From positions 584 to 64,583 of the forward strand of contig JBAYGC010000005.1 in assembly GCA_041666845.1 (NCBI GenBank): a stretch of 64,000 nucleotides of DNA. The letters are read 5' to 3'. Shown one piece after another: positions 1 through 64,000 of this stretch. The DNA comes from Patescibacteria group bacterium (GTDB lineage Bacteria; Patescibacteriota; Patescibacteriia; UM-FILTER-42-10). Numbering within the stretch: position 1 is the first letter of the stretch; the number at the start of each line of letters is the position of its first letter. The position numbers were made by a program, and so were the translations under genes. Below the pieces are notes generated by a model. The model was not told the origin of the DNA, did not search any database, and worked only from the letters and a program-made list of their open reading frames with translations.

Positions 1-2937
1 GATTCCAATAATGTTATTCATGTAAAAATAGACCGCAAGCGTAAAGTGCCGGTCACAGCATTATTGCGCGCTTTCGGTTATTCCAGTAACGAAGAGATTA
101 AAGATATTTTCAAAGAAGTCGATACTCATCCGGATATCCGCTACATTGATGCGACAATTGCAAAAGATGTATCCCGCTCGGAAGCGGAAGGATTGAAGGA
201 AGTATATAAAAGAATCAGGCCGGGAGATTTAGCAACGGTTGATAACGCCAGATCGCTGATTCACTCCATGTTTTTTAACTTTGACCGGTACGATTTCGGA
301 AAAGTCGGACGCTACAAACTGAACCAAAGATTTGAATTCGATTTCCCGCTGACCAAAGAAAACCGTATCCTGAAAAGAGAAGACCTGATTGCAATTGTTA
401 AGGAAATAGTCCGGCTGAATTCCACGCAGGAAGAAGCGGATGATATTGATCATCTCGGCAACCGTCGCGTCAGAGCGATCGGTGAACTTGTGCAGAATAA
501 ATTCAGAGTTGGTCTTGCCAGAATGGAAAGAATCGTCAAAGACCGCATGAGCACTAAGGATGTTTTGACGCTTACGCCGAACCAGCTGATCAATGCTCGT
601 CCGGTGATTGGTGCAGTCAAAGAGTTTTTTATGTCATCCCAGCTTTCACAATTTATGGACCAGACCAACCCTCTGGCAGAATTGGAACATAAGAGAAGAT
701 TGTCAGCGATGGGCCCTGGCGGTCTATCCAGAGAAAGAGCCGGGTTTGATGTCCGCGACGTACACCGTACGCACTACGGTCGTATTTGCCCAATTTCCAC
801 TCCAGAAGGTCCGAACATCGGTTTGGTCGGCCATCTGACAACCTACGCCAAAGTAAATGAATTTGGTTTTATTGAAACACCATTCCGCAGAGTTTTGCAT
901 GATATTCCAAACAAGGCAACTGTTACCGAAGGTAAAACCACCCGAGAAGATGTGTTGGATAAGAGCGGGAAAGTCGTTTTGAAAAAAGGCGAAGTGATTG
1001 ATGCTAAAAAGGCAAAGGATCTGGAAAAAGCGGACGTGGAAAAAGTTCCGATCATTCCGGTAGTTACCAATGAAATAAATTATGTAGATGCATTTGAAGG
1101 TGAGCGCCGCGTTACGGTTGCTGCAACTGCCCCTTTGGATGAAAACGGACATTTTATCAATGAAAAAGAAGAAGTAAGAAAACTCGGACAGCCGACTGTT
1201 GAATATGTCCATAATATTGATTATATGGACGTGGCACCAAATCAGATTATCAGCGTTGCTACAGCTTTGATTCCGTTCTTGGAGCATGATGATGCGGTTA
1301 GAGCCTTGATGGGCACCAACATGCAACGTCAGGCAGTATCCTGTGTTCGGCCGGAAGCTCCGCTTGTCGGCACCGGTGTTGAATCACAGGCAGCGAAGGA
1401 TTCTGGACAGGTTATTATTACTAAAAAAGCCGGCATGGTCGCATCCGTTTCCGGTGCCGAGATTAAGATCCTGGAAGAAGACGGAAATTTGAAAGTATAT
1501 GAACTGGGCAAATTTGTCAGATCGAATGCGTCCACCTGCATGAACCAGAAGCCGATTGTTGAAAAAGGTCAGAAAGTTAAAGTTGGTGACGTGATTGCCG
1601 ACGGAGCATCAACCGACCGAGGTGAACTGGCATTGGGACAAAATATTCTGGTTGCTTACATGCCTTGGGAAGGTGGCAACTACGAAGACGCAATTTTATT
1701 ATCCGAGCGGCTGGTACGCAATGACCGCTACACCTCCATTCATATTGAAGACTATACAATTGACGTCCGTGATACCAAGCTTGGTGCGGAAGTAATTACC
1801 CGAGACATTCCGAACGTATCCGAAGAAAAACTGAAAGATCTGGATGAAGAAGGTATCGTCAGAGTCGGTGCCAATCTGTCATCCGGTGATATTTTAGTCG
1901 GAAAAATTACGCCAAAAGGTGAAACAGAATTATCCGCGGAAGAAAAATTATTGAGAGCGATCTTCGGTGAAAAAGCCAAGGACGTTAAAGACAGCTCTCT
2001 GTATTTGGAACATGGTGAACACGGAAAAGTTGTGGGAATTAAAATATTTTCCAGAGATAAAGGTGATAAACTACCGTCCGGTGTGATTAAGAGTATTCAG
2101 GTTTCAGTTGCCCAGCTCAGAAAAGTGCAGGTCGGAGATAAGATGGCCGGTCGTCACGGAAACAAAGGTGTCATTTCCAGAATTGTGGCGGTGGAAGATA
2201 TGCCTTTCCTGGAAGACGGCACACCGGTTGATATTATGCTCAACCCGCTCGGTGTTGCTTCCCGTATGAACCTGGGACAAATTTTAGAAACCCATTTGGG
2301 ATTAGCAGCCAAAACTTTAGGCTACTACGCAGCAACCCCGGCTTTGGACGGTATTGATGAAAAGGACATCCGGAGTGAATTAGTAAGAGCGGGATTCCCC
2401 AGTGAAGGTAAAATGGTTTTATATGACGGCAGAACCGGCAAACGTTTTGATAAAGAAGTCACAGTTGGTTATACCTACATGCTGAAACTCAACCATTTGG
2501 TTGAAGACAAAATTCACCAACGTTCTATCGGACCGTACTCTCTGGTTACTCAGCAGCCACTTGGTGGTAAAGCGCAGTTCGGCGGACAGCGTTTCGGAGA
2601 AATGGAAGTTTGGGCACTGGAAGCCTACGGCGCAGCCAATATGCTACAGGAAATGTTGACGATCAAATCCGACGATGTACCAGGACGTTCTAAAGCCTAC
2701 GAGGCGGTAATTAAAGGCGAGCCGATCAGAAATTTGAATGTCCCTGAGTCATTTAACGTTTTGGTCAGGGAATTAAAAGGCCTCTGTTTGGATGTTGATT
2801 TAATAATGGAAGAATCAAAAGATGGTAAGGTTGAAGAAAAGGAAGATGTGGAGAAAAATGACGAAGAGAATAGCGAAGCAGAAGTGAATGAAATAGAGAA
2901 GATTAAAGAGGAACTAGAGAAAGATAAAAAGGAATAA
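1..2937 (+). CDS. rpoB: DNA-directed RNA polymerase subunit beta, C-terminal ~979 codons (5' end lies upstream of window)
   Basis: Frame 1 is open from nt 1. Conserved rpoB motifs are present ([60 protein letters not shown]). Acidic C-terminal tail. Confidence 0.97.
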
Positions 2938-3012
2938 AACAGGTAATTGGTAACTAGTAATCCTCGAATTTTCATAAGCAGTTACAATCTATAGGTCATC
3001 AACTATACAAAT

Positions 3013-6000
3013 ATGATTGAAGAAAAAGAGAAAAAACTTGAATTTAACGCTATTCGTCTGAAGCTTGCTTCCCCGGATGAACTGCATGAATGGTCGCACG
3101 GCGAGGTACTCAAGCCGGAGACTATTAATTACCGTACGCAAAAACCGGAAAAAGACGGCCTGTTTTGTGAAAAGATTTTTGGTCCTTCAAAAGACTGGGA
3201 ATGTTATTGCGGAAAATATAAGAGAATCAGATACAAAGGGATTGTCTGTGACAAATGCGGAGTGGAAGTAACACGTTCCATCGTGCGTAGAGAGCGGATG
3301 GGTCATATCGATTTGGCGGTATCCGTTTCACATATCTGGTTTTTAAGAGGAGTGCCTTCCAAAATCGGACTGGTACTGGATCTTTCCGTACAGAATTTAG
3401 AAAAAGTAATATACTTCGCCAATTTTATTATTACCAAAGTCAATGACGAATTACGACAAGAGACAATTCAGCAAATTGACGGCGAATACAAGAGTAAGAA
3501 AAAAATAATCGAAGCGGATTTTAACCGCCGGTCGAATGAATCCAAACAGCTGGAAGCCAAACTGATCGCGGAAAATAAAGATACTAAGGCGCAGGCTAAA
3601 CTGATCAAGGAAGTTGAGCAGGAGCTGATCAACAACGCTGTCAATCGTGATGAGAAAATAAGAGACCTGCAGGAAGCGGTAGATTTGGCACGCAAGGAAC
3701 TAAAAGAGTTGAAACCTCTGCAGATTATTTCTGAAAATAAATACCAGGATCTCTCGTTAAAATATGGGCATGTTTTTGAAGCCGGTATTGGAGCGGAAAC
3801 CATCAGAAGACTGCTGGAAGAAATTGATTTGGACGAATTAATCGCCAAACTGGAAATCGAAACAGAGGAAAGCAGCAAGAATCAGCGAAGGCGTGTGGTC
3901 AGAAGGACGAAGCTGATCAAGAACATGAAGAAAAACAATATTCGCCCGGAATGGATGGTCTTAACTACAATCCCGGTGATTCCTCCTGATCTGCGCCCGA
4001 TGGTGCAGTTGGACGGCGGCAGATTTGCCGCATCGGATTTGAATGATTTATACCGGAGGGTAATCAACAGAAACAACCGTTTGAAACGTCTTTTGGATTT
4101 GAATGCCCCAGAAGTTATCACCAGAAACGAAAAAAGAATGTTGCAGGAAGCGGTGGATGCTTTGATTGATAATAATGCCCGCCATGGCAAGACCGTTACC
4201 GCCTCAACCGGCCAAAGACGACAGTTAAAGTCATTGGCAGACATGTTAAAAGGTAAACAGGGCAGATTCCGACAAAACCTGTTGGGTAAGCGTGTCGACT
4301 ATTCCGGTCGTTCAGTAATCGTCGTCGGTCCTCATTTGAAATTATATCAGTGTGGTATCCCGAAGAAGATGGCTTTGGAACTTTTCAAACCCTTTGTCAT
4401 CAGTCAGCTGATTAAACGAGAATACGTGCACAATGTCAGAAGTGCCAACCGTTTTATCGAATCCGGACGTGACGAAGTGTGGGATATCTTGGAAGAAGTT
4501 ACAAAAAACAATCATGTATTATTGAATCGTGCGCCGACACTGCACAGACTCGGTATCCAGGCTTTTCAGCTGGTACTGATTGAAGGTAATGCTATTCAAC
4601 TGCATCCTTTAGTCTGTCCGCCATTTAACGCGGATTTCGACGGAGACCAGATGGCTGTGCATGTACCTTTGACCCAAAAAGCAAAAGCGGAAGCAAAGGA
4701 TAAAATGCTTGCGACACATAATATTTTGAAACCGGCGACCGGTGAACCGGTAATTACCCCTTCACAGGATATTGTTTTGGGTTGTTATTATATGACCACC
4801 ATGCTGGATGAAGATAAGCCGGCCAAGAAATTCTTTTCCGCGGAATATGAAGCAATTCTGGCTTTTGAAACCGACAGTATTGAAATGCAGACAAAGATCG
4901 GATTATTGAAAGACGGCAAACGAATTGATACGACAGTCGGCCGGATCATTTTCAATCAAATTTTCTCCGATGACGTGCCTTATCAGAATAAGGTAATGGA
5001 CAAGCGGAATATTAAAGAAATTATTCAGAAAGCACTGAACAAGGACGGCTCGGAAGTCACATCCGTATTACTCGATGATATTAAGGAGATGAGTTTGAAA
5101 TATTTGACCCTTTCCGGATTGAGCTGGGGTATGGGCGATACACCGATCCCGGTTGGCAAGAAAGAAGCAATTGAAGCGGCGGAAAAGAAGATTGATGAAA
5201 TACACGGTCAATATGAAATGGGTCTTTTGACTAAAGAAGAACGCTATGCCAAATCGATTGATGTTTGGGCCAGCACAAAAAATGAAGTTCAGGAAATAAG
5301 TAAAAATGCATTAGATCCGCTCGGTTCTGTATTTGCCATGATTGACTCCGGTGCCCGTGGATCTTGGGGACAAATCACCCAGATGATGGGTATGAAAGGA
5401 TTGGTGACGAACCCGGCGGGAGAAACTATCGAATTGCCGGTCAAGGGAAGCTTCAAAGAAGGATTCAATGTTTTGGAATATTTTATCTCAACTCACGGTA
5501 CCAGAAAAGGACTTTCCGATACAGCGCTCCGAACTGCTAACGCCGGATATCTGACCAGACGTCTGGTGGATGTTGCACAGGATGTGGTGGTTCGGGATGA
5601 AGACTGTGGAGATACGGACGGTTATATCATGACCAAAGAGCAAAGCGAAGAAATCGGCGAAGAGCTTTCTAAGCGTGTTCTGGGCAGAGTAGTTTTGGAT
5701 GATATATTATCCGGTAAAAAAGTAATTGTTAAAAAGGGAGAACTGGTTACCGAGAAAGAGTATGAAAAACTGAAAGAGATGGATTTGCAGGAAGCCAGGG
5801 TGCGTTCCATAATCAGCTGTAAGAGCATCAGAGGCGTCTGTCGCAAATGCTACGGCTTTGACCTCGGATACAATAAGATGGTGGAACTGGGCGAGGCGGT
5901 GGGAATTATCGCCGCACAGAGTATCGGTGAACCGGGAACACAGCTGACCATGAGAACGTTCCATACCGGAGGAGTTGCCGGCCAGGATATTACTCAAGGT

Positions 6001-6876
6001 TTGCCGAGAGTTGAAGAATTGTTTGAAGCTAGACCTGTGAAGAAGGCGGCGATCATCAGTGAAATTGACGGACAAGTCAGTATTACGGAGCAGGATAAAC
6101 AGAAGATGATCAAGGTAATTGCGGAAAAACCGGTTACCGAGAGTTATGATATTGAAAAATTATTCAAAAAGGTAGGCTTTACCATCAAAGTAAAAAATGG
6201 CGCTTCGGTTGATAAGGGTGATGTGATTGCAGAAAATGATAAAGGTAAAGTGATTAAAGCGAAGGCACAAGGAAAAGTAACAGTTGAAAAATCAATCGTT
6301 AAGATTTCCGGCACTGAAGAAAATGTTTATGAATATGCTATTCCGATCGGCTTCTCGTTATGGGTTAAGGATGGGGACTTGGTTACATCCGGTCAGCAGT
6401 TAACTGAAGGCAGTCTTAATATCCAGGAACTGTATCGTCTGCGGGGCAAGGATGCCGTCCAGAGGTATATTATTAAAGAAATTCAGTATATTTATTCCTC
6501 ACAAGGTCAGAAACTAAACGATAAGCATATTGAAATAATTGTCCGCCAGATGTTCTCGCGTTATTATGTGAAAAATGCCGGTGACACGGATCTGCTGTCC
6601 GGTGATATTATTTCGGAAGACCAGTTGCTCGAGGCCAATATTGCACTCAAGAAGGGTGAAAAGAAGGCGTCCGGTGAGAACCTGCTATTGGGTATTACCA
6701 AAGCTTCGCTTTCCACTGACAGCTTCCTGGCAGCAGCTTCATTCCAGGAAACAGCCCGCGTGCTGATTGATGCTTCAATTTCAGGGAAGGTTGACAAATT
6801 AAGAGGATTGAAAGAGAATGTAATTATCGGAAAACTGATTCCAGTAGGAACCGGATTCAAGCCGAAAGTGAAGTAA
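3013..6876 (+). CDS. rpoC: DNA-directed RNA polymerase subunit beta'
   Basis: 1287 aa. Zn-binding CxxC motifs are present, plus [12 protein letters not shown] catalytic motif and trigger-loop region. Directly downstream of rpoB. Confidence 0.97.
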
Positions 6877-6900
6877 CGGATTATAAAAAAATATATAAAC

Positions 6901-6931
6901 GGGCGCCCTCGATTTAGGCGCCTGTTTTGTT
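6901..6931 (+). terminator. Rho-independent terminator after rpoC
   Basis: GC hairpin GGGCGCC-CTCGATTTA-GGCGCC followed by TGTTTTGTT. Confidence 0.6.
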
Positions 6932-7003
6932 CCAAAAGCTTCATATAATACTTTGACGAATACCCAATATTCGTGTTAAAATGAGTAATCAATCAGTATC
7001 AAG

Positions 7004-9268
7004 ATGGCAACAACTCAACCCAAAAAGCGAATAAAAAAAGAACATCTCGAAGAAGAGAAACAACCCATTTTAAACCCCGGGACACGCCGAGGGATTATTG
7101 TTGTTTCCCTGTTTGTGGTTGCGGCGATCAGTATCTTAAGCTTCTTTGAGCTGGCCGGCAGTGTCGGCAATTATCTTGATCAGCTGCTGAGAGTTATTTT
7201 CGGTTGGGGCTCATTCTTGTTTCCGATCATCCTTGCCGTTTTCGGTTATATGCTTATTTTCCCGGACAAATATTCCCTGAAGGCGTCCAATTATCTGGGT
7301 GTGTTCTTACTGTTACTGGCACTGCTCGGGATCATGCATCTTTTTGTCGGACAGGAAGCGGCGGTAGAAGCGATTGACGAGGGGCGCGGCGGCGGCTATT
7401 TGGGTTTAGTTATCAGCTTGCCACTCTTAAAAATTATGGGAATCTGGGCGACATCAATCGTACTGGTTGCCTTATGTTGCATTGCTGTTTTGATCGTATT
7501 TGCCACTTCAATTAACCGGCTGGTGGAAGGCGGCAGTGTCATCGGTTCGGTGATGCTCCGGATCAGGGAATTTTTCCGCAAAATTAACTACCGAGTTTCG
7601 GAAAGCCGCATGGAAAAAGAAGCCAGCGCGGAAGTGGAGGAAGAGCGTTCTTTTAGCAGAAAAACTATTACTCAAAAAGCAGATTTGGAAGACGGAAAGG
7701 AAGAAGTAATCAGCGCGGTTAATGAAGACGTGGAAACGGGTGATCAGATGAAAATTTTTAATAAGAATAAACACCGGCCGAAAATCGACATCCCGATTGA
7801 TTTGCTCGAGGGTACTTCCGCCAAACCGACCAGCGGTGATATAAATTTGAATAAAGAAAAGATCAAAAAGACCTTACAGAACTTCGGCATTGAAGTGGAG
7901 ATGGGTGAAACAAACGTCGGTCCGACCGTGACACAATATACGTTGAAACCGTCCGAGGGTGTGAGAATTTCACAGATCGACACACTGCAAAATGATATTG
8001 CGCTGGCCTTGGCGGCCCATCCGATCAGAATTGAGGCGCCGATTCCGGGCAAATCACTGGTTGGTATTGAAGTGCCGAACCAGAAAGTAGCGGTGGTTAA
8101 GCTGAAAGAAATTATTCAGAGCGAAGCGTTCAAAAAGCGGGAGTCAGATCTGAATATTTCCTTAGGCAAGGACGTTTCCGGTTTTCCGTGGGTAGCGGAC
8201 ATGGGTAGCATGCCCCACCTTTTAGTGGCCGGTGCCACGGGTTCCGGGAAGAGTGTCTGCATCAATTCAATTATTATCAGCCTCTTGTATCAGAATTCAC
8301 CGGATAAGCTAAAACTGATTTTAGTTGATCCGAAACAAGTGGAACTGACCATCTATAACGGTATACCACATCTGCTGACGCCGGTAATCACTAAGGCGGA
8401 TAAAACAATCAATGCGCTTAAATGGGCTGTTGCCGAAATGGAAAGAAGATTTGAATTGCTGTCACAAACCGGCCAGCGGAATATTAAAGGATTTAATGCC
8501 GGAGTTGCAGAAGGACTGCCATATATCGTAATTGTGATTGACGAACTGGCGGATCTGATGAGCGTGAATGCACCGGAAGTGGAAGGATCTATTATCAGAC
8601 TGGCGCAAATGGCCAGAGCGGTAGGTATCCATCTGGTAGTAGCCACGCAACGGCCGTCAGTGGATGTCATTACCGGTCTGATCAAAGCGAATATCACTTC
8701 CCGCATTGCCTTTACGGTTGCTTCGGGCACCGATTCCAGAACTATCCTGGATTTCGCCGGGGCGGAAAAACTCTTAGGTAGTGGTGATATGCTTTACGTA
8801 TCCGCCCAACTTTCCAAACCGAAACGTCTGCAGGGTGCGTATGTTACAGAACGGGAGATCCGGAATATTGTGGACTTTTTGAAAGAAAAAGGCGAACCGG
8901 AATATAACGAAGAAATTATTACCAGGCACGGAGCCCATGTCGGTGAAAAGGGCGAATCACTTTCGGAAGATGACGATGTGTTGGTGGACGATGCCCAGGA
9001 AATTATTTTGGAATCACAAAAAGCCTCCGCTTCTTTTCTGCAGAGGCGTATGCGGATCGGCTACGCGCGTGCCGCCCGCATTTTGGATATTTTGGAAGAG
9101 CGGGGAATTATCGGACCCGCGGACGGAGCTAAACCGCGTGATGTATATGTCAAAGATAAGGATGATATTGATATCATTTCTGATCCGGATAACCAAGATG
9201 AGGAAGAGGTTGTCGAGTCAGAATCCACCGAAGAAGAAATAGCAGAGGAAAAACAGAATAAACTTTAA
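7004..9268 (+). CDS. ftsK: DNA translocase FtsK/SpoIIIE
   Basis: N-terminal TM helices. Motor domain with Walker A GATGSGKSV and a gamma-domain (QRRMRIGYARAARILDILEERGIIG). Confidence 0.93.
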   Translation: MATTQPKKRIKKEHLEEEKQPILNPGTRRGIIVVSLFVVAAISILSFFELAGSVGNYLDQLLRVIFGWGSFLFPIILAVFGYMLIFPDKYSLKASNYLGVFLLLLALLGIMHLFVGQEAAVEAIDEGRGGGYLGLVISLPLLKIMGIWATSIVLVALCCIAVLIVFATSINRLVEGGSVIGSVMLRIREFFRKINYRVSESRMEKEASAEVEEERSFSRKTITQKADLEDGKEEVISAVNEDVETGDQMKIFNKNKHRPKIDIPIDLLEGTSAKPTSGDINLNKEKIKKTLQNFGIEVEMGETNVGPTVTQYTLKPSEGVRISQIDTLQNDIALALAAHPIRIEAPIPGKSLVGIEVPNQKVAVVKLKEIIQSEAFKKRESDLNISLGKDVSGFPWVADMGSMPHLLVAGATGSGKSVCINSIIISLLYQNSPDKLKLILVDPKQVELTIYNGIPHLLTPVITKADKTINALKWAVAEMERRFELLSQTGQRNIKGFNAGVAEGLPYIVIVIDELADLMSVNAPEVEGSIIRLAQMARAVGIHLVVATQRPSVDVITGLIKANITSRIAFTVASGTDSRTILDFAGAEKLLGSGDMLYVSAQLSKPKRLQGAYVTEREIRNIVDFLKEKGEPEYNEEIITRHGAHVGEKGESLSEDDDVLVDDAQEIILESQKASASFLQRRMRIGYARAARILDILEERGIIGPADGAKPRDVYVKDKDDIDIISDPDNQDEEEVVESESTEEEIAEEKQNKL

Positions 9269-9271
9269 AAA

Positions 9272-9961
9272 ATGGACAGTTTCAAAGGGAAAGAAATTCG
9301 TGAAACCCGCACGCTTGGCGATAAACTGCGCGAAGCCCGTGAAGAGGAAAAAATATCCTTGGCGGATGCCGGCAGTGCGATACAGATCCGCAAAGAATAT
9401 CTGCAGTATCTGGAAGAAGGGGAATACAGTAAACTGCCGGGGGAGGTTTATATCAGAAATTTTCTGATCAAATATGCCGAACTTCTCCGTTTGAATCCGA
9501 ACAGGGTGATCGAACTGTTCGAAGCAGAAAAAAAGATCTTTAAGACTATTACTCCGCTGGAAAAACACCCGACGGACGGAAAGGGCGTAGTTCGCAACCA
9601 CCCGATTATTAATCCCAAATTTTTCCGAACCGGCTCGGTTGTCCTGATTATTGTTGCGCTGTTGGTCTATTTCGGAATTGAGGTCAGCAAGACCGTATCG
9701 CCCCCTTCCCTGGTTATCTATTCTCCGCAGGAAGATAACATCACGACTTCGGAATATTCGTATGAAATTTCCGGTCAGACGGAAAGTGAAGCAACTATTT
9801 CAATCAACGGCGAGGAGATTCTGGGTGATCCGAGCGGATATTTCCAGGCGAAAGTTGATTTGAAAGAAGGAATTAACATACTGGAAATAACCGCTGTCCG
9901 GAAGAGCAGTAAACCAAATACTGTTTACAAAAAAATCAGAGTGGAACCGGGAGAAATTTAA
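9272..9961 (+). CDS. Helix-turn-helix (XRE-like) membrane protein, RodZ-like
   Basis: N-terminal HTH ([38 protein letters not shown]), a single TM ([14 protein letters not shown]) and a C-terminal extracytoplasmic domain. Confidence 0.65.
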
Positions 9962-9992
9962 ATACAATATTTTAATTTTTAACTTAAACTTT

Positions 9993-11012
9993 ATGCCAAA
10001 AAATCCAATTGGACGGTCCGATGAAAAAGACAAAGCCGCACAGGTAGCGATCGATCAGATCAAAGACCGGTTCGGTGCCGGAGCGATTATGAAATTGGGC
10101 GACACGCAAAAAATAAAAGTGGATTCCATCTCAACCGGCTGTGTTTCCCTGGATATCGCGCTCGGCGTGGGCGGAGTACCACGGGGCAGGATTATTGAAA
10201 TCTACGGTCCGGAATCATCCGGCAAAACAACCCTGGCTCAGCACATCGTCGCTGAGGTGCAGAAAATCGGCGGAACCGCGGCATTCATCGACGCGGAACA
10301 TGCGCTGGATCCCGGATACGCCAAAAAAATCGGCGTGGATACGGAAGAACTGTTGATCTCCCAGCCGGACACCGGTGAACAGGCTTTGGAAATATTAGAA
10401 ACCCTGGTGCGTTCCAACGCGGTGGACGTGGTAGTGGTGGACTCGGTTGCCGCGCTGACACCGAAGGCGGAGATTGAAGGTGAAATGGGTGATTCGCACA
10501 TGGGTCTGCAGGCCAGACTGATGAGTCAGGCCTTAAGGAAGTTGGCGGGCATTATCAGCAAGAGCAATACCGTAGTAATCTTCATCAACCAGATCCGCAT
10601 GAAGATCGGTGTATTTTTCGGCAACCCCGAAACGACCACCGGTGGCAACGCGTTGAAATTTTACGCATCAGTCCGTATTGAAGTACGCCGTTCAGCGCAG
10701 ATCAAAAAAGGCGAGCAGATTATCGGCAACCGTGTGAAGGTGAAAGTGGTCAAAAACAAAGTAGCCGCTCCTTTCCGAACGACTGAATTCGACATTATGT
10801 ACAACGAAGGAATCTCCATGGCGGGCGACCTGATCGATACCGCTCTGCAGTACGGCGTGATGACCAAAAACGGCAACTCCTACAGCTATGGCGAGGCGAA
10901 ACTGGGTGTCGGCCGGGAAACCGCCCGCATGGCATTGAAGGAAGATAAAAAGCTGATGAAGGAGATTAAAGAGAAAGTCCTGGTCGCGGTAAAAGTCGCC
11001 GAGGAAAAATAG
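9993..11012 (+). CDS. recA: Recombinase RecA
   Basis: GPESSGKTT Walker [16 protein letters not shown]2 region. Confidence 0.97.
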
Positions 11013-11031
11013 AAGCAACTTTCTAAGTAAA

Positions 11032-11066
11032 CAAAAACCCCCACGCTCACGATGAGTGCGGGGGTT
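11032..11066. terminator. Bidirectional intrinsic terminator between recA(+) and efp(-)
   Basis: AAAAA-CCCCCACGCTCACGATGAGTGCGGGGG-TTT hairpin flanked by A-run and T-run. Confidence 0.6.
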
Positions 11067-11076
11067 TGAATTTGAA

Positions 11077-11640
11077 TTAATTTACTCTTTCTACGTACTG
11101 CCCTGATTGGGTGTTCACCCGGATCGTATCACCTTCTTTGATGAAGAGCGGGGTCTGGACGGTATAGCCTGTTTCCACAGTAACCGGTTTGTAAACACTG
11201 CCTTGGGCGGTGTCACCCTTCACTCCCGGAGGAGCGGAGGTTACTTTCAGTTCCACTTTAGCCGGCAGGTTGATCGATACCGCTTTGCCGTCAAAATTCA
11301 GGACTTCCACATCAGAATCTTCTTTGACGAAGTTGGATATTTCTCCGATCTGCGCTTTCGGCAGGACAAACTGTTCAAAAGATTCGCTGTCCATGAAATA
11401 GAAGTCATCACCGTCGCGGTACAGGAAATTCGCCTTGGTGCGCGTGAGATCCGCTTCCTGGATCTTGTCACCGCCCCGGTAAGATATTTCCAATGTTCCG
11501 CCGGAAATCACGTTGCGCATTTTTGTACGTAGTACTGCTCCGCCACGGCCCATTTTCAAATGATCGGTAGAAAGAATTACATATGGTTCGCCGTTTTCCA
11601 CGACCACAGTACCGATTTTAATTTCGTTCATGCCTAACAT
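11077..11640 (-). CDS. efp: Elongation factor P
   Basis: 187 aa. KPGKGxA-like loop region and typical EF-P three-domain length. Confidence 0.93.
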   Translation of the reverse strand: MLGMNEIKIGTVVVENGEPYVILSTDHLKMGRGGAVLRTKMRNVISGGTLEISYRGGDKIQEADLTRTKANFLYRDGDDFYFMDSESFEQFVLPKAQIGEISNFVKEDSDVEVLNFDGKAVSINLPAKVELKVTSAPPGVKGDTAQGSVYKPVTVETGYTVQTPLFIKEGDTIRVNTQSGQYVERVN

Positions 11641-11653
11641 ATATTTTTCTCTA

Positions 11654-11893
11654 TTATCTGGTTGTATAAGGGATCAGTGCCATAAACCGGGCGCGTTTTA
11701 CCGCCTGGGCCAGTTTGCGCTGATGTTTGGAGCAGGTTCCGGTTTTTTTCCTCGGCAAAATCTTGGCATAGGAGGAAAGAAATCGCTGAAATGCTTTGGT
11801 GTCTTTGTAGTCAATTTCCGCAATCCCGTTGGCGCAGAAATGACAGACTTTGATTTTTGGTAGACTATTAGTGGTTGTTGTGCGTGGTCTCAT
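11654..11893 (-). CDS. rpsR: 30S ribosomal protein S18
   Basis: 79 aa. [60 protein letters not shown] is the canonical S18 signature. Confidence 0.95.
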
Positions 11894-11905
11894 ATTTATA
11901 GGGGG

Positions 11906-12337
11906 TTAAAAAGGAATATCCTCGACATTGATCTCTTCTTCATTCGATGAAGTTGGTGGCTGTGGTGTAGCTTCCGGTCTGGATGCGCTACTGTCAGTCG
12001 GACGGTCGCCCGGTCTGCCCAGCATGATCATATTTTCACCGACTATTTCCGTGCGGTAACGTTTCTTGCCGTCATCGCCGTCCCAAGAACGGGTCTGCAG
12101 ACGACCTTCAATGTAAACCTGTCCGCCTTTTTTCAGATACTGCGCGGCAATTTCCGCCAGCTTGCCCCAGGTGACAATGTTATGAAACTCGGATTTTTCC
12201 TGTTTCTGTCCGCTTTTGTCGGTCCAGTTGAAACTGGTGGCCAGGGAAAAAGTGGCGACAGTCTGTCCGGAAGGAATAGTCTTGGTTTCCGGATCGCGGG
12301 TCAGTCGCCCGATGATTGTTGCTTTGTTTAAGTCCAT
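11906..12337 (-). CDS. ssb: Single-stranded DNA-binding protein
   Basis: OB-fold N-terminus (NKATIIGRLTRDPE...FHNIVTWGKLAE) and an acidic C-terminal tail ending DIPF. Confidence 0.95.
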   Translation of the reverse strand: MDLNKATIIGRLTRDPETKTIPSGQTVATFSLATSFNWTDKSGQKQEKSEFHNIVTWGKLAEIAAQYLKKGGQVYIEGRLQTRSWDGDDGKKRYRTEIVGENMIMLGRPGDRPTDSSASRPEATPQPPTSSNEEEINVEDIPF

Positions 12338-12358
12338 AGTATTTTTGGTAAAGATTAA

Positions 12359-12916
12359 TTATGTTCCTAAAATATCGTCATCGAGAATATGATCCAGTTT
12401 CTCGTCCAGTTCCTCGAGCGATACTTTCTTCGGTTCCTTCTTAACCGGTTTTACTTCCTTTTCTTCTTCTAGCGGTTTCGGATCGGCAAATGAAGGTCTC
12501 GGTACGGCAGGTGCTTCCACTTTGGCGGCGACCGGTTCTTCGGCTGCGAAGATTGGTTTCACTTCCGCCGGTTTCTCAATTCTTCTTTCCTTGGCTTCTT
12601 TCGCCCGTTTCTCCGCTCTGGCGATTGCCAAAACGTCCCGGACGGTTACGATGTGTCTGGTTACTTCGTCCATAATCGCCAGTTCTTTTTCAATCTTGCG
12701 CAGATTGGCGCCCGGCAGATCAAAATCAACCTGCACGTAAAAACCATAGCGCTGGTTTTTGATCGGGTAGGCCAGTTTTTTCTTGCCCAGGTTGTTGTCG
12801 CGGACGATCACGCCCTCGTTTTTCTTGATCAGTTCGAACACTTTGTCGCGAACAAAAGGAATCTCTTCCTCAGAAATTTTGGAAGAGACAATTACTAAAA
12901 GCTCGTAATTTTGCAT
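12359..12916 (-). CDS. rpsF: 30S ribosomal protein S6 with Lys/Glu/Pro-rich C-terminal extension
   Basis: The S6 core starts at internal Met (MQNYELLVIVSSK...). An AGAGG RBS sits 8 nt upstream of ATG at 12916. The longer 323-aa ORF in the track has a non-S6 N-terminus and was rejected. Operon order is rpsF-ssb-rpsR. Confidence 0.85.
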   Translation of the reverse strand: MQNYELLVIVSSKISEEEIPFVRDKVFELIKKNEGVIVRDNNLGKKKLAYPIKNQRYGFYVQVDFDLPGANLRKIEKELAIMDEVTRHIVTVRDVLAIARAEKRAKEAKERRIEKPAEVKPIFAAEEPVAAKVEAPAVPRPSFADPKPLEEEKEVKPVKKEPKKVSLEELDEKLDHILDDDILGT

Positions 12917-13037
12917 ATTTTGACCTCTTTCTTGCCTGTCCATCTTGAAATGGTCGTCTATTTCCAAGACATGGGATTGAGCAGGCATTAATTTATAAGT
13001 TGTAAAGTTCCCCGCAATCTTACCAAAGGCAGGGGAA

Positions 13038-13150
13038 GGTGTCAACCCCCACACCCATACATGGGTGTGGGGGTTGCGTGTTGCGTTCCGCTTTCCAAAA
13101 AACCCGATTTCTTTAACCCCAAACCGGTTGCTTGTCGTAGCACGCGCGGT
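13038..13150 (+). repeat. R-module repeat (perfect 14-bp-stem hairpin CAACCCCCACACCC/GGGTGTGGGGGTTG, then AAAAAACCCGATTTCT...TTGCTTGTCG)
   Basis: Homologous copies occur at 17497-17545 (partial), 18727-18845 and inverted at 26110-26190. Confidence 0.7.
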
Positions 13151-13320
13151 GATTTGTTTTATAACGTTTCGGGTTAGTCGATGTCTGGCGATAGAGGAGT
13201 ATGGGCGGAGGTTTGCTAATAAGCAAACCGGAGTCAGATATTCGCTGTTATATGGTGTACGTATTTTCCTTTGATTTGGGACAAGCAAGTCTTTCAAAAA
13301 AGTATTATGAATTTCGTTTT

Positions 13321-15081
13321 TTACCACCAAGCTAGTCTTTTCATATGTTCTTCGTATGCAGTGGAATTTTTTTGAAATTCGGTAAAAGACTTATTGAATA
13401 GGCCTGCAGATATTGGGCCCCAATGATCTTTGCTTTTATCCGCTTCATCTAACATCATTTTGAAAGGATTTTCACCGAAGCGTCTTTGATATTTCCAGGC
13501 AAATCTACCAGGAGGCCCCCAACCACTTTGATTGACGTGTGAATACTCAAGGGCAAAAAGTATTTCAAAATAATCGAATAGATATTCGTAATTTCTTCCT
13601 AAGAAAAGTAAGTCTTCTAAAGTTGGCTGTAAAGTAGTAAACAGTTGCTCGCTTCTCGGCGCATAATGCCTTTCTCGACCAGGTATCCACTTAAATGATT
13701 CATGGATTTCTGACAAATTTGCCCCCACTGGAGTAACAAGTGCTTCACTTTGATCCGACAGGGGCTCTGGTCTTACTGGAGTTTCAAAAATAATCTTTAG
13801 CGCACCATAATTCTGACTGGACAGGGCAGTAATACCTGCCGAATACATTAGTAGTTGAATTGGATACCAAGTAAATCGAAGCCATAGCACCGTTCCTGAT
13901 GAACCTTTATCGGCTTCAGCCAAACGTGTAAATATTTTATTGAGCTGTTGTAATTGTTCGCTGTTACCCCATTTAGCCAACAAGATAGAGATAACTTGTA
14001 GGTCTTTCGATAATTCTTCGTATTCACTCAAACGTTGAATAAATTGATCCTTTTGAGCAGGGATTCCCTGTACTGGGAAATTACGTAAATCAGTTTCATC
14101 CAAAAAATGGCGAATGTGCTTTGAAACAAAATCATCTAATTTGATCTTGTTTGAAGGAACTGATAGCAATTCTTTGATTGTGTCGGCGATCGGTGTTTTT
14201 GGTTCAAATGGAGTCTCAATTTGAGGTGATGTATTCACTAAGATATCAACCTCTCCAGGCTCACCCTTTTCAGATGATTCGGGCTGAGGGGAGGAATTCT
14301 TTTTTTGTTCTAATACAGAGGTGTCAAAAATAAATTCGCCGTCACCATCCACAAAACCATAATGAGGAGTTTGGTGTGAGTATTGATCATTAGCAACATG
14401 GTCAAACACGTATGCCATTACGCCACTTGCCGAGATAATGCCGTCTTTTGTTGAAGCTGCCCCATCCAAAGCGTCTAGTAAGTGAGAAGTAAAAATCGAA
14501 TGGTCCGGTCTTGTTCCGTTCCCATCTGCGACTGTCTCATTAGCTTTACCGGCAGTAAGTAGTTGGCGTGAATATCGTTTTAGCATGTCTCCAATAAAGC
14601 GCATACTGCCTAGTGATGGGGTACGAAGAAAGGCTAATCCCCCATAGCACGCATCCATAAGAAAGAATATGTGCTTGGCAGGAATTAAATCAGAATTTCT
14701 AGTAAATTCGTCCCATCGAATTAATGTATCAATTTCATCTGGTTTGCCTTCGGCTGGAACAAGATAGCCGACCTCACCTCTTTTTCCAGAAACAGTATGG
14801 CCATGACCAGCATAAAATACTATCAACCTGTCGTCGGGGAGAGTCTTTTTAAAATCAAGAAATGATTTATTGATGGTATCCTTTGTTGCGTCTTTGTCGA
14901 TTAGTAAGGAAATATTCGATTTTGGAAACTGAAACTTTTTTTCTAAAATATCGGCAACTGCTTCGGCATCACTTTTTGCATACCCTAAAGGAGGGGCAAA
15001 TTTGTATTGATTAATACCAATTATTAATGCCCAGCTATTTGTATATTCTGGTTGGTAGACTAGTTTTTCTTGGGAGGACAT
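13321..15081 (-). CDS. Caspase-like peptidase (C14/CHAT-type His-Cys dyad) with ~330-aa uncharacterised C-terminal domain
   Basis: The N-terminal ~250 aa have caspase-fold spacing: ALIIGINQY...VFYAGHGH (catalytic His)...FLMDACYGG (catalytic Cys). The C-terminal half has no recognisable motifs. Confidence 0.75.
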   Translation of the reverse strand: MSSQEKLVYQPEYTNSWALIIGINQYKFAPPLGYAKSDAEAVADILEKKFQFPKSNISLLIDKDATKDTINKSFLDFKKTLPDDRLIVFYAGHGHTVSGKRGEVGYLVPAEGKPDEIDTLIRWDEFTRNSDLIPAKHIFFLMDACYGGLAFLRTPSLGSMRFIGDMLKRYSRQLLTAGKANETVADGNGTRPDHSIFTSHLLDALDGAASTKDGIISASGVMAYVFDHVANDQYSHQTPHYGFVDGDGEFIFDTSVLEQKKNSSPQPESSEKGEPGEVDILVNTSPQIETPFEPKTPIADTIKELLSVPSNKIKLDDFVSKHIRHFLDETDLRNFPVQGIPAQKDQFIQRLSEYEELSKDLQVISILLAKWGNSEQLQQLNKIFTRLAEADKGSSGTVLWLRFTWYPIQLLMYSAGITALSSQNYGALKIIFETPVRPEPLSDQSEALVTPVGANLSEIHESFKWIPGRERHYAPRSEQLFTTLQPTLEDLLFLGRNYEYLFDYFEILFALEYSHVNQSGWGPPGRFAWKYQRRFGENPFKMMLDEADKSKDHWGPISAGLFNKSFTEFQKNSTAYEEHMKRLAWW

Positions 15082-15249
15082 CTTTTAAAAAACGAAATTT
15101 ATAATGATTTTTTGACGGAGCGATAGCTTGAATGAAGGCATATATGCCTTATAATTTGTTTATTATACGAAGCTTTCTGTATCAAGCCCCGATTCCAGTC
15201 TAGCACAATTGCTAATGGTAGGTAATTTGGATGAGTGGGTTAAATAATA

Positions 15250-15597
15250 TTACAGGTCTAAATCGTCAACAATAATTGCACCTGTGACATCTCGTGTATC
15301 TTGTTTTAGTGATTCCAGGTCCTTTTCATCAATGCCTTGTTTCATATCAGTATAGATTTTCTTCATATCCTCACGACTAACTTTTAGCGCTTCCGCAAGT
15401 GCCAATAGCTTTATATCGTTACCGATTCGTGCCACTCTTAGCATTTTCCTGTTAAACTCAACTTGGCGACTGATTTGAAAGCCAACCCAAAGTATGCAGA
15501 GGAAGAAGTAGAACATGAACCATTTAATATCTTCTATAAAGATAATTATGACTAATCCAATGACAGTGAAGAATATGAATTCATGGAAATTTTTCAT
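15250..15597 (-). CDS. Small membrane protein (2 TM plus a charged C-terminal tail)
   Basis: 115-aa ORF. Two N-terminal hydrophobic helices, then a soluble Lys/Asp/Glu-rich region. Confidence 0.5.
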   Translation of the reverse strand: MKNFHEFIFFTVIGLVIIIFIEDIKWFMFYFFLCILWVGFQISRQVEFNRKMLRVARIGNDIKLLALAEALKVSREDMKKIYTDMKQGIDEKDLESLKQDTRDVTGAIIVDDLDL

Positions 15598-15662
15598 AGA
15601 ATAGTTGTTAGTTAATATTATTTAGTTCACGAACCGGCTAGCCCGTGTTAGCTGATGTACTG

Positions 15663-16319
15663 TTAATACTTCAGTAACCCCGCTTTTTTTAAAGCCCTGG
15701 ATATTTCTCTATGATCTTTATCGATCGCTTGTCTCTTAACAAAGTTTGGATTTTTCTTGCATCGTTTTTCTATTATCTTGATTAAGTCTTTGAATACACC
15801 CCGTACCTCATCGAGACTTTTTTTGCTGCTTGGAAATCTTTTACCATGAAATGAGAAGTCGTCTCCAATAAAGTTACCAAAATCAGAAATATGGACACGT
15901 TTTTTTCGGCTTGGTGTTAAAAAGCCAAGACATCGGTCTTCAATATGCTCCAGATGGTTCCTGATAGTTTTTATCTCAAATATATCCTTGATTCTGGTTT
16001 CAAGACTTTTAATTTCAACATCGCCTGTTTCCTCATACAAATTATGTAACAGTTTGTAAATCTTATCTATACAAATAAAGAAGAAATGAGTATCGCATGC
16101 AAGGTAGGTATGTAGAAATTTGTTCTTCCTGCTAAAATTTCCACCATGCGCTCTAGCGATGAACCTTCTCATTTCAGATCTGTGTTTTTCTAATCGTCTT
16201 ATCTCTAAGATTGACCCATTCACATAATTCTGAATGTTATTGAGCAGCAAAAAAAGCCGTGTGGATTTTTTAGCATTCGTATCAAGGTAGGGATAGTATT
16301 TGGTTATTGAATCAAACAT
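15663..16319 (-). CDS. Hypothetical protein with a HEPN-like R-x4-H motif (RNHLEH)
   Basis: 218 aa. IKTIRNHLEHIEDRCLG matches the Rx4-6H signature of HEPN RNases. No other recognisable motif. Confidence 0.35.
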   Translation of the reverse strand: MFDSITKYYPYLDTNAKKSTRLFLLLNNIQNYVNGSILEIRRLEKHRSEMRRFIARAHGGNFSRKNKFLHTYLACDTHFFFICIDKIYKLLHNLYEETGDVEIKSLETRIKDIFEIKTIRNHLEHIEDRCLGFLTPSRKKRVHISDFGNFIGDDFSFHGKRFPSSKKSLDEVRGVFKDLIKIIEKRCKKNPNFVKRQAIDKDHREISRALKKAGLLKY

Positions 16320-16486
16320 GATATTAACAGTATTTCTTCTAACTTTTTATTTTGCTATCTTCACCGTGAAATTAGCATAATTCTCTATAGTTAGCAATAA
16401 TCACGAACAACCCCCACCTTTTTGCCAAAAGCGGGGAGGGAAAGGGAGGAAATTACTCTATTTAAACAAAACTCTAATGATACCCG

Positions 16487-17419
16487 CTATTGGTTGTCTT
16501 TTTTCAGTATCAGAAACAACTGGGCCAGGATCAACAGCCCGAAGAAAATCCCTAGGTTCACTCCGGCGGGGATGGCGAAGGCCGGCACGATTTTTTCCAT
16601 TTCATATAACGGCAGATCCATCTGATCAAACAAAGCATTGGTTGAGTGTCTCAGAAAAGTTATGCTAAAAGTTAGAAACAGTAGAAGATAGTATACTGCC
16701 AATCCGAATCTGGCAAAGCGACGGTTGTGATAAAAAAGATAAGACAGAACTAATATCGCGAAGATTGCAAAGCTCAAAAGGTAAGTACCCTGTGCCTTAA
16801 ATATGAAATTGCCAAATAGGGGAAAAGCGCCTTGGAGGAAGATGAAAAGAAAAAATACAGAAACCCAGAGATAGTTCAGCAGTATGATCGCAAGTTTATT
16901 GGTCGAAAGGTTGGCGAAATAACTGTCTGAATTGGTAGTGTTAAACAATTGCTTGGTTTTTTCGTTTATGTAAAATTTTATCAAAAAGTAAGGTATGGCA
17001 ATCAAAAAGAATGAAATAAGAATTATGATGGTCAGCGATTGATAGGGCGCTATGGTTTTAAGCAGATTAAAGGAAAGCAGAATACTGGCTGTTGTTATGC
17101 TTCCAATAATAATAAGTTTTTTTAAGAATGCAATAGACAGATTGTATCCCCATTTTTTGAATCGGAAATTCCCGATCCCGAGGGGGATGCCAAAAAGTGC
17201 AAAGAAAAAATATGCCATTACATTGAGCACTATAAATGCAAACATCAGACTGCCAAAGCCAAAGCCTTCGTAGTGAAAATTTCCTCCTTCAGCAAATGCA
17301 TAAAAGGATGTGAATTCGGCAGGGACCAGCAACATCGAAAACAACCCGCCGACCAGCAGGACAAGTCCGATAGTTTTTATTAACAAGACTCTTTTGTTTG
17401 ATCCCGGTTTTGTCGCCAT
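16487..17419 (-). CDS. Polytopic membrane protein (~9 TM), function unknown
   Basis: 310 aa, with hydrophobic helices throughout. Confidence 0.6.
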   Translation of the reverse strand: MATKPGSNKRVLLIKTIGLVLLVGGLFSMLLVPAEFTSFYAFAEGGNFHYEGFGFGSLMFAFIVLNVMAYFFFALFGIPLGIGNFRFKKWGYNLSIAFLKKLIIIGSITTASILLSFNLLKTIAPYQSLTIIILISFFLIAIPYFLIKFYINEKTKQLFNTTNSDSYFANLSTNKLAIILLNYLWVSVFFLFIFLQGAFPLFGNFIFKAQGTYLLSFAIFAILVLSYLFYHNRRFARFGLAVYYLLLFLTFSITFLRHSTNALFDQMDLPLYEMEKIVPAFAIPAGVNLGIFFGLLILAQLFLILKKDNQ

Positions 17420-17496
17420 CTCTTCAAAATCAAATTTATCTTTTAAATTTGGTACTATTTCAGTCTAGCACCAAGGTTATAGCCGGGCAATATGCA

Positions 17497-17630
17497 CAAA
17501 AAACCCGATTGCTATAATTCCAGACTAGTCGCTTGTCGGAGAGGGTTCTAAATAATTGTGGATTCCCGGGTCCTGCCTCGCCTTGATCCGGCGGAGCGGC
17601 GGCAAGGCGGGCAAGCCCGAGAATGACAGT
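17497..17630 (+). repeat. Partial R-module (17497-17545) plus P-module variant (17560-17630: GGATTCCCGG...GGCAAGCCCGAGAATGACA)
   Basis: Shares both ends with P copies at 18864 and 25975. The inner core is divergent. Followed by TTGACA at 17637. Confidence 0.6.
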
Positions 17631-17712
17631 AAATTATTGACACTAACGGGTGTTTTGTAGTAAAAGAAAGGCACCTGCGCCAACCACGTTTTCCAAATTG
17701 AGGGGGGTGTTT

Positions 17713-17916
17713 ATGTCTTCAGATCTTAGGGCGGCGGTGATCAAATACACTGCCAAACAGCTCGGCGTGAGCGAGGATCAGGTCACCTTGGACACGGTGA
17801 TTCCCGACATCCACAGTCTGGTCACATTCGTGGCCATCGAGACCGGTAAGATCAGTTTCGTCCAGGATGTCCGTGCGAAGCACACCGTGGCGAAGGCGAT
17901 CAAATCGTTCCTTTAG
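17713..17916 (+). CDS. Acyl-carrier-protein-like small protein (67 aa), compositionally foreign (GC ~53%)
   Basis: Strong SD GAGGGGGG 6 nt upstream of ATG. The sequence follows the ACP pattern (QLGVSEDQVTLDT...DIHSLVTFVAIE), with Ser in HSL aligned to the phosphopantetheine-Ser position of DSL. Immediately downstream is a terminator. Confidence 0.5.
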   Translation: MSSDLRAAVIKYTAKQLGVSEDQVTLDTVIPDIHSLVTFVAIETGKISFVQDVRAKHTVAKAIKSFL

Positions 17917-17918
17917 TA

Positions 17919-17947
17919 GGGGTCGGATGTCTAGACCCCTTTTTTTA
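17919..17947 (+). terminator. Rho-independent terminator
   Basis: GGGGTC-GGATGTCTA-GACCCC followed by TTTTTTT. Confidence 0.8.
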
Positions 17948-17965
17948 TTTCCGCGAAAGAGAGGA

Positions 17966-18325
17966 TTATTGTTCAGCTTTTTTCTCAATCTTTTTCGCCA
18001 CAGTGCGGTTGAGATCATTGCGCCAGTTGTTGGTAAAGGTTTTTGTTTCGCCTAAGAGTCCGTCACAGAAGGCGGCTACATCTTGTCCTGTAATCTCCAG
18101 CGCGCTTCGACCATTGATGACTCCTTCTTCGAAGAGTTCGAGTAAACCTTTCAATACGTCTATTGATCCCAGTCCATTTTTAAACATGTAGCCTTTGATT
18201 TCATCATAGACAATCTGATAATCACGGGGCATTTTTTTGGCACGCGCTTCCATAGCCCGCCATTCTTTTTTATCGCCGGTTACTTTTTTCCAGAAGTTGT
18301 TGATCTCTTTTAATACGTTAGCCAT
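17966..18325 (-). CDS. DUF1048-like protein (PadR-associated)
   Basis: 119 aa immediately downstream of, and overlapping, a PadR regulator. This pairing is typical of PadR-DUF1048 operons. Confidence 0.5.
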   Translation of the reverse strand: MANVLKEINNFWKKVTGDKKEWRAMEARAKKMPRDYQIVYDEIKGYMFKNGLGSIDVLKGLLELFEEGVINGRSALEITGQDVAAFCDGLLGETKTFTNNWRNDLNRTVAKKIEKKAEQ

Positions 18326-18629
18326 TTGATTGTTCCTTTAGTTTGTTAATACTTTTTGTGATAAATTGCCATTTCCCCCAGAAGACGGACAGCTCCTTGC
18401 GTCCCGCGCTGTTGAGTGTATAGAATTTGCGCATCGGTCCCAGCTCGGAAGACCTTTTTTTGATATTCACCAGCCCGCTTTTTTCGAGCCTTAGGAGGAT
18501 GGTGTAAACCGTTCCTTCCACCACCTCTGTGAAGCCGAGTCCGCGGAGCTTGGATGCTATTTCGTAGCCGTAGGTTTCCTCCCGGCTGATGATCTCCAGG
18601 ATACAGCCCTCGAGTACGCCTTTTAACAT
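18318..18629 (-). CDS. padR: PadR-family transcriptional regulator
   Basis: MLKGVLEGCILEIISREETYGYEI...GTVYTILLRLEKSGLV is the classic PadR winged-HTH. The start was taken at the internal ATG (18629). The track ORF extends to a GTG at 18692. Confidence 0.8.
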   Translation of the reverse strand: MLKGVLEGCILEIISREETYGYEIASKLRGLGFTEVVEGTVYTILLRLEKSGLVNIKKRSSELGPMRKFYTLNSAGRKELSVFWGKWQFITKSINKLKEQSNG

Positions 18630-18680
18630 TTCCGTAATGTTTTCCAAAGTATTTCTCCTTTCCAATATTACTTGCTTAAT

Positions 18681-18707
18681 ATGTAGTATCACTTACTACC
18701 ACTACAT
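18681..18707. promoter_or_regulatory. Candidate PadR operator: ATGTAGT-N13-ACTACAT inverted repeat
   Basis: Palindrome ~50-75 nt upstream of padR. PadR operators are ATGT...ACAT palindromes. Also contains direct repeats TAGTATCAC x2. Confidence 0.45.
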
Positions 18708-18726
18708 AGTATCACGTAGTAGTTTT

Positions 18727-18845
18727 GGTGTCAAGAGATAGGGATTAGGTTTTAAGGGTAGGGTTGCCCCCACACCCAAGGCTGGTTGTGGGGGCTCTCC
18801 AGAAAACCCAATTTCTGTTGCTATGACTGGTCACTTTTCGGTGGA
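18727..18845 (+). repeat. R-module repeat (hairpin GCCCCCACACCC/GGTTGTGGGGGC plus CCAGAAAACCCAATTTCT...)
   Basis: Alignable with 13038-13150 (GGTGTCAA...CCCCCACACCC...GTGGGGG...AAAACCCGATTTCT). Confidence 0.7.
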
Positions 18846-18863
18846 CGTTTTCTAAAAACTTAT

Positions 18864-18965
18864 GGATCCCCGGATCCCCGGCCGCCTAACTGCCGTTAGG
18901 CAGTGGGGCAGGCAAGCCCGAGGATGACAATCAAATAACAAGTCATTCCCGCGAAAGCGGGAATC
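18864..18965 (+). repeat. P-module: ~100-bp MITE-like element with terminal inverted repeats GGATCCCCGG...CGGGAATCC
   Basis: Near-identical to 25975-26098 (59-bp core GGATCCCCGGCCGCCTAACTGCCGTTAGGCAGTGGGGCAGGCAAGCCCGAG[G/A]ATGACA). An internal perfect 7-bp hairpin GCCTAAC-TGCC-GTTAGGC overlaps an alternative CTGCC-GTTA-GGCAG stem. Confidence 0.75.
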
Positions 18966-19076
18966 CATGGAATTAATTTGATGCTGATATTAGCTAAAAT
19001 TAGCCCATTTAGTATTGACCCCGTTAGAGGAGTTCCTCTAAGCGGGGTTGACAAAAACCCAGTTTAGGTGTATGCT
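18966..19076 (+). promoter_or_regulatory. Q-module with outward sigma70-type promoter (TTGACA-17-TATGCT) driving 19231..19803
   Basis: The element ATTAGCTAAAATTAGCCCA...TTGACCCCGTTAGAGGAGTTCCTCTAAGCGGGGTTGACAAAA contains a 12-bp inverted repeat and ends in TTGACA at 19048. The -10 TATGCT is at 19071. An inverted copy lies at 25866-25985. Confidence 0.6.
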
Positions 19077-19230
19077 GTCAGGTTTCATGGTTCATTGAAA
19101 TATCACTGCGTATATTGCCGTGGCGTCCAGATTAGAAAGAAGATCAGTCTAATTTGACCGCTCCGGCAATGTTGCCAAGCATGACATCCTAATGTCCAGT
19201 ATGGATTCCAAAGCCATGAAGGAGATTTCC

Positions 19231-19803
19231 ATGAAGAAGTCGTACATGACTCAGGACGACATCTACGTTGCCCAGGCGTGGAAGAGTCTGGCGAAGAAGC
19301 TGTTTCCTTGCCAGATCGTCGTGACGCTGGTCATGGTGACGCTGACCTACATCGCCCGGCGCTTCATCAATCACCACTATTTCGATCATGTGGTGACGGA
19401 TGCTGTCGCTGGCAACATCCCCAACGTGGTGATCGCGCTCGTAGCGTTCATCTTCGCCGGTGTGTTCGCGGTGGCTGTCGCGACCAACATCGCGTTCAGG
19501 AACGCACCGATTCGTACGATCACGCTCGTTCTGCTCACGTTCCTGGTACCTGCTGTGATCGGCGCCTTCTCCAGCTTCTGCTCGCACATCTATCTCCGGC
19601 CGGCGGATATCGTGTATGATTTCATTCCGGCGGTTCTGCTCATCGGGGTCTGGTGGTACACCAGCAACGCGCTCGATGAGGCCAGCGGATCGAACTTCGG
19701 TCAGAGCAAGGTCGCGAAAAGGATTCGAAACAGGATCGAGTACGCCTGTATCGGACAGTTCGCGATCTTCATGATTCTGATGGCCTACGTCATCGGGATT
19801 TAA
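19231..19803 (+). CDS. Polytopic membrane protein (5-6 TM), compositionally foreign (GC ~58%)
   Basis: SD AAGGAG lies 6 nt upstream of ATG at 19231. The track ORF starts 13 codons earlier, without an SD. The sequence is hydrophobic throughout. The antisense 211-aa ORF was rejected as a high-GC artefact. Confidence 0.65.
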   Translation: MKKSYMTQDDIYVAQAWKSLAKKLFPCQIVVTLVMVTLTYIARRFINHHYFDHVVTDAVAGNIPNVVIALVAFIFAGVFAVAVATNIAFRNAPIRTITLVLLTFLVPAVIGAFSSFCSHIYLRPADIVYDFIPAVLLIGVWWYTSNALDEASGSNFGQSKVAKRIRNRIEYACIGQFAIFMILMAYVIGI

Positions 19804-19954
19804 CTGCCCTTTTGACCTGAGCAAGTCCTAAGAAGTGCTCACCCGCCAGGTAACTGACGGGTTTTTTCTTTGCCAAAAAATATTAACCGATAATCAAAAA
19901 CAAGCGCGGTCAAACCCGCGCCTGCATTTATATTTTTTACAAACAGTTATTTGA

Positions 19955-20611
19955 TTAGTTGCATTTTTCAAATGATGTGAGGTGTTTATCCTGTGAGGCA
20001 TCCATCAGGCTTGTAAATACCGTTGTAATATCTTCGTATTCGGTCACGGCGGGCAATAATTCATCTCTGTACAATCTCGCGTTGGCGATCTCAGCTTCTA
20101 CTCCCACCTGACATGTTTCTTTTATTGTCACGGGGATTTCAATAGTCGCAGGCTGATATGGATCCTCGGGTATTGTCTCGCCGTATTTATCATACAGCGC
20201 TTTCAGCGAACTGATGTGCTGTTCTTCCGCGCGGATGATCATTGAAAACGGCCGGACTGATCCGAATTTGCTTATTACCGCCTCATAAGTGGCGCGCGCT
20301 TTGTATTCGTCGTCAATAGCGCTGTTTAAGGCAGTCACAACGCTATTTGGTAGTTCACCCGCCGGATATTCCAGATTGCTGACCTGCAGACAATCGTCCG
20401 CCACGCAGTTGGATTTTGTGATAACTTCCGTTTCCGAGGTGTTGGTGTTCGAAATATTGACGTTACTAGTGTTTACATTACCGGCATTCACATTGTTTAA
20501 ATTAACGTTTTGGTTTGAATTATCATTCTGGAAATAATTATAAGATACAAATGCCCCGGTTAAAATTACGATAACTCCTAAAACTATGATCCCGTATTTC
20601 ATAATCATCAC
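19955..20611 (-). CDS. Membrane-anchored ferritin-like DUF2202-family protein
   Basis: N-terminal TM, Asn-rich linker, then a ferritin-like segment (SAIDDEYKARATYEAVISKFGSVRPFSMIIRAEEQHISSLKALYDKYG). Confidence 0.6.
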   Translation of the reverse strand: MMIMKYGIIVLGVIVILTGAFVSYNYFQNDNSNQNVNLNNVNAGNVNTSNVNISNTNTSETEVITKSNCVADDCLQVSNLEYPAGELPNSVVTALNSAIDDEYKARATYEAVISKFGSVRPFSMIIRAEEQHISSLKALYDKYGETIPEDPYQPATIEIPVTIKETCQVGVEAEIANARLYRDELLPAVTEYEDITTVFTSLMDASQDKHLTSFEKCN

Positions 20612-20713
20612 CCTTAATAATTAACGTGCAATTTGATTATAGCAAGTTTATTTTGCCCACTATAATGCCCCTTTCCCAAAATTCTGAAAGGGGCACTGAC
20701 TGGAGAGAACTTT

Positions 20714-21157
20714 TTAGCTTGCTAGATCACACTCACCGTCACCGGTTCCGTTCCCACTACCGTTTCCAGCGCCATTATTCTGTCCATTACCGCCCTGGCC
20801 GAACCCCAGGCCTCCGGAATATGGTCCTTCGCCGGTTTCACGTAGCTCGTTTCTCTGCGCCACTCTTTCTGCAATTTCTTCTTCACTGAAACCGCGTTCC
20901 TGCCATCTGGCCACCGCATTTGCTTCCATTTGCGCGTTCATTTCATCGATACTGACGCCCTGCTCCAAAGCGATCTCTTGATAATCTTTTGTCTCGCGTG
21001 CAGCAGAAAGCTCTTCAGTCGTCATACCTAGAATTTCCGCTTTTGTTTCCAACATGTTTGTTGAACCGTTACCGTTACCTTGCGCGTATACGACACCGCC
21101 GGTTAATGTTGCAATCGCAGAGATACCGAGGATGCCGCCTAATAAATATTTATTCAT
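20714..21157 (-). CDS. Secreted protein with signal peptide and Gly/Asn-rich C-terminus
   Basis: Signal peptide MNKYLLGGILGISAIATLTGGVVYA. No recognisable catalytic motif. Confidence 0.5.
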   Translation of the reverse strand: MNKYLLGGILGISAIATLTGGVVYAQGNGNGSTNMLETKAEILGMTTEELSAARETKDYQEIALEQGVSIDEMNAQMEANAVARWQERGFSEEEIAERVAQRNELRETGEGPYSGGLGFGQGGNGQNNGAGNGSGNGTGDGECDLAS

Positions 21158-21329
21158 ATAATTTTATTATTTGTTAATGTTAATTATTAATCCGACCTTT
21201 CACAACCTACTTGCATTCCCTTACTACGTGGTGGTATGGTATTTTATTTCAAAATATTTCCACAAAAAAAATTCCACTTATCGCGGAACTGCTATTCTAT
21301 TCAATGATGAGAAACTTGGATCAGCCGGC

Positions 21330-21593
21330 TTATTTGAAAGCGATTATCTGGAAACCGTATTTATCTACTTCTGCTTCGGTCCAGAAATTTTGGTCTTTGG
21401 TCTTAATAACGTGAGTAACCTCTTTTTCTATTTTCCGACCTGAATATTTTTTGGTCTGAGGATCCCATTCTTTCAATACCAGAAGATCGCCCGGCTGACA
21501 GTCGAAATCAGCCAATCGGAGTTCATATTTTTTGTCCCCGTCCATTATTTTTTGAAAATATTCAGGCCAAATTTTCTTTTCAATTTTTTTCAT
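21330..21593 (-). CDS. DUF3850-like (ASCH/PUA-like) small protein
   Basis: KIWPEYFQKIMDGDKKYELRLADFDCQPGDLLVLKEWD resembles the DUF3850 N-terminal signature. Confidence 0.45.
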   Translation of the reverse strand: MKKIEKKIWPEYFQKIMDGDKKYELRLADFDCQPGDLLVLKEWDPQTKKYSGRKIEKEVTHVIKTKDQNFWTEAEVDKYGFQIIAFK

Positions 21594-21623
21594 GTGAGCA
21601 ATGTTTGTGATACGGGTAAAGCC

Positions 21624-22316
21624 CTATGTCTTCTCAACCTTCTTTTTAATTTCTTCCAGAATTTCGATCTGCATTTCCTGTATCTGCATCATTTTTGACC
21701 ATTGATCCAGAAGCAGATGATCCACTTTCTCGTGCAGTGTCCGTATTTCGATTTCCGATTTTAAATTGACCTTGTAATCATTTTCCGATCTGATTCGGTC
21801 TTTCTTCTCCTGCCGGTTCTGACTCATCATAATGATCGGCGCTTGAATAGCGGCGATGCAGGATAAGATTAAGTTCATCAAAATGAAGGGGTAGGGGTCG
21901 AATGGCTTCTTCAGAATAAGCATACTGTTTAATGAGATCCACCCGAATAATATAATGAAAAATATAATAATGAATTTCCAACTGCCGCCGAACAGTGCGA
22001 CTCTGTCAGAAATCTTATCACCTAATTTCAAATCTTCTTTTGCCAGGACATTATCATTTTCTGTAATTGTTTCATTTTCTTTTATACTTTTTAACACTTC
22101 ATTCTGCAGATTCTGAATATTTCCCGTTTCTTCTTTGATGATGTTTAGTATGTATTTATCTCGGTATTTGTTGTAATCATCTTTACAAATCTTATTTGTA
22201 TCCGACCAGTCCGGAAAATCAATTCGAATCAAAGATTCAATCTCATGCCGGATGCCATGTCCTGATATCAGATCATCAGCTGAAAATGTTTTTTTACAAA
22301 TGTCACAAGTATTCAT
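21624..22316 (-). CDS. DUF1003-family membrane protein with N-terminal zinc-ribbon-like CxxC
   Basis: FGGSWKFIIIFFIILFGWISLN...PFDPYPFILMNLILSCIAAIQAPIIMMSQNRQ is the DUF1003 core. Followed by a C-terminal coiled coil. Confidence 0.6.
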   Translation of the reverse strand: MNTCDICKKTFSADDLISGHGIRHEIESLIRIDFPDWSDTNKICKDDYNKYRDKYILNIIKEETGNIQNLQNEVLKSIKENETITENDNVLAKEDLKLGDKISDRVALFGGSWKFIIIFFIILFGWISLNSMLILKKPFDPYPFILMNLILSCIAAIQAPIIMMSQNRQEKKDRIRSENDYKVNLKSEIEIRTLHEKVDHLLLDQWSKMMQIQEMQIEILEEIKKKVEKT

Positions 22317-22338
22317 ATTAGTGGCCTCCCATTATTTT

Positions 22339-22833
22339 TTAAACCACTTTGGCATAAAGATACGCGTCGTGTAGTTCATCACCGCGCCGCGCCGCTTTGC
22401 GCATAATGCCTTCTTTTTTGTATCCGCATTTGATCGCTACTTTCTGACTGCCGGAATTTTTAGTATTCATCTTGATTTCGATCCTGACAAGTTTCATTTT
22501 TTTGAATCCTATTTTTTCCAACTGTTTTACCGCTTTGGTGGTGATACCTCTGCCCCAGTAGGCCTCGTCTAGAAAATAACCGATCTCTCCGCACTGTTTA
22601 TTGTCGGGGTTGATTTTGATTCCGCAACCGCCTACCATCTTTGTATCGTACATGATAGCGAAGTGCTGGTTCAGACTCTTTTTATTCTGCTTGGCGTGTT
22701 TCTGAAGTATCTTTCTTTCTGCTTCAATTGATTTTGGGCAGATCCGGAAATAAATAAAATTGGGGTTGTTTAATATTTCATAAAACCTTTTGGCGTCGGA
22801 TACTTTCTGTTTGCGGATTGTTACTTTGGGCAT
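22339..22833 (-). CDS. GNAT-family N-acetyltransferase (RimJ/RimL-like)
   Basis: Acetyl-CoA binding motif (QCGEIGYFLDEAYWGRGITTKAVKQL). Start taken at internal ATG (MPKVTIRK). Confidence 0.75.
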   Translation of the reverse strand: MPKVTIRKQKVSDAKRFYEILNNPNFIYFRICPKSIEAERKILQKHAKQNKKSLNQHFAIMYDTKMVGGCGIKINPDNKQCGEIGYFLDEAYWGRGITTKAVKQLEKIGFKKMKLVRIEIKMNTKNSGSQKVAIKCGYKKEGIMRKAARRGDELHDAYLYAKVV

Positions 22834-22834
22834 G

Positions 22835-23059
22835 CTATTTATGCATTTGATTTGGATGATTACCGTTGCCTTCCTCAATAATTTTTATGATAATTAATGA
22901 GATTACGGAGGCGACAAGTATAACACCTAGTGTGCTTAGTGCTTTCCAGGCAACATCATCATTGTATACACCCCAAATAGAAAGTATGGATAATGTTGCC
23001 ATCAAAATGACGGCCATGGTAAGTATAATCGCTACCCATCTTCGGGCTGTTTTTAGCAT
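22835..23059 (-). CDS. Small membrane protein (2 TM)
   Basis: 74 aa, hydrophobic. Its stop abuts the start of the GNAT gene, suggesting translational coupling. Confidence 0.45.
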   Translation of the reverse strand: MLKTARRWVAIILTMAVILMATLSILSIWGVYNDDVAWKALSTLGVILVASVISLIIIKIIEEGNGNHPNQMHK

Positions 23060-23169
23060 AGTATTTTTGAATTATTGATTTAAGTCTTCGGAATATGAGG
23101 CTTTAGCTTTATATGAGGTAAGGCTAAAGCCTTACATTCCATTACCATTTAATTTTTAATGTCTTCAAA

Positions 23170-24258
23170 CTAGTTATCACTTTTTGCTGAAGCTTGTTGA
23201 ATCCGCCGACAGCGTTCCAGGTGATAGTCATAAAAAACACATCCTTCGCCAATACAGCTGGTACGTGGGCAGACGGTGGCAAGTTGGTTCGGATCAATCG
23301 CTTTTTTTAAAATTTCCTTAATTTCTTCTAAGCTCAATCTGGTTGGCGTCACGCCCTCCGGTGCGATCCCGCCGTTCTGAATGCTATTGGCAGTGGTGTC
23401 ATAATACCATTCTTCCACCCCCTTCAGGCGAGCGGATTTTGCCAGTTCATCAATGCTGGTGATTTCTAAGATAGCATCTTTCTTGCGTGCCTCTTCTATC
23501 CGGAGCATGACAGCGACGTCTTTGAGGTTGATGTCGCGCATTTGCCTGGTAATCAAGTTGGTGTGTCCCGTAGAAAGTCTTTGTACGACTACATCCGCTT
23601 TAGTGTCCGGATTTGCCCGCAAAAAACCCACCAGACTAATATCATCATTTTCTACGACCACGATTTTTACCAGTTTCTTACCCTGGAATACTTCAAACTG
23701 GTCGGTCTTTTTTTCCTGCTGGAGTTTTTCCCATTCCTGCGGAAGAACGGTCATTCTTTTGCGTTCCTCGCGGTAGTGTGAAACAAAAATCGGCATGACA
23801 ATATTGATAATCTTCTGCGGCTCACTTTGGTATTCGCGGTTCAGGTTCATAATCAGGCCGGAAAGGCCGAAAGCCCGGTCGATCGGGTCGCTCGAGATAA
23901 TCCCTTTTCCTTCCAGATCGTCTCTTTTGACATAAGTAATCAGTTTCTTCAGTGCTGGGTCATTTTCCACACCTAGGAATTTTGCCACCAAAGTAGTGGC
24001 ACATTCTCCCGTGTTATCTTTACCGCCTTCCTCGGTGTGGTGGTCAAATTTTCCGCCACCCATGTCGATGAGTAAAATACCCTCGCTTTCCAGTTCATCA
24101 GTATTCCTGCCTTCCGGAACACTGTTCCAGAATTCAATCTTGCTGTTTCTAACCCCCGGGAACTTTTCTTCGCCAAAAAGCTTCAATAACATAATCGCTA
24201 CGATATTGTCCGGATGCGGACGGGGAAAGATTACGATTGTATGGATTGGTTGGGACAT
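23170..24258 (-). CDS. MYG1/UPF0160-family metal-dependent hydrolase (putative 3'-5' exoribonuclease) with C-terminal Cys-rich zinc-ribbon
   Basis: N-terminal H-P-D-N-I-V-A-x-x-LL matches the MYG1 motif H-x-D-E-A-L-A-x-x-LL. LLIDMGGGKFDHH matches MYG1 VVDVGGEYD...YDHHQ. C-terminus is CPRTSCIGEGCVFYDYHLERC. Host-like GC. Confidence 0.6.
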   Translation of the reverse strand: MSQPIHTIVIFPRPHPDNIVAIMLLKLFGEEKFPGVRNSKIEFWNSVPEGRNTDELESEGILLIDMGGGKFDHHTEEGGKDNTGECATTLVAKFLGVENDPALKKLITYVKRDDLEGKGIISSDPIDRAFGLSGLIMNLNREYQSEPQKIINIVMPIFVSHYREERKRMTVLPQEWEKLQQEKKTDQFEVFQGKKLVKIVVVENDDISLVGFLRANPDTKADVVVQRLSTGHTNLITRQMRDINLKDVAVMLRIEEARKKDAILEITSIDELAKSARLKGVEEWYYDTTANSIQNGGIAPEGVTPTRLSLEEIKEILKKAIDPNQLATVCPRTSCIGEGCVFYDYHLERCRRIQQASAKSDN

Positions 24259-24560
24259 GGGGTTTTTATACTGTCATCAAAGTAATTACTGAATGTCACT
24301 TCGACCGTAGTGGACCCGCCTCGCGTCGACGAGTAGAAGCGAGTCGAGGCGGGGAAGTCTATAGATTTCTCGGCTTCGTCTTGCTTTGCGCGACTACGCT
24401 CGAAATGACACACAGGAGGGAAGTAATGGTTTCATACATAAGTATAACGCAAAAAGCTTTATAAAAAAAGTAGGCCCCCGGAGTAAATCATCATGCAGAA
24501 TTGCAGACGAAATACTCGCGGGGGCACAGGGGTGAAAGAGCGAAACGATGCTGGCGAACG

Positions 24561-25616
24561 CTAGCGGATGGTTTCCTTCACCAGGTCGATGAAGGTCTCC
24601 GCGCGCCGGCCGGTCGGAGTGGTGTTGCGAGCGCCACCCGAACCGTTGAGGATCGCGTTGATCCTCGTGTCATAGAACCAGAGGTCCTTCGCGTCACGGC
24701 CGTCGGTGCGGTAGGCACTCTCGGTCGCGATGATGACGTCGTACAGTCGGTTCAGGTTGATCCGCGGCTGGACCCGGTTGGAGGTCAGGATGACGATCCG
24801 CTTGGAACGACTGACTACGATGATCAGGTCGACCCGACCATCGTTGAGGAGGGCGCGGGGGACACGGGTGTCGTCGGTGTGGATCAACACACCGCGTTGA
24901 TCCCGACCACTGGACTTGAAGACGAACTTCGTCGTGTCCTTGTGGTCGAGGATGTCGATCGCCTTGTCCTTGGCCACCTCGTTGGCGGCCTTGCACTTGG
25001 CGAACACCTCGCGCCACCAACGAGCCTCGCGGAGGATCTCACTGTCGGTGGCGCCGGTGATCATCAGGTTACGGATGTAGCCTGCCATACACCAGGGGGA
25101 CTCGTGGTTGCCCAGATGCTGGACGAGCGTCTGGACGTCGGGATGCCGACGGTCCACGGGGACCTTCAGCTCCTTGCCGATGCTGTTGACGTAGGCGTCG
25201 ATCACGCGGAAGATCCGCGAGATGACGGTCATGGGGGCATACCCTTGCTTGTACATCTCCCGAAGGAGCCATACGAGCGAGTAGGGCAGACCCTTAAGTC
25301 CACCCGTCTCGTTGTTCTCGTTGCAGATCGCAACGAGCGGGATCAGGCGGTGACTGCGAACCTTCAGGGTCTCGGCGACGATCTCCGTCGCGGAACCCTT
25401 ACCGGCCACTTGGTACTTGTACGGACCGATGTCGATGATGAACATGCGGTCCCGCTGCCACTCGTCGATCTGGGACTGTTCCGGCTGGAACTCGCCCGAG
25501 AGCACGAGGTTGAGGTCTTCGAGCTTCGTGACCGTGAACCTGCAGTACAGGTACAGGGCGACGATCTTGTCGAACACCGGACGAGCGGGGATGACGACGC
25601 CAGTAAACCGCTTCAT
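24561..25616 (-). CDS. Divergent, probably catalytically inactive paralogue of the adjacent MYG1/UPF0160-like protein (GC ~60%)
   Basis: Collinear with 23170..24258 (PARP/FPRP N-terminus, FIIDIG vs LLIDMG, FYDTRINAILNGSGGARNTTPTGR vs YYDTTANSIQNGGIAPEGVTPTR). It lacks both His motifs (VFD for HPD, GPYKYQ for GGGKFDHH). Strong SD AAGGAG sits 6 nt upstream of ATG at 25616. The antisense 407-aa ORF was rejected. Confidence 0.7.
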   Translation of the reverse strand: MKRFTGVVIPARPVFDKIVALYLYCRFTVTKLEDLNLVLSGEFQPEQSQIDEWQRDRMFIIDIGPYKYQVAGKGSATEIVAETLKVRSHRLIPLVAICNENNETGGLKGLPYSLVWLLREMYKQGYAPMTVISRIFRVIDAYVNSIGKELKVPVDRRHPDVQTLVQHLGNHESPWCMAGYIRNLMITGATDSEILREARWWREVFAKCKAANEVAKDKAIDILDHKDTTKFVFKSSGRDQRGVLIHTDDTRVPRALLNDGRVDLIIVVSRSKRIVILTSNRVQPRINLNRLYDVIIATESAYRTDGRDAKDLWFYDTRINAILNGSGGARNTTPTGRRAETFIDLVKETIR

Positions 25617-25865
25617 GGCTTTCTCCTTCGGCCAGAAGTAGGTGCACATGTGTCTCGGGAATCGAGACGGTCATGTTTTCAAGGAGCGGATCTCCTTGTT
25701 GGAGCCCGCGATCACTTACAGTGATCCTAGGCTCAAACAAAAAGCTTTCAGTGTACACATGGAGAGACTCTGAAAGCGCTGAATGTTGACATAGCTCTCT
25801 CCTCTGTCCTCCGTAGTGCCGCGAATGCGGTACGAAGGAGTGACAGAATTCTATGTTAACAGGCC

Positions 25866-25985
25866 AGTATACACCCAAAAGGGGGTTTTGTCAACCCCGT
25901 TAGAGAAACTTCTCTAACGGGGTCAAGACTGTGTGGGCTAATTTTAGCTAATGTTAGCAATTAATTAATTTGATGGATTCCCGGA
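25866..25985 (-). promoter_or_regulatory. Inverted Q-module with promoter TTGACA-17-TATACT pointing leftward toward 24561..25616
   Basis: Its reverse complement aligns with 18966-19056. -35 is at 25889-25894 and -10 at 25866-25871, both on the minus strand. Confidence 0.6.
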
Positions 25986-26098
25986 TCCCCGGCCGCCTAA
26001 CTGCCGTTAGGCAGTGGGGCAGGCAAGCCCGAGAATGACAAATAATACACCCCACCCCTGTCATTCCGGAATCCGACGAGAGGAGGATATCCGGAATC
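25975..26098 (+). repeat. P-module copy (MITE-like, TIR GGATTCCCGG...CCGGAATC)
   Basis: Core identical to 18864-18925 except one base. The right-end hairpin ATTCCGG...CCGGAAT is present. Confidence 0.75.
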
Positions 26099-26109
26099 TA
26101 TCTTAATCC

Positions 26110-26190
26110 GCTCAAGCGCTCCGACAAGCGACCTGTCTAGGATTATAGTAATATGGTTTTCTGGAGAACTGAACCCCACCCTTAACCTTT
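26110..26190 (-). repeat. R-module copy in inverted orientation, abutting the uvrC start
   Basis: The reverse complement (CTCCAGAAAACCATATTACTATAATCCTAGACAGGTCGCTTGTCGGAG) aligns with 17497-17545 and 18800-18845. Confidence 0.55.
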
Positions 26191-26219
26191 AGGCAATAGA
26201 CAAGTATAATTAAAACACC

Positions 26220-27983
26220 ATGCAGAAAAAACTGGAAAACATACCACAAAAACCGGGGGTCTATTTTTTCAAAGACGGGAAGAATAATATTCTTTATATC
26301 GGCAAGGCGACGAACCTGAAAAGCAGGGTGCGTTCCTATTTCCAGAAATCCGCTTCCTTGGAAATTACTAAACAGATCATGGTGCAGAAAGCGGTGGACG
26401 TAGATTATGTAATTGTAGACTCGCCGACAGAGGCACTACTACTCGAATCCAGCTTAATCAAAAGATACAAACCGCCGTATAATATTAATCTTAAAGATGA
26501 CAAATATTTTGTTTATCTGAAGGTGACACTGGAAGAGGAGTTTCCGCGGGTACTAACGGTGCGACGGGTGGAAAAAGATAAAAACCGCTATTTCGGCCCA
26601 TATGCATCCGCCACAGCGGTCAAAAACACTTTGCATCTATTGAAAAGGATATTCCCGTACAAGATTTGTAAAAATCCTCCAGAGCAACCGTGTCTGGGTT
26701 ATCACATCGGCAGGTGCCTTGGGCATGTTACAGATGTAAATACGAAGAAAGATTACCAGCAGATCGTCCAGGGTGTTCTAAACTTTCTGGAAGGAAAAAA
26801 TACCAAGATTGTTTCCGATCTGAAATCCGAAATGAAACTGGCAGCCAAGCAGAAGAGATTCGAAAAGGCGGCCAGGCTACGCGATCAGATTTTTTCCATC
26901 GGATCGGTAATGGAAAGACAGAAAGTGGTGTCCACCAAAAAAGAAAACCAGGATTATATCAGCATTGCCCGTACTGAAAGTATCGCCGCAATCAACCTGT
27001 TTATGGTACGCGAAGGAAAACTGATCCATCAGGAAAGCTTTCTACTGGAGCATGTGAAAAACCGGCCGGATGAAAAATTGCTGGAGTCTTTTTTGAGCCA
27101 GTATTATTCACAAGTTTCCCAATTCCCAAAACAGATATTTATTCCGGTGGGGCTAAACGATGCTGAAATACTGGAACAGTTCACCAAAGCAAAAATTTCT
27201 GTGCCAAAAAGAGGAAAAAAACAAAAGCTGATCAAACTGGGTGCGGTAAATGCTGAGCAGTATTTGCGACGACATGAATTGGAAGTTGCTAGTCGTGACC
27301 AGATCGGCATGAAGGCGATTCAGGAGCTCGCGGAAAAGCTGGGTTTGAAAAAACCCCCGCACCGGATTGAGGCATACGACATATCCAATATCCAAGGGAC
27401 AAACGCAGTCGGTTCCATGGTGGTTTTTACCGACGGTCTGCCGAATAAAGCACAGTATCGCAAATTTAAAATCAAGACTGTCAAAGGTGCAAACGATCCC
27501 GCAATGATGCGTGAGGTTTTGAGCCGGAGGTTTGAAAAAGTCAAAACAGAGATGAAAAACCGCTGGCTGTTGCCGGATCTGGTTATTCTGGACGGGGGAA
27601 AGGGGCAGTTGAGTTCTGGAGTTTCAGTCTTTGCGCGTAGTGGAATTAAAATCCCGATTGTTGCGCTGGCCAAGCAGGAAGAAGAAATATTTATTCCGGG
27701 GAAAAGTGAATCAATCAGGATCTCCCATGATTCGGAAAGTTTGAAACTACTACAAAGAATCCGTGATGAAGCGCACCGTTTTGCAATCGGATTTTATCGT
27801 TCAAGACACAGGAAGGCAACACACCGTTCGCTTTTGGACGAGATCCCGGGAGTCGGTCCCGTATTAAAGAAAAAACTGATCCTGGAATTTGGTTCAGTGC
27901 AGGGGATTCGTGAGGCAAGCGGACAGGAGTTAGAAAAAATATTAGGAAAAAATTTAGCCAAAAATATTAAACAATATATTTAA
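26220..27983 (+). CDS. uvrC: Excinuclease ABC subunit C
   Basis: GIY-YIG (GVYFFKDGKNNILYIGKATNLKSRVRSY), a UvrBC-interaction region, RNase H-like domain and a C-terminal HhH. Confidence 0.95.
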   Translation: MQKKLENIPQKPGVYFFKDGKNNILYIGKATNLKSRVRSYFQKSASLEITKQIMVQKAVDVDYVIVDSPTEALLLESSLIKRYKPPYNINLKDDKYFVYLKVTLEEEFPRVLTVRRVEKDKNRYFGPYASATAVKNTLHLLKRIFPYKICKNPPEQPCLGYHIGRCLGHVTDVNTKKDYQQIVQGVLNFLEGKNTKIVSDLKSEMKLAAKQKRFEKAARLRDQIFSIGSVMERQKVVSTKKENQDYISIARTESIAAINLFMVREGKLIHQESFLLEHVKNRPDEKLLESFLSQYYSQVSQFPKQIFIPVGLNDAEILEQFTKAKISVPKRGKKQKLIKLGAVNAEQYLRRHELEVASRDQIGMKAIQELAEKLGLKKPPHRIEAYDISNIQGTNAVGSMVVFTDGLPNKAQYRKFKIKTVKGANDPAMMREVLSRRFEKVKTEMKNRWLLPDLVILDGGKGQLSSGVSVFARSGIKIPIVALAKQEEEIFIPGKSESIRISHDSESLKLLQRIRDEAHRFAIGFYRSRHRKATHRSLLDEIPGVGPVLKKKLILEFGSVQGIREASGQELEKILGKNLAKNIKQYI

Positions 27984-28438
27984 TGACTGAACAAAAAGCA
28001 ATTAATAAAAAATTAACCATGTGGAAGAAATGGAGAATTATTATCCTTGTTGCATTATTTCCAGTTATATATAGTATTCCTTTCTCTGTGTTTTGGAGAC
28101 AGATATTATGGGCATATTATATTGGTTATTTAGCAAGCATTGTTGGAGGTTATCTCAAAACAGCATTTTCAAAAGTATTCAGTATTACGAAGTCAGTTGA
28201 AAATGCAAAAGGAAATTCAATAATACGTTCAATAGTATTCATTTTTATTGTAGTGGTGTCTGTATTTATAGGCTGGATATTTATTACGTTGTATATGATA
28301 GTGGATCTTATGATTAGTCAGGGTCAAGGAGATGTGGAATTATGGATGATAATGATTAGCATTTTCAGTTTCTTCAGCCCTACACTATGGCAATTTATCC
28401 GTAGTGGTTTATCTGAGAAACATATAAATAATTCCTGA
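27983..28438 (+). CDS. Membrane protein (4 TM), unknown function
   Basis: Its start overlaps the uvrC stop (TAATG). Hydrophobic. Confidence 0.5.
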   Translation: MTEQKAINKKLTMWKKWRIIILVALFPVIYSIPFSVFWRQILWAYYIGYLASIVGGYLKTAFSKVFSITKSVENAKGNSIIRSIVFIFIVVVSVFIGWIFITLYMIVDLMISQGQGDVELWMIMISIFSFFSPTLWQFIRSGLSEKHINNS

Positions 28439-28638
28439 TTCAAATTATAAAAAAGGAACGTGGACTGATCAGTCCACGTTCCATTGACGGAAAACAATAT
28501 GCCAGCAAAGAAAATAAATATTGAAGAGGAGAGTGAAGCACTGAAAGCAATCCGACGGCAGAAAAAGAAATCACCCAGAATGAAGGTTTCGGGGGGTTCT
28601 GTTCGTGAGCTCGCGAGGATTATTAAAAATAAATCTGT

Positions 28639-28692
28639 AAAAAAGTAACCATTGCCCGATGCATTTATTTCATAAATGCCCGGGTCGCAATG
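28639..28692 (-). terminator. Intrinsic terminator downstream of pcrA (long imperfect palindrome plus T-run on minus strand)
   Basis: CCATTGCCCGATGCATTTAT-TTC-ATAAATGCCCGGGTCGCAATGG. AAAAAAG precedes it on the + strand, giving a T-run on the minus strand. Confidence 0.55.
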
Positions 28693-28707
28693 GTTTCTCT
28701 ATTTCTA

Positions 28708-30813
28708 TCATTGGATATATTTATTGGGTATTTCAGTGATAAAACGGGAGGGGACGGACATTCTGGTGCTACCCCAAATTGTTCTCTGTTCGGTATGCGT
28801 GATGTATACTCTTTTTCTGGCGCGGGTTATTCCGACATAGCAAAGCCTTCGCTCTTCTTCTATTGCACCGGGCTCAAACAAGCTGTTGGTATGGGGGAAG
28901 AGGCCTTCTTCCATGCCGGCCAAAAAGACAACGTCGAATTCCAGACCCTTGGCGTTGTGGGCGGTCATCAGCGTGATACCCGGTTTAGTGCTGTCTAGAA
29001 GGTCAATGCCGTTTACTAAGGAAACTTCTTCCAGATACTGGTGTATTCCATCCAATCCCAAAAGATTGTCAAACTTCTTTGCCACTGATTTTAATTCCAT
29101 AATATTTTCCCAGCGGGTTTCGCCTTCGGGCGTGCCGTCCTGGGTAAATTTTTTATAACCGGTTTTCAAAAGAATCAGATCAATAATCTCTCTCGGCATC
29201 AAATCTTTTGCTTTGTATTTAATATCGTCAATCATTCCGGCAAAATTCTCGAGCGCCAGTGCCGCTCGTTTGGACAGTCCGGCGATCGACTGTGCTTCCA
29301 TGGCTGCTTGCAGGCAGTCAATATTTTTTTCGGCGGCGTACCCGCATAAGACAGACAGTGTCTTTGTTCCGATCCCGCGGGTTGGTTCGTTGATTATTCT
29401 TTTTAAGCTGATAGAGTCTTTCGGTTCGAGTAGTATTCTCAAATAAGCCAGAACATCTTTAATCTCTTTGCGTTCATAAAACCGTACGCCGCCGACAATC
29501 TGGTAGGGCACTCCGTAGTCCAAAAGCGATTCTTCCAAGGCGCGGGACTGGGCGTTGGTTCGGTAGAGGATTACGTATCGTGATAAATCAACATCATTTC
29601 CCCTGATTTTTTTCTGAATTTCGTTTCTGACGGACGGTGACCCGATACGCATGCTTCTTTTGATCCCTTCCACTCGCATGATTGTATCCAGAATCCCCAT
29701 TCCTTGAGATTCCTCTGATTCATAAACTATTTCATCATCGTCATTGTTACTTTCTTCTTTGGGATTTAAACCAAAAATTTCCTTAATAATAAAATCTCCT
29801 TCATCACCCTCGTCGTTAACTTGTTTAACAACTATTTTATGACCTTCAATCTGGTCCGTCCACAATTTCTTGTCAGTTCGGGATGCATTTTTGGCGATAA
29901 CATAGTTGCTGGCGTCGACGATCGTTTTAGTTGAGCGGTAGTTCTGTTCCAAATGGATCACTTTGGCGTCCGGATAATCTTTTTCAAAGTCCAGAATATT
30001 CTGAATGTCCGCTCCGCGGAAGGAATAGATACCCTGCCAGTCATCCCCGACCACACAGAGATTACGGGACCGCTTCGCTAGCAGGTTGGCGAGGACATAC
30101 TGGGCATGATTAGTGTCTTGATATTCATCCACCATAATATATTTAAACCGCTGCTGGTATTTTTCCAGAATTTCCGGGAATTTCTGGAAAAGTTTGACAG
30201 TCAGCATAATCAGGTCGTCAAAATCCAGCGCATTCAGATTTTTTAACTGCCGCTGGTATTCGATATAAGCATCCGCGGCGATCTTTTCCAGATGTTCCTT
30301 GGCTCTGGACTGGAATTCCTGTGGTGTCAGCATATTATCTTTACCCTGATGGCAGATCATACTTAAGATAGTGCGCGGGGAATATTGTTTCGGATCTATA
30401 TGGAGAACTTCAAACACTTCTTTCATCACGGAGTTCTGATCATACTGGTCGTAAATGATGAAATTATTATTGTAGCCCAGCGCTCCGATTTCTTTCCGCA
30501 GTATTCTGACACAGAAAGAATGGAAAGTTCCGACCCAGGGCTGGTTGTCATTGAAAAGCTGGGAGGGGCTGAATTTTGTCCTCAGCAGTTGCTCTACCCT
30601 CTGTCGCATTTCAGTTGCCGCTTTGTTGGTAAAAGTGACGGCCAGCACTGACGATGGCTGTACTTTCATCACGTCTATTAAATAAGCAACCCGATGGACC
30701 AGCGTGCGGGTTTTCCCGGAACCGGCACCGGCTAAAATTAAAACAGGGCCGTCGGTCTGTTTTACTGCTTCCTGTTGCTTGTTATTTAGATCTTTGAGGA
30801 TAGGATTTTCCAT
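28708..30813 (-). CDS. pcrA: ATP-dependent DNA helicase PcrA/UvrD
   Basis: Walker A GAGSGKTRTL. SF1 helicase motifs I-VI across 701 aa. Confidence 0.93.
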   Translation of the reverse strand: MENPILKDLNNKQQEAVKQTDGPVLILAGAGSGKTRTLVHRVAYLIDVMKVQPSSVLAVTFTNKAATEMRQRVEQLLRTKFSPSQLFNDNQPWVGTFHSFCVRILRKEIGALGYNNNFIIYDQYDQNSVMKEVFEVLHIDPKQYSPRTILSMICHQGKDNMLTPQEFQSRAKEHLEKIAADAYIEYQRQLKNLNALDFDDLIMLTVKLFQKFPEILEKYQQRFKYIMVDEYQDTNHAQYVLANLLAKRSRNLCVVGDDWQGIYSFRGADIQNILDFEKDYPDAKVIHLEQNYRSTKTIVDASNYVIAKNASRTDKKLWTDQIEGHKIVVKQVNDEGDEGDFIIKEIFGLNPKEESNNDDDEIVYESEESQGMGILDTIMRVEGIKRSMRIGSPSVRNEIQKKIRGNDVDLSRYVILYRTNAQSRALEESLLDYGVPYQIVGGVRFYERKEIKDVLAYLRILLEPKDSISLKRIINEPTRGIGTKTLSVLCGYAAEKNIDCLQAAMEAQSIAGLSKRAALALENFAGMIDDIKYKAKDLMPREIIDLILLKTGYKKFTQDGTPEGETRWENIMELKSVAKKFDNLLGLDGIHQYLEEVSLVNGIDLLDSTKPGITLMTAHNAKGLEFDVVFLAGMEEGLFPHTNSLFEPGAIEEERRLCYVGITRARKRVYITHTEQRTIWGSTRMSVPSRFITEIPNKYIQ

Positions 30814-30974
30814 ATTGGTTAACCTACTATATCACATTGAGTTAAAAAATCTACTGATTCCACGAGGGTATCCCATACTTTACAAATGACACCCCATATG
30901 TTAGACTAGAGACCAATCGCTTTCCAGTAATAAAATATAGGACAAATTAAATCTTTATTTTTTTTGCGAAATTA

Positions 30975-31190
30975 ATGAAAGATATTCTCAACATTGTTCA
31001 GTTAGTAGTGGCGGTCGCTCTAATAATCGCGATTTTACTTCAAAATAAAGGAGCCGGACTCGGTGGTGTTTTTGGCGGTGACGGAAATACCTACTCAACT
31101 AAACGTGGCTTTGAAAAAAACTTACATATAGTTACGATCGTGCTAGCGGTTCTATTTATCTTGTTGGCACTGAGCAACTTCATCATTTAA
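30975..31190 (+). CDS. secG: Preprotein translocase subunit SecG
   Basis: 71 aa, two TM. LLQNKGAGLGGVFGG glycine-rich loop is characteristic of SecG. Confidence 0.8.
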   Translation: MKDILNIVQLVVAVALIIAILLQNKGAGLGGVFGGDGNTYSTKRGFEKNLHIVTIVLAVLFILLALSNFII

Positions 31191-31250
31191 TTTATTGCTT
31201 CCAAGAGGAAGAATTACTTATTCTTAGGTATCCACAAGGAATTATTCAGA

Positions 31251-33161
31251 GTGGGAAAAGAGAACAATACATCAGACGAAAAAATACCGGTTGAAAATAA
31301 ACCTGAAAAAGGTAAGCGGTTTTCAAAAGTTTTTTCAGTTATCAAAAAGAATAAATCAAATAGTGCCGGTTCTTCGGACAGAAATAAATGGATTAAGACG
31401 CAAAAATTAATAGACAAAAAACTGGTAACTTCTTTGAATGATAAGAAAATTCCGACCTATCGCCAGTTTAAATATTTGCCTCGCTATCTTTCCAAAAAAG
31501 AATCAAACATAATCCAAATTGCGTTGTTTGTGTTTGCTGTGTCTTTCATTTTCGTCTTGGTAAGAATATATCAGAATGTAACATACATTATTCCACGACC
31601 GGGCGGTGAATATACGGAAGCGCTGGTCGGATCACCAAAATACATCAATCCGATTCTTTCCCAGACCAATGATACGGATATGGATATCACCAGGCTGGTT
31701 TTTTCCGGTTTGTTGAAAATTAATCCGGATCAGCAGTTGGTTAATGATGTGGCGGAAAGATATGAAATATCTGAAGATCAGAAAGAATATACTTTTTATC
31801 TCCGCAAGGATGTAAAATTTCACGACGGGGAGGATTTGAATGCCGATGATATTCTGTTTACTTTCGAAAGCATTCAGGATGTGAGTTACCGGAGCCCTTT
31901 ATATCTTAATTTCAGTGGTGTAGCACTGCAGAGGGTTGATGATTATACGGTCAAGTTTGTTTTGCAGGAACCATTTACTCCATTTTTGTCCAGTTTGACT
32001 TTCGGCATATTGCCGGAACACATTTGGGCTGAAGTTTCACCTGAATCAACGTATCTTGCCGAATACAATTTAAAACCGATTGGTTCCGGCCCGTTCAGTT
32101 TTAATAACTATACTAAAGACAAAAACGGGAACATTAAATCATACGAGTTAAAAAGATTTGACGGTTATTACAGTGACAAACCATATCTTGACCAAGTCGC
32201 GTTTAAATTCTATTCGGATTCCATCTCAGCTTTGGAAGCGGCGGAAAATAAGCAGGTAGATGGTATCAGCTTTGTCCCCAGTGACGCAAGAGAGGAGCTG
32301 AAAAAGAGGAATGGCAATATTGAGTATTATTCTATGCGCCTGCCCCAGTATACCGCAATATTTTTCAACCAGAAGAACGAATTATTAAAGACCAAAACTG
32401 TCAGAGAGGCGTTGGCGTATGCGGTCAATAAAGTATCAATATTGGAAAATGCTTTAGGTGGGGAAGGCGAAATAATCAACGGTCCGATATTGCCGGGTTA
32501 TATCGGCTACAATCCGGAGATTAAGAAATACGATTTCAATCTGGATGAAGCCAGAAGAATACTGGAAGAAGACGGCTGGAAGTATCCGGAAGTTGCGGAA
32601 GGTGAACCGGCGGCGACTGTTCGTTCAAAAGACGGTGCGGAATTGGCATTTGCGATTTCTACGATCAACTCACCGGAGTATCTGGCAACGCTTAATATAA
32701 TTAAAGAGGCCTGGGAGAGTATCGGAGTACGGTTGGAAGTGAAGGAGTATTCTACAAAGGATATCCAAAAAAGGGTAATCAGCCCGCGTGCTTATGAAGC
32801 ACTGTTGTTCGGAGAGATTGTCGGTACTGATCCGGATCCGTATCCTTTCTGGCATTCTTCACAGAGCAGAGACCCGGGGTTGAACCTGGCCGTATTTTAT
32901 AACAAGGATATTGATCAATTATTGGAAGAAGCAAGAAAAACTAATGATGCAGAACAGCGCCGGTTGAAGTATCTGCATTTTCAGAATATTCTTGCCGATG
33001 AACTTCCCGCAATCTTTTTGTACAATCCCGTATATACATATGGCATAGATGAAAAAGTAAAAGGACTGGCAGGACAATATATTTCGGTGCCTTCAGACCG
33101 TTTCTCGGGTATCGTAAATTGGTTTATTAAAACCAATCGTAAATGGGGGAAAGAGTCATAG
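31251..33161 (+). CDS. ABC transporter substrate-binding protein, family 5 (peptide/nickel type), membrane-anchored
   Basis: GTG start. N-terminal TM, then an SBP_bac_5-like domain of ~520 aa. Confidence 0.75.
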   Translation: MGKENNTSDEKIPVENKPEKGKRFSKVFSVIKKNKSNSAGSSDRNKWIKTQKLIDKKLVTSLNDKKIPTYRQFKYLPRYLSKKESNIIQIALFVFAVSFIFVLVRIYQNVTYIIPRPGGEYTEALVGSPKYINPILSQTNDTDMDITRLVFSGLLKINPDQQLVNDVAERYEISEDQKEYTFYLRKDVKFHDGEDLNADDILFTFESIQDVSYRSPLYLNFSGVALQRVDDYTVKFVLQEPFTPFLSSLTFGILPEHIWAEVSPESTYLAEYNLKPIGSGPFSFNNYTKDKNGNIKSYELKRFDGYYSDKPYLDQVAFKFYSDSISALEAAENKQVDGISFVPSDAREELKKRNGNIEYYSMRLPQYTAIFFNQKNELLKTKTVREALAYAVNKVSILENALGGEGEIINGPILPGYIGYNPEIKKYDFNLDEARRILEEDGWKYPEVAEGEPAATVRSKDGAELAFAISTINSPEYLATLNIIKEAWESIGVRLEVKEYSTKDIQKRVISPRAYEALLFGEIVGTDPDPYPFWHSSQSRDPGLNLAVFYNKDIDQLLEEARKTNDAEQRRLKYLHFQNILADELPAIFLYNPVYTYGIDEKVKGLAGQYISVPSDRFSGIVNWFIKTNRKWGKES

Positions 33162-33198
33162 AATATACAAAGAGTGGTGGTAATAAAGAAAAAAATAT

Positions 33199-33216
33199 GC
33201 CGAAGTGGTGAAACTG
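33199..33216 (+). repeat. Direct duplicate of the first 18 nt of tRNA-Leu (GCCGAAGTGGTGAAACTG), 108 bp upstream of the intact gene
   Basis: Exact match to 33307-33324. It is followed by a structured segment with overlapping 9-bp and 13-bp hairpins. Confidence 0.7.
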
Positions 33217-33306
33217 CCATGAACCACTAAAGGGTTCATGGCTATCACGTACCCTTTAGTGGTACATGATGGTATGGAATAAAATTAATAATCATTGAAA
33301 CAATCT

Positions 33307-33393
33307 GCCGAAGTGGTGAAACTGGTATACACGCAGCGTTCAGGACGCTGTGGGCGCAAGCCCGTGGGAGTTCAACTCTCCCCTTCGGCACCA
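33307..33393 (+). tRNA. tRNA-Leu (anticodon CAG), type II with long variable arm
   Basis: Manual fold: acceptor GCCGAAG/CTTCGGC. D-stem GTG/CAC. Anticodon stem CAGCG/CGCTG with loop TTCAGGA. Variable arm GGGCGCAAGCCC. T-arm GGGAG-TTCAACT-CTCCC. Discriminator A plus an encoded CCA. Confidence 0.85.
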
Positions 33394-33509
33394 GAATATT
33401 AATTTCTAGTGATACTTCCAGTCTCGATATTTTCGGATGAAGTGAAACATCGTCGGGGTTTTAATCCTAATAACTTAAACAACAATAAACAAATTTATTC
33501 AAGTAATTT

Positions 33510-35285
33510 ATGAATCCAAAAAACACAAAACATCGCTCCAGGCAGAATAACCGGATTAGAGTATACCGCTCAGATCCCGCTGAACATAAGCAGGAAAAGA
33601 AAGAAGACACAAGTAAAAGAAACGAGCCTACGCTTAAAGTAATTGTAATGGGTGGAAATGAAGAAGTGGGACGCAATATGACAATTCTGGAATACGGCAA
33701 AGATATTATTATCATCGATATGGGTTTGCAGTTTCCGGAAGAAGATATGCCGGGGATTGACTATATTATTCCGAACATTTCTTACCTCAAAGGAAAAGAA
33801 AAAAATGTTAAAGGAGTGATTATTACGCACGGTCACTATGACCATATCGGTGCGATCCCACATTTAATGAATAAAATCGGTAATCCGCCGATCTATGGCA
33901 GTCCCTTAACATTGGGAATTATCGCCAAGCGCCAGGAAGATTTCAAGCAGAGCGGTAAGCTGAATCTGAATTCAGTCAGTAACAAGGATATTCTCACCAT
34001 TGGCCGGTTTAAAATAGAATTTTTTGGTGTCAGCCATAATATCCCGGGGTCTTTCGGGGTGATCATTAATACTCCGGTCGGACCGATTGTCCACACGGGA
34101 GACTTCAAGCTGGACCTACAGCCGGTTGGTGATGTGGAGCCGGATATCGCCAAGATTGCCAAGTTGGGGGAAAAAAATGTACTAGCCTTGCTGTGTGACA
34201 GCACCAATGCAACTCAGCCGGGACATCAGTTTACAGAGACCGAGATTCAGGGGAACTTAGAAGATATTATCCGGCTGGCTCAGGGCAGAATTATTGTCGG
34301 GACATTCGCCTCGTTACTGATGAGGGTACAGCAGATTATCATGTTGGCGGAAAAATACAACCGTAAAGTTGTAATTGACGGTTACAGTATGAAGACTAAT
34401 ATTGAAATTGCGCAAAAGTTGGGTTATCTGAAAATCAACAAGGGCACTTTATTGCCGATGAGTGAGTTAGAAAATTACCCCAGCCGCAGAATTCTGGTGC
34501 TTTGTACCGGAGCGCAAGGAGAGGGTAGGGCGGTGTTGATGCGTATCGCTAATCGGGAACATAAGGTAATCAGAATCGAACCGGAAGATACGGTTGTATT
34601 CTCATCTTCAGTCGTACCAGGTAATGAAAGATCCGTCCAAAGATTGGTTGATACTTTGTATCGCGAAGGCGCGGAAGTAATCAATTATAAAATGATGGAC
34701 ATCCATGCGGGCGGTCACGCAAAACAGGAAGACCTTAAACTAATCATTAAGTTGATTAACCCGAGATATTTTGTTCCGATTGAAGGCAATCATTCCTTTT
34801 TGAAGGTGCACGCAAAAGTCGCGGAATCAATCGGGTTTGATCCGAAAAAGATTTTTGTCGCGGATAATGGACAAATAATGGAATTTACCAAAACAACCGG
34901 CCGCCTAACATCAAAAAAAGTTCCTTCTGATTATGTGTTTGTGGACGGATTGGGAGTTGGTGATGTTTCTAACGTAGTTTTGAGGGATCGCCGAATGATG
35001 TCCGACGACGGTATGCTGGTTGTAATCGCCACAATCGACGGAAAAACAGGTAATCTGATCGGTAATCCGGATATCATTTCCCGCGGGTTTGTGTATATGA
35101 AAGAGAATAAAAAACTGATTTCAGACACACGTGAGAAGGTCAAAAATCTGCTGAAAGACAAGCACCCGAATTCTTCAGCCAACGATGCGTATATAAAGAA
35201 CAAAATCAGGGATGATATCGGCCAGTTCTTGTTCAGCAAAACGCAAAGACGGCCGATGGTCTTGCCGGTAGTTATTGAAGTATAG
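33510..35285 (+). CDS. rnj: Ribonuclease J
   Basis: Metallo-beta-lactamase motif HGHYDHIG. beta-CASP and C-terminal domain. 591 aa. Confidence 0.9.
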   Translation: MNPKNTKHRSRQNNRIRVYRSDPAEHKQEKKEDTSKRNEPTLKVIVMGGNEEVGRNMTILEYGKDIIIIDMGLQFPEEDMPGIDYIIPNISYLKGKEKNVKGVIITHGHYDHIGAIPHLMNKIGNPPIYGSPLTLGIIAKRQEDFKQSGKLNLNSVSNKDILTIGRFKIEFFGVSHNIPGSFGVIINTPVGPIVHTGDFKLDLQPVGDVEPDIAKIAKLGEKNVLALLCDSTNATQPGHQFTETEIQGNLEDIIRLAQGRIIVGTFASLLMRVQQIIMLAEKYNRKVVIDGYSMKTNIEIAQKLGYLKINKGTLLPMSELENYPSRRILVLCTGAQGEGRAVLMRIANREHKVIRIEPEDTVVFSSSVVPGNERSVQRLVDTLYREGAEVINYKMMDIHAGGHAKQEDLKLIIKLINPRYFVPIEGNHSFLKVHAKVAESIGFDPKKIFVADNGQIMEFTKTTGRLTSKKVPSDYVFVDGLGVGDVSNVVLRDRRMMSDDGMLVVIATIDGKTGNLIGNPDIISRGFVYMKENKKLISDTREKVKNLLKDKHPNSSANDAYIKNKIRDDIGQFLFSKTQRRPMVLPVVIEV

Positions 35286-35297
35286 TTGGGTAGCAGG

Positions 35298-35326
35298 TTG
35301 ACAAAAGCCAGTTTTTAGAGTACAAT
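35298..35326 (+). promoter_or_regulatory. Near-consensus sigma70-type promoter TTGACA-17-TACAAT
   Basis: Read directly: TTGACAaaagccagtttttagagTACAAT. Confidence 0.6.
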
Positions 35327-35352
35327 GAACAGGTAAACACTAATATTACCCA

Positions 35353-35433
35353 ATGTTTGAGGAGGCAAAATTGGTAAATATTAAACAAAAAGGCGCAAAC
35401 CTTTTGGTTACAAATTATAAAAAAAGCTGCTAA
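35353..35433 (+). CDS. Possible 26-codon leader ORF ending inside an intrinsic terminator
   Basis: ATG is 20 nt after the predicted TSS. An in-frame TTG has a GAGGAGG SD 5 nt upstream. The stop is embedded in hairpin AGCTGC-TAACAA-GCAG plus TTTTTTGTTTTT, 30 nt before the 35481 start. Confidence 0.25.
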   Translation: MFEEAKLVNIKQKGANLLVTNYKKSC

Positions 35434-35480
35434 CAAGCAGTTTTTTGTTTTTAAAGTGTAATTTAATTAAATAATAACTA

Positions 35481-38400
35481 ATGAACAAAGCTATGCAAAG
35501 TCTCAAAAAGATCGCCGGGTTTGGCGTATTAGGTTTTTTTGCGATTACCTTGCTTCTCTCGGGAGCAAATATCGCTTTGGCAGAAGATATGCCAAGCCCC
35601 CCGGCCGACACACGTATAACCAGCTTCACAGTTACTCCGGTATCAGCGGCATTGGGGGCGACGACTACATATAACGTCAGTCTTACTTTGAACACGACCG
35701 TAGATGAAATACCGCTTTGGATCGGTGGAACTGGAGTACCGCTAGGAATAAGTTTTAATACTAGCGGTGGCTGTCCACCGGAAGTAGATTGGCGAGCCTG
35801 CAGAGTTGATTTATCGAATGCCTCAATCTCTGGTTTGGCAGGAAGTGTGACGGGAGATACAAATGAAGATAATGTGTATTTTATCGCCGACAATGCACTA
35901 GCAGCCGGCACAATTAATTTTTCTATTACGGGTGTAAAGAATCCGACTTATGGTGGTGGATTATTCAACGGAAAAATACAAATCCAGTCTCCGCAGGTTG
36001 CTGAGGATGAAATGTGGCCAGAGGGAACATCTCCAAACTTTATTTTAGGAGCCGTTTCTTTTTATGGTAAGGTTTTGACCCCCAGTGGAGATCCGATTAA
36101 TGGAGTTGGTGTAAATGTCCGGAATGAAGATTTTTCTTTTAATTATGGTACGGGCGCGTCTCCGGATGGAAGCTTTGCTTTACCGTCAACCGGAATGACG
36201 GCCGGCATGAAATATTATATAGAAATATGGTTGCCAAGCGGCACACAGGGGTATATTGCACCAAGTGCAATACAAAAAACATATACCGGAACTGTACAGA
36301 ATGTCGGCACGATAACTTTAGCCGTAGCTGCAAAAACAATTACGGGTACGGTTAGATATGATACTGGCGGGGCAGTTACCACGGCCAATATTAGGGTTTG
36401 GAATAATAGCGGATCAAGTGCTCAGGCGGATGTAAATGCCAGCGGGCAATATACATTAACCATCGGTGGCGGAAATTGGGAGATGATGGTTGATAAACAA
36501 TATAATGAGAACGGCCCAGTGGAAACGGATTGGGTATACAATGAGAATAAAAAGCAGATTTCGTTTGCTGATAACAATAGCAGTGAATCGCAAACAATGA
36601 ATTTTACTGTTCAGAAAACAAACTCGATAATCAAAGGTTGTGTGAAAACTCCGGATGGACACTTTCTACAGGGCGGATGGGTTGATATTAGAACCGGTGA
36701 CGGTCAAGGTAACGGGGCAGGTATCAATGGACAGAATGGTTGTTTTACCGCCAACGTCAATAATGGCAGTTATAAACTGCAGATCTTTCCGGATAACCAG
36801 AATCCTGATATGGCAAGGTTTTATCTTCCGGAGATGAAAGTAGACATCGCTGACGGACAGACTATTAATCTTGGTAATCTGGTTATGAAAGAAAAAACTT
36901 CCCAGATCAAAGGGAAGGTCATGCTGGAAGACGGTACGGGTGTAGGAGATATACGCGTCGGTTGTTGGCAGAATAATGCGTCGGGTTGGGGTGAATCGGT
37001 TTCCGCGTTTGATGGAACTTATACGCTCTGGCTACAACCGGGCCAATGGCAATGTCAGGCTCAGACCAGTACGGATTCGGATTATATTCCAATCAATGCC
37101 GGCGGGAAAACCAGTATGTATGAGCTAAAAGATAGCACAACCGTCTCGGGGGTAAACCACATTGTTAAATTGGCGGATGCCACGTTAGTTGTTAAAACTG
37201 TCGGTGAAGACGGCAAGGCAATCACCGGCAATGCTTATGGTTGGGCTTATGCTCGCGTAAAAGGGGCAGGCTTTGAGAAAGGATCAGAATTCGGCGGCAA
37301 TCTTGACCGGGGAACGGCTACAATCAAACTGATCGGTGGTAGTACATTTATTGTGGGTGCTTATATGCCTGCTGATCAGGGAGGATATTTGCTCGAAAAA
37401 GAAGTTGAGATAACCGTGCCGAAAAATTCTTCAAAAGAGACAACCTTAACTTTAGTTTTACCGGATGCTGAAATATTTGGATTTTTGAAAGATCAGGATG
37501 GAAAAGTGGTAAAGGGGGTTGAAGCGGAAATATACGCTAATATTGCGGAGAATACGGGTCCGGGCAGTAATCCGGGTGCTTTTACCAGAGTTAATCCTGA
37601 AGATGGAAGTTATAGTCTAAAGGTGCGTGGTGGTAATAAATATGTATTAGGATATTGGTTCAATATGAATGATGAATTTGTCCAAACTCATCCGGACTTT
37701 ACCCCGTTTACTGTACCAGTGGGTGGAAAAGTTCCAAAAATCATTACCGCTTTTCGTGCCAATGCGTCTATTGATGCTATGTTGCTTGATCCGGATGGAA
37801 AGAGTATTGATTTTGGATTCGTATGGTGTTCCAACCAGGTCGCCTTAAAAGATAAAGTCAAAGGTGATTTCGAAGGAGGTAAAGTAATTGAAGCCGGTGG
37901 GGATGTAATAGGCGGTAAGGCACATATTCCATTAATTTTCGGTGAATACGAATGCGGAGCAGGTATGAAATCCGGGGACAGTACCTATATGCCTCCGGAG
38001 AATAAGGTAGTTACAGTAAATTCCGGTGAGTCACAGAAAATTACATTACAATTCCGTGAAGCTGACGCAACTTTATCCGGTTCGGTAAAGCTTGAAGATG
38101 GCAGTGATGTACCATATGGTTGGTGTCATGCCTGGCAGAATGAAGGCGGTTTTTCCGGTGCTGAAGCATTCGACGGGAAAGCCAGTATTCCACTGACGAT
38201 CGGAACATGGTACGTGGGATGTGATTCAAAGATTTCGGGTGATGATAAATTTTATCGGTCTGAAGAGACAAGAGTGGTTGTATCTGAAAAAGGTGAGCTA
38301 AGTAAAAACTTTGTCCTGGCGGAAGCGGCTTTCAATCTACCGGAAGGTCTGACTGAAGTTTTCGATTCCACTATCCAGAAGGTAATTAATTTGCCGGATG

Positions 38401-39854
38401 GCACATCATTGAACATACCAGCAAACGCGCTAGCAACCGAAGGGAATGTAACGCTCATTGCTTCTCCGAATGTAAATGTGTTCCAGACTTCCGATACCAA
38501 GATTCCATTTTATGCCTGGGATTTTGAAGCATTGGACGCAAGTTCTCAGCTTATTTCGGAATTCAGCAGCAATGTAACAATTTCTATTCCTTACGATCCG
38601 TTAGTTCTTGCGGAAATGGGAATTGATGAAAATAATCTGGTGGCCAAGTATTATGATGATACGGCCGGTGCCTGGAAGCTGCCTACCGGTGTTACTGTTG
38701 ATACGGAGGGTAATATTATAGTTGTTCAGGTCAATCATTTTACCAACTACGCGATAACTACCAATGAAACAGGGGTGGGGAATCTCTCAGGCTCCAATGG
38801 ACCTTTCAATTTGGTGGCAACACCAATGTCAGAAGGCGGACCGCAGGTCGGAGTCTTTGATAAAGACGGCAATATGATCGCCACTTGGTTTGCCTATTCA
38901 TCCAGTTTAAGAATGGGTATGACTGTAGAAGTTGCGGATCTGGACGGCGACGGCAATCCGGAGATAATCACTATTCCTGGTGAGGGATTCGACGCTCAAA
39001 TACGCGTATTCGATCAGAACGGCAATGTCTTGAGCCAATTCATGGCATATCCGGCCGGATTCCGAAACGGCGTCAGCGTAACCGCATACGATCTGGACGG
39101 TGACGGCGAAATGGAAATTATCACTGTGCCGAAAGATGCAACTGCCGATGTAAAAGTATTTGATCGTAATGGAAATCTGCTGGCCCGATTCAATGCCTAT
39201 GGATCCAGGTTCATGATGGGTGCTGAAGTGGCAGCCATGGATCTGGACGGTGACGGCACCGGTGAAATAGTAACTTATCCGACTACCGGTTCAGGACAAA
39301 TTCGTGTGTTCGACAAAGACGGCAATGCGTTGTCGCAATTCAACACTTACGGGAATGGTTATCGCAATGGTGTACGTGTAACTCTTTCCGATTTGAACGG
39401 TGACGGTACAGTTGAAATTATCACATCACCTAAAAATGCCGCAGCGCACGTAAAGGTATTCAATAAAGACGGCGGATTGTTAACCCAATTTATGGGTTAT
39501 GCTTCGACCTTTAGAGGTGGAGTGAAAACATATACCGGTGATGTTGACGGCAATGGAATTAATGAAATCGTATTACTGCCTGATACCAATGGTTCCGCTC
39601 AAGCCAGGGTTTTTGACAAGGACGGCAACCTGCTTTCCCAATTCTTCGCCTATCCTTCAGCCATCAGAGGATCGTTCTCTGCGGCTGTGGGAGATCTGGA
39701 CGGCGACGGAGTGGCGGAAATCAGTTTCGGACCGGGTACCGGACTGGGACCGCAAGTGCGTGTGTTTGATAAGGACGGCAATGCGCTGTCACAGTTCTTC
39801 TCACTGCATTCCGGGTACCGTGGTGGGATCAATCTGTCATTAATCAACCAATAA
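35481..39854 (+). CDS. Large secreted surface protein: signal peptide, Ig/carboxypeptidase-regulatory-like beta-sandwich repeats, C-terminal FG-GAP beta-propeller repeats
   Basis: 1457 aa with an N-terminal signal/TM. The C-terminal ~520 aa carry about 10 repeats of ~47 aa with the DLDGDG/DVDGNG Ca-binding motif (VFDKDGN...F.AY...R.G..V...DLDGDG..EII). Confidence 0.8.
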   Translation: MNKAMQSLKKIAGFGVLGFFAITLLLSGANIALAEDMPSPPADTRITSFTVTPVSAALGATTTYNVSLTLNTTVDEIPLWIGGTGVPLGISFNTSGGCPPEVDWRACRVDLSNASISGLAGSVTGDTNEDNVYFIADNALAAGTINFSITGVKNPTYGGGLFNGKIQIQSPQVAEDEMWPEGTSPNFILGAVSFYGKVLTPSGDPINGVGVNVRNEDFSFNYGTGASPDGSFALPSTGMTAGMKYYIEIWLPSGTQGYIAPSAIQKTYTGTVQNVGTITLAVAAKTITGTVRYDTGGAVTTANIRVWNNSGSSAQADVNASGQYTLTIGGGNWEMMVDKQYNENGPVETDWVYNENKKQISFADNNSSESQTMNFTVQKTNSIIKGCVKTPDGHFLQGGWVDIRTGDGQGNGAGINGQNGCFTANVNNGSYKLQIFPDNQNPDMARFYLPEMKVDIADGQTINLGNLVMKEKTSQIKGKVMLEDGTGVGDIRVGCWQNNASGWGESVSAFDGTYTLWLQPGQWQCQAQTSTDSDYIPINAGGKTSMYELKDSTTVSGVNHIVKLADATLVVKTVGEDGKAITGNAYGWAYARVKGAGFEKGSEFGGNLDRGTATIKLIGGSTFIVGAYMPADQGGYLLEKEVEITVPKNSSKETTLTLVLPDAEIFGFLKDQDGKVVKGVEAEIYANIAENTGPGSNPGAFTRVNPEDGSYSLKVRGGNKYVLGYWFNMNDEFVQTHPDFTPFTVPVGGKVPKIITAFRANASIDAMLLDPDGKSIDFGFVWCSNQVALKDKVKGDFEGGKVIEAGGDVIGGKAHIPLIFGEYECGAGMKSGDSTYMPPENKVVTVNSGESQKITLQFREADATLSGSVKLEDGSDVPYGWCHAWQNEGGFSGAEAFDGKASIPLTIGTWYVGCDSKISGDDKFYRSEETRVVVSEKGELSKNFVLAEAAFNLPEGLTEVFDSTIQKVINLPDGTSLNIPANALATEGNVTLIASPNVNVFQTSDTKIPFYAWDFEALDASSQLISEFSSNVTISIPYDPLVLAEMGIDENNLVAKYYDDTAGAWKLPTGVTVDTEGNIIVVQVNHFTNYAITTNETGVGNLSGSNGPFNLVATPMSEGGPQVGVFDKDGNMIATWFAYSSSLRMGMTVEVADLDGDGNPEIITIPGEGFDAQIRVFDQNGNVLSQFMAYPAGFRNGVSVTAYDLDGDGEMEIITVPKDATADVKVFDRNGNLLARFNAYGSRFMMGAEVAAMDLDGDGTGEIVTYPTTGSGQIRVFDKDGNALSQFNTYGNGYRNGVRVTLSDLNGDGTVEIITSPKNAAAHVKVFNKDGGLLTQFMGYASTFRGGVKTYTGDVDGNGINEIVLLPDTNGSAQARVFDKDGNLLSQFFAYPSAIRGSFSAAVGDLDGDGVAEISFGPGTGLGPQVRVFDKDGNALSQFFSLHSGYRGGINLSLINQ

Positions 39855-39893
39855 AACTTAGACTCCCCCTAAAGATAGGGAGAATGTAGAAAA

Positions 39894-39925
39894 TAAAAAC
39901 GCCGCTTGTCCAGCGGGGTTTTTAT
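39894..39925 (+). terminator. Intrinsic terminator after the large surface protein gene
   Basis: CGCCGCTTGTCCAGCGGGG followed by TTTTTATT. Confidence 0.65.
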
Positions 39926-39930
39926 TATAT

Positions 39931-39968
39931 AAAAAAAGTGACCTGGCAGATTTGAAGTCTCTGCCAGG
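39931..39968 (-). terminator. Intrinsic terminator for the minus-strand gene 39997..40497
   Basis: CCTGGCAG-ATTTGAAGTCTC-TGCCAGG, preceded on the + strand by AAAAAAA (a T-run on the minus strand). Confidence 0.7.
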
Positions 39969-39996
39969 CCCACGAAACCAACCCACGATGAAGTGG

Positions 39997-40497
39997 TTAT
40001 TTCCCAAACAGCTTCTTGCGAAGCTCGTAGAAATTGACCACGATCGTGTAGAAAAGAACGTCGGCGAGCACCTTGCCCACCAGCACGCCGAGTAGCATGC
40101 CGAGCATCCCATCCATCATGATTGACTGAGAAGCCAGCATCAATGATGGCCGGATGACTGCGCTGTCAGCGAACTCTGCTGGTCCGTATTCCCAGACCAG
40201 ATTCCAGAAGGTGATCCAGGCAATCCGCCAAGCTGAGGTGTTCTCCCGCCGGTGGAGACGAATCTCCCGGACAATGGCGATGCCGTAGAAACCGACGTTC
40301 TCGCCAACCGTTCCGGCGTAGGAGATGATGATGGGGTTCTTGGTGAAAATCTGAGCAATTATGGCGCCCAGAATGGCTGTGGCCGTCCCGAGGATTTCCT
40401 GCGGAAGATACCGCCGGATCCATTCAGTAATCTTCTGCTTTGCCTTCAGAAGAAACCGTTTGGTGTTCTCGGTCAGCTTGTGCCTTAGTTGTGGCAC
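39997..40497 (-). CDS. Small 4-TM membrane protein, compositionally foreign (GC ~54%)
   Basis: GTG start with a GGGGA SD. Has its own TTGACA-17-TACAAT promoter and its own terminator. Unrelated to the flanking trpS and surface-protein genes. Confidence 0.65.
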   Translation of the reverse strand: MPQLRHKLTENTKRFLLKAKQKITEWIRRYLPQEILGTATAILGAIIAQIFTKNPIIISYAGTVGENVGFYGIAIVREIRLHRRENTSAWRIAWITFWNLVWEYGPAEFADSAVIRPSLMLASQSIMMDGMLGMLLGVLVGKVLADVLFYTIVVNFYELRKKLFGK

Positions 40498-40562
40498 TTT
40501 TTTCCCCTTAGGAAGGAGCTGTCCTATTGTTAAAAAGGGGTTCTACCCTATATTAACCGGAC

Positions 40563-40591
40563 ATTGTATCAGATATTTATGCAAATGTCAA
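40563..40591 (-). promoter_or_regulatory. Consensus-like promoter TTGACA-17-TACAAT on minus strand
   Basis: The reverse complement reads TTGACAtttgcataaatatctgaTACAAT. It lies ~70 nt upstream of the GTG start at 40497. Confidence 0.6.
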
Positions 40592-40693
40592 TGCTAGTGG
40601 AGATAAGATAAAATAGGTATGGTTTAGATTGGGAATGATAATTCTAATTAGTGTATGTCGATTTTTTAAAATATATATGTTAAACTATTATAT

Positions 40694-41686
40694 ATGAAAG
40701 AAAAGAAATACATTTTCAGCGGTATCCAGCCGTCCGGGGCTATTCATCTGGGCAACTATTTCGGCGCGATCCGGCAGTGGGTAGAACTGCAAAAGACCTA
40801 CACCGGTATTTTCAGTATTGTTGACTATCACGCAATAACGGTAAATTACGATCCGCACAAACTCCAACGCAGGATCTTAGAAGCGGCGGCGGATTATCTG
40901 GCGGCGGGGATTGATCCGAAAAAAAGCATGATCTTTGTCCAGTCGGATGTTCCGGAACATGTTGAGCTTGCGTGGTTATTCAATACAATTCTTCCGGTAT
41001 CTGAATTGCGTCGGATGACCCAGTACAAAGAAAAGTCCGGACGACAGCAGTCAGCCAGCGCCGGTTTGTTAAACTATCCGATTCTGATGGCGGCGGATAT
41101 CTTACTGTACAAAGCAATCGGTGTTCCCGTAGGTGAAGATCAGATACAACATGTGGAATTAACCCGGACAATTGCCAGAAATTTCAACCGGAAATTCGGC
41201 AAAGTGTTTGTTGAACCAAGTGTGATATTATCTCGCGGTTCTCGCATTATGTCGCTGGCTGATCCTTTGAAAAAAATGAGCAAGAGCCTGGGCGAGAAGC
41301 ATTATGTCGCGCTTTCGGACAGTCCGAGTGTCATGCGCAAGAAGTTTATGAGTGCGGTGACTGATACCGGCGTGACGATGTATGAGAAGAAAAAAAGCCC
41401 GGGTGTTTATAATCTGTTTGAATTGCTAGAATTGATGACGGACGCGCAGACCGTGGCGCGCTTTGAGAAGAAATATCAAACCGGTAATCTTTCATACAAA
41501 GAATTAAAGGAAACACTGGGTAATGCTGCGGTTGATATGTTCGCTTCATTCCAGGAGAAAAGGACAAAACTATTATCCGACGAAAAGAAGCTCAGAAAAA
41601 TTCTGGCGGACGGTGCAAGTAGAGCACGAAAAATCGCCCAAAAGACCCTCCAGGAAGCGAAGCAGAAAATGGGAATTGCAAAATAA
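40694..41686 (+). CDS. trpS: Tryptophan--tRNA ligase
   Basis: HIGH-type motif (GIQPSGAIHLGNYFGA) and KMSKS (KMSKSLG). Confidence 0.95.
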   Translation: MKEKKYIFSGIQPSGAIHLGNYFGAIRQWVELQKTYTGIFSIVDYHAITVNYDPHKLQRRILEAAADYLAAGIDPKKSMIFVQSDVPEHVELAWLFNTILPVSELRRMTQYKEKSGRQQSASAGLLNYPILMAADILLYKAIGVPVGEDQIQHVELTRTIARNFNRKFGKVFVEPSVILSRGSRIMSLADPLKKMSKSLGEKHYVALSDSPSVMRKKFMSAVTDTGVTMYEKKKSPGVYNLFELLELMTDAQTVARFEKKYQTGNLSYKELKETLGNAAVDMFASFQEKRTKLLSDEKKLRKILADGASRARKIAQKTLQEAKQKMGIAK

Positions 41687-41689
41687 ATC

Positions 41690-41725
41690 AAAAAAGACGC
41701 CGAGGTTTAACTTAGCGTCTTTTTA
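41690..41725. terminator. Bidirectional intrinsic terminator between trpS and murI
   Basis: AAAAAGACGC-CGAGGTTTAACTTA-GCGTCTTTTT. Confidence 0.75.
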
Positions 41726-41736
41726 GTTGATGAAAA

Positions 41737-42546
41737 CTAGTTTAGTTCGATCGTTTCTGCCTGTATGTTACGACCTAAATACTTTCTGGCTGATGCTTCA
41801 AATCTGGTGTTTTTTTCGGTAGTAAAGAAAATCCTTTTTGCCGGCATTGCTTTCGATATTTTGGCAAATTGAGGATGTTTTTGCAGATAGGCCGTCAGTT
41901 TATCAGCTACAATTTTTCCACTGTCTAAAACTTTAACTCTGCTTCCGAAGTAATTTTGAATATCTTTTTGTAGCCAGCCATAATGCGTACAGCCCAGTAT
42001 TACCGTATCAGGTTGGTGGTTTTTTAAAGGCCTGATATACTTTTTCAAAATCATTTTTGTTTCCGGACGTTTTTCCCATCCCTCTTCAATCAAAGGTACC
42101 AACAAGGGGCACGCCTGTTGTACCACTTTAATTTTTTTGTCCAAACTCTTAATTTCCCTAGTATAGGATTGTGATTCTACTGTACTGCGAGTGCCCATAA
42201 CCGCTACTGTCTTTTTTTTGGTTATAATGGCAGCCTCCTCAGCCAATGGTCTGATTACACCCAGAATATTCTTATTTGGGTACTTTTTTGGTAAATATTC
42301 CCGCTGCAATTTTGGCAGAGCTTCAGCTGACGTTGTGTTACAAGCCAGAATTATCAGATCACACCCTTGTCCAAACAGAAAATCCACAGCCTGTTGGGCG
42401 TATTCATAGATTACTTCCTGACTGCGATTGCCATATGGAGCACGCGCGTTATCGCCGAGATATATGTAATCATATTGCGGCAAGGCCTCTTCTATTTTTT
42501 TATAGATTGTCAGCCCGCCAAATCCAGAGTCGAATACTCCTATCAT
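41737..42546 (-). CDS. murI: Glutamate racemase
   Basis: IGVFDSGFGGLT N-terminus, conserved catalytic Cys residues (CNTTSA, GCTHY). Confidence 0.93.
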   Translation of the reverse strand: MIGVFDSGFGGLTIYKKIEEALPQYDYIYLGDNARAPYGNRSQEVIYEYAQQAVDFLFGQGCDLIILACNTTSAEALPKLQREYLPKKYPNKNILGVIRPLAEEAAIITKKKTVAVMGTRSTVESQSYTREIKSLDKKIKVVQQACPLLVPLIEEGWEKRPETKMILKKYIRPLKNHQPDTVILGCTHYGWLQKDIQNYFGSRVKVLDSGKIVADKLTAYLQKHPQFAKISKAMPAKRIFFTTEKNTRFEASARKYLGRNIQAETIELN

Positions 42547-42551
42547 ATAAT

Positions 42552-44096
42552 TTATTCAATTAAACTTATTCCTGTCATTTCCTTTGGTTTTTCTATGCCC
42601 AGAATTGCAAGTGCGGTGGGGGCAACATCCTTTAGTGCGCCAGAATGTAATTTGCATTTTTTTAGTTCTGGCTTTTCAGAAATAATTATTAATGGCACGT
42701 CCGCGTCTGTGTGATGGGTATGTTCCATGTTCTTGTGCTGATCATAAGTTATCTCAGCGTTACCATGGTCAGCTGTAATAATTACAGTTGCGCCTATTGC
42801 CTGAGCTTTTTTTAGCAGTTTTGCCAAGTACTTGTCAATAGTGGCTACTCCTTTAATTACAGCTTCTTTGATTGCAGTATGGCCAAGAATGTCCGGATTA
42901 GCATAGTTAATAACAACCAAATCATATATATGCTCGTCTAATTTTTGAAGAACCGTTTCAGTTATTTCAGCAACTTTCATTTCCGGTTTAAGATCATATG
43001 TAGCTATTTTATCAGAGGGGATCAATATCCTATCCTCACCGTCAAAAGGATCTTCATGCATTCCGTTAAATATTTTTGTGCAGTAAACCCATTTTTCTGT
43101 TTCGGAAATCCTTAGTTGTTTTAAACCTGCCTTACTCACTACTTCTCCCAGGCAGTTTTTAATTCTTTCTCGGGCAATGGCGAACGGAACTGGAATTCGG
43201 TCGTAATAGTCAGTAAGAGCGACATACTGAATATTCAGTTTGTTTGGCCGGCTGAATTCCTTAAAATTATCTTCTACAAACGCCTGAGTAATTTCAATCG
43301 CACGATCAACTCTAAAATTGAAATTAAACACGGCATCTCCATTCTTAATTACGGCCAAAGGTTTTCCATTCTTGGTAATGATGGTCGGTTTAATAAATTC
43401 GTCCGACTCGCCACGCCGATATGCATCGGCCACTGCCTGATCTACAGAATCAGCCTGGTAATCTCCTTTTCCTTCCGTGAGTGCCCGGTATGCTTTTTCT
43501 ACTCTTTCCCAGCGATGATCCCGGTCCATTGCCCAATAACGACCCATGACCGACGCAATTTCGCCCACTTTTAATTCTTTCATGACTGTTTTGAGCCGAT
43601 CCAGGTATATTTCAACTTCTTTTGGTGGTGTGTCCCGCCCGTCAGCAAAAATATGAATGTATACTTTGTCCAGTTTTTCTTTAGCAGCTAACTCAAGAAT
43701 CATATGGCAGGTCAAATCATAGCTATGTACTCCTTCATTCGAGAGCATGCCAATCAGATGAAGTGCGCCGTTGTCTTGCTTAATTTTTTTAATAGCATTA
43801 ACATACGCAGGCTCTTTCAGGAGCTTGCCACTTAGAATGGCTTGTTTAATCTGCATCTGGGGAAGTAGGGCATTTCTTCCCGCTCCGATAATCAAGTGTC
43901 CAATCTCTGATGCTCCCTGATGCCCATGTTCCAGCCCGATTCCTTCTCCACCCGCCTTTATTCTGGTGTGAGGCCTGGTTTTCTCCAGATTATCCATAGT
44001 TGGCGTGGGTGCCAAAAATATTGGATTATGTTCATCCTTCTTTCCGATTCCCCACCCATCAAGAATAATGATGATTAGAGGTCCCTTATTTTTCAT
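42552..44096 (-). CDS. gpmI: 2,3-bisphosphoglycerate-independent phosphoglycerate mutase
   Basis: LIIIILDGWGIG N-terminus, a metal-binding ADHGNAE motif. 514 aa. Confidence 0.93.
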   Translation of the reverse strand: MKNKGPLIIIILDGWGIGKKDEHNPIFLAPTPTMDNLEKTRPHTRIKAGGEGIGLEHGHQGASEIGHLIIGAGRNALLPQMQIKQAILSGKLLKEPAYVNAIKKIKQDNGALHLIGMLSNEGVHSYDLTCHMILELAAKEKLDKVYIHIFADGRDTPPKEVEIYLDRLKTVMKELKVGEIASVMGRYWAMDRDHRWERVEKAYRALTEGKGDYQADSVDQAVADAYRRGESDEFIKPTIITKNGKPLAVIKNGDAVFNFNFRVDRAIEITQAFVEDNFKEFSRPNKLNIQYVALTDYYDRIPVPFAIARERIKNCLGEVVSKAGLKQLRISETEKWVYCTKIFNGMHEDPFDGEDRILIPSDKIATYDLKPEMKVAEITETVLQKLDEHIYDLVVINYANPDILGHTAIKEAVIKGVATIDKYLAKLLKKAQAIGATVIITADHGNAEITYDQHKNMEHTHHTDADVPLIIISEKPELKKCKLHSGALKDVAPTALAILGIEKPKEMTGISLIE

Positions 44097-44113
44097 AAGC
44101 AGAGAGTAACCAA

Positions 44114-45601
44114 TTATACCCAGCCTAAACGTCCGGTTAAGCTCATAACTTCTTTTCGGTCTAATTTATCCTCAATTTCCGGGAACTGCTCCAGGAAATC
44201 GGCAACAACATTTTTCATCTCCAGTACCCGTTCTTTGGTATCTGCCTCAAAACGGACGGTAAGGTAAGGACTGGTATTGGATGCGCGAACAATCGCCCAA
44301 CTCTTATCATCAAAACTCATTCTCACGCCGTCGATTGTGACTGTCTTGTATAGTTTGGAAAAATGTTCCTGCACTTTTTTGATCACATCGAATTTTACTT
44401 CATCGGCGCAGGGTAGTTTGAGTTCAGTGGTCCGAACAGTAACCGGGAAATCTTTAAACAGAGCGGAAAATGGCTCATTGGAATCCGCGAGCAATTCCAA
44501 TATTCTGGCACCGGCATACATGCCGTCTTCGCTTCGGAACAGCTCTTTAACAAAATAGATATGTCCGGATACTTCACCGCCAAAAATAATGTCAGGATCT
44601 TTCCGGAACGTATCTTTGATCGGCGCGTGACCGGTAATATGCATTAGTGGAACCCCACCGAATTTTGGAATCAGTTCTTCCATCAGCCTGGTGCATTTGA
44701 CGTCATATAGGATTTTTTTACCCGGATCGGTTTTTAATGCTTCCCGGGCAAGCAGTAAAATCATCATGTCCGTATCAACATATTCGCCGTTTTCATCCAC
44801 AAACCCCACCCGGTCACCGTCCGCATCCAGACCAATCCCGCAGTCTGCTTTTGTTTCCACCACTTTTCTGCCTAACTCCTCCATATTGTTCGGCATTTCC
44901 GGGTCCGGCACGTGATTTGGAAAGGTCGCGTCAGGCGTAGTGTAGAGTTCCACTACTTCACAACCCAGCTTGCGGAAAAATTGCGGTGCGAAAAGTCCGG
45001 CACTGCCGTTACCGCAATCAATAACTACTTTCAATCTACGTTTAATATTCAATTTTTTTGTCATGAATTCTTCGTAGTCCGGATATACTTCTTTCTTTTT
45101 CAATTCACCCTTTTCCGCCTGAATGAAGTCCTCCTTTTCCACCATTTCTCTGACTACTTGTAATTCATCGCCATAAATTGGCAGCACACCCTTGCCGTTC
45201 ATTTTAAAACCATTATAAAAATACACGTTATGACTACCGGTAACATTGACGCCGCCGTCAAATTCGTAAAAGCCGTTGGCAAAATAAACCAAGGGTGTCA
45301 GCGCAATACCGACATCAGTGACATCACATCCGGTGGATAGAATGCCGTTAATGAAACCTTGGGTTAGTTCGTTGGAAAACGGACGCAATTCCTGTCCGAC
45401 CACAATGTTTTTGCCGTTATATTTTCTCTGGATGTATGTACCATAAGCTTTGCCCAGAGCCTCTGCTACATCGAGCGTGATATTAATCCCCGGGAAGGGA
45501 CCATACCATTTTTCAAACTCTGCGATTGCATCTTTTGAAAATTCTTTTCCCGCGATGCCGCGGATATCATATAAGCGGAAGATTGTTGGTGATACTTTCA
45601 T
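44114..45601 (-). CDS. Phosphoglucomutase/phosphomannomutase family protein (alpha-D-phosphohexomutase)
   Basis: Active-site TGSHN loop (VNVTGSHNV), a metal-binding GLDADGDR loop and a sugar-binding GEVSGH loop. Confidence 0.9.
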   Translation of the reverse strand: MKVSPTIFRLYDIRGIAGKEFSKDAIAEFEKWYGPFPGINITLDVAEALGKAYGTYIQRKYNGKNIVVGQELRPFSNELTQGFINGILSTGCDVTDVGIALTPLVYFANGFYEFDGGVNVTGSHNVYFYNGFKMNGKGVLPIYGDELQVVREMVEKEDFIQAEKGELKKKEVYPDYEEFMTKKLNIKRRLKVVIDCGNGSAGLFAPQFFRKLGCEVVELYTTPDATFPNHVPDPEMPNNMEELGRKVVETKADCGIGLDADGDRVGFVDENGEYVDTDMMILLLAREALKTDPGKKILYDVKCTRLMEELIPKFGGVPLMHITGHAPIKDTFRKDPDIIFGGEVSGHIYFVKELFRSEDGMYAGARILELLADSNEPFSALFKDFPVTVRTTELKLPCADEVKFDVIKKVQEHFSKLYKTVTIDGVRMSFDDKSWAIVRASNTSPYLTVRFEADTKERVLEMKNVVADFLEQFPEIEDKLDRKEVMSLTGRLGWV

Positions 45602-45650
45602 ATTTTTTTGGATAAAATATGGCCGAGAAATTCCCGGTCATATTTACTGA

Positions 45651-46850
45651 TTATTTATTGCTTTCTGCCAACTGGATTTTTTTTACTTGGACTATTGCTC
45701 CAAACGCCCAGATTACGGCAATGGCATTAATCACCCAGCCGAGCGCCGGTATTGAGGTGAAAATGCTCAGGATAATGATGCCGATAATCATGGCCAGCAG
45801 GAGAGAAAATGACTTGTCTTTTTTCTTTTTTCTAATGCCCAGAAGTATCCAACGGCCGATGAGTAGGCCGACAAACACTTTGCTGATGTAGGCAATTATC
45901 ATATAAATCGCCATAGTGATCATTGCCAGCGGTACACCGATGATTGTGACAATAAGTACGGTACAGACAATCGGCACCAAAATCAGCAACGCCAGCCCCC
46001 AGCCCATGCTTTTGGCCGGCTCATTTTTCATCTGATCAACTATTTTTATGCTATCCTTCTTTAATATTGATACAATAATCATCCCAACGATGAACAGACC
46101 GAACAGGCCGGTTATCTTAAAAAATGCGGTAGTCAGTCCGATAAATTTAAAGAAATCACTTTTATCAAATGGTTGAATGACAGGGGCTTTTTTGATTATA
46201 TCTCCTCCCACTACCGCTTTGTCGGACACGGTCGGATCGGTAACACTTGAATAAGTGAAGTTGCCATTGATAATTGCTTTATCGGTGAGAGTGATTTTAC
46301 CGTTTTCCTGATTGGCATAGATATTCACGTTGCCGCCGATGGTTGCTGAAATATAACTGGTGGCACTGCCGTCAACATGTCCGCCGACTGTGCCTTTGAT
46401 GTTGGCTGTCTCCGCCAGATAGGAAAGACTCCAGCCAATTGAATTATTCAGTGAGGTTGAAAATGACTTAGCGGCTACGTTGGTGTTCTTTCCGATTACT
46501 GCATCCAAATCAACCGTATTGCCGGCGACTCTCACATTTCCCAATACTTCGCCTCTGATGCTAATTGTATTGCCGGCCGCAATTACATCACCTTGAACCG
46601 TGGAATTGATTGTAATGTTTGTTCCGGCCACGACAATGTCGCCGTTTACCGGACCGTTTATTTCAATATTTTCCCCGAATCCGATGAAATTATCATTGAT
46701 CGTCTGGTCGGAATCGATATAGATATTATCCTGTGCTAATATTTTACCGTCAGTAATTCCGGCTAAGGAAGCCTGCGGCAAACCGAAAACAACGCTGATG
46801 GTTACAACAAAAATTATCGCTAATATTGAAAAGATAATCCCACGTTTCAT
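45651..46850 (-). CDS. Membrane protein with extracytoplasmic bactofilin-like beta-helix repeats and a C-terminal multi-TM domain
   Basis: Signal/TM. Repeated GDIVVAGTNITIN/GDVIAAGNTISIRGEVLGNVRVAGNTVDL motifs resemble polymer-forming cytoskeletal (DUF583-like) repeats. About 6 C-terminal TM helices. Confidence 0.55.
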   Translation of the reverse strand: MKRGIIFSILAIIFVVTISVVFGLPQASLAGITDGKILAQDNIYIDSDQTINDNFIGFGENIEINGPVNGDIVVAGTNITINSTVQGDVIAAGNTISIRGEVLGNVRVAGNTVDLDAVIGKNTNVAAKSFSTSLNNSIGWSLSYLAETANIKGTVGGHVDGSATSYISATIGGNVNIYANQENGKITLTDKAIINGNFTYSSVTDPTVSDKAVVGGDIIKKAPVIQPFDKSDFFKFIGLTTAFFKITGLFGLFIVGMIIVSILKKDSIKIVDQMKNEPAKSMGWGLALLILVPIVCTVLIVTIIGVPLAMITMAIYMIIAYISKVFVGLLIGRWILLGIRKKKKDKSFSLLLAMIIGIIILSIFTSIPALGWVINAIAVIWAFGAIVQVKKIQLAESNK

Positions 46851-47065
46851 ATGTTTGTGCTTAATAATTTACCAGCGGTTATTGTACCATTTTTCGCTTA
46901 TAATATAAAGCAAATCACGGTATTTGAATTATATTTTAACCTGTGCTAACCTGACAGTAACATTATGATCTAATAACCCGACAATTTTCATTGAACCTTC
47001 GCCCAAAAGCGCGTGGGTTTTATTTATTGTATTTTTAAGATATTATTCAAGTGAAAGGAAAAGAT

Positions 47066-48361
47066 ATGAATATAAAAAATTTGAAAGAAACAGACCAAAT
47101 AATCGCGGAAACGCTGGAAAAGGAACTTGACCGGCAACGCAACGGAATAGAGCTGATAGCTTCGGAGAACTTTGTTTCCCTGGCAGTAATGCAGGCTTTG
47201 GGCAGTATCGGCACTAATAAATACTCGGAAGGGTATCCAAACAGAAGATATTATGGCGGATGCAAATATGTGGACGAAATTGAAAGTCTGGCGATTGAAC
47301 GGGCAAAAATGTTATTTAATGTTGACCATGTCAATGTACAAGCCTACTCCGGTTCGCCGGCCAATCTGGCGGTTTATTACGCATTGCTGAAACCGGGTGA
47401 TACTGTACTGGGTGCCAAGCTTTCTTTCGGCGGACATATGACTCACGGATTGAAGGTAAACTTTTCCGGCACTTTATATAATTCAGTCAACTATACCTCA
47501 GATAAAAACGGTTATCTGGATTTTGATGAAATCCGGAGTCTGGCTAAGGAGCACAAACCTAAACTGATAATCGCCGGTTTCACCGCCTACCCCAGAATTA
47601 TTGACTGGCAGAAGTTCAGGGCGATCGCGGACGAAGTAGGGGCGTTTTTACTGGCCGACATTTCTCATATTGCCGGGCTGATTATCGGCGGACAGCATCC
47701 CTCGCCGGCCAGGATCGCTGATGTTACCATGACGACTGCGCATAAAACATTGCGCGGGCCACGCGGAGCGATGATTCTTTCCAACGGTACCGTCTCCAAT
47801 TCTAATAAGCCGGTGGAACTGACCAAGGAGAATATTCCGACGCTGATTGACCGGGCAATTATTCCTGGTCTGCAAGGTGGGCCACACAACCATACGACAG
47901 CGGCTATTGCTGTTGCGTTGCAAGAGGCGATGCAGCCGGAATTCAAGGAATACGCGAAACAGATTGTCCTGAACGCCAAAGCTTTGGCGAAATCTTTGAT
48001 GGCGGAAGGATTGGAACTGGTCACCGGCGGAACGGATAACCATCTGATGCTGGTTGATCTGACCAAAACGGGGGTCACCGGCAAGGAAGCCGAAGTGGCG
48101 CTGGGAGAGGCCGAGATCTTTGTGAATAAAAATACCGTTCCTCATGATCTGCGCAAACCCACTGATCCGTCCGGTATCCGACTGGGTACGCCGGCTCTGA
48201 CTACTCGTGGACTTAAAGAAGATGACATGGAACTGATCGGACAGCTGATTACCAAAGTGATCAAGAATATTAATGACTCATCGGTTAAGGGAGAAGTAAA
48301 AAAACAGGTGAAAGAACTGATGGATCAATATCCGCTTTATCCGGGATTAACCTATTTGTAA
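47066..48361 (+). CDS. glyA: Serine hydroxymethyltransferase
   Basis: PLP-lysine motif TTHKTLRGPRGA. Start taken at the ATG with AAGGA SD. The track ORF begins at an upstream GTG. Confidence 0.95.
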   Translation: MNIKNLKETDQIIAETLEKELDRQRNGIELIASENFVSLAVMQALGSIGTNKYSEGYPNRRYYGGCKYVDEIESLAIERAKMLFNVDHVNVQAYSGSPANLAVYYALLKPGDTVLGAKLSFGGHMTHGLKVNFSGTLYNSVNYTSDKNGYLDFDEIRSLAKEHKPKLIIAGFTAYPRIIDWQKFRAIADEVGAFLLADISHIAGLIIGGQHPSPARIADVTMTTAHKTLRGPRGAMILSNGTVSNSNKPVELTKENIPTLIDRAIIPGLQGGPHNHTTAAIAVALQEAMQPEFKEYAKQIVLNAKALAKSLMAEGLELVTGGTDNHLMLVDLTKTGVTGKEAEVALGEAEIFVNKNTVPHDLRKPTDPSGIRLGTPALTTRGLKEDDMELIGQLITKVIKNINDSSVKGEVKKQVKELMDQYPLYPGLTYL

Positions 48362-49186
48362 ATGGCTAAAATATTAAATGGACGGAAACTGGCTGTCGGT
48401 ATCCGACGTAATCTGAAACAAAAAATCGCGAAATCAAATATCCAGCCCGGACTGGCTGCTATTCTAGTAGGTAATGATCCGGCTTCGGAAACTTACGTCA
48501 GTCTGAAGGAAAAAGCATCCGCTGAGGTCGGTATTTATTTTGAAAAATATCTTTTTCCGGCCAAAACCACGCAGGCAAACATTATTCGCAAGGTCAAGAA
48601 ACTGAACCGGGATAAAAAAATCCATGGAATATTAGTACAGTTGCCACTGCCGGGTAGGTTGAATGAAAACAAAGTGATTCATGCGATTGATGTAAGAAAA
48701 GATGCTGATGGTTTCCACGCGGAAAACGTAAAATTATTCCTGAAAGGGAAGTCCGTTATTCAACCCGGTCTGCCTTTCGGGATAGTGACACTTTTGGTAA
48801 GCACTCATGTTTCCCTGAAAAATAAACACGCGCATATTCTAGCGAAGAGCCCGATTTTCATTAGCCCCTTGAAAAAGATGTTGGAAGCAAAAGGGGTGGA
48901 GGTTACATCAGGTAGAAAGATTGATGCAGTAAAAAATATGGACATCGTAATTTCTGCTTTAGGCAAACCTCATTTCATTCAATCAAAACATATCAAAAAA
49001 GGCGCGATTGTTATTGATGTCGGCTATAACCGGAAAGGAAAAAAAGTTGTCGGCGATGTGCATCCTTCGGTAATAAAAAAAGCCGGCTATCTTTCGCCGG
49101 TTCCGGGAGGAGTGGGACCAATGACGGTCGCTATGCTTCTCGAGAATACATACCAATTGGCGAAGCACATCAGGCGCCATTCATAA
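48362..49186 (+). CDS. folD: Bifunctional methylenetetrahydrofolate dehydrogenase/cyclohydrolase
   Basis: NGRKLA N-terminus, a PGGVGP motif and conserved YVSLKEKA lysine region. Its ATG immediately follows glyA. Confidence 0.9.
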   Translation: MAKILNGRKLAVGIRRNLKQKIAKSNIQPGLAAILVGNDPASETYVSLKEKASAEVGIYFEKYLFPAKTTQANIIRKVKKLNRDKKIHGILVQLPLPGRLNENKVIHAIDVRKDADGFHAENVKLFLKGKSVIQPGLPFGIVTLLVSTHVSLKNKHAHILAKSPIFISPLKKMLEAKGVEVTSGRKIDAVKNMDIVISALGKPHFIQSKHIKKGAIVIDVGYNRKGKKVVGDVHPSVIKKAGYLSPVPGGVGPMTVAMLLENTYQLAKHIRRHS

Positions 49187-49628
49187 TTCCCTTGACCCAG
49201 CTTTTCCACTCGCCGTTATCGTCGTTATCTGCCTGAAAGTGACGCCAAAATTCCTGTGGCTTCACCATTTTTATTTTTTTGTATTCACCGAGGAATAAGA
49301 GATCATTGTCTTCGGTAACGATAAATCCGGCTTTTCCGTCGATTGCCGCTTCGATCAGTTTATTATCTTCCTTGTCCCATTTCACTACATTCACCCTGCT
49401 TTTGTGCGGGATGTTTTTTGATTTTCTGTAGAAATCCTCCAGAATTTCAAGATAGGCTTTTTCTCTGATCAATTCCCGGGATTTCTGCCTGTTTTCCTTC
49501 AGTAAGGAACGGTTAAAAACCGCCTGGAGCTTCATTTCCCGGCAGGCATTGATAATCCGAAAAGCATAGCTGGATTCGTCCTGCAAACCGGTGATTAATA
49601 CGTTAGTGTCTAGTACTATTCTGATCAT
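49170..49628 (-). CDS. PIN-domain protein (VapC-like nuclease fold)
   Basis: MIRIVLDTNVLI N-terminal acidic motif and later TEDNDLL. Its 3' end overlaps the folD 3' end by 17 nt (convergent). No antitoxin ORF upstream. Confidence 0.7.
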   Translation of the reverse strand: MIRIVLDTNVLITGLQDESSYAFRIINACREMKLQAVFNRSLLKENRQKSRELIREKAYLEILEDFYRKSKNIPHKSRVNVVKWDKEDNKLIEAAIDGKAGFIVTEDNDLLFLGEYKKIKMVKPQEFWRHFQADNDDNGEWKSWVKGIMNGA

Positions 49629-49815
49629 GGTGTTATTCTATAGGTCTTGTTACAAGTTAGCAAATATCTGATATGATTGGGTGGTAAATGGTAATCGGCA
49701 ATTCGTAATTGGTAATTGTATTCATACATCCATGTTACAATAATATGACTATTTACCACTTACTAATTACATATTTTCAGTTACTAATTACGAATTACTA
49801 ATAAATACAACCCCC

Positions 49816-50880
49816 ATGTCCTTCTCCATCGGAATCGTTGGTCTGCCGAATGTCGGAAAATCAACCCTATTTATTGCTTTAACTAAGAAACAGGTAGATG
49901 CGTCTAACTATCCTTTTTGTACCATTGAACCGAATGTGGGAGTAGTGGCGGTTCCGGATGACCGGCTGGACAAGCTGACTAAAATCTACAATTCAGAAAA
50001 AACTATTCATACGACCATCGAGTTTGTGGATATTGCCGGGTTGGTGAAGGGCGCAGCCAAGGGTGAGGGTCTGGGGAATAAATTTTTGGCGCACATCCGG
50101 GAAGTGGATGCGATTGTGGAGGTTGTGCGGGATTTCAAAAATGACGACATTATTCATGTGAACGGAAAAATTGATCCGGAAGAGGATGTCGCGACCATCA
50201 ATCTGGAATTAATTCTGGCTGATCTGGAAACTGTGAGTAAGCGGTTAGGCCCATTAGAAAAACAAACCAAAGCATCTAAAGATAAAGACTTATTGAAAAA
50301 TGTCGAGATTCTGCAGAACCTGAAAAAGATTCTGGAAAGTGAACAGTTCGCGATTAATCTGGAAGTGAATAAAGAAGATATTAAATATGTGAAAGAACTG
50401 AGCCTGCTGACATATAAGCCGGTGCTGTATGTTTATAATGTTTCGGAAGATGAGATTAATACACCGCGGGAAAACCGCAAAACACCGAATCTGGCCATTT
50501 GCGCCAAGCTAGAAGCGGAACTGGCAACATTACCTGAGGATGAGGTGAAAGAATATCTGTCAGAAATGAAAATTGAGCAGACCGGACTTGAGAAACTGAT
50601 TGTGGAATCATATAAAATGCTGGGACTGGTTACCTTCCTGACTGCCGGTCCCAAAGAAACCCGCGCCTGGACGGTAAAGTCGGGGACACTGGCACCGCAG
50701 GCGGCTGGGGTAATTCACACCGATTTTGAAAAAGGATTTGTCCGCGCGGAAGTAACCAACTGGCAGGATCTGGTGACCTGTGGCGGCGAACAGGGCGCAA
50801 AAGAAAAAGGCCTGATGCATCTGGAAGGCAAAGAATACGAAATAAAAGACGGGGACACGATCTATTTCCGGATCGCCTAG
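49816..50880 (+). CDS. ychF: Ribosome-binding ATPase YchF (Obg-family)
   Basis: G1 motif GLPNVGKST, a DIAGLV motif and a C-terminal TGS domain. Confidence 0.93.
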
Positions 50881-50954
50881 TTGCTTTACCCGTCTAAAGT
50901 ATGATAATATATAAACAGGGTCTCACCATAAGACACTTCTTCTGAGGAGTCGGC

Positions 50955-51122
50955 ATGGACGACGACACAACCAAGCGGATGTCTCCGCACAAGAAGAAGC
51001 ACACGCCTCCTCCCACAACCAAGAACGGTCAACTGACCGGAAAGGGGGTCACCGTGCTCCTCTCCCGCAGGGAAACTCCCCGTACGAGGAACTTCGTGGA
51101 CGCCAAACCGGCCTTGTGCTAG
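50955..51122 (+). CDS. Hypothetical 55-aa Lys/Thr/Pro-rich protein in high-GC island
   Basis: GAGGAG SD 5 nt upstream of ATG. A hairpin plus T-run terminator follows at ~51250-51290. The overlapping 114-aa minus-strand ORF was rejected as an antisense artefact. Confidence 0.3.
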   Translation: MDDDTTKRMSPHKKKHTPPPTTKNGQLTGKGVTVLLSRRETPRTRNFVDAKPALC

Positions 51123-51457
51123 AGAGGGGGTGATTATATCTCTCTCAAGGGTAGGCGAGAGTCTAAATCTACCCCTTGAGAGTACGAGGGGAGGTGATCC
51201 CACCAGATCGTTTTCATGACCACCGGTCACGTTTCAATACCATGTGCGCCGAGGCTTACTGGGAGGGAAGCTTCGGCATTTTTTTCTAAATTAATTAAAA
51301 CACTTATCAGACCACAGTTGAGTGGTTTTTTTATAATAAAAAATCCTCGGGTACTATAAGAATTAACAGCGATAAATATTGACAATTTGATGATTCTTGC
51401 TACTATGTTGGACTGGTCGCACATTCAAAACAGAAACCGGGAGAGGGGGGTGACACA

Positions 51458-51727
51458 ATGTCCAGCAAAAACAAGCGGAACATTCTCTACTTCAAGGCCA
51501 AGACCGTGCAGAAGCTCTATGAGCGCATGCAGGTCTGGCAGAAGAAGCACAACAAGCGCTTTCTTTCGATCAGCATCCAGAAAGACGGCGACATGTTCTG
51601 CTGTATCGCTCTGACCAATCCGAGCGAGGTGGTAATCACCAGCATGGATGGTAAGCGTCATGCTAATGTCTTGGATATTCCTAATGGACGGGATGGATCG
51701 GGATTTTTGCGTACTTCCAATGGTTAG
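51458..51727 (+). CDS. Hypothetical 89-aa protein in high-GC island
   Basis: Strong promoter TTGACA-16-TACTAT (51379-51410) and extended SD GGGAGAGGGGGTG. GC ~52%. Confidence 0.55.
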   Translation: MSSKNKRNILYFKAKTVQKLYERMQVWQKKHNKRFLSISIQKDGDMFCCIALTNPSEVVITSMDGKRHANVLDIPNGRDGSGFLRTSNG

Positions 51728-51773
51728 ATAAGAGGGTCTGTTTACATAGCAATAGATTCTCTTTTTTCTTTGA

Positions 51774-51803
51774 ATAAAAAAATCCGTCATTTTTTCATGA
51801 CGG
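51774..51803 (-). terminator. Intrinsic terminator for minus-strand gene 51817..52131
   Basis: CCGTCAT-TTTTTC-ATGACGG hairpin preceded on the + strand by AAAAAAA. Confidence 0.7.
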
Positions 51804-51816
51804 AAACGCCACAGAT

Positions 51817-52131
51817 CTAGAAGCCATAGGACCTATGGCGGAACGGGTAGTGCAATGGATTATAATCGTCGGAAGGGTCTCCCTTAAAGGGCGGGATGAC
51901 TTCGCGTTCGTACGGCTTGGGTGCGAGGTTCCCGGCCTTGCCACAGGCTGAGGGCGATTCGCGGATGATCTCCGCGCCGTGCTTGTCGTAGAGGACGCCG
52001 TGATCCCAGCGCCACGGCAGAGGGTGTGCCTCGATGGTGGCGGGCTTGAGCATCTTGCGACGGAGTTGCTTGCGCCGACCCTGAGCTGACCGGTCGCGAA
52101 GTTCAGGTTTGTTGTTCTTGTGCCTGGTCAT
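51817..52131 (-). CDS. Hypothetical 104-aa basic protein in high-GC island
   Basis: SD GGAGGGG 8 nt upstream of ATG. Arg/Lys-rich N-terminus. GC ~58%. Confidence 0.5.
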   Translation of the reverse strand: MTRHKNNKPELRDRSAQGRRKQLRRKMLKPATIEAHPLPWRWDHGVLYDKHGAEIIRESPSACGKAGNLAPKPYEREVIPPFKGDPSDDYNPLHYPFRHRSYGF

Positions 52132-52487
52132 TGCTTTTCCCCTCCGGTTATCTGAAACACAAAAACGACTGAAGAACGACTTGCTAATCCTAGTCCCGAC
52201 TATTTATTTTGTCAATAAAAAACACCTGAGCTGTTATGCAGAGGTGGCTTTTTTTGTTTTTTTAAGATCGTCCTTTTTGATATTATGAGTCAGGTATTGA
52301 CACTTGCGATTAACTGTGCTATATTTCCGCGTTCAATACTCTTAGATTAATGAGTCAATTACGGTTTTCTCTGCGCGTATTTTACTTAGAAATACTTACA
52401 GAGAAGACCATAACAAATGTGGTTTTCCTCTTTGCCGTGTTGGCGAGGAGAAAGCTTTCTCGAAAGAGGAGGCGAAGGAGCATTGTG

Positions 52488-52952
52488 ATGATCAACACGT
52501 TGCGTTCCGTGGCTCACCTGCAGCGGGAGATCGGCGACGATCTCTTCGAGGCGCTGGTAAGTTCGGATCACACGGAAGCGGTCCGGAGATTCGCCAAAAA
52601 GTTGGCGAAGATCTTGCCGACCAAGATCACGGTCGGCGGCAGAACATACGAGATTCTCCCCATCCTTCGGGAGGGGGAAGAGAGCGTCAAGGGCGACATT
52701 GTGGTCGCCCGTGCCAGGGAAATGAATGCCCATCTCGGCATAGACGACGGCGAGCATCTACTGGCCCACCGAGACGAGCTTCCCGCCGTCTTGCGCGGTC
52801 AGGGGATCGTCTTCGTCTTCACCGACTGGTGTCACCCCGAGGACCCTAAGTCTGTCGCCCGTGTCTATCATATCGGCGGCGACTGGACTCTGGGCTGGGA
52901 CGGGCTCCACTACGACTTCAGTGACGATACTCGGGTGCTCCGCCGCAAGTAA
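52488..52952 (+). CDS. Hypothetical 154-aa protein in high-GC island
   Basis: SD AAGGAG 7 nt upstream of ATG. The track ORF starts earlier but has no SD there. GC ~60%. Confidence 0.5.
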   Translation: MINTLRSVAHLQREIGDDLFEALVSSDHTEAVRRFAKKLAKILPTKITVGGRTYEILPILREGEESVKGDIVVARAREMNAHLGIDDGEHLLAHRDELPAVLRGQGIVFVFTDWCHPEDPKSVARVYHIGGDWTLGWDGLHYDFSDDTRVLRRK

Positions 52953-52959
52953 GGTGCTT

Positions 52960-53019
52960 AGACCCTCGGGATCAGGGAACTCAACAAATTCCTCGGTCCC
53001 TTGGGTCTCTTTTTATTTT
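52960..53019 (+). terminator. Intrinsic terminator (complex hairpin AGACCC...GGGTCT plus TCTTTTTATTTT)
   Basis: Directly after the stop at 52952. Confidence 0.65.
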
Positions 53020-53398
53020 ATCTGGCGGTTGTTAGAATATTTTCGGATAATAAATAAACAGTCCGCAGTTAGGACTTCGATTCTTTTTCTCAAAATATTC
53101 AGAATACCACGATAGCTCGCCGCGTTTTGAAGTAAAAAATACACGGAATTATCAGTTGTTTGGTGCGAGAGGATAGATATTCACTCATGCGTAATTAGTT
53201 AATTATGACTATCTGCAGAGCAAGCTCTGCACCTACGTTACTTATAAAATGAAATATCAAATTAATTAAGTGTAGGTGGCGAGCTTGTTCGCCTGGTTAC
53301 TATCTTTTAATCTCAACCACACTTCTTTTCACGACTATTTTTGTCAATAAAAAATGCACCAAACAAATGGTCTGGTGCGGGCGCTGATTCTATGTCAA

Positions 53399-53602
53399 TC
53401 AAGTGATGTGCCTAGTTATCCGCCGTGAGGATTGCCATTGCCACAAGCAGAACGCAGTGCCTATTGCCACGACAATGACTAAAAAGTGCAATAATGCCAC
53501 CAAGGCTCTGGATTCGGACCTACAGAAGAAAGCGATTATTCCCAGAGCAAAGATGGTACCGTCACCAATCCAGAAAAGCAGATCGTATATTCTCGCTTTC
53601 AT
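53399..53602 (-). CDS. Small 2-TM membrane protein
   Basis: 67 aa. GGGAG RBS. The upstream promoter is TTGACT-16-TATACT with a T-rich UP element. Confidence 0.45.
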   Translation of the reverse strand: MKARIYDLLFWIGDGTIFALGIIAFFCRSESRALVALLHFLVIVVAIGTAFCLWQWQSSRRITRHIT

Positions 53603-53726
53603 TTGTTCACTCCCTTATCAGGTGAAGAGCCATGGCTTGTACTAATACGTTTAGTATATTCTGGTTTTTGGTTAAGTCAATAAAAAAACTGTCAGAGTGG
53701 CAATTTGTGTTATTCAGATGGAATCT

Positions 53727-54185
53727 CTACCTGTAGAGACCCACTCTCTGATACCAGTGCGGTTTGGATACTGAATCGGGTTGCAATGTCTGATCTTCTT
53801 CACTGGATGTTATTATAATTGGATTAATATTAGTATCTGTATTTACCAAAAACTGAAATTCGCGCGCACCTTTGCCTAAATATGTTGAAACAATTGCAGT
53901 ATGATTTTCGCTGGATTCTACAAACGCATAACAATCAAATCCGGAATATCTAATGATAGGAATATTGAGATCAAAGCTGACCAGCGTACAAAATGGAACA
54001 CTTCCGCGCAAAACGATATTGTACATGCCAGGCTTCCGGTCTCCGGAATACTTCCATACAATCGCTTGGTTTGAATGCTGAACGAAATTTTTCACGAAGC
54101 TGAACTTTTTTAGCATCTCCTTGCCCAAAAAGACGGAGATTATCAGAAGTATTACAGCTAAGATTGAAATAATGGTGAGTGTCAT
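53727..54185 (-). CDS. Membrane-anchored hypothetical protein
   Basis: N-terminal TM, then a 130-aa soluble domain with no recognisable motifs. Confidence 0.45.
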   Translation of the reverse strand: MTLTIISILAVILLIISVFLGKEMLKKFSFVKNFVQHSNQAIVWKYSGDRKPGMYNIVLRGSVPFCTLVSFDLNIPIIRYSGFDCYAFVESSENHTAIVSTYLGKGAREFQFLVNTDTNINPIIITSSEEDQTLQPDSVSKPHWYQRVGLYR

Positions 54186-54197
54186 AGACGTTGTGAT

Positions 54198-54590
54198 TTA
54201 AAAATTACTGTCAACAAGAGTATTAATCTGATCTCTAATTTTTCGATGAAACTCTAAATCTGTTCCTGCCGCGTCTTCAACATCCCAAAAAATCATTTTT
54301 CCAGAATTAATTAAGTAATCGGGTAAATTTTCTTTCTTATCCATAATAATTATCTTATCAGCTTTGTTTACCATGTCAGGAGTCAATTGCTTTCGAATAT
54401 TGTTTGATAGATCAATATCCAGCTCTTTCATTACTTCAATCACATATTCATGAATTATGGTGCCGGATCGATCGCCCACCTGACTGCCTGCATCAAGAAC
54501 GATTAATTCTGGTTTTCTTTTTTTTAAAAAAGCGGCGGCCATTTGGCTGCGGCCGGTGTTTGATTTGCAAATGAATAATATTTTATCCAT
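54198..54590 (-). CDS. Low-molecular-weight protein-tyrosine-phosphatase / ArsC-type (LMW-PTP fold)
   Basis: P-loop C-X5-R-S: LFICKSNTGRSQMA. Confidence 0.75.
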   Translation of the reverse strand: MDKILFICKSNTGRSQMAAAFLKKRKPELIVLDAGSQVGDRSGTIIHEYVIEVMKELDIDLSNNIRKQLTPDMVNKADKIIIMDKKENLPDYLINSGKMIFWDVEDAAGTDLEFHRKIRDQINTLVDSNF

Positions 54591-54641
54591 GGTATAGAGT
54601 AATTATCGAATTTTTAACTTTCTCTCCAGTCATGAATCAAT

Positions 54642-55025
54642 TTATAAATTATCGTCAAGGAATTTTTTCAAGGCCACAATGTCCCTGGTGTCTTTATTAT
54701 AGTGAAATGTATTGATGCCGATTGACTGGGCGCTTTTTATCGCGTCTTCGTTATGTTCAAAATAAATCACATCATCTGTTTTGAGATTGAAATGTTTCAG
54801 CATGGTTTCATAGTATTTGGGATCGGTTTTTTCCGGATTATGTTTCAGCGTAAATACCTCGTACGGCATATTATCCAGGCCGAATATTTTCATTTGCTCG
54901 TCATTGGCGCCGGTCAGGATAATCTTCCTGTTCGGATATTGATCAAGCATTTCGTGCATAGCTTCATAAATACCCCCATCTTTGATCACAAACGTATTGA
55001 CTGCGTCCATTAGGATTGTTTTCAT
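54642..55025 (-). CDS. HAD-like hydrolase (short, degenerate motif I)
   Basis: ILMDAVNTFV at the N-terminus resembles HAD motif I with Asp1 only. Later GANDEQ is motif-IV-like. Confidence 0.45.
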   Translation of the reverse strand: MKTILMDAVNTFVIKDGGIYEAMHEMLDQYPNRKIILTGANDEQMKIFGLDNMPYEVFTLKHNPEKTDPKYYETMLKHFNLKTDDVIYFEHNEDAIKSAQSIGINTFHYNKDTRDIVALKKFLDDNL

Positions 55026-55029
55026 GGTT

Positions 55030-55515
55030 TTATGATTTAGATTTTAGATTATCGATAGCAAAAACTAATTGGGGAATTGACTGATTAATGTAATTAACAA
55101 TCTCCGCCATTCTACCGGGCTTCGATTTATTTGTGACGGGCGGAGAAATTATAATTGATGATTTCTCATTTTTATATAATTCATTAAAGAGTGGAATATC
55201 AAGATCAAAATTATTTTTCACATATTTCTGATGGTTGTCGGCCATCGCGATGACAATATCGTTTTTATCAAGCAAGTCTTTGGTTACTTGGATCCTTTTG
55301 TGTCCAGACGTATCAATTCCCATTTCCTTTAATATTTGAAAATGTTCCAGACTGAATGAGCTGGTATCGCTATTAGCGTTTGTACCGCAGGAAGATACTT
55401 CAATATCAAATCTGTTGTTTTTAGCCAGCCAGTCTTTCAGCAGATACTCGGCGATCAGGCTTCGGCCGAAATTATCACTGCACACAAATAATACTTTTAT
55501 TTTATTTTCTTTCAT
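55030..55515 (-). CDS. Low-molecular-weight protein-tyrosine-phosphatase family protein
   Basis: P-loop VLFVCSDNFGRSLIAE (C-X5-R-S). Confidence 0.75.
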   Translation of the reverse strand: MKENKIKVLFVCSDNFGRSLIAEYLLKDWLAKNNRFDIEVSSCGTNANSDTSSFSLEHFQILKEMGIDTSGHKRIQVTKDLLDKNDIVIAMADNHQKYVKNNFDLDIPLFNELYKNEKSSIIISPPVTNKSKPGRMAEIVNYINQSIPQLVFAIDNLKSKS

Positions 55516-55646
55516 AAAAATAGAATTGTATAATATAATGTAATAGTAACATTATAGATTTACCGTGGCAATTTACAAAAACAGCTCTTTTTAAAGCTGT
55601 CTTTTTAGCATACGCGCGTTGTGGGAAGTTTAAAAGATCATAATTA

Positions 55647-56336
55647 CTAGACATCTATTTTCTTTAAGTAAGGATATTCTATATCATTCCGCATTTTTAA
55701 AACAAAACTGAACTTATCAATGGCCATGCATAAGTCAAAGTCCCTGGCCGGCGCCCAATCTTTAGCATCATCGAAGAACTTTTGCGCACTTTTGTATTCT
55801 CGAAGATGATCAACTATTCGTTTAAAATCATTTACTTTTCCCTCTAGCTCGTTTTTGATGTATTTCGCACATAGGGTGTCTTCGTCTGCTATGTGAATAC
55901 CGGCGCTACCCATAGCTACCAGCGAAACAGTTTTAGGATTTTGGGAAATGATGTATTTAACAATCGCACCTGCGTTTAGGAAACTACCCGTAATGATTTC
56001 ATCAGCGTTCTTTGCCTGATCAATCCCTTGAGTACCCGCTGAGGTAGTCTGGACAATGATCATATCGGTGAAATCTATATGTTCAATCTGTGTGGGGGAA
56101 TTACCATGATCAAAATTTGGAGGTTTAATTCCTTTTCTTTCGCCAATCAGTATATAGCCCGGGTTACTTTGTTTTATCTTGTAGGCATTGTCGATATTCC
56201 CAACCGGAATAATTCGCTTCGCGCCATTATTAAAAACGTAGCATGCGGTAGAAAAGGCGCGAAATACGTCAATGATAACCGTTAATCCGGTAGCTTGCTG
56301 AGCGCCAGATACAAGTTCTAGAATTTTTATTTTCAT
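55647..56336 (-). CDS. comB: 2-phosphosulfolactate phosphatase (ComB) family protein
   Basis: VIDVFRAFSTACYVF matches the ComB family signature (V-I-D-V-x-R-A-t-t-T). Confidence 0.7.
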   Translation of the reverse strand: MKIKILELVSGAQQATGLTVIIDVFRAFSTACYVFNNGAKRIIPVGNIDNAYKIKQSNPGYILIGERKGIKPPNFDHGNSPTQIEHIDFTDMIIVQTTSAGTQGIDQAKNADEIITGSFLNAGAIVKYIISQNPKTVSLVAMGSAGIHIADEDTLCAKYIKNELEGKVNDFKRIVDHLREYKSAQKFFDDAKDWAPARDFDLCMAIDKFSFVLKMRNDIEYPYLKKIDV

Positions 56337-56433
56337 GAAATATTTTTTTAATTTCGTACAACAGGACAGGATATCCGGCGTCCCTTGTGATTATAAACAA
56401 ATGAACGAGGGGTTTGAGTGGGGCGAGTTAAAA

Positions 56434-57194
56434 TTATTTATTTTTGCTCATGCACAACAATGTTTTACCGGGTATCCGCAGGGGTTCTTTATATTTTGAT
56501 AATTCTATTTTTATTTTCTTTAAAAGTATTTCCTTGTGTTCTGTTTTCAAAGATGACACCCATGAAAATGTCTGAATTAACTTAAAATAATGAGATCTTG
56601 TGAATGAAGTAGTACGCGGGTATTGTTTCAAGACTACTCTTTTAAAGGACGGATCATCTCTGAAGATCTTAATAGTTCTATTAGCCGCGCCTGGTTTAAA
56701 ATCAGGACAATATTTTATATATAATTTTTCAATTTGTCGTAACATTTTCGATTTATCTTTATCGGTCAGGTTCCAAAAAACCGCCAAAGTCCCACCCTTT
56801 CTAAGTAATTTATGGGTTTTTTAAAACTCAGTTCCTGGTCAAGCCAGTGAAATGCTTGAGCGGAAAAAATCAAATCGAAATTCTTGGAAGGTAGCCTCGT
56901 TTTTTCAAATGAATTAATAATGTACTTAGTATCTTTATATTTTTTAAATTTATTTTTTGCAATAATAATCAACTTTTTGCTAATATCAAGCATCGTTAAT
57001 TTAAACCCCTTAGATAAAAAATATTCCGAAGCTAAACCCGAACCGGTGCCAATCTCTAGGATGTTTGATGATTCTTGTATTCCAGAATACAAAATTATGT
57101 CATCGATTAATTTTTGAGGATAATCCGGTCGGTACCTATCATAGCTTTTTGATACCGAATTAAATGAATTTCCTAATTTTGTGTTTGAGACCAT
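56434..57194 (-). pseudogene. Class I SAM-dependent methyltransferase split by a -1/+1 frameshift near an A6 run (~56790-56826)
   Basis: The upstream ORF carries motif I (LEIGTGSGLAS) and post-III (FHWLDQ...ERV). The downstream ORF continues in another frame with LRKGGTLAVFWN, the expected RVLKPGG-like motif. The fragments overlap by 22 nt and flank a GGGTTTTTTAAAA homopolymer. Confidence 0.6.
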
Positions 57195-57250
57195 TCATTT
57201 ATATAATTAATTTTAGTTCGTAAACCGGCAATCCGGTGTTGGGCAATGGT

Positions 57251-57616
57251 TTATAAATTTTCTAAAATGAGGATTATCTCTTCAATTAAAGAATCAGCTC
57301 TTTCTATATCGTCTTTAGTTGTTAAGCGATTTTTAAATTGCTCATCTTCATAATCTTGCTTAAACTGATTTATAATATTTGTTAATTCTTCATGATTGCC
57401 TCCAGAAAGAAGTGGTAGAATCCTTTGGTCTAATATAACAAATAATCCTGCCCACCAGTTTTTTCTAACTTTATAATTTTTATCTGGTGATACCCCGCAA
57501 AGGATCTCGTCAGGAATTTCAGATTTATAAGCATCTTTAAGGTAGTGCAATTGGTTTAGTGCTTCTGTAATATATTCATTTTTTTGGTCTCTATTTAATT
57601 GTGGTCCCTTTTCCAT
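57251..57616 (-). CDS. Hypothetical protein
   Basis: 121-aa ORF with host-like composition. Confidence 0.4.
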   Translation of the reverse strand: MEKGPQLNRDQKNEYITEALNQLHYLKDAYKSEIPDEILCGVSPDKNYKVRKNWWAGLFVILDQRILPLLSGGNHEELTNIINQFKQDYEDEQFKNRLTTKDDIERADSLIEEIILILENL

Positions 57617-57714
57617 TTTTATATTCGAAAACTTATAAAATTTCGCCTAGCAGTGTATTTACGCATCTGTTGACACTGTAGCCAACGTTAGCTAACAAGT
57701 AAAAATTTATCGTA

Positions 57715-58938
57715 TTACTTTTCAAACACAAATATTTCTCTCATCACTTTCTGTTCCGGGCGGGAATACAGATACCCGCCCCGGGAGCTTGCGTCGGTAT
57801 ACTTCTTTATTTTAAATCCCAGCTTGCTGATATCTTCCAGGATCGGAAGATAATACTCTTTATTGTCTTTTCTCATTACCGGGAAAATGATCACTATTTT
57901 TCCGTCCTCTTTGATCAAGTTTTGAAAATTGCGGAAGGATTCAATATATAACTTAGAAAGCTCTTTGATATTTTCCTGCAATTGCATTACCGATTCACTC
58001 CCACGAAGTGGCGGTCCCAAGAAAGGCTCGGCCACAATCGCGTCTACTTTGGTTTTTAATATTTTCGGCAAATTTCGCACGTCACTTTGGAATATTTGGT
58101 AATTTTTTTCGGAAAGATTTAATTCTGAAGTTAACCATTTCAAATTATTTGTGGTGTCACTAATCGCCCTGGGGCTGATATCAGCTCCGATTACTTTTTT
58201 TACTCCCAAAAGTAAAGCTTCCTGCAGAATTGTACCTGAACCGCAAAAAGGATCCAGTAATATCCCGTCCGACTTAATTTGTGACAGATTCACCATGATC
58301 CGGGCGACCTTCGGAGGGAGCATACCGGAACGCGGATCGGCGCTCGGTCGGCCGTAATCAAACTTGCCGAAGGATTTATAATCCTGAACGGCGATGGTCT
58401 TGCCGATGAATATTTTTTCTTTTTCAAAAAAAAGGCAGAGATCCGCTCCGCGTTCGATCAGTTTATTTTCGCCGACAATCACCGAGGAAAGCGTTTTGTC
58501 TTTGGCAGTCACGAAACGGGCATTATGACCTTTTCTTTTCAGCCCCATCTTGATCTGTATTCCGTTCCTGGTTACGTCTTTTTCAAACGAGTTGGAATAT
58601 GTTCCGCCGGTTTTATACAGGCTGAAACCGAATGTGATTTTCTGGTCAGTCTGCGGGAGGTATTTGTCGATTAACCGGTCAACGGTCAGAGTTTTGAAAA
58701 TTTGTTTATTATCTTCCACTTCGTCAATAATTTTCCCGATTTTAATCGTTCCGCCCAACCTGTCTATCAGATCTTTCGTTTGAAATTTATTGTCGCCGAA
58801 TATTTTGAAATCCAAAAACAAAACATCATCAACAATTTCCGGTATTCCGTATTCACCGGGTAATGTCGGCAATATTGATTCAATCTCCGCCCGGGACAGT
58901 TTGGGCGATCTGCCTAAAATAAAGAAATATTTGTGCAT
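57715..58938 (-). CDS. THUMP-associated RNA methyltransferase (RlmL/Trm14-like N2-guanine or N6-adenine class)
   Basis: SAM motif I DPFCGSGTILQEALLLG. Upstream PSADPRSGMLPPKVARIMVNLS resembles the conserved pre-motif of THUMP MTases. The N-terminal ~150 aa are a non-catalytic domain. Confidence 0.6.
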   Translation of the reverse strand: MHKYFFILGRSPKLSRAEIESILPTLPGEYGIPEIVDDVLFLDFKIFGDNKFQTKDLIDRLGGTIKIGKIIDEVEDNKQIFKTLTVDRLIDKYLPQTDQKITFGFSLYKTGGTYSNSFEKDVTRNGIQIKMGLKRKGHNARFVTAKDKTLSSVIVGENKLIERGADLCLFFEKEKIFIGKTIAVQDYKSFGKFDYGRPSADPRSGMLPPKVARIMVNLSQIKSDGILLDPFCGSGTILQEALLLGVKKVIGADISPRAISDTTNNLKWLTSELNLSEKNYQIFQSDVRNLPKILKTKVDAIVAEPFLGPPLRGSESVMQLQENIKELSKLYIESFRNFQNLIKEDGKIVIIFPVMRKDNKEYYLPILEDISKLGFKIKKYTDASSRGGYLYSRPEQKVMREIFVFEK

Positions 58939-59048
58939 ATCTGTATTATAAAGCACCCACTGTTTATGGCAAACCCCTTGATGCTTGACCTTACATTAAA
59001 ATTCATGTATACTGTTATCCATTGATTAAATTTTAACAATATTCCAGC

Positions 59049-61919
59049 ATGGCCGACTCAATCGTAGTTAAGGGCGCGCGCGTCAATAATTTAAAGAATA
59101 TCGATATTACCATTCCCCGTGACCAGTTGGTTGTTATTACGGGGCTTTCCGGTTCCGGAAAATCTTCACTGGCCTTTGATACGATTTATGCCGAAGGACA
59201 AAGACGCTATGTGGAAAGTCTGTCCGCTTATGCCAGGCAGTTTTTGGGTCTGATGGATAAGCCGGACGTGGATCAGATTACCGGGCTTTCTCCCGCTATT
59301 TCCATTGATCAGAAAACAGCTTCACACAACCCGAGATCGACCGTCGGAACGGTGACGGAAATTTACGACTACCTCCGTTTGTTATACGCCCGTGCCGGTA
59401 TTCCCCACTGCCCGAAATGTGGTCGTCTGGTGGTGAAACAGAATGTTGATCAGATTGTTGAGCATGTGTTAAGCCTACCGGCGAGTACCAAGATTATGAT
59501 TATGGCGCCGGTAATTAAAGACAAAAAAGGTGAGCACAAGAAGACACTGGAAGAAATCAGAAAAGTGGGGTATGTCCGGGTGCGTTTAGACGGTGAGATA
59601 TACAGTATTGAAGAAGCGGAGGACTTGGATATTGATAAACAGAAAAAACACACGCTGGATGTGGTAGTGGACCGTCTGGAAATGAGCGCATCGATGAAAA
59701 AGGACCGTGCCCGTATTTCTGAGTCAGTAGAAACCGCTTTGGATCTGGGTAACGGAGTCCTTTTGATTTCATTTGCTGATGAAAAGAAAGCAGATTTAAT
59801 TTTCAGCCAGTATTTTGCCTGTGAAAATTGCGGAATTAATCTTTCTGAAATAGAACCGCGTAATTTTTCATTTAACAGCCCGCACGGCGCGTGTCCGGCC
59901 TGTACCGGACTTGGAACCAAGCTGGAAGTTGACCAGAAACTGATCATCCCCAACCAAAAACTTTCAATCGCCGAGGGTGCAATCCGCCCCTGGAGCCGTA
60001 CATCTTCCAGTCAGACCTGGATGCACAGAATTCTGGAAGCGGTGGCAAAAGAAAATAATTTTTCCATCAATATTCCGGTTAAAGATATGAAGAAAGAAGA
60101 CATGGATATTGTTTTATACGGTACCGGCAGCAAGGGCTACGATGTCAATAATGATTACGGTACCGGCAAAGTGAAGGAGTTTTGGACAACCTATGAAGGT
60201 GTGATTCCGAACCTGGAGCGGAGATACAAAGAAACGGACTCGGACTACATGCGCTCGGAGATAGAGCGATATATGCGTATTCATAAATGCCCGGTCTGCA
60301 ACGGCAAACGCCTGAAATTAGAAGCATTGGCAGTAACAGTCAGTGGCAAGTCGATTGATCAGGTGGTAGAAATGACAATTGATCAGGCCAGCGAATTTTT
60401 TAAAAAGCTCAGTACCAAAAACAAGGCTAATGATCCAGAAGCGCTTACTGAAAGGCAACAAAAAATTGCCAAACAAATACTGAAGGAGGTCAGATCCAGA
60501 ATCCAATTTTTGCAGAATGTCGGACTGGATTATCTGACTCTGGACCGTTCGGCATCCTCGCTTTCCGGCGGAGAGGCGCAACGCATCCGGCTAGCTACGC
60601 AGATCGGGTCTTCTCTGGTCGGTGTGGTTTACATACTGGATGAGCCGTCTATTGGTCTGCATCAACGTGATAATAACCGGTTGATTGATACGCTGAAAGA
60701 ACTGCGTGATTTAGGCAATACGGTTTTAGTAGTGGAACACGATAAAGACACGATTATGGCTGCCGATAATGTTATTGATATCGGACCGGGCGCGGGCGAG
60801 CACGGCGGAGAAGTAGTGGCACAAGGGACGCCGGAGTTTGTCGCAAAATGCAAGAAGTCGCTTACCGGACAGTACCTGGCGGGTACCAAAGAAATTCCGT
60901 CACCGAAAAAATACAGAAAAGGCAACGGAAAAAGTCTGGAGATAATCGGTGCCAGTGAGTTTAATCTGAAAAATATTAATGTATCAATTCCACTCGGAAA
61001 ATTTGTTTCCATCACCGGCGTTTCGGGATCGGGTAAATCCACATTGATGACGGAAATTCTGGCAAAATCTTTGTCTCATTATTTTTATCAGTCAAAAGAT
61101 CTGCCGGGCAAACACGAAGAAATCAAAGGGGTGGAAAACCTGGATAAAGTAATTAATATTGACCAGTCGCCGATCGGCAGAACTCCGCGCTCCAATCCGG
61201 CAACTTATACCGGAGTCTTTACTTATATCCGCGACCTGTTTACGAGAACTCCTGAAGCCAAAATTAGAGGTTATAAAGCCGGCAGATTCAGTTTCAATGT
61301 GAAGGGTGGTCGCTGCGAGGCATGCCAGGGTGATGGGGTAAAAAGAATTGAAATGCATTTCCTGCCGGACGTATTTGTGGAATGTGAAGAGTGTCATGGC
61401 AAGAGATATAACCAGCAGGCCTTGGAGATCCATTATAAAGGGAAAAATATTGCTGATATTCTAGGCATGACAGTGGAAGAAGGATTGAAGTTTTTTGACA
61501 GCATACCTGCCATCAAACAAAAAATCCAGACACTGGAAGACGTCGGCTTGAATTATATGAAACTCGGTCAGAATGCCACAACTCTGTCCGGCGGAGAAGC
61601 ACAGCGCGTCAAACTGGCGACTGAGCTGTCACGCCGTTCAACCGGCAAAACACTCTATATACTGGACGAACCGACAACCGGCCTGCATTTTGAAGACGTT
61701 AAGCGTTTACTTAGTGTATTGAACCAGCTGGTTGATAAGGGTAATACGGTCTTGATTATTGAACATAATATTGATGTGATAAAATCAACAGACTGGATTA
61801 TTGATCTTGGTCCGGAAGGTGGAGATAGGGGTGGAGAGATTGTGGCGGTTGGGACCCCACTGGATGTCGCAAAAGTCAAGGAATCATATACCGGCCAGTA
61901 TTTGAAAGCGGAAATATAA
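59049..61919 (+). CDS. uvrA: Excinuclease ABC subunit A
   Basis: Two ABC ATPase modules ([20 protein letters not shown]; signatures LSGGEAQR x2). Zinc-finger CxxC pairs. Confidence 0.97.
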
Positions 61920-62014
61920 CAGCCTATGAAAAGAACCCGTCTCAGGTAAGAGTATTTCTTCCTGTGGCGGGTTTTTTGATTGAGTTTTACTAACCGTCAA
62001 GCTATAATCAATAT

Positions 62015-62980
62015 ATGCAGGAAAATAACTACACAGAACTGGAAAAGGCAATTATGGCAACTTTTTGTTACTTTGACTCCTTTGATTATCCTTTGACGCT
62101 GATGGAAATAGCGAAGTGGTTGTTTACTGGAGGCAGCGGAAGAAAGTACAGTTTAAGGGAAATACTGGAAGTGCTGGAACAAAGCCCGGCCATCTCGAAA
62201 AAAATCGAAACAGAAAGAGGGTTCTATTTCTTGAGCGGGAGAGGGAATACTGTGGAAATCAGAAAGCAAAGATACCGGCTGGCGGAAGGAAAAATGAAAA
62301 GAGCGGTGCGGGTGGCGAAAATACTGCGCTATATTCCTTTTGTTAATATGATTGCCGTCTGTAATAATCTGGCCTACAGTAATGCTAGCAATCTGAGTGA
62401 TATCGATGTATTTGTAATCCTAAAACGGAATCGTCTTTGGCAAACCCGTTTTTTTGTATCGGTAGCTACCCACCTGATGAGGATGAGAAGACATCACCGT
62501 ATAATCAGCAACCGGATATGTCTAAGTTTTTACATCACCGATGAACATCTTAACCTGGAGCAATTGATGATTAAACCTTTGGATCCGTATTTTATTTATT
62601 GGTATGGGCAGTTGGTTCCGATTTATGATCATCAGAACAGTTTTAGCAATTTGGTAGCGGCAAACAAATGGATTGAAAAGTACTTGCCCAATTTGATCAT
62701 CAACAAACCGGTTCTGCGTAGGAGTGTTAAAGATACGGAGTGGTCGCTTGCGGTCAAAAAACTTCAGGAAACTGTGCTTGGCGGATCGTTCGGCAATTAT
62801 GTGGAAAAAATATTGAAAAAAATTCAGAAGAAGAAAATGATCAGCAATAAAGAAAGTAAATTGTGGGAAAATAGCACCGCCGTAATTATTAAAGACGATA
62901 TATTGAAATTCCATGAGAATGACCGGCGGAGACAGTACGCGGAAAAATTTATCAGCAAACTTGAAAGTGAGTTAAATTAA
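62015..62980 (+). CDS. Hypothetical protein
   Basis: 321-aa ORF. No recognisable catalytic motifs. Confidence 0.45.
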   Translation: MQENNYTELEKAIMATFCYFDSFDYPLTLMEIAKWLFTGGSGRKYSLREILEVLEQSPAISKKIETERGFYFLSGRGNTVEIRKQRYRLAEGKMKRAVRVAKILRYIPFVNMIAVCNNLAYSNASNLSDIDVFVILKRNRLWQTRFFVSVATHLMRMRRHHRIISNRICLSFYITDEHLNLEQLMIKPLDPYFIYWYGQLVPIYDHQNSFSNLVAANKWIEKYLPNLIINKPVLRRSVKDTEWSLAVKKLQETVLGGSFGNYVEKILKKIQKKKMISNKESKLWENSTAVIIKDDILKFHENDRRRQYAEKFISKLESELN

Positions 62981-62981
62981 A

Positions 62982-64000
62982 ATGATGAAACAGAAAATTA
63001 CAAGACTGCTGGAATGGGGAATCTATCTGTGGATTTTTTTACTGCCCTGGCAGACGCGTTTGATTATTCAAGAGGGGGTATTGAATAAGGATATTTGGGA
63101 ATACGGAACGGTCAGTCTATATGTAGTTGATATTATTCTGGTTATTCTCATTATCCTGCGCATAATAACAAAAGGAGATGAAGCAAAATCGGCTATTTTT
63201 CGGATCCGCACTTTGAGCGTCTGGCCGTTTGCAGTCGGGCTTCTGGTAGTTTCATTTATTTCCATCTATTGGGCACGCGATTCCTACGTTTCGTTATACG
63301 GAGTAATAAAAGTTGCTGAAGGGGTAATCTTGTATTGGCTGGTTTCAACCAGCAAGTTTGATTTAAGCAAAGCCAGCGTTGCATTTGTTGCCTCTGCCGT
63401 TATTCAGAGTGTAATTGGCATTGTTCAATTTACATTCCAAAAAACAATCAGTTCCAAATGGCTGGGCATGGCTTCCCACGAATCCTTTGTTTCCGGTACC
63501 AGCGTTGTGGAGACGGCCACTAACCGTTTTTTGCGGGCGTACGGATCATTGCCCCATCCGAATATTTTAGCCGGCTTCTTGGTTATTGGTTTTATTATTT
63601 TACTGGGATTGTATCTGGATAAAAAAAATTATCTCAATCAGTTTATTCCCGGGGCGTTTGTTCTACTGACCGCCGGTTTGTTTTTCTCATTTTCACGCGC
63701 CGGTTGGCTAGGATTATTGTTGGCGATAATATTTTTTCTTATCATCGCTTTATACAAGTCAAAAATGTGGAGGCCGGAGATTGCCAAAGTTGTCAGCATT
63801 ATCGTCGCGGTATTTCTAATATTGATCATGATCTATCCGGAAACTTTTTCCACCAGAATTGTATCGTCATCCCGTTTGGAACAGAAATCATTTACCGACC
63901 GCGCGACTTATTTTCAACAGGCAACGGAATTACTGGGGGAAAACTGGTTACACGGAGTCGGTGTGAATAATTATACTCTGGCGGTGGAAGACAGTGTTGA
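62982..64000 (+). CDS. O-antigen ligase / polymerase-like polytopic membrane protein (3' end beyond window)
   Basis: Open frame from tandem ATG-ATG to the window end. About 10 TM helices. Loop FSFSRAGWLGLL resembles the Wzy_C/WaaL signature. Not in the ORF track because there is no stop. Confidence 0.6.
   Translation, partial: MMKQKITRLLEWGIYLWIFLLPWQTRLIIQEGVLNKDIWEYGTVSLYVVDIILVILIILRIITKGDEAKSAIFRIRTLSVWPFAVGLLVVSFISIYWARDSYVSLYGVIKVAEGVILYWLVSTSKFDLSKASVAFVASAVIQSVIGIVQFTFQKTISSKWLGMASHESFVSGTSVVETATNRFLRAYGSLPHPNILAGFLVIGFIILLGLYLDKKNYLNQFIPGAFVLLTAGLFFSFSRAGWLGLLLAIIFFLIIALYKSKMWRPEIAKVVSIIVAVFLILIMIYPETFSTRIVSSSRLEQKSFTDRATYFQQATELLGENWLHGVGVNNYTLAVEDSV

Follow-up and report, generated by a model that had tools for sequence, protein, structure and literature searches.

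[quoted passage not shown] PDC-S65, a computational defence candidate in PADLOC, is a single gene encoding about 585 aa with an SIR2_2 NADase-type N-terminus, located in defence-island or mobile-element settings. No paper mentioning PDC-S65 was found; the PADLOC "embedded" preprint and a language-model preprint do not mention a caspase, and the PDC systems tested in a cold-seep paper were others, S65 not being among them.

Here, a 64,000-nt stretch of a Patescibacteria contig (the window) is analyzed. It contains a gene (A) of the same size, setting and single-gene organization as PDC-S65, the product of which is homologous to the C-terminal ~285 residues of the latter (E = 6e-40 and 1e-27) but carries a Peptidase_C14 caspase instead of SIR2_2 at the N-terminus. 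A and its neighbours B, C and D are regarded, with a probability of roughly 60%, as mutually independent pieces of cargo that form a patchwork in a variable, lineage-specific island located upstream of rpsF, with A as a self-contained candidate immune protein.

Results

The four ORFs reported in the first-pass annotation, here designated A to D, were confirmed on the minus strand with lengths of 586, 115, 218 and 310 aa. In line with the ribosomal-protein operon and the repeats noted there, rpsF, ssb and rpsR are located directly downstream, and a repeat search of the window revealed many repeats around the block. The G+C content is 0.35–0.41 inside the block versus about 0.45–0.47 in the flanks. 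In the relative L046, the rpsF of which is 96% identical, none of the four genes is present in the 10 kb that were fetched upstream of rpsF; synteny ends at a 45-nt repeat upstream of this gene (13096–13140 in the window). Further copies of the repeat are found upstream of D (17497–17541) and, inverted, upstream of uvrC (26119–26163). The direct repeat around A to D was considered as an att site and rejected; because of the third, inverted copy and its promoter-like appearance, the element is taken as a dispersed repeat.

Gene A (13321–15081, minus strand) encodes an N-terminal caspase (Peptidase_C14) domain (aa 17–250; 14332–15033, minus strand), as seen from Pfam, structure model and alignment. 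Pfam PF00656 matches aa 17–230 with 57.5 bits (cut-off 21.4), and the protein has the caspase-haemoglobinase fold; the interdomain geometry of the structure model is uncertain (pTM 0.58). The dyad motifs pointed out at first pass, YAGHGH (aa 90–95) and MDACYGG (aa 142–148), are intact, and His93 (codon 14803–14805) and Cys145 (codon 14647–14649) are invariant in all 47 full-length homologues. The caspase fold and dyad can be regarded as established, and the N-terminal half is a candidate for a catalytically competent caspase/metacaspase-type cysteine protease. Asp143, two residues ahead of Cys145, is invariant in the family as well; since an Asp at this position goes along with cleavage after Arg or Lys in paracaspase and metacaspases, a basic P1 preference is suggested for A, in which it would resemble ThsE. 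In contrast to its MEROPS C14 relatives (metacaspases, MALT1, orthocaspases), A lacks the p10 calcium-binding insert and Ig and death domains and has a unique C-terminal helical domain. An EACC1-type caspase was rejected (NCBIfam caspase_w_EACC1, 64.7 against a cut-off of 140). The likeness to CHAT proteases and Craspase mentioned earlier was abandoned, as neither a CHAT match nor the partner genes were found; in type III-E CRISPR Craspase, the CHAT-type protease carries TPR and has gRAMP as its neighbour. A gasdermin-linked caspase was dismissed for want of the partner gene; neither Pfam nor PADLOC gave a gasdermin match for B, C or D.

The C-terminal domain of A (aa 298–586; 13324–14190, minus strand) is all-alpha. 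It had been described as free of recognizable motifs, which applies to Pfam, NCBIfam and PDB, where no match was obtained, but not to PADLOC: the PDC-S65 model PDLC05061 matches aa 300–585 at profile positions 309–591 (E = 5.8e-40), and the second HMM of the pair PDLC05060/05061 matches as well. Only the C-terminal ~285 positions of these models are covered by A, positions 1–308 being unmatched, whereas an SIR2_2 protein of a Bradyrhizobium plasmid is a full-length PDC-S65 (positions 12–588, E = 1e-207). The same domain follows Pkinase in three proteins (P0314, P0355 and P0374), CbiA/ParA in P0361 and a weak TIR match in P0375. It is also encoded alone (about 295 aa), and such solo proteins make up approximately half of the best 150 representatives of a domain family of 2,813 representative clusters. 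The alignment across the fusions is collinear; 17 positions are invariant, among them K303, S477, E506 and R526, and many of the invariant residues are charged or aromatic. A kinase-fused copy is 51% identical to the domain of A and hence as close to it as the caspase-fused copies, pointing to a recent swap of effectors. The kinase paralogues match the PD-T4-6 and mad6 models and carry the same C-terminal domain, which supports a logic of "sensor plus swappable effector"; the PD-T4-6 models themselves lack this domain, and A has a caspase instead of a kinase.

From the abundance of solo copies it follows that no fused effector is needed for the domain to act. Together with the 17 invariant residues, which could form an active site, this would also suit the reverse assignment, in which the constant domain is the toxin and the caspase, kinase, SIR2, TIR-like and ParA-like N-termini are regulators or sensors. 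Such an assignment appears quite unlikely, since killing is a known function of SIR2, TIR, caspase and Ser/Thr kinase domains, in agreement with the PADLOC matches, and since structure comparison gave a helical-repeat-like fold without any enzyme match.

Homologues of A are distributed patchily across phyla at 50–69% identity and occur on three viral contigs. Their neighbourhoods all differ and, as read by eye from ten contexts, are rich in defence or mobile-element genes. The full-length homologues are accompanied by an NgoFVII restriction enzyme, a methylase and Vsr; by a Panacea toxin-antitoxin, GIY-YIG and Fic; by a reverse transcriptase and AAA_5; by a serine recombinase, T5orf172 and a methylase; by a methylase and a short pAgo; by a Schlafen-like protein and a DEAD helicase; or by an integrase, AlpA, IS481 and AAA_15. 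A solo domain is found with an MmeI-type restriction-modification gene, a TIR protein, an integrase and an OLD-like gene. In L008, about 300 nt separate the solo copy from the downstream gene of the TIR protein, which has PDC-S66/ThsB-like matches. This arrangement would suit a reading of A as the effector of a split signalling system similar to type IV Thoeris, its C-terminal domain binding a nucleotide second messenger from a distant TIR protein or cyclase. This has a slim chance only: no TIR or cyclase gene is present among the window neighbours of A (B, C, D and rpsF) or in nine other contexts of full-length homologues, and a self-contained sensor agrees better with the occurrence of this domain in SIR2, kinase and TIR-like fusions.

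Alternatively, A might be a regulatory or developmental protease riding on mobile DNA, like many bacterial orthocaspases and metacaspases, and have no part in immunity. Bacteria have C14 proteases in large numbers, most of them without known role, a plasmid search returned many unrelated "caspase family proteins", and the defence role of the A family is a predicted one. This is nonetheless fairly unlikely in view of the patchy distribution at 50–69% identity, the changing, defence-type neighbours, the occurrence of its domain in a PADLOC defence candidate and together with classic abortive-infection effector domains, and the lack of A at the syntenic site of the close relative L046. A self-contained immune protein remains the preferred reading of A.

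Gene C (15663–16319, minus strand) is a separate mobile gene family encoding an HEPN-like (Rx4H) helical bundle. The motif R-N-H-L-E-H noticed earlier was found from R120 to H125, with R120, E124 and H125 invariant across 52 family members; in the structure model it is situated at the N-terminus of the fourth core helix (116–134). C shares the four-helix up-down bundle and an invariant R-N-x-x-x-H with HEPN toxins (HEPN-MNT, AbiD/F-type, Rx4-6H RNases) but has additional invariant residues (R42, R47, D76, H78, D85, C130 and D146) and no conserved partner gene. Profile and structure comparisons with known HEPN proteins gave no significant match, HEPN chains scoring no higher than designed helical bundles. 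A Pfam Dredd_2nd match in 13 of the 52 members (best E = 1.5e-4) was taken as a spurious helical match. C is a candidate toxin, probably a toxic RNase. The closest homologue, in L045, is followed by a nucleotidyltransferase (NTase) gene, reminiscent of HEPN-NTase pairs; clustering of the neighbours at 34 C loci revealed no common partner. The segment bearing C (15614–16347, minus strand) is 92% identical to L045 at the DNA level, both flanks being unrelated. A promoter-like piece upstream of C (16359–16408, minus strand) is 84% shared with the region upstream of another cargo gene in L046.

The two remaining genes encode orphan membrane proteins without family match, each a singleton in clustering at 90% identity. 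A crude hydropathy scan supported two N-terminal TM segments (aa 1–42) in B (15250–15597, minus strand) and about 8–9 TM segments in D (16487–17419, minus strand), in agreement with the first-pass description of a 2-TM and a polytopic protein. The position of B is taken by the NTase gene in L045. No viral relatives of D were found in the viral-contig scan. With a terminator-like hairpin (16411–16437) nearby and a promoter-like repeat of its own, D is probably a separate transcription unit. There is no demonstrable link of B or D to A or C.

The first-pass annotation had combined all four genes into one candidate defence module. In such a module, the caspase would be the executor, the HEPN-like protein a second effector and the membrane proteins sensors or pores. 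The genes are indeed close-set on the same strand (gaps of 65–168 nt), uniformly low in G+C and jointly missing from L046 in the 10 kb fetched, and gasdermin systems provide a precedent for protease and membrane-protein pairs. This grouping is highly improbable all the same and, because co-conservation is lacking, largely refuted. When A to D were searched by tblastn against 44 loci, each locus gave its anchor gene only: no homologues of B, C or D were found at seven A loci and three solo-domain loci, and none of A, B or D at 34 C loci. The gene tables of two further A-homologue contexts contain no B, C or D either. Moreover, C travels alone with its own repeat arms into unrelated flanks, B is exchanged for the NTase gene in L045, D has its own promoter-like repeat and terminator-like hairpin, and B and D are both singletons. 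A as a candidate defence protein is what stands of the earlier interpretation; the single system does not.

Unexpectedly, each of A, B and C has its own enclosing inverted repeat, with arms that differ from gene to gene. The 30-nt 3' arm of A (13294–13323) overlaps the stop codon and is complementary at 27 of 30 positions to the 30-nt 5' arm (15086–15115), which ends 4 nt ahead of the ATG; the joined arms fold at −18.7 kcal/mol. B is enclosed by 12-nt arms at its 3' end (15241–15252, TAAATAATATTA) and 5' end (15613–15624), and the junctions of the B/NTase swap relative to L045 fall on these two arms. The arms of C (15647–15668 and 16322–16343) are located inside the segment 92% identical to L045, and the C repeat shows compensatory changes across homologues. 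The repeats were rejected as a family property, being absent around A homologues at ≤69% and C homologues at ≤58% identity, and GTTnnnTGAAATG was rejected as a common recombination motif, as the window contains no further copy of it. The viral-contig scans did not reveal the arm sequences, and no credible Rfam RNA family was found in 12.3–19.3 kb. Integron cassettes were excluded: no IntI integrase was found among the ORFs from 13 to 31 kb, no attC was seen by eye, and the repeats enclose the ORF instead of forming a 3' attC palindrome.

Two known arrangements are similar. In hok, the fbi arms likewise let the 3' end of the transcript of a toxic gene fold back onto its 5' leader and start codon; integron and mobile insertion cassettes are likewise compact single-gene units with repeat-defined ends, exchanged at a hotspot. 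The present genes differ from both in that the arms are specific for each gene and that roughly 13–31 kb of sequence revealed neither an antisense RNA nor an integrase, attC-type site or transposase, nor any recombinase among the ORFs from 13 to 31 kb. As a tentative proposal with low odds, A, B, C and the second L045 gene may represent an undescribed class of single-gene units, whose 12–30-nt arms at stop and start, carried along with the gene into unrelated surroundings and, for C, changing in a compensatory manner, would be either a 5'–3' closing stem or the ends of exchanged cassettes. A closing stem would keep the mRNA of a toxic immune gene silent, as in hok fold-back inhibition but for protein toxins such as a caspase. 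Cassette ends would imply a new palindrome-directed exchange mechanism stocking a defence hotspot of Patescibacteria, with one of the delivered genes being a new, effector-swapped single-protein immune sensor family.

Discussion

The caspase fold and dyad of A, the island upstream of rpsF, the differing gene neighbourhoods and the occurrence of the C-terminal domain also in SIR2, kinase, ParA-like, TIR-like and solo proteins are observations of the present analysis. We infer a defence role for A and its polarity as sensor and effector, the latter from the domain architecture. The constant C-terminal domain would sense infection through a phage protein or through a small ligand and turn on the variable N-terminal effector, probably by oligomerisation, since caspases need dimerisation. 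The activated protease might then degrade cellular or phage proteins and thereby abort the infection. Unlike in type IV Thoeris, no adjoining TIR gene would be involved. As a separate matter, the patescibacterial host may employ a protease of the A type for other ends.

The covarying gene-enclosing repeats provide a separate lead on how Patescibacteria, with their tiny genomes, may silence or move toxic cargo genes. With the SIR2 module and the A-type C-terminal domain, the PADLOC candidate PDC-S65 is now annotated. If A protects against phages, it would represent a caspase immune sensor made up of one protein, in contrast to the two-gene TIR-caspase pair of type IV Thoeris, gasdermin systems and CRISPR-linked proteases. 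The domain family would then combine one sensing module with five killing chemistries (NADase, protease, kinase, TIR and ATPase), and this five-fold fusion would be a natural experiment for finding out what the C-terminal domain senses.

The four-gene block and its setting

Four open reading frames on the minus strand, which the first-pass annotation had proposed as a candidate defence module, were confirmed by ORF reading: gene A (13321-15081, 586 aa), gene B (15250-15597, 115 aa), gene C (15663-16319, 218 aa) and gene D (16487-17419, 310 aa). As had been noted, they lie beside ribosomal protein genes, with rpsF, ssb, rpsR and efp downstream and a PadR/DUF1048 pair upstream. The G+C content is 0.35-0.41 in the block compared to ~0.45-0.47 on both sides. 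The ribosomal protein S6 (12359-12919) has a Lys/Glu/Pro/Ala-rich C-terminal extension of ~90 residues past the Pfam S6 domain.

Between 13144 and 2365, the window is collinear with a related Patescibacteria genome (L046; rpsF 96%, DNA about 86% identical), and synteny ends exactly at a 45-nt repeat (13096-13140) that precedes rpsF. Ahead of this gene, L046 next has a homologue of window 19218-19878, and A, B, C, D, PadR and DUF1048 are absent from the 10 kb fetched there. At the same position, the more distantly related L047 holds other cargo again. Taken together, the block is cargo specific to this lineage, in a variable hotspot with dispersed repeats at its borders. A promoter-like core (CGACAAG...TATAGC) marks the 45-nt repeat, which recurs upstream of D (17497-17541) and, inverted, upstream of uvrC (26119-26163); copies were found in L046 as well. 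A second repeat is present in three copies (17606, 18907 and 26018).

Other repeats and duplications were observed in the window. Gene C here and, in L046, the gene for a 192-aa protein are each preceded by a version of one 51-nt promoter-like piece (16359-16408; L046 6100-6150; 84% identical). Near-identical stretches of about 200 bp at 18862-19084 and 25858-26041 (97% over 69 nt direct, plus inverted arms of 98 and 42 nt) bracket a ~6.8-kb segment. Its G+C content reaches 0.54-0.56 at 24-26 kb, and it may likewise be mobile or rearranged. tRNA-Leu(CAG) (33307-33393) has its 5' part duplicated 108 nt upstream (33181-33216 versus 33289-33324; 83% over 36 nt); the duplicate could be a scar left by integration or a second tRNA that has degenerated. 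An ORF of 1457 aa (35481-39854) contains about five tandem ~150-nt repeats (38936-39797) that encode units of the DLDGDG type, which suggests a large surface protein rich in repeats.

Protein A is related to PDC-S65

A database record titled 'caspase family protein, Patescibacteria group bacterium' holds the identical protein A, encoded on a contig of 225 kb. Its caspase fold (Peptidase_C14) and the His-Cys dyad (His93/Cys145), both named earlier, were upheld. The all-alpha C-terminal domain, described as devoid of recognisable motifs, is in fact matched by the PADLOC phage-defence candidate PDC-S65: residues 300-585 correspond to the C-terminal ~285 positions of both models (E=5.8e-40 and 1.2e-27). 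The same domain was detected (tblastn, plasmids) in a 585-aa 'SIR2 family protein' on Bradyrhizobium septentrionale pBs5S5a. Since this plasmid protein is a match to PDC-S65 from end to end (E=1e-207) and also to Pfam SIR2_2, PDC-S65 consists of SIR2 and an A-type C-terminal domain.

A profile search of 1.84 billion proteins retrieved 2,813 representative clusters with this domain, 629 of them at E<=1e-30. About half of the best 150 representatives are solo proteins of ~295 aa; the rest are mostly ~580 aa, the length of a caspase fusion, few of them domain-scanned. Other N-termini are a Ser/Thr kinase (P0314, P0355 and P0374, whose kinase halves match the PD-T4-6 and mad6 defence models), a CbiA/ParA-type ATPase (P0361) and a weak TIR-like domain (P0375), and further carriers among the best 150 have N-termini to which no domain was assigned. 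In the alignment the domain is collinear across six architectures, with 17 invariant positions (K303, I313, L315, F335, Y354, G396, Y406, P407 and Y413 in the first half; G416, L428, S477, E506, P523, G525, R526 and G560 in the second; A numbering). A kinase-fused copy is 51% identical to the domain of A, as close as the caspase-fused copies are, which suggests recent exchange of the N-terminal module.

Neighbourhoods of A and its domain

Full-length homologues of A (1,547 matches; 48-69% identity among the 120 listed) are found in Patescibacteria metagenomes and Bradyrhizobium chromosomes, with one on a Pseudoalteromonas replicon and three on IMG/VR contigs. Their surroundings differ in each neighbourhood inspected: an NgoFVII-type restriction enzyme, LexA-methylase fusion and Vsr; HTH-Panacea toxin-antitoxin, GIY-YIG and Fic; reverse transcriptase and AAA_5; serine recombinase, rolling-circle Rep, T5orf172 and EcoRI-type methylase; a large methylase and a short pAgo with Hypoth_Ymh; a Schlafen-like protein and DEAD helicase; integrase, AlpA, Gp49, IS481 and AAA_15. 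In L008, a solo copy of the domain (5001-5888) lies between an MmeI-type restriction-modification gene and, ~300 nt downstream, a TIR gene (6193-7101), with an integrase and an OLD-like gene near. The TIR protein matches the PADLOC PDC-S66 and ThsB models, and both genes may form a two-gene arrangement. Judged by inspection, these neighbours are defence-gene company, beside which a non-immune role of A is less likely. It is also conceivable, though again less probable, that A acts as effector for a signal producer encoded elsewhere, in the manner of the type IV Thoeris effector, a caspase whose C-terminal sensor is uncharacterised (10.1101/2024.10.24.620036).

The four genes were not found together elsewhere: each of the 44 loci compared holds its anchor gene alone of A to D. 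No homologues of B, C or D were detected by tblastn in seven A loci and three solo-domain loci, nor any of A, B or D in 34 C loci. When the genes around the 34 C homologues were all clustered, no shared partner gene emerged, and recurring neighbours reflect local synteny among near-identical contigs only. At 90% identity, the membrane orphans B and D each remain singletons, and no viral relatives of D were found. D looks like a separate transcription unit, because a copy of the 45-nt promoter-like repeat precedes it and a terminator-like hairpin follows. A to D are not a new multi-gene system.

Protein C

The C family comprises ~220-aa proteins (114 matches, named mostly from Patescibacteria) with invariant R42, R47, D76, H78, F81, D85, L90, I116, R120, E124, H125, I126, R129, C130, D146 and F157. 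In the predicted model (pLDDT 89, pTM 0.83), four helices form an up-down bundle, accompanied by a small hairpin and two more helices. HEPN domains carry Rx4-6H at the N-terminus of the corresponding helix, and R120-N-H-L-E-H125 is placed at the N-terminus of helix 116-134 in the model. The placement of the motif fits the HEPN-like character claimed for C; no match was obtained in any sequence library searched, and C may plausibly be a HEPN protein. Directly downstream of the closest homologue (L045, 95% aa identity) lies a gene for a nucleotidyltransferase (Pfam Aminoglyc_resit, 25.5 bits, cut-off 21), recalling HEPN-NTase pairs. Pfam Dredd_2nd, the caspase-8 second domain, weakly matches 13 of the 52 sequences aligned (best E=1.5e-4), which is curious beside a caspase gene and probably a chance helical match.

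Gene-enclosing inverted repeats

The most unusual feature of the region, worth separate attention, is that single genes are clamped by inverted repeats. The arms of A (13294-13323/15086-15115; 30 nt, 27/30 complementary) overlap the stop codon on one side and end 4 nt ahead of the ATG on the other. B has a perfect 12-nt pair (15241-15252/15613-15624) and C a 22-nt pair (15647-15668/16322-16343). Enclosure scores of 51 window genes examined alike (median 7, 95th percentile 8.5) single out A (21) and B (12) alone.

L045 DNA is 92% identical to window 16347-15614, that is, C plus its arms, with both flanks unrelated, so the arms move together with the gene. Downstream, the space enclosed by the two 12-nt arms is occupied exactly by the nucleotidyltransferase gene in place of B, and the sequences agree again for 28 nt past the arms (window 15224-15624 versus L045 1300-1850): a precise swap of unrelated genes in one slot. 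A second unrelated L045 gene (121 aa) has its own 22-nt arms (28-49/460-481), which start with the same GTTnnnTGAAATG; here, as in A, B and C, the repeat overlaps the stop codon at one end of the gene and stops directly ahead of the start codon at the other. The C homologue of L055, from a different sample, is 68% identical and retains a 26-nt stem (265-290/945-970). Compared to that of L045 (579-604/1260-1285), three pairs carry compensatory changes on both sides, one has become G:T and one is broken. No arms were found around more distant C homologues or around A homologues. Joined arms fold at a computed -17 to -34 kcal/mol. Neither a recombinase nor an Rfam family was found near the clamped genes. 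The arms may form an mRNA closing stem hiding the start region of toxic genes, or may equally be cassette termini or invertible switches.

Proposed function of protein A

The analysis establishes the caspase fold and dyad of A, the sharing of its tail domain, its changing neighbourhoods and its position in an island. Beyond that, with a probability of roughly 60%, we infer that A is an immune protein with a sensor and a swappable effector, halting growth by proteolysis. Sensing or regulation would fall to the constant helical domain, and the exchangeable N-termini (SIR2, caspase, kinase, TIR-like), all known killing modules of abortive-infection systems, would be the effectors. The reverse polarity, in which the constant domain, found also as a solo protein, is the effector, is less likely. 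With the caspase as effector, sensing of infection would lead A to oligomerise, oligomerisation would activate the caspase, and its proteolysis would stop growth. The core of the finding is a caspase-bearing variant of PDC-S65, a single-gene defence family that was proposed by computation, is uncharacterised and on which no literature was found, and this variant is a reasonable experimental lead.

Follow-up and report, generated by a model that had tools for sequence, protein, structure and literature searches.

Putative Ssn-related hairpin motifs amid conserved promoter regions in a variable island of a Patescibacteria genome

Three short sequence modules, R, P and Q, recur within a 64-kb stretch of Patescibacteria DNA (hereafter the window), and the locus very probably combines two distinct things, namely hairpin units of the SRM type, which constitute P, and non-mobile promoter regions, to which R and Q belong. 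Judged from their sequence, the P modules are Ssn-related motifs (SRM, the broader family that includes the Neisseria NTS/dRS3 repeat) composed of GTCAT, a hairpin and ATCC, and as such represent a known kind of element in a new host, together with a nested-hairpin variant. Ssn proteins are small single-strand DNA nucleases of the GIY-YIG type whose targets are hairpin DNA repeats (Chenal et al., Nat Commun 2025, PMC11893778); the same paper defines NTS and SRM, beside which Ssn cuts single-stranded DNA. A sequence-only reading of the window had instead taken R-P-Q for a small mobile or recombinogenic element with a promoter as its cargo. All of its coordinates are correct and every module was recovered by repeat search, but R and Q occupy orthologous positions in related genomes and the composite element is not supported. 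The units of the P type are the following.

17560-17629, minus strand: variant P, a long-form SRM unit GTCATTCTCGGGCTTGCC...CCCGGGAATCC (minus strand) whose nested hairpin represents a second subtype (fold z -4.5)
18862-18930, minus strand: P core of site 3, a single long-form SRM unit (TTGTCATCCTCGGGCTTGCC, nested hairpin, CCGGGGATCCAT on the minus strand)
18941-18968, plus strand: canonical NTS-like SRM unit AGTCATTCCCGCGAAAGCGGGAATCCAT (published pattern match; NTS consensus comparison)
24293-24411, unstranded: ssn-less SRM-like pair GTCACTTCGACC...CGCTCGAAATGACA between two 362-aa genes
25806-25844, minus strand: SRM-like hairpin GTCACTCCTTCG...CGGAGGAC in the 5' leader of a 362-aa gene (alignment with relatives)
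25973-26041, minus strand: P core of site 4, a long-form SRM unit 97% identical to 18862-18930
26060-26099, plus strand: long-form SRM unit of a third subtype, GTCATTCCGGAAT...ATCCGGAATCT

The pair at 24293-24411 and the 5' leader unit at 25806-25844 were not listed in the sequence-only reading.

The unit at 18941-18968 agrees with the Neisseria NTS consensus of PMC11893778 at 26 of 28 positions (hand comparison) and is the sole match in the window to the published SRM pattern, HGTCWYN(0-2)YYVSBRHN(0-5)WNVSBRGN(0-2)RNCYNB (1 match, 0.15 expected). Neither the two P cores nor the units at 17560-17629 and 26060-26099 match this pattern. All four escape it because a nested hairpin, of 20-40 nt in the P cores, lengthens a loop that the pattern limits to about 5 nt; in their flanks and outer stems they conform to the SRM design, and they are therefore classed as variants, not as strict members. 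The two cores are 69 nt long and in direct orientation, and the same repeat search within the window picked up variant P at 17606-17636. Folded as single-stranded DNA, P segments are far more stable than shuffled sequences (z -3.1 to -4.5), and the nested stems of 36 long-form units vary in sequence with pairing kept, a pattern of covariation. One nested hairpin, GCCTAAC...GTTAGGC, recalls the core of an integron attC site, an idea that was dropped because the motifs lie 4 nt apart, an integrase is absent and the nested sequences of the other copies are unrelated.

A relaxed hairpin scan of the window returned 9 matches where 1.4 were expected; the five clear G+C-rich units at P sites are all intergenic and all fall within 17.5-26.1 kb. 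The units are paired, a reverse P core with a forward unit, their GTCAT ends facing each other across a spacer of 11-19 nt. The sequences GGATTCC/GGAATCC, previously read as terminal inverted repeats of P, are the 3' flanks of two such separate facing hairpin units and not the ends of an element.

Relatives of these units occur well beyond the window. The site-3 core is 91-95% identical to units flanking an ssn-like gene in two other Patescibacteria (L071 and L077), and the nested-hairpin subtype of variant P is also found in L077. The subtype of the unit at 26060-26099 has three copies in L133 and one in L131, and a hairpin related to that of the 5' leader is present in L133/L134 and lacking in L128 and L131. 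Furthermore, the 19-nt 3' end of P, GGCAAGCCCGAGRATGACA, recurs in over 120 stretches of genomic DNA that represent many phyla, its carriers including Saccharibacteria, Nitrospira, Treponema, Alphaproteobacteria, Dehalococcoidia and others. At least about half of them resemble true hairpin units, the usual arrangement being GTCAT-hairpin-ATCCAG, spacer, CTGGAT-hairpin-ATGAC; the facing [-][+] arrangement was seen in none of 58 units from the other sampled phyla. A search of 2.9 million viral contigs gave no match to the P end, and a phage origin of P was rejected on that basis.

The connection with ssn genes comes from related loci. The P-type units of L071 and L077, which share 91-95% identity with those of the window, lie on both sides of an ORF of 95 aa that encodes a GIY-YIG domain (Pfam E 5e-16) and for which 2316 homologues of about 95 aa were found across phyla. 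The flanked ssn-like proteins measure 95-96 aa, as compared with 94 aa for Neisseria SsnA, and are candidate members of the Ssn family (CDD cd10448), as judged by Pfam domain and length. A Hyphomicrobiaceae locus (L056) repeats this [+] ssn [-] arrangement and has a long-form unit beside it. Among closer relatives, L131/L132 and L133/L134 carry SRM-ssn-SRM exactly between two 36x-aa genes, at the position of window site 24293-24411, where the window has the SRM pair alone and L128 a degenerate pair. Searches with three ssn proteins as queries (phmmer and tblastn) revealed no ssn gene or remnant in the window. The cognate Ssn nuclease of the source genome is putative, since an ssn gene is absent from the 64-kb window, from the 3 kb upstream and from the 10 kb downstream. 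A motif regular expression for small GIY-YIG ORFs gave no match in the window but also missed the GIY-YIG domain of the window's own UvrC, and consequently carries no weight. The PDB holds no Ssn structure, its sole match being the distant UPF0213 entry 1zg2.

The flanked gene also bears on whether the units could be REP/BIME-type repeats mobilized by a REP-associated tyrosine transposase (RAYT, IS200/IS605-like) instead of being Ssn targets. Short imperfect palindromes in alternating orientation, assembled in mosaic intergenic clusters, are common to both, and the Ssn paper itself draws the parallel (PMC11893778). The gene between the units is, however, of the GIY-YIG type, and Pfam detected no Y1 transposase among the called genes of the window or of the relatives' loci. 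REPs of the RAYT type carry a conserved GTAG-type tetranucleotide, whereas the conserved 5' motif here is GTCAT, and a RAYT-based origin appears most unlikely.

The modules surrounding P are of a different nature. Their copies and the associated promoters are listed below.

13017-13045, minus strand: rpsF promoter TTGACA-17-TAAGAT, directly adjoined by the R hairpin (promoter scan; alignment)
13046-13073, unstranded: R hairpin copy 1, CCCCCACACCC / GGGTGTGGGGG (repeat search; fold z -4.5)
13078-13146, minus strand: R core copy 1, upstream of rpsF (CTaCGACAAGC...GGGTTTTTTGGA; nhmmer E 7e-20)
17495-17548, minus strand: R core copy 2, upstream of a 310-aa gene at 16487-17419, minus strand (nhmmer E 2e-14)
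18706-18734, minus strand: padR promoter TTGACA-17-TACTAT (promoter scan; conserved in L128)
18767-18794, unstranded: R hairpin copy 3 (repeat search)
18794-18850, minus strand: R core copy 3, upstream of padR (nhmmer E 2e-11; orthologous copy in L128)
18968-19076, plus strand: Q of site 3, with palindrome TTAGCTAAAATTAGC at 18990-19004, hairpin at 19017-19048 and promoter TTGACA-17-TATGCT at 19048-19076, driving a 203-aa gene
25866-25975, minus strand: Q of site 4, with promoter TTGACA-17-TATACT at 25894-25866, hairpin at 25894-25924 and palindrome at 25937-25951, driving a GC3-rich 362-aa gene
26112-26180, plus strand: R core copy 4, upstream of uvrC (nhmmer E 6e-20)
26182-26210, plus strand: uvrC promoter TTAACC-17-TATAAT (promoter scan; conserved in all relatives)

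Roughly 70-100 nt long, R always has the same orientation and immediately precedes the promoter of an outward-reading gene (rpsF, the 310-aa gene, padR or uvrC). The four copies found by nhmmer in the window all lie within 13-26 kb, in one 13-kb island, and the repeat search aligned the segments 13096-13140, 17497-17541 and, inverted, 26119-26163 at about 80% identity. Core copy 1 has an orthologous copy upstream of rpsF in L131, the orthologues of its hairpin in L128 and L133 carry compensatory changes, and core copy 4 has orthologues in L128, L133 and L135 and is missing in L131/L132. A metagenome scan for R recovered two contigs from one sample, both belonging to relatives, so that R is confined to this lineage in a collection that is itself incomplete for the lineage, since the source metagenome is absent from the scan results; R as a widespread element was rejected accordingly.

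The two copies of Q (18949-19084 and 25858-25992) are inverted with respect to each other and 81% identical, and their hairpin folds with a z of -6.2 against shuffles. Both Q promoters (19048-19076, plus strand; 25894-25866, minus strand) are among the best promoter matches of the region. The Q of site 3 has orthologous counterparts in L131/L132 and L128. Taken over 4-5 related genomes, R and Q occupy orthologous positions next to the same neighbour genes: they are not mobile and are the upstream regions of promoters, with Q as the native promoter region for the families of the 362-aa and 203-aa genes. The earlier suggestion that Q points at foreign genes does not hold. Homologues of the Q-driven proteins in relatives are 65-81% identical (23% for the L128 counterpart of the 203-aa protein), those of the 362-aa protein occur exclusively in Patescibacteria and have a GC3 of 0.73-0.86, and the gene families are not recent imports because the same extreme GC3 (0.72-0.86) is kept in every relative. 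The uncharacterized proteins encoded nearby matched nothing in Pfam, NCBIfam or PADLOC.

In contrast to this stability, the hairpin units between the conserved R and Q differ in every genome compared. The P cores are 97% identical, as against 75-88% for the surrounding R/Q, which are moreover inverted relative to P; these observations support the view that P behaves as if copied independently of its surroundings. The view that P is a small hairpin element without a gene of its own is likewise supported. The earlier idea of a mobile element is thus supported in part: P belongs to a repeat family whose gene-carrying form occupies an orthologous site in some sister genomes and is missing there in others, whereas R and Q are conserved in place.

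The same comparison weighs on the idea of a single MITE-like, non-autonomous element of the Correia kind, comprising R, P and Q, equipped with an outward promoter and lodged next to foreign genes. Module orders and orientations do vary among the recurrences, strong promoters are found at the Q end and beside R, and L131/L132 lack both R and P at the uvrC site, which provides an 'empty' allele. This allele, in L131, is nevertheless a replacement and not a clean excision, and no target-site duplications were seen, including between filled and empty alleles. Turnover is limited to P, the genes driven by Q are conserved in the lineage, and R is almost absent from the metagenome collection. A MITE is recognized by terminal inverted repeats, a target-site duplication and dispersal in many copies; R and Q occur in few copies that are conserved at orthologous positions, and a composite element of this type is very improbable.

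Transcription signals of an ordinary kind, such as bidirectional terminators or insulators repeated through intergenic duplication, could also be G+C-rich intergenic hairpins; the Q and R hairpins adjoin -35 boxes, and the two R-P-Q loci are paralogous. The P hairpins, though, are not followed by T-runs, the P cores are far more alike than their flanks, and three of the clusters lie upstream of both flanking promoters, where there is nothing to terminate. Duplication within a single genome is insufficient as an explanation because the 19-nt P end is found across many phyla. We consider an origin as ordinary signals extremely improbable.

Strong predicted folds, and nested stems that covary across genomes, would equally be expected if P, and perhaps R, were a structured small RNA or a cis-regulatory RNA family, an alternative already raised in the sequence-only reading. 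Additionally, a TGCTATAAT-like box points at P in 2 of the 4 R copies. Rfam yielded no window match at gathering scores and, with E up to 5 over 12900-26400, nothing overlapping R or the P cores; the few matches that reach the modules fall well short of gathering scores, with 30.7 bits against 66 for FtrB over the NTS unit and Q, and 17.2 against 55 for BsrG over Q. The tRNA scan of the window identified tRNA-Leu at 33307-33393 alone. For the R core, a consensus fold of about -1.9 kcal/mol on either strand led to the rejection of R as a structured RNA. Three of four P clusters are situated between divergent promoters, upstream of both, both unit orientations coexist inside one cluster, and the gene associated with the family encodes a DNA nuclease. 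An RNA role for these modules is very unlikely, and the combination of SRM hairpin units with fixed promoter regions is retained.

The whole cluster lies within a hypervariable island, bounded by uvrC on one side and by rpsF-ssb-rpsR-efp-recA on the other; both borders are conserved and the gene content between them differs between close relatives. In single-stranded DNA, an SRM unit (GTCAT, G+C-rich hairpin, ATCC) would fold, and a single-domain GIY-YIG Ssn would, as for characterized members, bind the hairpin and cut the strand that carries it, a few bases 5' of GTCAT. A P core is one reverse-orientation SRM unit with a second hairpin nested in its loop and a forward partner. Such units probably spread and are replaced without a gene of their own, as partners of an IS-like SRM-ssn-SRM unit. 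Sister genomes carry that unit; the window lacks it and retains an ssn-less pair at its position. The SRM pairs occupy the untranscribed spacer between the divergent promoters of the R and Q sides. Q, a promoter close to consensus that is preceded by a palindrome and a hairpin, serves two GC3-rich, lineage-specific genes. The data show that the units resemble the SRM family, are linked to ssn in relatives and turn over, and that R and Q are conserved; Ssn cutting at this locus, and any effect on recombination or DNA uptake, are inferences.

A more far-reaching reading, which seems rather doubtful, makes the uvrC-rpsF island a hotspot of cassette exchange. Single SRM units and the SRM-ssn-SRM unit would be actively mobile, negative supercoiling between the divergent promoters might favour hairpin extrusion, and Ssn could cut facing SRM pairs and thereby delimit tracts of recombination or DNA uptake. 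R stands at the head of three tandem operons, each time in the same orientation (R to rpsF, R to the 310-aa operon, R to padR), and would be the junction or recombination site where operon-sized cassettes are added.

Patescibacteria have tiny genomes and depend on the uptake of foreign DNA. The presence of SRM units in these bacteria extends a system whose 2025 description concerned mainly Neisseria and other Pseudomonadati. The nested-hairpin form of the repeat is widespread, and published repeat counts may be underestimates because the search pattern misses it. In PMC11893778 the IS-like behaviour of ssn units is a hypothesis only; the present loci add comparative evidence, as close relatives differ, at fixed sites, in the presence of the ssn unit and of single hairpin units. 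For annotation, caution is advisable, since conserved promoter regions broken by such hairpins can mimic composite mobile elements.

The closest known system is that of NTS/SRM and Ssn (PMC11893778). Common to both are the GTCAT 5' flank, the G+C-rich hairpin and the ATCC 3' flank, the near-identity of unit 18941-18968 to the Neisseria NTS (26/28 positions), the intergenic location with clustering near particular genes and, in relatives, units on both sides of a single-domain GIY-YIG gene of roughly 95 aa. The differences lie in the host, Patescibacteria (CPR) not being mentioned in that paper, in the 20-40 nt nested hairpin that takes the P cores beyond the published pattern, and in the pairing of the window units with GTCAT ends facing, in a window devoid of ssn. 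Nuclease cutting of the present units, and any role of theirs in DNA uptake or recombination, are putative. REP/BIME repeats with RAYT resemble the present units in their mosaic clusters of short palindromes in alternating orientation and in having a gene-carrying form beside many gene-less copies, but their nuclease is HUH/Y1, not GIY-YIG, and the conserved flank motif differs. Correia elements, the promoter-supplying MITEs of Neisseria, are likewise small inverted-repeat elements located by genes and endowed with promoter activity; here, in contrast, the promoters belong to the conserved R/Q and not to the mobile unit, and neither target duplications nor long transposon-type terminal inverted repeats are present. 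The core palindrome of Neisseria dRS3, ATTCCC-N8-GGGAAT, is found at 18945-18964, and no phage or IS110-type recombinase targeting the repeat was seen here. Finally, Neisseria minimal mobile elements are variable gene sets between conserved flanking genes, and the repeats described here are similarly concentrated in a variable-gene region bounded by uvrC and rpsF-ssb.

The P units are SRM-type hairpin repeats. Chenal et al. (2025, PMC11893778) defined the Neisseria Transformation Sequence (NTS) as CGTCATTCCCGCGMAVGCGGGAATCYRG, together with a broader class, the Ssn-related motifs (SRM; GTCAT, hairpin, ATCC). The 94-aa GIY-YIG protein SsnA binds this hairpin and cleaves single-stranded DNA immediately on its 5' side, and ssn genes typically have these repeats on their flanks (PMC11893778). 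All the repeats of the sequence-only reading were recovered in place, and their modules, with the additional units found here, are listed below.

P (SRM), R and Q modules in the window
13046-13146: R
17495-17548: R
18767-18850: R
26112-26180: R, inverted
18949-19084: Q
25858-25992: Q, inverted relative to the other Q
around 17560-17630: variant P (repeat search)
17562-17627: clear SRM unit (relaxed scan)
18874-18928: clear SRM unit (relaxed scan)
18942-18964: clear SRM unit (relaxed scan)
25977-26039: clear SRM unit (relaxed scan)
26060-26097: clear SRM unit (relaxed scan)
24293-24411 and 25806-25844: more degenerate SRM-like units

Only segment 18941-18968 (AGTCATTCCCGCGAAAGCGGGAATCCAT) of the window fits the published SRM pattern (0.15 matches expected), and 26 of its 28 positions are those of the NTS consensus. 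The P cores are a unit of the same type on the opposite strand, TTGTCATyCTCGGGCTTGCC ... CCGGGrATCCAT, whose loop holds a second, nested hairpin. This long form is missed by the published pattern because the latter permits only short loops; a relaxed hairpin scan of the window gave nine hits against 1.4 expected. As single strands, P segments fold much better than shuffled sequences (z -3.1 to -4.5). The repeat system is real, and P is a variant of an element type that was described in 2025. Logan contig L002 (window 26004-29033), which comes from a separate short-read assembly of this organism, breaks off within the P core, as would be expected if P is repeated in the genome.

Similar units are widespread. 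The 19-nt 3' end of P, GGCAAGCCCGAGRATGACA, scanned in one genome per species, matched at least 120 stretches, some of them chance or coding; the matches listed come from Saccharibacteria, Uhrbacteria, Berkelbacteria, Nitrospira, Treponema, many Alphaproteobacteria, Dehalococcoidia and others, and at least 58 of those listed resemble true hairpin units under a strict filter. Their common plan is GTCAT, hairpin, ATCCAG, short spacer, CTGGAT, hairpin, ATGAC, that is, two inverted 'GTCAT-hairpin-ATCC' units. The long form is common (36 examples across phyla), and its nested stems vary in sequence with pairing kept, as in ACCCTCGGC/GCCGAGGGC versus ACACTCGGG/CCCGAGTGC. The units of the window face each other ([-][+]), whereas none of the 58 units sampled in other phyla is so arranged. 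No match to the P end was found in 2.9 million viral contigs.

Which segment was copied can be read from the two complete loci of this genome. The P cores at 18862-18930 and 25973-26041 share 67 of 69 bases (97%). Identity drops to 75-88% in the adjoining R and Q, and one of the two loci has P inverted with respect to these flanks. What was recently copied is therefore a single long-form SRM running from TTGTCAT to ATCCAT, and not R-P-Q as a whole. The uvrC/362 spacer (upstream of the gene for a 362-aa protein) was aligned from five related genomes, with L135, another related locus, added, and the padR- or rpsF/203 spacer (upstream of the 203-aa gene) from three. The hairpin units between R and Q differ in every genome aligned, and turnover of individual units is independent of the sequence around them. 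The modules had been proposed to form a composite, promoter-delivering MITE; this is not supported, since R and Q are orthologously conserved and it is the units between them that vary. By analogy with the characterised family, an Ssn nuclease would recognise the folded single strand and nick 5' of GTCAT, and such nicking could both spread units and limit recombination across them. Three of the four unit clusters sit between divergent promoters, where negative supercoiling would, in our view, favour hairpin extrusion.

Gene-carrying forms of the family also occur. L071 and L077, two further Patescibacteria, each have a 95-aa ORF encoding a GIY-YIG domain, and the units on both sides of it are 91-95% identical to the P core of the window. 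Syntenic loci of close relatives were collected via homologues of the 362-aa protein; in L131/L132 and L133/L134 a 95-96-aa GIY-YIG gene lies between the two 36x-aa genes, with a forward SRM on one side and a reverse SRM on the other. The SRM-ssn-SRM unit is at L131 11269-11559 and L133 11234-11521, and the counterpart region in the window is 24259-24560. The orthologous spot holds only an SRM-like pair in the window and a degenerate pair in L128; at this one site, close relatives differ in having or lacking the gene-carrying form, which is comparative evidence for gain or loss of an IS-like ssn unit. A search of the window, 3 kb upstream and 10 kb downstream found neither an ssn gene nor a remnant of one. 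The ssn genes have 29% G+C, versus about 39-44% in their loci, and homologues of about 95 aa number thousands in many phyla, at 60-70% identity. 

R and Q are promoter regions. Q does end in a promoter, as had been proposed: TTGACA-17-TATGCT and TTGACA-17-TATACT are the best promoter-like sites of the region. In both spacer alignments Q is kept at the orthologous place before the same gene families; the palindrome TTAGCTAAAATTAGC and the promoter are conserved, as is, in the 362 family, a long leader. R lies at orthologous places before uvrC (window, L128, L133 and L135; absent in L131/L132), padR (window, L128) and rpsF (window, L131, partly L133). All R copies point the same way with respect to the promoter of the outward-reading gene. 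Orthologous copies of the R hairpin differ by compensatory changes; the R core gave no consensus fold on either strand. The window's four R copies all fall within 13-26 kb, and a metagenome collection yielded two contigs with the R core, both from relatives. R probably serves, upstream of promoters, as a control or architectural module.

Several strong promoters have a G+C-rich hairpin with a GGGG end directly against their -35 box TTGACA (19017-19048, 25894-25924, 13046-13073). These hairpins lack a T-run and do not belong to the SRM units; in relatives (including the L133 and L135 uvrC loci) the same position has the hairpin, has none or has a different one. An ATGTAGT...ACTACAT inverted repeat at 18681-18707, conserved in L128, overlaps the padR promoter and is probably a PadR autoregulatory operator. 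The three same-orientation R copies in 13046-18850 head consecutive operons (rpsF; 310-218-115-C14 peptidase; padR-DUF1048). In L131, the corresponding Q-R is directly next to rpsF; the window has three tandem operons, each headed by R, between Q3 (18949-19084) and rpsF, and 13046-18850 looks as if gene blocks with R at their head had been inserted in tandem.

The 362-aa gene is separated from its Q promoter by a 5' leader of about 215 nt (25650-25865, minus strand) that is near invariant across the window, L128, L131, L133 and L135. It recurs before an unrelated 179/190-aa membrane-protein gene (L128 14985-15170, L132 15575-15790). Its consensus fold (-27.7 kcal/mol) has four hairpins and a few compensatory pairs, and Rfam gave no match. 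The leader is a candidate new cis-regulatory RNA.

The genes beside Q had been called foreign. Their compositional bias stands: third-position G+C (GC3) is 0.86 in the 362-aa gene and 0.79 in the 203-aa gene, against about 0.35-0.55 in most genes. Recent import does not, as relatives share the bias (0.73-0.85 in the 362-aa family, 0.72 in the L128 counterpart of the 203-aa gene), which is hence an old property of these genes. Their homologues, 65-81% identical, occur only in Patescibacteria, with one distant counterpart (23%; L128, 203-aa protein). Long antisense ORFs are a by-product of G+C-rich third positions. Four function-unassigned genes have GC3 of 0.71-0.86 (24561-25649, minus; 19192-19803, plus; 39997-40497, minus; 52350-52952, plus); the first two, studied here, show the bias in every relative and are preceded by near-consensus promoters. 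Expression level and mRNA stability are candidate causes.

Elsewhere in the window, gene calls conflict at 17714-17916 (67-aa gene, plus strand) and 17719-18018 (99-aa ORF, minus strand, in another assembly); neither has a family match. The 67-aa gene has a ribosome-binding site, and L128 has a 68-aa gene at the corresponding position. The first 18-20 nt or so (GCCGAAGTGGTGAAACTG) of tRNA-Leu(CAG) (33307-33393) are duplicated 108 nt upstream at 33197-33216, where a palindrome follows; this is a possible trace of a past integration at the tRNA. Direct repeats of 150-153 nt period at 38837-39797, within the gene for a 1457-aa FG-GAP protein, are ordinary protein-domain repeats.

The window, part of a Patescibacteria metagenome-assembled genome (JGI 3300037810 contig Ga0376277_0000430; also an ENA contig), carries the ordinary core genes rpoBC, ftsK, recA, efp, rpsR, ssb, rpsF, uvrC, uvrD and uvrA. 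Every SRM, R and Q copy falls between uvrC and the rpsF-ssb-rpsR operon, an interval whose gene content varies in every relative examined. In Neisseria, NTS/dRS3 repeats cluster around variable islands of this kind (PMC11893778).

Follow-up and report, generated by a model that had tools for sequence, protein, structure and literature searches.

GC-rich single-gene units among the AT-rich genes of a Komeilibacteria-like Patescibacterium

Eight genes that differ sharply in base composition from their surroundings are scattered through a 64,000-nucleotide stretch of patescibacterial DNA (the window), and they raise the question of whether they are foreign cargo, delivered one cassette at a time as the initial annotation proposed, or genes that have long been at home there. 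On balance we lean towards the second answer: the eight ORFs are probably resident, long-maintained genes, not fresh imports, in which GC-rich coding is held by a directional force. The genes are numbered C1 to C8 along the window, and all comparisons are built on this single window plus a small number of 20-kb loci (L003, L006 and so on) rather than on whole genomes. Database matches of C3 and of YchF carry Patescibacteria names at NCBI, and the closest named matches of YchF, at ~70% identity, are from Candidatus Komeilibacteria; judged from these sequences, the host is a Komeilibacteria-like Patescibacterium.

Base composition of the eight genes

The window overall has 43.4% GC, more than the ~40% given earlier for the chromosome, and its 43 host genes have GC 0.417 ± 0.052 and GC3 0.443 ± 0.083. 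Against the host genes the eight C ORFs, whose coordinates had been given correctly, are genuine outliers, with GC of 0.49–0.61 and GC3 of 0.68–0.86 (z = 2.8–5.0 for GC3). A scan of all ORFs in the window returned no further independent GC3-rich gene, and besides the C genes only recA (GC3 0.63) was mildly raised. Since GC1 and GC2 of the C ORFs are near host values and their 5′ UTRs have 45% GC, the excess resides mainly at the third coding position, where NNC is chosen over NNU, and AAG and GAG over AAA and GAA. The open antisense frames remarked on before are present and long, as an expected by-product of the avoidance of TTA, CTA and TCA codons. An assembly chimera as the source of the contrast is contradicted at C3, whose region is identical in two independently made assemblies (ENA ERZ27249449 and JGI 3300037810).

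If these were native genes expressed at very high levels, ordinary translational codon bias would agree with the choice of NNC over NNU, with near-consensus promoters and strong SD sites, and with the mild GC3 enrichment that efp and ssb share with recA. Genes for S6, EF-P, SSB and RpoB/C, however, reach a GC3 of only 0.43–0.54 in the window and a host-like 0.30–0.34 in L006, and the preference for AAG and GAG reflects G/C in general and not the customary set of optimal codons, which leaves this explanation extremely unlikely. GC-biased gene conversion, in which unusually frequent recombination between strains and species, with biased repair, raises GC without selection on mRNA, is the main alternative force, acting in frequently exchanged cassettes. 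It would fit a stationary GC-rich composition, the signs of exchange between relatives and a somewhat GC-enriched flanking DNA (0.43 GC in intergenic DNA beside C genes versus 0.35 between host genes). The concentration of the excess at third codon positions (GC3 of 0.7–0.86 against the much lower GC of the 5′ UTRs), the sharp, gene-sized boundaries and the apparently vertical inheritance of C3 nevertheless make it improbable.

Organization and signals of the units

C1 (17713–17916, plus strand; 67 aa, GC3 0.75) is preceded by a promoter-like site (17637–17666) and the SD GAGGGGGGTG (17700–17709), and is followed by a terminator (17919–17946). Its sole match among PDB sequences is an ACP with E = 0.57, which does not sustain its description as ACP-like. 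C2 (19231–19803, plus strand; terminator 19840–19867) encodes a 190-aa membrane protein with at least four hydrophobic segments and a GC3 of 0.80. The module upstream of it (19019–19230, plus strand; repeat families I1 and I3) consists of a hairpin (CCCCGTTAGAG..CTCTAAGCGGGG, 19019–19047), a promoter (TTGACA-17-TATGCT, 19048–19076) and a 5′ UTR, and its hairpin and promoter are common to C3 (24561–25616, minus strand; 351 aa, GC 0.61, GC3 0.86; terminator 24463–24525). The upstream region of C3 (25617–25922, minus strand) holds the promoter (25866–25894), the hairpin abutting its −35 element (25895–25922) and a structured leader of ~250 nt with a terminator-like hairpin (25735–25777). C3 is a conserved protein of an uncharacterised family comprising 177 clusters; the family has no match in Pfam, and the label of MYG1-like dead hydrolase is not upheld. 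Its tandem partner (23170–24258, minus strand; 362 aa) is a paralogue of normal GC (GC3 0.51) without an SD, which shares 30% identity with C3 over the C-terminal 100 aa (E = 4e-6).

The C4 cassette (39931–40591, minus strand) comprises a terminator (39931–39970), the CDS (39997–40497) and a promoter (40563–40591), and encodes a 166-aa membrane protein (GC3 0.71) with weak similarity to DUF456. In the C5 transcript (50885–51285, plus strand) a promoter (50885–50910) and an ORF for a basic protein of 55 aa (50955–51122, GC3 0.79) precede a structured, highly conserved 3′ part (51123–51285) with a terminator at its end (51248–51285); the transcript has no match in Rfam. The C6 unit (51379–51803, plus strand) contains a promoter (51379–51406), the SD GAGAGGGGGGTGA (51441–51453) and a CDS for a basic protein of 89 aa (51458–51727, GC3 0.68), while the C7 unit (51817–52215, minus strand) contains a CDS for a basic protein of 104 aa (51817–52131, GC3 0.74) and a promoter (52187–52215). 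One terminator (51784–51803) is common to both. The C8 unit (52297–53014, plus strand) is made up of a promoter (52297–52324), a leader hairpin (52427–52480), the CDS (52488–52952; 154 aa, GC3 0.77) and a terminator (52960–53014). Among the products of the class would be two membrane proteins, three that are small and basic, and one with a C-type-lectin fold. The suggestion that they form a multi-component system is not supported, since elsewhere the eight genes are not found together as one.

The attribution of a separate promoter and terminator to every gene holds with reservations. The motif TTGACA-N17-TAnnnT lies upstream of C2, C3, C4, C6, C7 and C8, with weaker versions at C1 and C5, and a hairpin followed by a T-run is found 3′ of C1–C4, of C8, between C6 and C7, which share theirs, and at the end of the C5 transcript. 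The SD sites are indeed strong and unlike those of the host: duplex energies with the 16S tail range from −7.3 to −17.5 kcal/mol in the C genes (mean −11.4), compared with a mean of −1.9 kcal/mol for the host genes (n = 43; Mann–Whitney p = 1e-5). The same coupling is seen across seven related loci, where the median SD energy is −9.6 kcal/mol in 23 GC3-rich genes and −1.9 kcal/mol in 104 others (p = 5e-10). The leaders of C2, C3 and C8 are long (about 150–250 nt) and structured. That of C3 is conserved in L003, L006 and L008 and has no match in Rfam; in L008 a leader of this type also precedes the C2 orthologue, which is non-homologous to C3.

In the explanation that we favour, each unit would be a single gene with a near-consensus σ70 promoter, a strong SD, GC-ending codons and an intrinsic terminator, set among core genes whose silent sites are AT-rich and which for the most part have no SD. 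The directional force would act on the C coding regions, and the most likely candidate for it is selection at synonymous positions that is linked to mRNA expression. If structured and rich in GC, an mRNA would depend on an SD to start translation; its leader could serve for regulation, and its lifetime might be longer.

The initial annotation rightly saw scattered, autonomous single-gene units and no contiguous island. Phage ‘morons’, according to Hendrix and colleagues, are reportedly lone genes, each with its own promoter, terminator and atypical composition, inserted between other genes. The C units resemble them in having one gene, a sigma-70-type promoter, an intrinsic terminator and a composition unlike that of their neighbours, and in occupying intergenic gaps in either orientation with presence and absence between relatives. 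Unlike morons, they are flanked by core genes of the chromosome (ychF, uvrC, trpS) instead of lying within a prophage, and viral contigs yielded no relatives of them; several are fixed across species, and their composition is stably maintained, with no mark of recent arrival. With integron gene cassettes they share the form of small single-gene modules that vary between relatives, but they have their own promoters, both orientations and a scattered distribution, and repeat and Pfam surveys returned no attC-like shared 3′ element or integrase.

Orthologues and silent-site turnover

Sibling and outgroup species alike carry GC-rich orthologues of C1, C3 and C5. C3 sits between uvrC and the normal-GC paralogue in L003, L006 and L008, where its GC3 is 0.84, 0.73 and 0.85, respectively, versus ~0.47, 0.32 and 0.46 for the host. 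The tandem pair, which is retained in these three loci and in the distant locus L129, is ancient; AT-rich genomes have one GC-rich and one host-like copy, whereas in L129, at ~55% GC, the two are alike. C5 lies directly 3′ of ychF in all relatives examined, and its ORF indels are in frame. Orthologues of C1 are GC-rich in L006 (74% identity, GC3 0.60) and L003 (52%, GC3 0.71), as are those of C2 in L008 (65% identical, GC3 0.85), of C4 in L003 and L092, and of C6 and C7 in L092. The C6 orthologue shows 59% identity over 63 aa by tblastn and 52% over 73 codons in a local codon alignment; that of C7 is 62% identical and lies ~5 kb off the equivalent position. Several units show gene-sized presence and absence between relatives: C4 and C6–C8 are absent from L094 and L096, which indicates that they are gained or lost as units. 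The C4 site is clean and empty in both loci, and the ychF–MTase interval is empty in L094 and holds other cargo in L092 and L096. C2, C4, C6 and C7 are carried by some relatives, and others have clean, empty sites in their place. C1, C3 and C5 are fixed in the clade, while C2, C4 and C6–C8 turn over at hot spots between genes.

When the window is compared with L006/L096, host genes have reached 0.80–0.92 of codon-mismatch saturation and C3 has reached 0.80; the host S/W mismatch at 4-fold sites is 311/666, compared with about 0.52 at saturation. Neutral decay predicts a GC3 of ~0.45–0.55 for C3 in L006, against the actual 0.73. Because silent turnover in C3, corrected for codon skew, is about that of host genes and GC is nonetheless kept, the GC-rich composition is held and is not decaying. 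C8-family pairs at 40–60% amino-acid identity are likewise 84–88% saturated, with GC3 still at 0.6–0.93. GC-rich codon usage is thus a stationary property, the silent sites being redrawn from a GC-rich distribution.

These data contradict, for C1, C3 and C5, a recent and independent cassette-wise delivery from high-GC donors, possibly via R/P/Q repeats, that left no time to ameliorate: their orthologues are equally GC3-rich in species whose host silent sites are 80–90% saturated against the window, and C3 and C5 occupy conserved sites. The sharply atypical composition, the autonomy of the units and the gene-sized presence and absence of C4 and C6–C8 would fit such a delivery, and R-type palindromic repeats do adjoin C1–C3. 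Upstream of C1 (17497–17636, plus strand; repeat families D7, D11 and I2) lie a P-like motif (17497–17541) and a GC-rich palindromic R element (~17560–17636). The R element upstream of C2 (18862–18937, plus strand; D4 and D7) is 97% identical to 25973–26041, and the region upstream of C3 (25973–26163) holds an R copy (25973–26048) and a P-like motif in minus orientation (26119–26163). The 18-mer GCAAGCCCGAGRATGACA has three occurrences versus 0.02 expected. The junction between filled and empty C4 sites, however, shows no target-site duplication, inverted repeat or R element. No mobility gene was found, queries of 5.8 billion proteins with C3 and with C8 returned no donor, and viral contigs yielded no relatives of the C genes. 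With GC1 and GC2 host-like as well, we consider recent delivery very unlikely. In the model of Lawrence and Ochman, compositionally atypical transferred genes are said to ameliorate over time. The C units are like such genes in their atypical GC and codon usage and, for some, in their patchiness among relatives, but differ in that near-saturated silent divergence has not brought their composition towards that of the host, in their host-like GC1 and GC2, and in the absence of donors from the C3 and C8 searches.

An older import from GC-rich, SD-using lineages, such as Patescibacteria of ~55–60% GC, could also be imagined, with continual exchange, slow GC decay and recombination among co-occurring relatives that keeps every copy effectively young. 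The turnover of cassettes at hot spots would suit it, as would the use of one leader for the window's C3 and for the C2 orthologue of L008. C1 is nearer to the outgroup copy (74%) than to the ingroup copy (52%), in conflict with the species tree, and its silent divergence is only 0.57 of saturation, which suggests that at least one cassette has been exchanged laterally. Contigs of ~55–60% GC (L100, L126, L129) carry homologues, so a GC-rich reservoir exists within Patescibacteria. Silent changes on the terminal branches of C3 number 22 S>W versus 7 W>S at host-like per-site rates; this resembles decay, but the count was made by parsimony, which is known to inflate common-to-rare changes under skewed composition such as this. 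High dN/dS also agrees with import (0.22–0.79 in C genes, with C2 at 0.59, versus 0.01–0.10 in host genes); the C proteins are small, lineage-restricted and fast-evolving. On the other side, the silent turnover of C3 is at host level and its pairwise identities follow the species order.

The C8 family and diversity-generating retroelements

The AlphaFold2 model of C8 (pLDDT 86) has structural matches to C-type-lectin-like domains, among them TvpA and Mtd, two variable proteins of diversity-generating retroelements (DGRs); the family, with its predicted C-type-lectin fold, is targeted by DGRs. Its N-terminal part is conserved and its C-terminus hypervariable, as in Mtd of phage BPP-1 and TvpA of Treponema denticola; in C8 the hypervariable region is the C-terminal third (~52824–52940). 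C8 homologues in L090 are DGR targets, with TR/VR differences confined to TR adenines and adjoining RT and Avd, in the manner of the CPR DGR set (PMC5758913). The same hot spot in L096 holds a GC-rich DGR target that is non-homologous to C8 and has the same kind of TR/VR pair, RT and Avd. C8 itself differs from known DGR variable proteins in its unusually small size and in having no TR, RT or Avd within the 64-kb window.

In 27 of 32 metagenome loci the C8 homologue forms a GC spike one gene wide (0.52–0.69 GC versus 0.30–0.50 for the rest of the locus). Such a spike in AT-rich genomes is absent from the DGR survey (PMC5758913), and our literature searches returned no description of it. The persistence of GC-rich copies, with few ameliorated, argues against old import, as does a GC3 of 0.85–0.94 in many copies from AT-rich genomes versus 0.63 and 0.82 in those from GC-rich contigs. 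RT and Avd next to the DGR targets have, moreover, a host-like, AT-rich composition. Old import with continual exchange is therefore possible but doubtful, and long residence under a directional force remains our preferred reading. The C8 homologues also have the signals of the class, with a strong SD in 20 of 21 and a promoter 160–270 nt upstream in 17 of 21.

Third-position composition and expression signals of the eight genes

The window has an overall GC content of 43.4% and codes for core genes, including rpoB/C, ftsK, recA, efp, ssb, the S6 gene, uvrA/B-type repair genes, folD, ychF and the genes for RNase J and SHMT. The best-match protein names at NCBI are “Patescibacteria group bacterium”, and the nearest named relatives of YchF belong to Candidatus Komeilibacteria, with ~70% identity. 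Among these genes lie eight GC-rich ORFs, C1 to C8, which the initial annotation had described as compositionally atypical. Gene-by-gene GC3 values and codon tables agree with this description, as the 43 host genes have a GC3 of 0.443 ± 0.083 and C1–C8 values of 0.68–0.86 (z = 2.8–5.0). The assigned positions also stand for C1 (17713–17916), C2 (19231–19803), C3 (24561–25616), C4 (39997–40497), C5 (50955–51122), C6 (51458–51727), C7 (51817–52131) and C8 (52488–52952); C3, C4 and C7 are on the minus strand. A scan of all ORFs of at least 40 amino acids revealed no additional independent GC3-rich gene in the window. The recA gene (9993–11012) has a GC3 of 0.63 (z = 2.3), compared with 0.33 in L006, a locus of the outgroup lineage, and is placed outside the GC3-rich class because it has no Shine-Dalgarno (SD) site.

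The GC excess sits largely in the coding third position. GC1 and GC2 of C1–C8 are near host values, and the third-position bases of the C genes (A 0.07, C 0.45, G 0.34, T 0.15) differ strongly from those of host genes (0.27, 0.22, 0.24 and 0.27, respectively). Their 5′ UTRs have 45% GC and show no depletion of A, and intergenic GC is 0.43 beside C genes versus 0.35 elsewhere. Each gene had also been credited with its own promoter, a strong SD and a terminator, and consensus-pattern matches and SD energies are in accord with that prediction. A predicted promoter of the form TTGACA-N17-TAnnnT, or a weaker version of it, precedes each of the eight, the 5′ UTRs are ~40–250 nt long, and each gene is followed by a hairpin and a T-run, which in the case of C5 close the transcript. 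SD energies against the 16S tail range from –7.3 to –17.5 kcal/mol for C1–C8, compared with a mean of –1.9 for the 43 host genes (p = 1e-5), most of which lack an SD.

Long antisense ORFs are indeed open over the GC-rich genes, with the GC1-high pattern expected of shadow frames in GC3-rich genes. The possibility that the loci encode non-coding RNAs or antisense genes instead of proteins was rejected on the basis of in-frame indels, protein homologues, a confident C8 fold and this GC1-high pattern; in Rfam, no match reached the gathering score, and the E-value mode gave sub-threshold matches alone. In public assemblies, gene callers have reported the antisense shadow ORF and missed the actual GC-rich gene for C1 (L001, 17632–17931), for the C2 orthologue (L008, 19039–19590) and for the C4 and C7 orthologues (L092, 1511–2011 and 16478–16930), and annotations of such genes in public assemblies should therefore be read with caution. 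An assembly chimera, which had been named as a condition that would overturn the compositional reading, is contradicted by the presence of the identical locus in the ENA assembly ERZ27249449 and the JGI assembly 3300037810, and by the orthologous loci.

Units conserved in place and units that vary

Atypical GC is routinely read as a sign of recent horizontal transfer, and the eight genes had been taken for recently delivered foreign cargo. Comparison with related loci contradicts this for C1, C3 and C5. The C3 orthologue keeps its exact place between uvrC and the normal-GC paralogue in three further lineages at species level: the nearer relatives L003 (80% identity to the window protein, GC3 0.84, host GC3 ~0.47) and L008 (79–81%, 0.85 and ~0.46), and the outgroup lineage L006 (67%, 0.73 and ~0.32). 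C3 and its normal-GC paralogue are an old tandem pair. A 30%-identical C3 homologue with the same tandem partner occurs in L129, a contig of ~55% GC in which the two copies are GC-rich to the same extent. A small AT-rich GIY-YIG gene lies between the two copies in L006 (11234–11521) and L008 (11269–11559), and is absent from the window and from L003.

The C3 family is uncharacterised and comprises ~177 clusters. The label “MYG1-like” finds no backing in family profiles, as neither C3, its paralogue nor 10 family members matched MYG1/UPF0160 in Pfam or NCBIfam, and there was no sequence match in the PDB; the AlphaFold2 model of C3 (pLDDT 46) is too poor for a fold test.

Taken together, the set combines units that are fixed (C1, C3, C5) with units that vary (C2, C4, C6–C8). 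The sites of C3 and C5 are unchanged in all related loci examined, and C1 is found in the same uvrC–S6 interval in L003 and L006 but not in L008. GC-rich orthologues of C1, C2, C4, C6 and C7 exist in some relatives. C4 and C6–C8 are absent from L094 and L096 and present in part in L092 and L003, so that the evidence for absence from the same site in close relatives is mixed and fails for the whole set. In L094 and L096, the terminator of an FG-GAP gene runs directly into the trpS promoter, at the point where the window holds the 750-nt C4 unit; comparison of filled and empty C4 sites showed a clean insertion between terminator and promoter, with no target duplication and no inverted repeat. 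The interval between ychF and a methyltransferase gene (window 50881–57714) is a hot spot, containing C6–C8 in the window, only C5 in L094, a complete diversity-generating retroelement (DGR) in L096 and other cargo in L092. The same interval of the window also holds a run of unusually AT-rich small genes (53727–57616, GC3 0.21–0.48).

Neither a donor lineage nor close homologues outside the clade came to light. A search of 5.8 billion proteins returned seven C3 homologues, and every named one is from Patescibacteria; none of the 14 C8 matches is named. Pfam scans of the window’s main ORFs revealed no integrase or transposase. No Pfam, NCBIfam or PHROG family matched the C genes beyond one marginal PHROG match, and no relatives of these genes were found in viral contigs. 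For the remaining units, the recent-cargo model is without donors, borders or vectors. The units are resident, several of them conserved in place. With their single gene, predicted promoter and terminator and atypical composition, they are reminiscent of phage morons, but their neighbours are core genes (uvrC, ychF, trpS, RNase J) and viral relatives are lacking. Nor are they integron cassettes.

Repeats had been proposed as the means of cassette-wise delivery. GC-rich palindromic R repeats do lie upstream of C1, C2 and C3, as three exact 18-mers (17611–17628, 18912–18929 and 26023–26040) where 0.02 are expected, but only near these three genes and with no evidence that they move genes. R-like elements also precede GC-rich genes or homologues in L008 and L098. 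A promoter-like P motif is present upstream of C1 (17497–17541) and C3 (26119–26163) and near the S6 gene (13096–13140), and the R and P repeats resemble REP or MITE elements. The S6 ORF (12359–13330, minus strand) reads 323 amino acids, compared with 175–210 in orthologues; its true start is probably near 12920, which would place the P-like motif at 13096 in a spurious extension.

Elsewhere in the window, the first 18 nt of tRNA-Leu(CAG) (33307–33393) are repeated at 33199–33216 and followed by a hairpin with 23-nt arms (33218–33268). This partial duplication and hairpin (33181–33393) may be the remnant of an integration or duplication event.

Apparent maintenance of the GC-rich state and its coupling to translation initiation

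Long-range silent-site comparisons indicate that the GC-rich codon usage of these units is stationary. Compared with the L006/L096 lineage, the host genes of the window are nearly randomised at silent sites, with S/W mismatches at 311 of 666 four-fold sites (saturation ~0.52) and host pS values of 0.72–0.85. When the saturation level was simulated from each gene’s own codon usage, C3 had reached 0.80 of saturation against this lineage (host genes 0.80–0.92) and 0.55 against the sister species (host genes 0.54–0.68). Silent turnover in C3 equals that of the host, but the replacements came from a GC-rich distribution; had C3 decayed neutrally over this divergence, its GC3 in L006 would be ~0.45–0.55, and 0.73 is observed. 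Raw dS had placed C-gene silent sites at about half the host rate, a gap that largely disappears after saturation correction and is not taken as a sign of constraint on silent sites. Raw pS is likewise lower in the C genes, for the most part artefactually, since the ceiling for saturation drops when codon usage is skewed. Polarised silent changes on the C3 terminal branches comprise 22 S>W and 7 W>S, a decay-like excess obtained by parsimony on sequences of skewed composition with an AT-rich outgroup. Parsimony inflates common-to-rare changes under such conditions.

The rule equating atypical GC with recent transfer thus fails here, as the GC-rich state is kept across species and, in the C8 family, in dozens of AT-rich genomes. 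We infer that a directional force acts on the C coding regions. Adenine-specific erosion by a DGR reverse transcriptase (RT) was rejected as the cause, since T3 is depleted as well, the 5′ UTRs are not depleted in A, and a link to DGRs exists for only one of the eight genes. The genes also evolve fast at the protein level, with dN/dS values against sister species of 0.28–0.59 (up to 0.79 for C1 versus L003), compared with 0.01–0.10 for host genes.

GC3-richness is tightly coupled to SD-led initiation, in genomes that are otherwise nearly free of SDs. Among 127 genes from seven related loci, the 23 that are GC3-rich (at least 0.2 above the local median) have a median SD energy of –9.6 kcal/mol, versus –1.9 for the other 104 (p = 5e-10). 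Homologues of C8 from diverse genomes carry a strong SD in 20 of 21 cases, and a consensus-type promoter 160–270 nt upstream in 17 of 21.

Leaders are shared in addition. A hairpin and promoter (GGGGTTGACAAAA...) are found upstream of both C2 and C3 in the window, although the two genes are non-homologous, and the promoter word recurs upstream of C8 homologues in three unrelated loci. A structured leader of ~230 nt precedes C3 in all lineages, including L006, over a divergence at which host silent sites are saturated, and also precedes the non-homologous C2 orthologue in L008. This C3-type leader is located at 25617–25865 (minus strand) in the window, 9868–10102 in L003, 9783–10000 and 19396–19605 (minus strand) in L008, and 9765–10000 in L006. 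It contains a terminator-like hairpin (GCTTTCAG..CTGAAAGC then TTTTTGTTT) and a CAAGGAG/CTCCTTG hairpin; its 13-codon uORF is not kept in L006, and it has no match in Rfam.

As the directional force we favour selection on synonymous sites, linked to the mode of expression of the C mRNAs: a GC-rich transcript with secondary structure would depend on an SD, could be controlled through its leader and might have a long lifetime. Ordinary translational optimisation of highly expressed genes is unlikely, since ribosomal-protein and translation-factor genes lack the bias; the genes for S6, EF-P, SSB and RpoB/C have GC3 values of 0.43–0.54 in the window and 0.30–0.34 in L006. Two alternatives are live. 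The force might be GC-biased conversion in frequently exchanged cassettes, or the units might belong to a pool of cassettes that never stops circulating and has its origin in GC-rich Patescibacteria. Some exchange does occur, as C1 has discordant similarities (74% to an outgroup copy and 52% to an ingroup copy, at 0.57 of saturation).

Returning to selection on synonymous sites, we tentatively suggest, while considering it rather improbable, that the clade operates two expression regimes: an AT-rich, SD-less bulk, and a small, fast-evolving set selected as GC3-rich, SD-dependent, leader-controlled mRNAs, probably for host interaction. The set would comprise lectin-like proteins diversified by DGRs, along with the membrane proteins and the small basic proteins, and its mRNA format would let it be translated, stabilised or switched apart from housekeeping genes, for instance in attachment or dormancy. 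Should the coupling reflect selection, it would define a second expression class in ultra-small bacteria. The GC spike would then be a functional signature of this class, usable in any AT-rich CPR genome, and a single-gene GC3 spike combined with a strong SD, a consensus promoter and a terminator would find fast-evolving genes, including DGR targets. In the limited collection of literature searched, neither GC-spike target genes nor a GC3/SD dichotomy turned up for Patescibacteria, and a DGR survey brings up unusual GC solely as evidence that entire DGRs have been transferred horizontally (PMC5758913).

The C8 family, its link to DGRs and the other proteins

C8 adds a new, small protein to the C-type-lectin kind of DGR target. 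In DGR targets, the variable residues lie at the C-terminal end of a C-type-lectin (or Ig) fold. C8 conforms to this; the N-terminal part of the family is conserved and the C-terminal ~45 residues are hypervariable, the variable region of C8 itself being at about 52824–52940. In L090, two tandem C8 homologues lie between two pairs of RT and Avd genes; the template repeat (TR, 11463–11589) differs from the variable repeats (VR, 10409–10535 and 10954–11080) only at TR adenines, and RVT_1 and bAvd adjoin. Avd or RT genes also lie beside C8 homologues in L104, L116 and L119. C8 thus belongs to a DGR-target family and is at most a candidate for diversification in the window organism, as no cognate RT, Avd or TR is located within the 64-kb window. 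The DGR of the close relative L096 (12138–14610), at the same ychF hot spot, has a different GC-rich target of 184 amino acids (VR 12555–12690, TR 13091–13226) together with bAvd and RVT_1. All of its TR/VR differences are at TR adenines, and it looks active. In all DGR loci seen, the targets are GC-rich and the RT and Avd genes host-like.

Homologues of C8 were found in 32 metagenome loci. For 27 of these, the homologue has a GC content of 0.52–0.69 (GC3 0.59–0.94) and the rest of the locus 0.30–0.50, the spike being exactly one gene wide. Family pairs at 40–60% amino-acid identity have silent sites that are 84–88% saturated. Only three homologues are host-like; they are distant, and two are in contigs of ~60% GC. 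In L100 (417–1721), on a ~58% GC contig whose source sample also yielded relatives of the window organism, a C8 homologue adjoins an ORF that by the look of its sequence resembles an IS200/RAYT-type Y1 transposase. The notion that the eight genes form one system receives no support, as they do not co-occur within 6 kb of the 32 C8-family loci.

Hydrophobic segments in C2 and C4 are in line with membrane proteins, C4 being weakly DUF456-like, and C5, C6 and C7 are small basic proteins. The proposal that C1 is ACP-like found no confirmation. It has no PP-binding domain match, HSL stands where ACPs have DSL, and Pfam (E ≤ 0.1) and NCBIfam (E ≤ 0.01) gave no match; the sole PDB match is an ACP, with E = 0.57 over residues 2–32.

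C5 is located directly 3′ of ychF in L092, L094, L096 and all relatives examined. Its transcript (50911–51285, plus strand), which has no Rfam match, contains the basic ORF of 55 amino acids and a 3′ part of ~160 nt (51123–51285). Conservation is higher in this 3′ part than in the ORF, and the 3′ part includes a terminator, a stem with covariation and the motif GGGAGGTGATCC, whose complement is found in the 16S 3′ tail. The C5 transcript may be a dual-function small RNA.

Follow-up and report, generated by a model that had tools for sequence, protein, structure and literature searches.

The well-studied non-catalytic proteins of the DHH fold are to date, to our knowledge, archaeal RecJ4 and eukaryotic Cdc45, and we know of no inactive paralogue partner for the stand-alone enzymes of the NrnA/NrnB type, for which a full-text literature search not aimed squarely at this point also gave none. 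NrnA/NrnB, CnpB (Rv2837c), GdpP, DhhP, PggH and NrN combine a DHH with a DHHA1 domain in about 310–350 aa, are dimeric, and act on short RNAs or (cyclic) dinucleotides. In Haloferax volcanii, the active RecJ3 forms an equimolar complex with RecJ4, a paralogue without active-site residues that serves as a scaffold (PMC10470531); both are aRNase J-binding archaeal proteins of the RecJ/Cdc45 type, with S1/OB domains and masses of 70–79 kDa. Cdc45 and archaeal RecJ-Cdc45 (PMC4873980) are replisome components whose partners are MCM and GINS, and no active paralogue is encoded next door. MYG1 (PF03690) is a 3'-5' RNA exonuclease of the same superfamily, in which the DHH motif is catalytic and its replacement (DHH to ALL) abolishes function (PMC6582341).

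We have analysed two neighbouring genes, A and B, on the minus strand of a 64,000-nt stretch of Patescibacteria DNA, the whole of which is called the window below (Table 1). The pair resembles RecJ3/RecJ4 in joining an active-type member of the DHH superfamily with a paralogue that lacks the active-site residues. It differs from RecJ3/RecJ4 in that A and B are bacterial proteins of about 40 kDa encoded side by side, that their complex is a predicted one, and that B carries alternative conserved residues at the substituted site. The DHH plus DHHA1 architecture and the size are those of the NrnA-like enzymes, and A is also similar to MYG1 in size.

Table 1. Positions of the genes, motifs and signals of the A–B locus in the window
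Feature	Position	Strand	Remarks
ORF A	23170-24258	minus	362 aa; DHH/DHHA1-fold phosphoesterase, predicted catalytic partner
Four-Cys cluster of A (C330, C335, C340, C350)	23209-23271	minus	C-terminal; read from sequence
D72-H73-H74 of A	24037-24045	minus	DHH motif III; invariant in 37 family members and in 32/32 paired A genes
GC-rich palindromic element, B-A spacer	24295-24409	minus	inverted repeat; fold -48.7 kcal/mol, z -2.7
Intrinsic terminator of B	24463-24525	minus	long hairpin (24474-24525) followed by U-run; -36.7 kcal/mol, z -6.3
ORF B	24561-25616	minus	351 aa; DHH/DHHA1-fold paralogue without DHH and DD motifs
N101-N102 of B	25311-25316	minus	motif NN.TG.LK; invariant in 15 divergent B-type proteins, present in 28-30/32 paired B genes
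K67-Y68-Q69 of B	25410-25418	minus	in place of K-F-D of the KFDHH of A (hhalign)
5' leader of B	25617-25865	minus	~250 nt; conserved, hairpin-rich, with AAGGAG/CUCCUU hairpin
Promoter module of B	25866-25923	minus	TTGACA-17-TATACT (25894-25866), 11/12 consensus matches

Fold and active-site residues of A and B

The AF2 models of A and B (pLDDT 89.8 and 89.0) both consist of an N-terminal DHH and a C-terminal DHHA1 domain, and their top matches in the fold search were DHH/DHHA1 proteins only. The structural matches listed are 6mtz, CnpB/Rv2837c, NrnA, GdpP, DhhP, PggH, NrN, RecJ, Cdc45, family II PPase and the C-Ala domain of AlaRS, and the Foldseek matches of B are 6mtz, RecJ, NrN and family II PPase. 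PDB 6mtz was the best structural match for both proteins; it has no relationship to MYG1 at the sequence level, and the NrnB paper does not name it. The predicted fold, taken together with the motifs, shows that A and B belong to the DHH/DHHA1 fold superfamily. The N-terminal domain in A and B is poorer in strands than in the NrnA-type enzymes and contains a long helical insert; identity to NrnA/NrnB, CnpB, GdpP, DhhP, PggH and NrN is 7–18%, and no A- or B-type member searched matched Pfam DHH (PF01368) or DHHA1 (PF02272) at E <= 10. Searches of Pfam and NCBIfam with A and B gave nothing meaningful, and a sequence search of PDB with A, B and the A profile gave no match. DUF6715 and ChrB_C, which appeared in some A members, were dropped as 35-residue sub-threshold matches.

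An earlier note on this DNA had labelled the two proteins as MYG1/UPF0160-like. The label is apt for the motif layout and superfamily of A, and it is not borne out as a family assignment: PF03690 matched neither A nor B at E <= 1, nor any of 37 A-type and 15 B-type proteins at E <= 10 (gathering score 22.1 bits; human MYG1, used as the control, scored 458.7 bits). The A-family profile aligned to a single verified human MYG1 sequence locally, over 53 columns covering motifs I–III (probability 48%, E 1.9e-4). By hhalign, H15-x-D17, D65-x-GG and D72-H73-H74 of A align to FHCDE, VDVGG and YDHH of MYG1, DHH 106–108 being the counterpart of D72-H73-H74, whereas B is without DHH. MYG1 structures (24ah and others) were absent from the fold-search matches and may post-date the fold libraries.

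Profile-profile comparison by hhalign aligned the A and B families end to end over 289 columns (probability 99.0%, E 8.2e-18, 22% identity), confirming the proposal that the two proteins are paralogues. The accompanying statement that they align over their whole length is true at the profile level, well above chance, and does not hold in pairwise BLASTP, in which the last ~100 residues alone align (30% identity, E 4e-6).

The sequence of A contains PRPHPD...IDMGGGKFDHH, and D17, D65 and D113-D114 are also invariant in the 37 family members; the catalytic metal-binding motif set of the superfamily (the aspartates in motifs I, II and IV and the DHH in motif III) is complete in A. Its four C-terminal cysteines, with the spacing C-x4-C-x4-C-x9-C, are kept in 7 of the 37 aligned members, all of them nearest relatives, and constitute a lineage-specific extension which may bind zinc and which the earlier note had read as a zinc ribbon; the AF2 model at this cluster is mostly helix (pLDDT 73–86). 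B contains PVFD...IDIGPYKYQ, and the two motif-III histidines of A have no counterpart in it by hhalign. Its metal motifs are incomplete: DHH has given way to [KR]-Y-[QHN], which is conserved at this site among B-type proteins, and DD to NN, and the aspartates of motifs I and II alone are retained. N101-N102 is probably the counterpart of R-D113-D114-LEGKG in A according to a motif reading, although hhalign places the correspondence differently. The C-terminal DHHA1-type motif W..D...NG is retained in B. That A keeps the DHH metal motifs and B does without them, as had been proposed for this one pair, was found in 32 of the 32 gene pairs examined.

The earlier note had further called B a dead look-alike, and here our result differs. 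The conserved residues of B are D16-K17, D62, K67-Y68, S75, N101-N102, K108, R119-E120, W313 and N324-G325. Conservation of the substituted positions (D-K, D, [KR]-Y-[QHN], S, N-N, G, K, R-E, W, N-G) extends over a B-type family that comprises more than 130 clusters and has invariant residues of its own. Because these positions are conserved, a re-purposed site fits better than a decayed one; B is a member of an old family and not a local dead duplicate, and it might be an enzyme itself. Its coding sequence is under constraint, with substitutions most frequent at codon position 3, then 1, then 2. A 407-aa ORF antisense to B (24501-25724, plus strand) was rejected as a gene, since synonymous-codon shuffling of B left it open in every case; it is also broken in the orthologues L004 and L006.

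One alternative is that B forms no complex with A and is a re-purposed enzyme, or a protein that binds a ligand, with an independent function in the pathway of A, for instance on a related nucleotide or RNA-end substrate through a different chemistry; the two genes would in that case be neighbours solely through coupling of their steps in the pathway. Besides the strong conservation of the substituted positions across the clusters and the retained aspartates of motifs I and II, the clustering of HD, 2H and putative NUDIX-like genes with the pair is in favour of this view; we nevertheless judge it unlikely, in view of the loss of function that follows loss of DHH in MYG1 (DHH to ALL; PMC6582341) and of the finding that every B-type gene sampled had an A-type gene next to it, as would fit a B that depends on A.

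Recurrence of the pair and a possible heteromeric enzyme

A survey for recurrence of the pair in other genomes, which the earlier note had suggested, showed that it recurs widely, in distant lineages too: an adjacent B-type gene on the same strand is present at 34 of 79 distinct A-type loci. Of the pairs, 22 show the order B>A and 12 the order A>B, and in the five distant B loci (L008–L012) a DHH-keeping A-type gene follows B without exception (5/5). In the sampled loci B was always found with an adjacent A-type gene and never alone. Distances of A and of B are correlated across the pairs (Mantel r 0.70, permutation p <= 5e-4), with an allele swap in the relative L017 as one clear exception to this co-divergence. 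The taxonomic spread was judged from contigs of metagenomes together with a small number of source names, namely Patescibacteria, Doudnabacteria, Kerfeldbacteria, Uhrbacteria, Andersenbacteria and one 'Omnitrophica' MAG; a scan of GTDB with the B profile, behind a narrow pattern pre-filter, gave 2 loci.

Among the loci whose flanks extend for at least 1.3 kb to each side, about half (16) have an A without an adjacent B, and A can evidently work there unaided or with the help of a B from another part of the genome. At 8 of these 16 loci the A ORFs are long, consistent with fusion to a 2H phosphoesterase; the N-terminal 2H-phosphoesterase fusions of A belong to PF13563. B may be encoded elsewhere in those 16 genomes.

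No dominant conserved neighbour family was found beyond A and B themselves; HD-like, putative NUDIX-like, small GIY-YIG-like and methyltransferase-like ORFs occur at 6–8 loci each. Of these, the HD cluster alone was compared with Pfam, and the NUDIX-like cluster was named from sequence motifs only and is putative. The 2H fusions together with the HD and NUDIX-like neighbours point to a context of RNA or nucleotide metabolism. In the window, the locus lies between housekeeping genes (uvrC and an acetyltransferase), and its synteny is kept in relatives.

Our preferred explanation, which we hold tentatively and at slightly less than even probability, is that A and B are two subunits of one enzyme, with A catalytic and B non-catalytic, for which archaeal RecJ3/RecJ4 is a precedent. 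A would be the metal-dependent DHH/DHHA1 phosphoesterase that does the chemistry, and its likely substrates would be short RNA or nucleotide phosphodiesters such as nanoRNA, pAp, cyclic or linear dinucleotides and RNA ends. B would be an ancient paralogue which has kept the two-domain fold and exchanged the metal-binding DHH and DD sites for other conserved residues; it would most likely serve A as a non-catalytic partner in substrate or ligand binding, or in specificity or regulation. Because DHH/DHHA1 enzymes are generally dimers, A and B would form a heterodimer or a higher heteromer. The complex itself, the substrate class of A and the lack of catalysis by B are presumed here.

Patescibacteria have tiny genomes and rely on salvaged nucleotides, and the conserved and unannotated A is thus a good candidate for a missing enzyme of RNA or nucleotide recycling. 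The pairing of A with a paralogue lacking DHH and DD, seen in 32/32 pairs, offers a clean bacterial model for the origin and upkeep of pseudoenzyme partners in the DHH superfamily, and both families merit definition at the Pfam level.

Composition and signals of gene B, and readings based on conflict

A has the composition of the host genome (46% GC, GC3 0.51), and B is GC-rich (61% GC, GC3 0.86) in a window with 43% GC and a mean gene GC3 of 0.46 (sd 0.10). GC3 of B exceeds that of A in 32 of 34 pairs, and the high GC3 is therefore a trait of the whole B family and not a one-off. It is a rare compositional signal, in that GC3 stands above that of the partner and the neighbours in nearly every lineage, and if it arises from recombination-driven GC-biased conversion or from selection at synonymous sites, B would be a tractable natural test case.

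The GC-rich B was reported earlier to have its own promoter, SD and terminator, and all of these are present (Table 1). A perfect 14-bp palindrome (25894-25923; fold z -7.15) abuts the -35 box of the promoter. The SD sequence AAGGAG lies at 25628-25623 on the minus strand, and a strong SD precedes 5 of 50 genes of this genome; the first ATG of the ORF would give 362 aa (24561-25649), and the ATG at 25616, which follows AAGGAG, gives the 351 aa adopted here. The leader has a mean identity of 77% across six orthologous loci, and compensatory changes occur in 7 of its 45 predicted pairs. At the gathering threshold no Rfam family was found in the window, and matches in 24200-26260 were at chance level only. 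A conserved leader peptide was considered and rejected, since its frame is shifted between orthologues by an indel. In this lineage the promoter and the SD of B are strong and its leader is structured, and B is expressed separately from A; the ratio of the two proteins could therefore be adjusted independently.

The composition and signals could also be read as those of a recent insertion from a GC-rich donor, by which B became a chance neighbour of a native homologue with no functional link to it. Its GC3, the strong SD, the promoter and terminator of its own, and a 30%-identical relative on a contig of 55% GC accord with such an origin, yet this is extremely improbable and already contradicted by recurrence and co-divergence: the pairing is seen at 34 of 79 A-type loci, including distant lineages, high GC3 accompanies B in 32/34 pairs, and in syntenic relatives B has diverged together with uvrC and A, with comparable synonymous divergence and GC4 of 0.65–0.85.

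B diverges 2–3 times as fast as A. In L017, compared with the window, uvrC and A are ~93% identical and B is just 34% identical, with the leader and the terminator of B kept around the replaced coding sequence (the terminator is 88% conserved). The heteromer model alone does not explain the high GC3, the faster evolution and this allele replacement.

The earlier note had favoured an inhibitor or antitoxin logic. In such a model A would be a nuclease with the potential to do harm, and B, as its inhibitor, its antitoxin or a decoy of the immunity kind, would be produced in excess from a strong promoter of its own and diversify under conflict. The rate of B, the replacement in L017 and the insulated, strongly signalled transcription unit of B upstream of A are in its favour. 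As stated, however, this logic is not supported, because no B lies next to A at 16 A-type loci with adequate flanks (at 8 of which the A ORF is long and 2H-fusion-like), contrary to the obligate co-occurrence expected of a toxin and its antitoxin, because the gene order is variable (22 B>A against 12 A>B), and because neither protein family has a match in PADLOC (defence) or PHROGs (phage). Neither family was found on viral contigs, the site of B is conserved instead of degenerate, and A is highly conserved and widespread among Patescibacteria in the manner of a housekeeping enzyme. We regard the inhibitor reading as quite unlikely; the fast evolution of B and its allele replacement keep a conflict-type role as a minority reading.

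A wider form of such a role would be a conflict system, anti-phage or inter-bacterial, in which a variable B senses an invader or ligand and switches on the conserved A. The hypervariability of B, the swapping of its alleles and its cassette-like conserved flanks are what this would predict, and DHH enzymes do occur in defence signalling, as exemplified by NrN, the SAM-AMP phosphodiesterase among the structural matches of B. The B-A spacer of this lineage also holds repeat elements and a small GIY-YIG ORF: L004 and L006 have a 95-aa GIY-YIG ORF instead of the palindromic element. We consider the sensing role very unlikely, however, as no defence-family match and no recurrent defence-island neighbours were found among the loci compared, the locus sits amid housekeeping genes with synteny across relatives, and the co-divergence of A and B resembles vertical inheritance.

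It is also conceivable, though quite improbable, that the B-type genes form a fast-evolving family of cassettes exchanged by recombination, whose products lend a conserved DHH nuclease or phosphodiesterase a variable subunit for specificity, immunity or sensing, in a hitherto unrecognised module for conflict or self/non-self discrimination of Patescibacteria and some other uncultured bacteria. If this were true, the GC3 of about +0.2 over neighbours would be the mark that recombination has left throughout the family by GC-biased gene conversion, and in this lineage a shared promoter-leader module would be combined with SD-dependent translation of B in a genome that otherwise hardly uses SD. 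A second copy of the promoter module was found at 19019-19077 on the plus strand, upstream of another GC3-rich gene, which it is predicted to drive.

Family assignment of the two proteins

ORF A and its neighbour ORF B had been read in an earlier note as paralogues aligning end to end, and the comparison of their families bears this out. A direct BLASTP of A against B was limited to the final ~100 residues (30% identity, E 4e-6). With alignments A2 (37 A-type sequences) and A1 (7 B-type sequences), hhalign matched the two families over 289 columns (99.0% probability, E 8.2e-18), a span reaching from the first, N-terminal strand as far as the C-terminal helix. The AF2 models (pLDDT 89.8 for A and 89.0 for B) share the same order of secondary-structure elements, and the helical insert is longer in B. 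Both genes lie on one strand, as had been noted, and at 362 and 351 aa are near the ~350 aa given for each. The motif difference can be read in the sequence: the low-GC copy has PRPHPD...IDMGGGKFDHH and a C-terminal cluster C-x4-C-x4-C-x9-C, and the GC-rich copy has PVFD...IDIGPYKYQ at the corresponding places.

The MYG1/UPF0160 label suits A in motif layout but not in family membership. With the cut-off relaxed to E <= 10, still none of the 37 A-type members matched PF03690 (UPF0160/MYG1), PF01368 (DHH) or PF02272 (DHHA1), and A falls outside MYG1/PF03690 at every threshold tried. Against a single human MYG1 sequence, verified beforehand (458.7 bits on PF03690; 2 differences from PDB 24ah over 327 aligned residues), hhalign of the A profile gave a local match (48% probability, E 1.9e-4, 53 columns), pairing H-x-D with FHCDE, DxGG with VDVGG and DHH with YDHH. 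The superfamily is settled by the structure model, which shows A to consist of an N-terminal DHH and a C-terminal DHHA1 domain, and the best Foldseek matches were 6mtz, CnpB/Rv2837c, family II pyrophosphatase, TM1595, DhhP, GdpP and RecJ. The family comprises at least 291 clusters at 90% identity, every named one being a Patescibacteria hypothetical protein, and the 37 members share D17, D65, F71-D72-H73-H74, R112-D113-D114, D124 and D127-R128 and, in the C-terminal part, H232-N234, W284, D287 and Q294-N295-G296. The first His of 'HPD' is H or Q among members, and the four-Cys tail is confined to the closest relatives of A.

Relatives of B numbered 7 by word-indexed search and 15 by profile search, and exhaustive HMMER with the B profile gave 281 cluster representatives (E <= 1e-3). 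Of these, over 130 score as B-type, having K-Y-Q and NN..G.LK and no DHH. Among 15 divergent proteins with identity down to 25%, the invariant residues are P10, F15-D16-K17-I18, P45, W53, D62, G64, K67-Y68, S75, N101-N102, G105, L107-K108, R119-E120, K123 and Y180 and, C-terminally, W313, D316, R318-I319, N324-G325 and T335. Foldseek with the B model pointed to 6mtz, RecJ, NrN (SAM-AMP phosphodiesterase) and family II PPase, and the family retains both the aspartates of motifs I and II and W..D...NG, a motif of DHHA1 type. B is thus a member of an old sister family whose DHH triad and DD pair have given way to other conserved residues. The size of this family and its own invariant residues rule out a decayed local duplicate; the "dead look-alike" of the earlier note is right in that DHH is gone, but the replacement residues are conserved and not decayed. 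Because DHH is treated as catalytic in MYG1, where complementation is lost in a DHH->ALL mutant (PMC6582341), B is predicted to be without canonical two-metal chemistry. Both families are absent from Pfam and NCBIfam, A itself giving no match there, and we found no description of either in a literature search not aimed squarely at that question. The combination of an active enzyme and an inactive paralogue is already known in the DHH superfamily; the bacterial version here is new, and its inactive partner has unusual evolutionary features.

Recurrence of the pair and its possible mechanism

The order uvrC / B / A is retained in syntenic relatives (identity to the window 81-95% for A and 67-80% for B), some of which have a 95-aa GIY-YIG ORF in the B-A spacer. 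The five distant B loci (L008-L012), among them an Omnitrophica-labelled one and another from a contig of 68% GC, all have an A-type gene keeping DHH (hmmsearch E 1e-32 to 1e-135) after B, and an HD-domain gene adjoins the pair in L008, L011 and L012. Scanning metagenomes with the A profile yielded 80 loci, 79 of them distinct, and a B-type gene was adjacent on the same strand in 34 of the 79 (22 B>A, 12 A>B), so the pair does recur; no other dominant neighbour family was found around the surveyed A-type loci. D17, D65, DHH and DD were present in A in 32/32 pairs, and DHH at the motif position of B in 0/32. Pairwise distances of A and B are correlated (Mantel r 0.70, p <= 5e-4), and thus the partners have been largely co-inherited. 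This recurrence and co-divergence contradict a coincidental foreign insertion of B, which we regard as highly improbable.

Sixteen A loci with flanks of 1.3 kb or more on both sides have no adjacent B, and in eight of these the A ORF is long, about the size of a 2H-A fusion. Some A relatives have a 2H phosphoesterase domain (PF13563; 31 bits in the related protein P0117, weaker in P0076, P0102 and P0063) at the N-terminus, and the long ORFs without adjacent B hint at 2H and B as possible alternative partners of A. The A form of ~510-580 aa with the 2H (2'-5' RNA ligase superfamily) domain is found in many Patescibacteria, and long A ORFs of matching size, without adjacent B, occur in the surveyed loci L027, L029, L032, L045 and others.

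The best-supported mechanism, to which we give slightly less than an even chance, is that A and B form a heteromeric enzyme, in which A would be the catalytic subunit and B a predicted non-catalytic one that may bind substrate or ligand, or regulate. The Haloferax RecJ3/RecJ4 heteromer (PMC10470531) provides a documented precedent within this superfamily. Possible substrates are RNA ends, nanoRNA or nucleotides, as suggested by the 2H fusions and by neighbours of HD and putative NUDIX-like type. That B is instead an independent enzyme or binder re-purposed for its own role is unlikely.

Expression, composition and exchange of B

Coordinates of the features discussed, in the window unless a locus is named
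Feature	Position	Strand	Remarks
ORF A	23170-24258	minus	362 aa
ORF B	24561-25616	minus	351 aa, counted from the ATG behind AAGGAG
uvrC	starts 26220	plus	divergent from B
GC-rich palindromic element	24295-24409		in the B-A spacer
B 5' leader	25617-25865	minus	~250 nt; 77% mean column identity across 6 orthologous loci
Second promoter module	19019-19077	plus	palindrome and TTGACA-17-TATGCT; only other copy in the window
Second cassette	18958-19870	plus	B-like architecture: promoter module, leader, AAGGAG, ORF, terminator
ORF in second cassette	19231-19803	plus	GC3 0.80; ~190-aa multi-pass membrane protein
Swapped B coding sequence	L017 2539-3693		corresponds to window 24561-25730; 34%-identical B-type allele

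To judge by its signals, B is an insulated transcription unit. The promoter, strong SD and terminator previously ascribed to it were all located: a perfect 14-bp palindrome abuts TTGACA-17-TATACT, AAGGAG stands 6 nt before the ATG, and the terminator is strong. An in-frame alternative ATG upstream, at 25649, would give 362 aa. SD sequences are little used in this genome: a core of at least 5 nt was found in 5 of 50 window genes, A and uvrC not being among them. Many window genes, including uvrC and A, begin a few bases after a -10-like box, and the SD-bearing exceptions include the GC3-rich B, 19231-19803 and 51817-52131.

The leader contains several hairpins (45 predicted pairs, 7 with compensatory changes), and a predicted AAGGAG/CUCCUU hairpin could compete with the true SD and mask it. 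No Rfam family matched the leader, which is a candidate cis-regulatory RNA of a new kind. A portion of the leader also occurs in other cassettes, at the related loci L001 and L017, where further module copies drive related GC3-rich membrane proteins of ~180 aa (in L001, ORF 10451-10990, minus). The same promoter and leader before such proteins in the window, L001 and L017 suggest a small regulon or cassette family with which B has the module in common.

B evolves faster than A (mean pairwise distance 0.74 vs 0.57; identity within the window clade 68-81% for B, 81-96% for A and 77-91% for uvrC). In L017, a close relative, uvrC and A are 92.5% and 92.8% identical to the window and B (P0137) 34.4%; nucleotide similarity ends at the B coding borders and returns in the leader (65%) and terminator (88%). 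With these conserved flanks, the exchange looks like a cassette-style swap. The variability and swap of B count in favour of the inhibitor or antitoxin logic of the earlier note, in which B neutralises A, but A occurs without adjacent B, gene order varies and no defence or phage links were found in PADLOC, PHROGs or viral contigs, and we consider it quite unlikely; a sensor-effector conflict system has only a slim chance.

The window belongs to a Patescibacteria (CPR) genome, and B matches WC693_03455 [Patescibacteria group bacterium] at 100% identity. GC and GC3 are 46% and 0.51 for A and 61% and 0.86 for B, which is a ~4 sd GC3 outlier because window genes average 0.46 (sd 0.10). GC3 of B exceeds that of A in 32 of 34 pairs, not all phylogenetically independent (mean +0.20; sign test 7e-8), and relative to other neighbours B differs by +0.225 (20 of 24 loci) and A by -0.035. 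The B frame is truly coding: its substitutions rank 3 > 1 > 2 by codon position. In the comparison of the window with the syntenic relative L006, fourfold sites are almost saturated in uvrC and A (identity 0.34-0.36), whose GC4 tracks the genome (0.54-0.59 vs 0.36-0.40), while that of B stays at 0.78 and 0.65; the high GC3 has therefore been maintained, and a relic of a single transfer is contradicted. It may stem from GC-biased gene conversion, if the locus is prone to recombination (the two are reported to be linked in bacteria, PMC4450053), from selection acting on synonymous sites, or from recurrent exchange with a GC-rich pool.

A 407-aa ORF antisense to all of B (24501-25724, plus) was rejected as a gene: it is open in every synonymous-codon shuffle of B and interrupted in orthologues, and is a by-product of B codon composition. 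Raised GC3 was also seen at 39997-40497 (minus, 0.71), 51817-52131 (minus, 0.74), 52350-52952 (plus, 0.71) and 9993-11012 (plus, 0.63), genes without a B-type promoter module. Short GC-rich MITE-like repeats of the 'GTCATTC...GGGAATCC' type (25973-26187, 18862-18930, 17497-17628, 13072-13141) flank the promoter modules and occupy several intergenic sites in the window and related loci. In the syntenic relatives L004 (7269-7559) and L006 (7234-7521), the B-A spacer holds a stand-alone 95-aa GIY-YIG ORF of 29% GC instead of the palindromic element, and a small-ORF cluster of similar size, putatively GIY-YIG-like by sequence motif, is present in 7 A-type loci. Downstream of A lie a small membrane ORF, a GNAT acetyltransferase and a DUF1003 protein.
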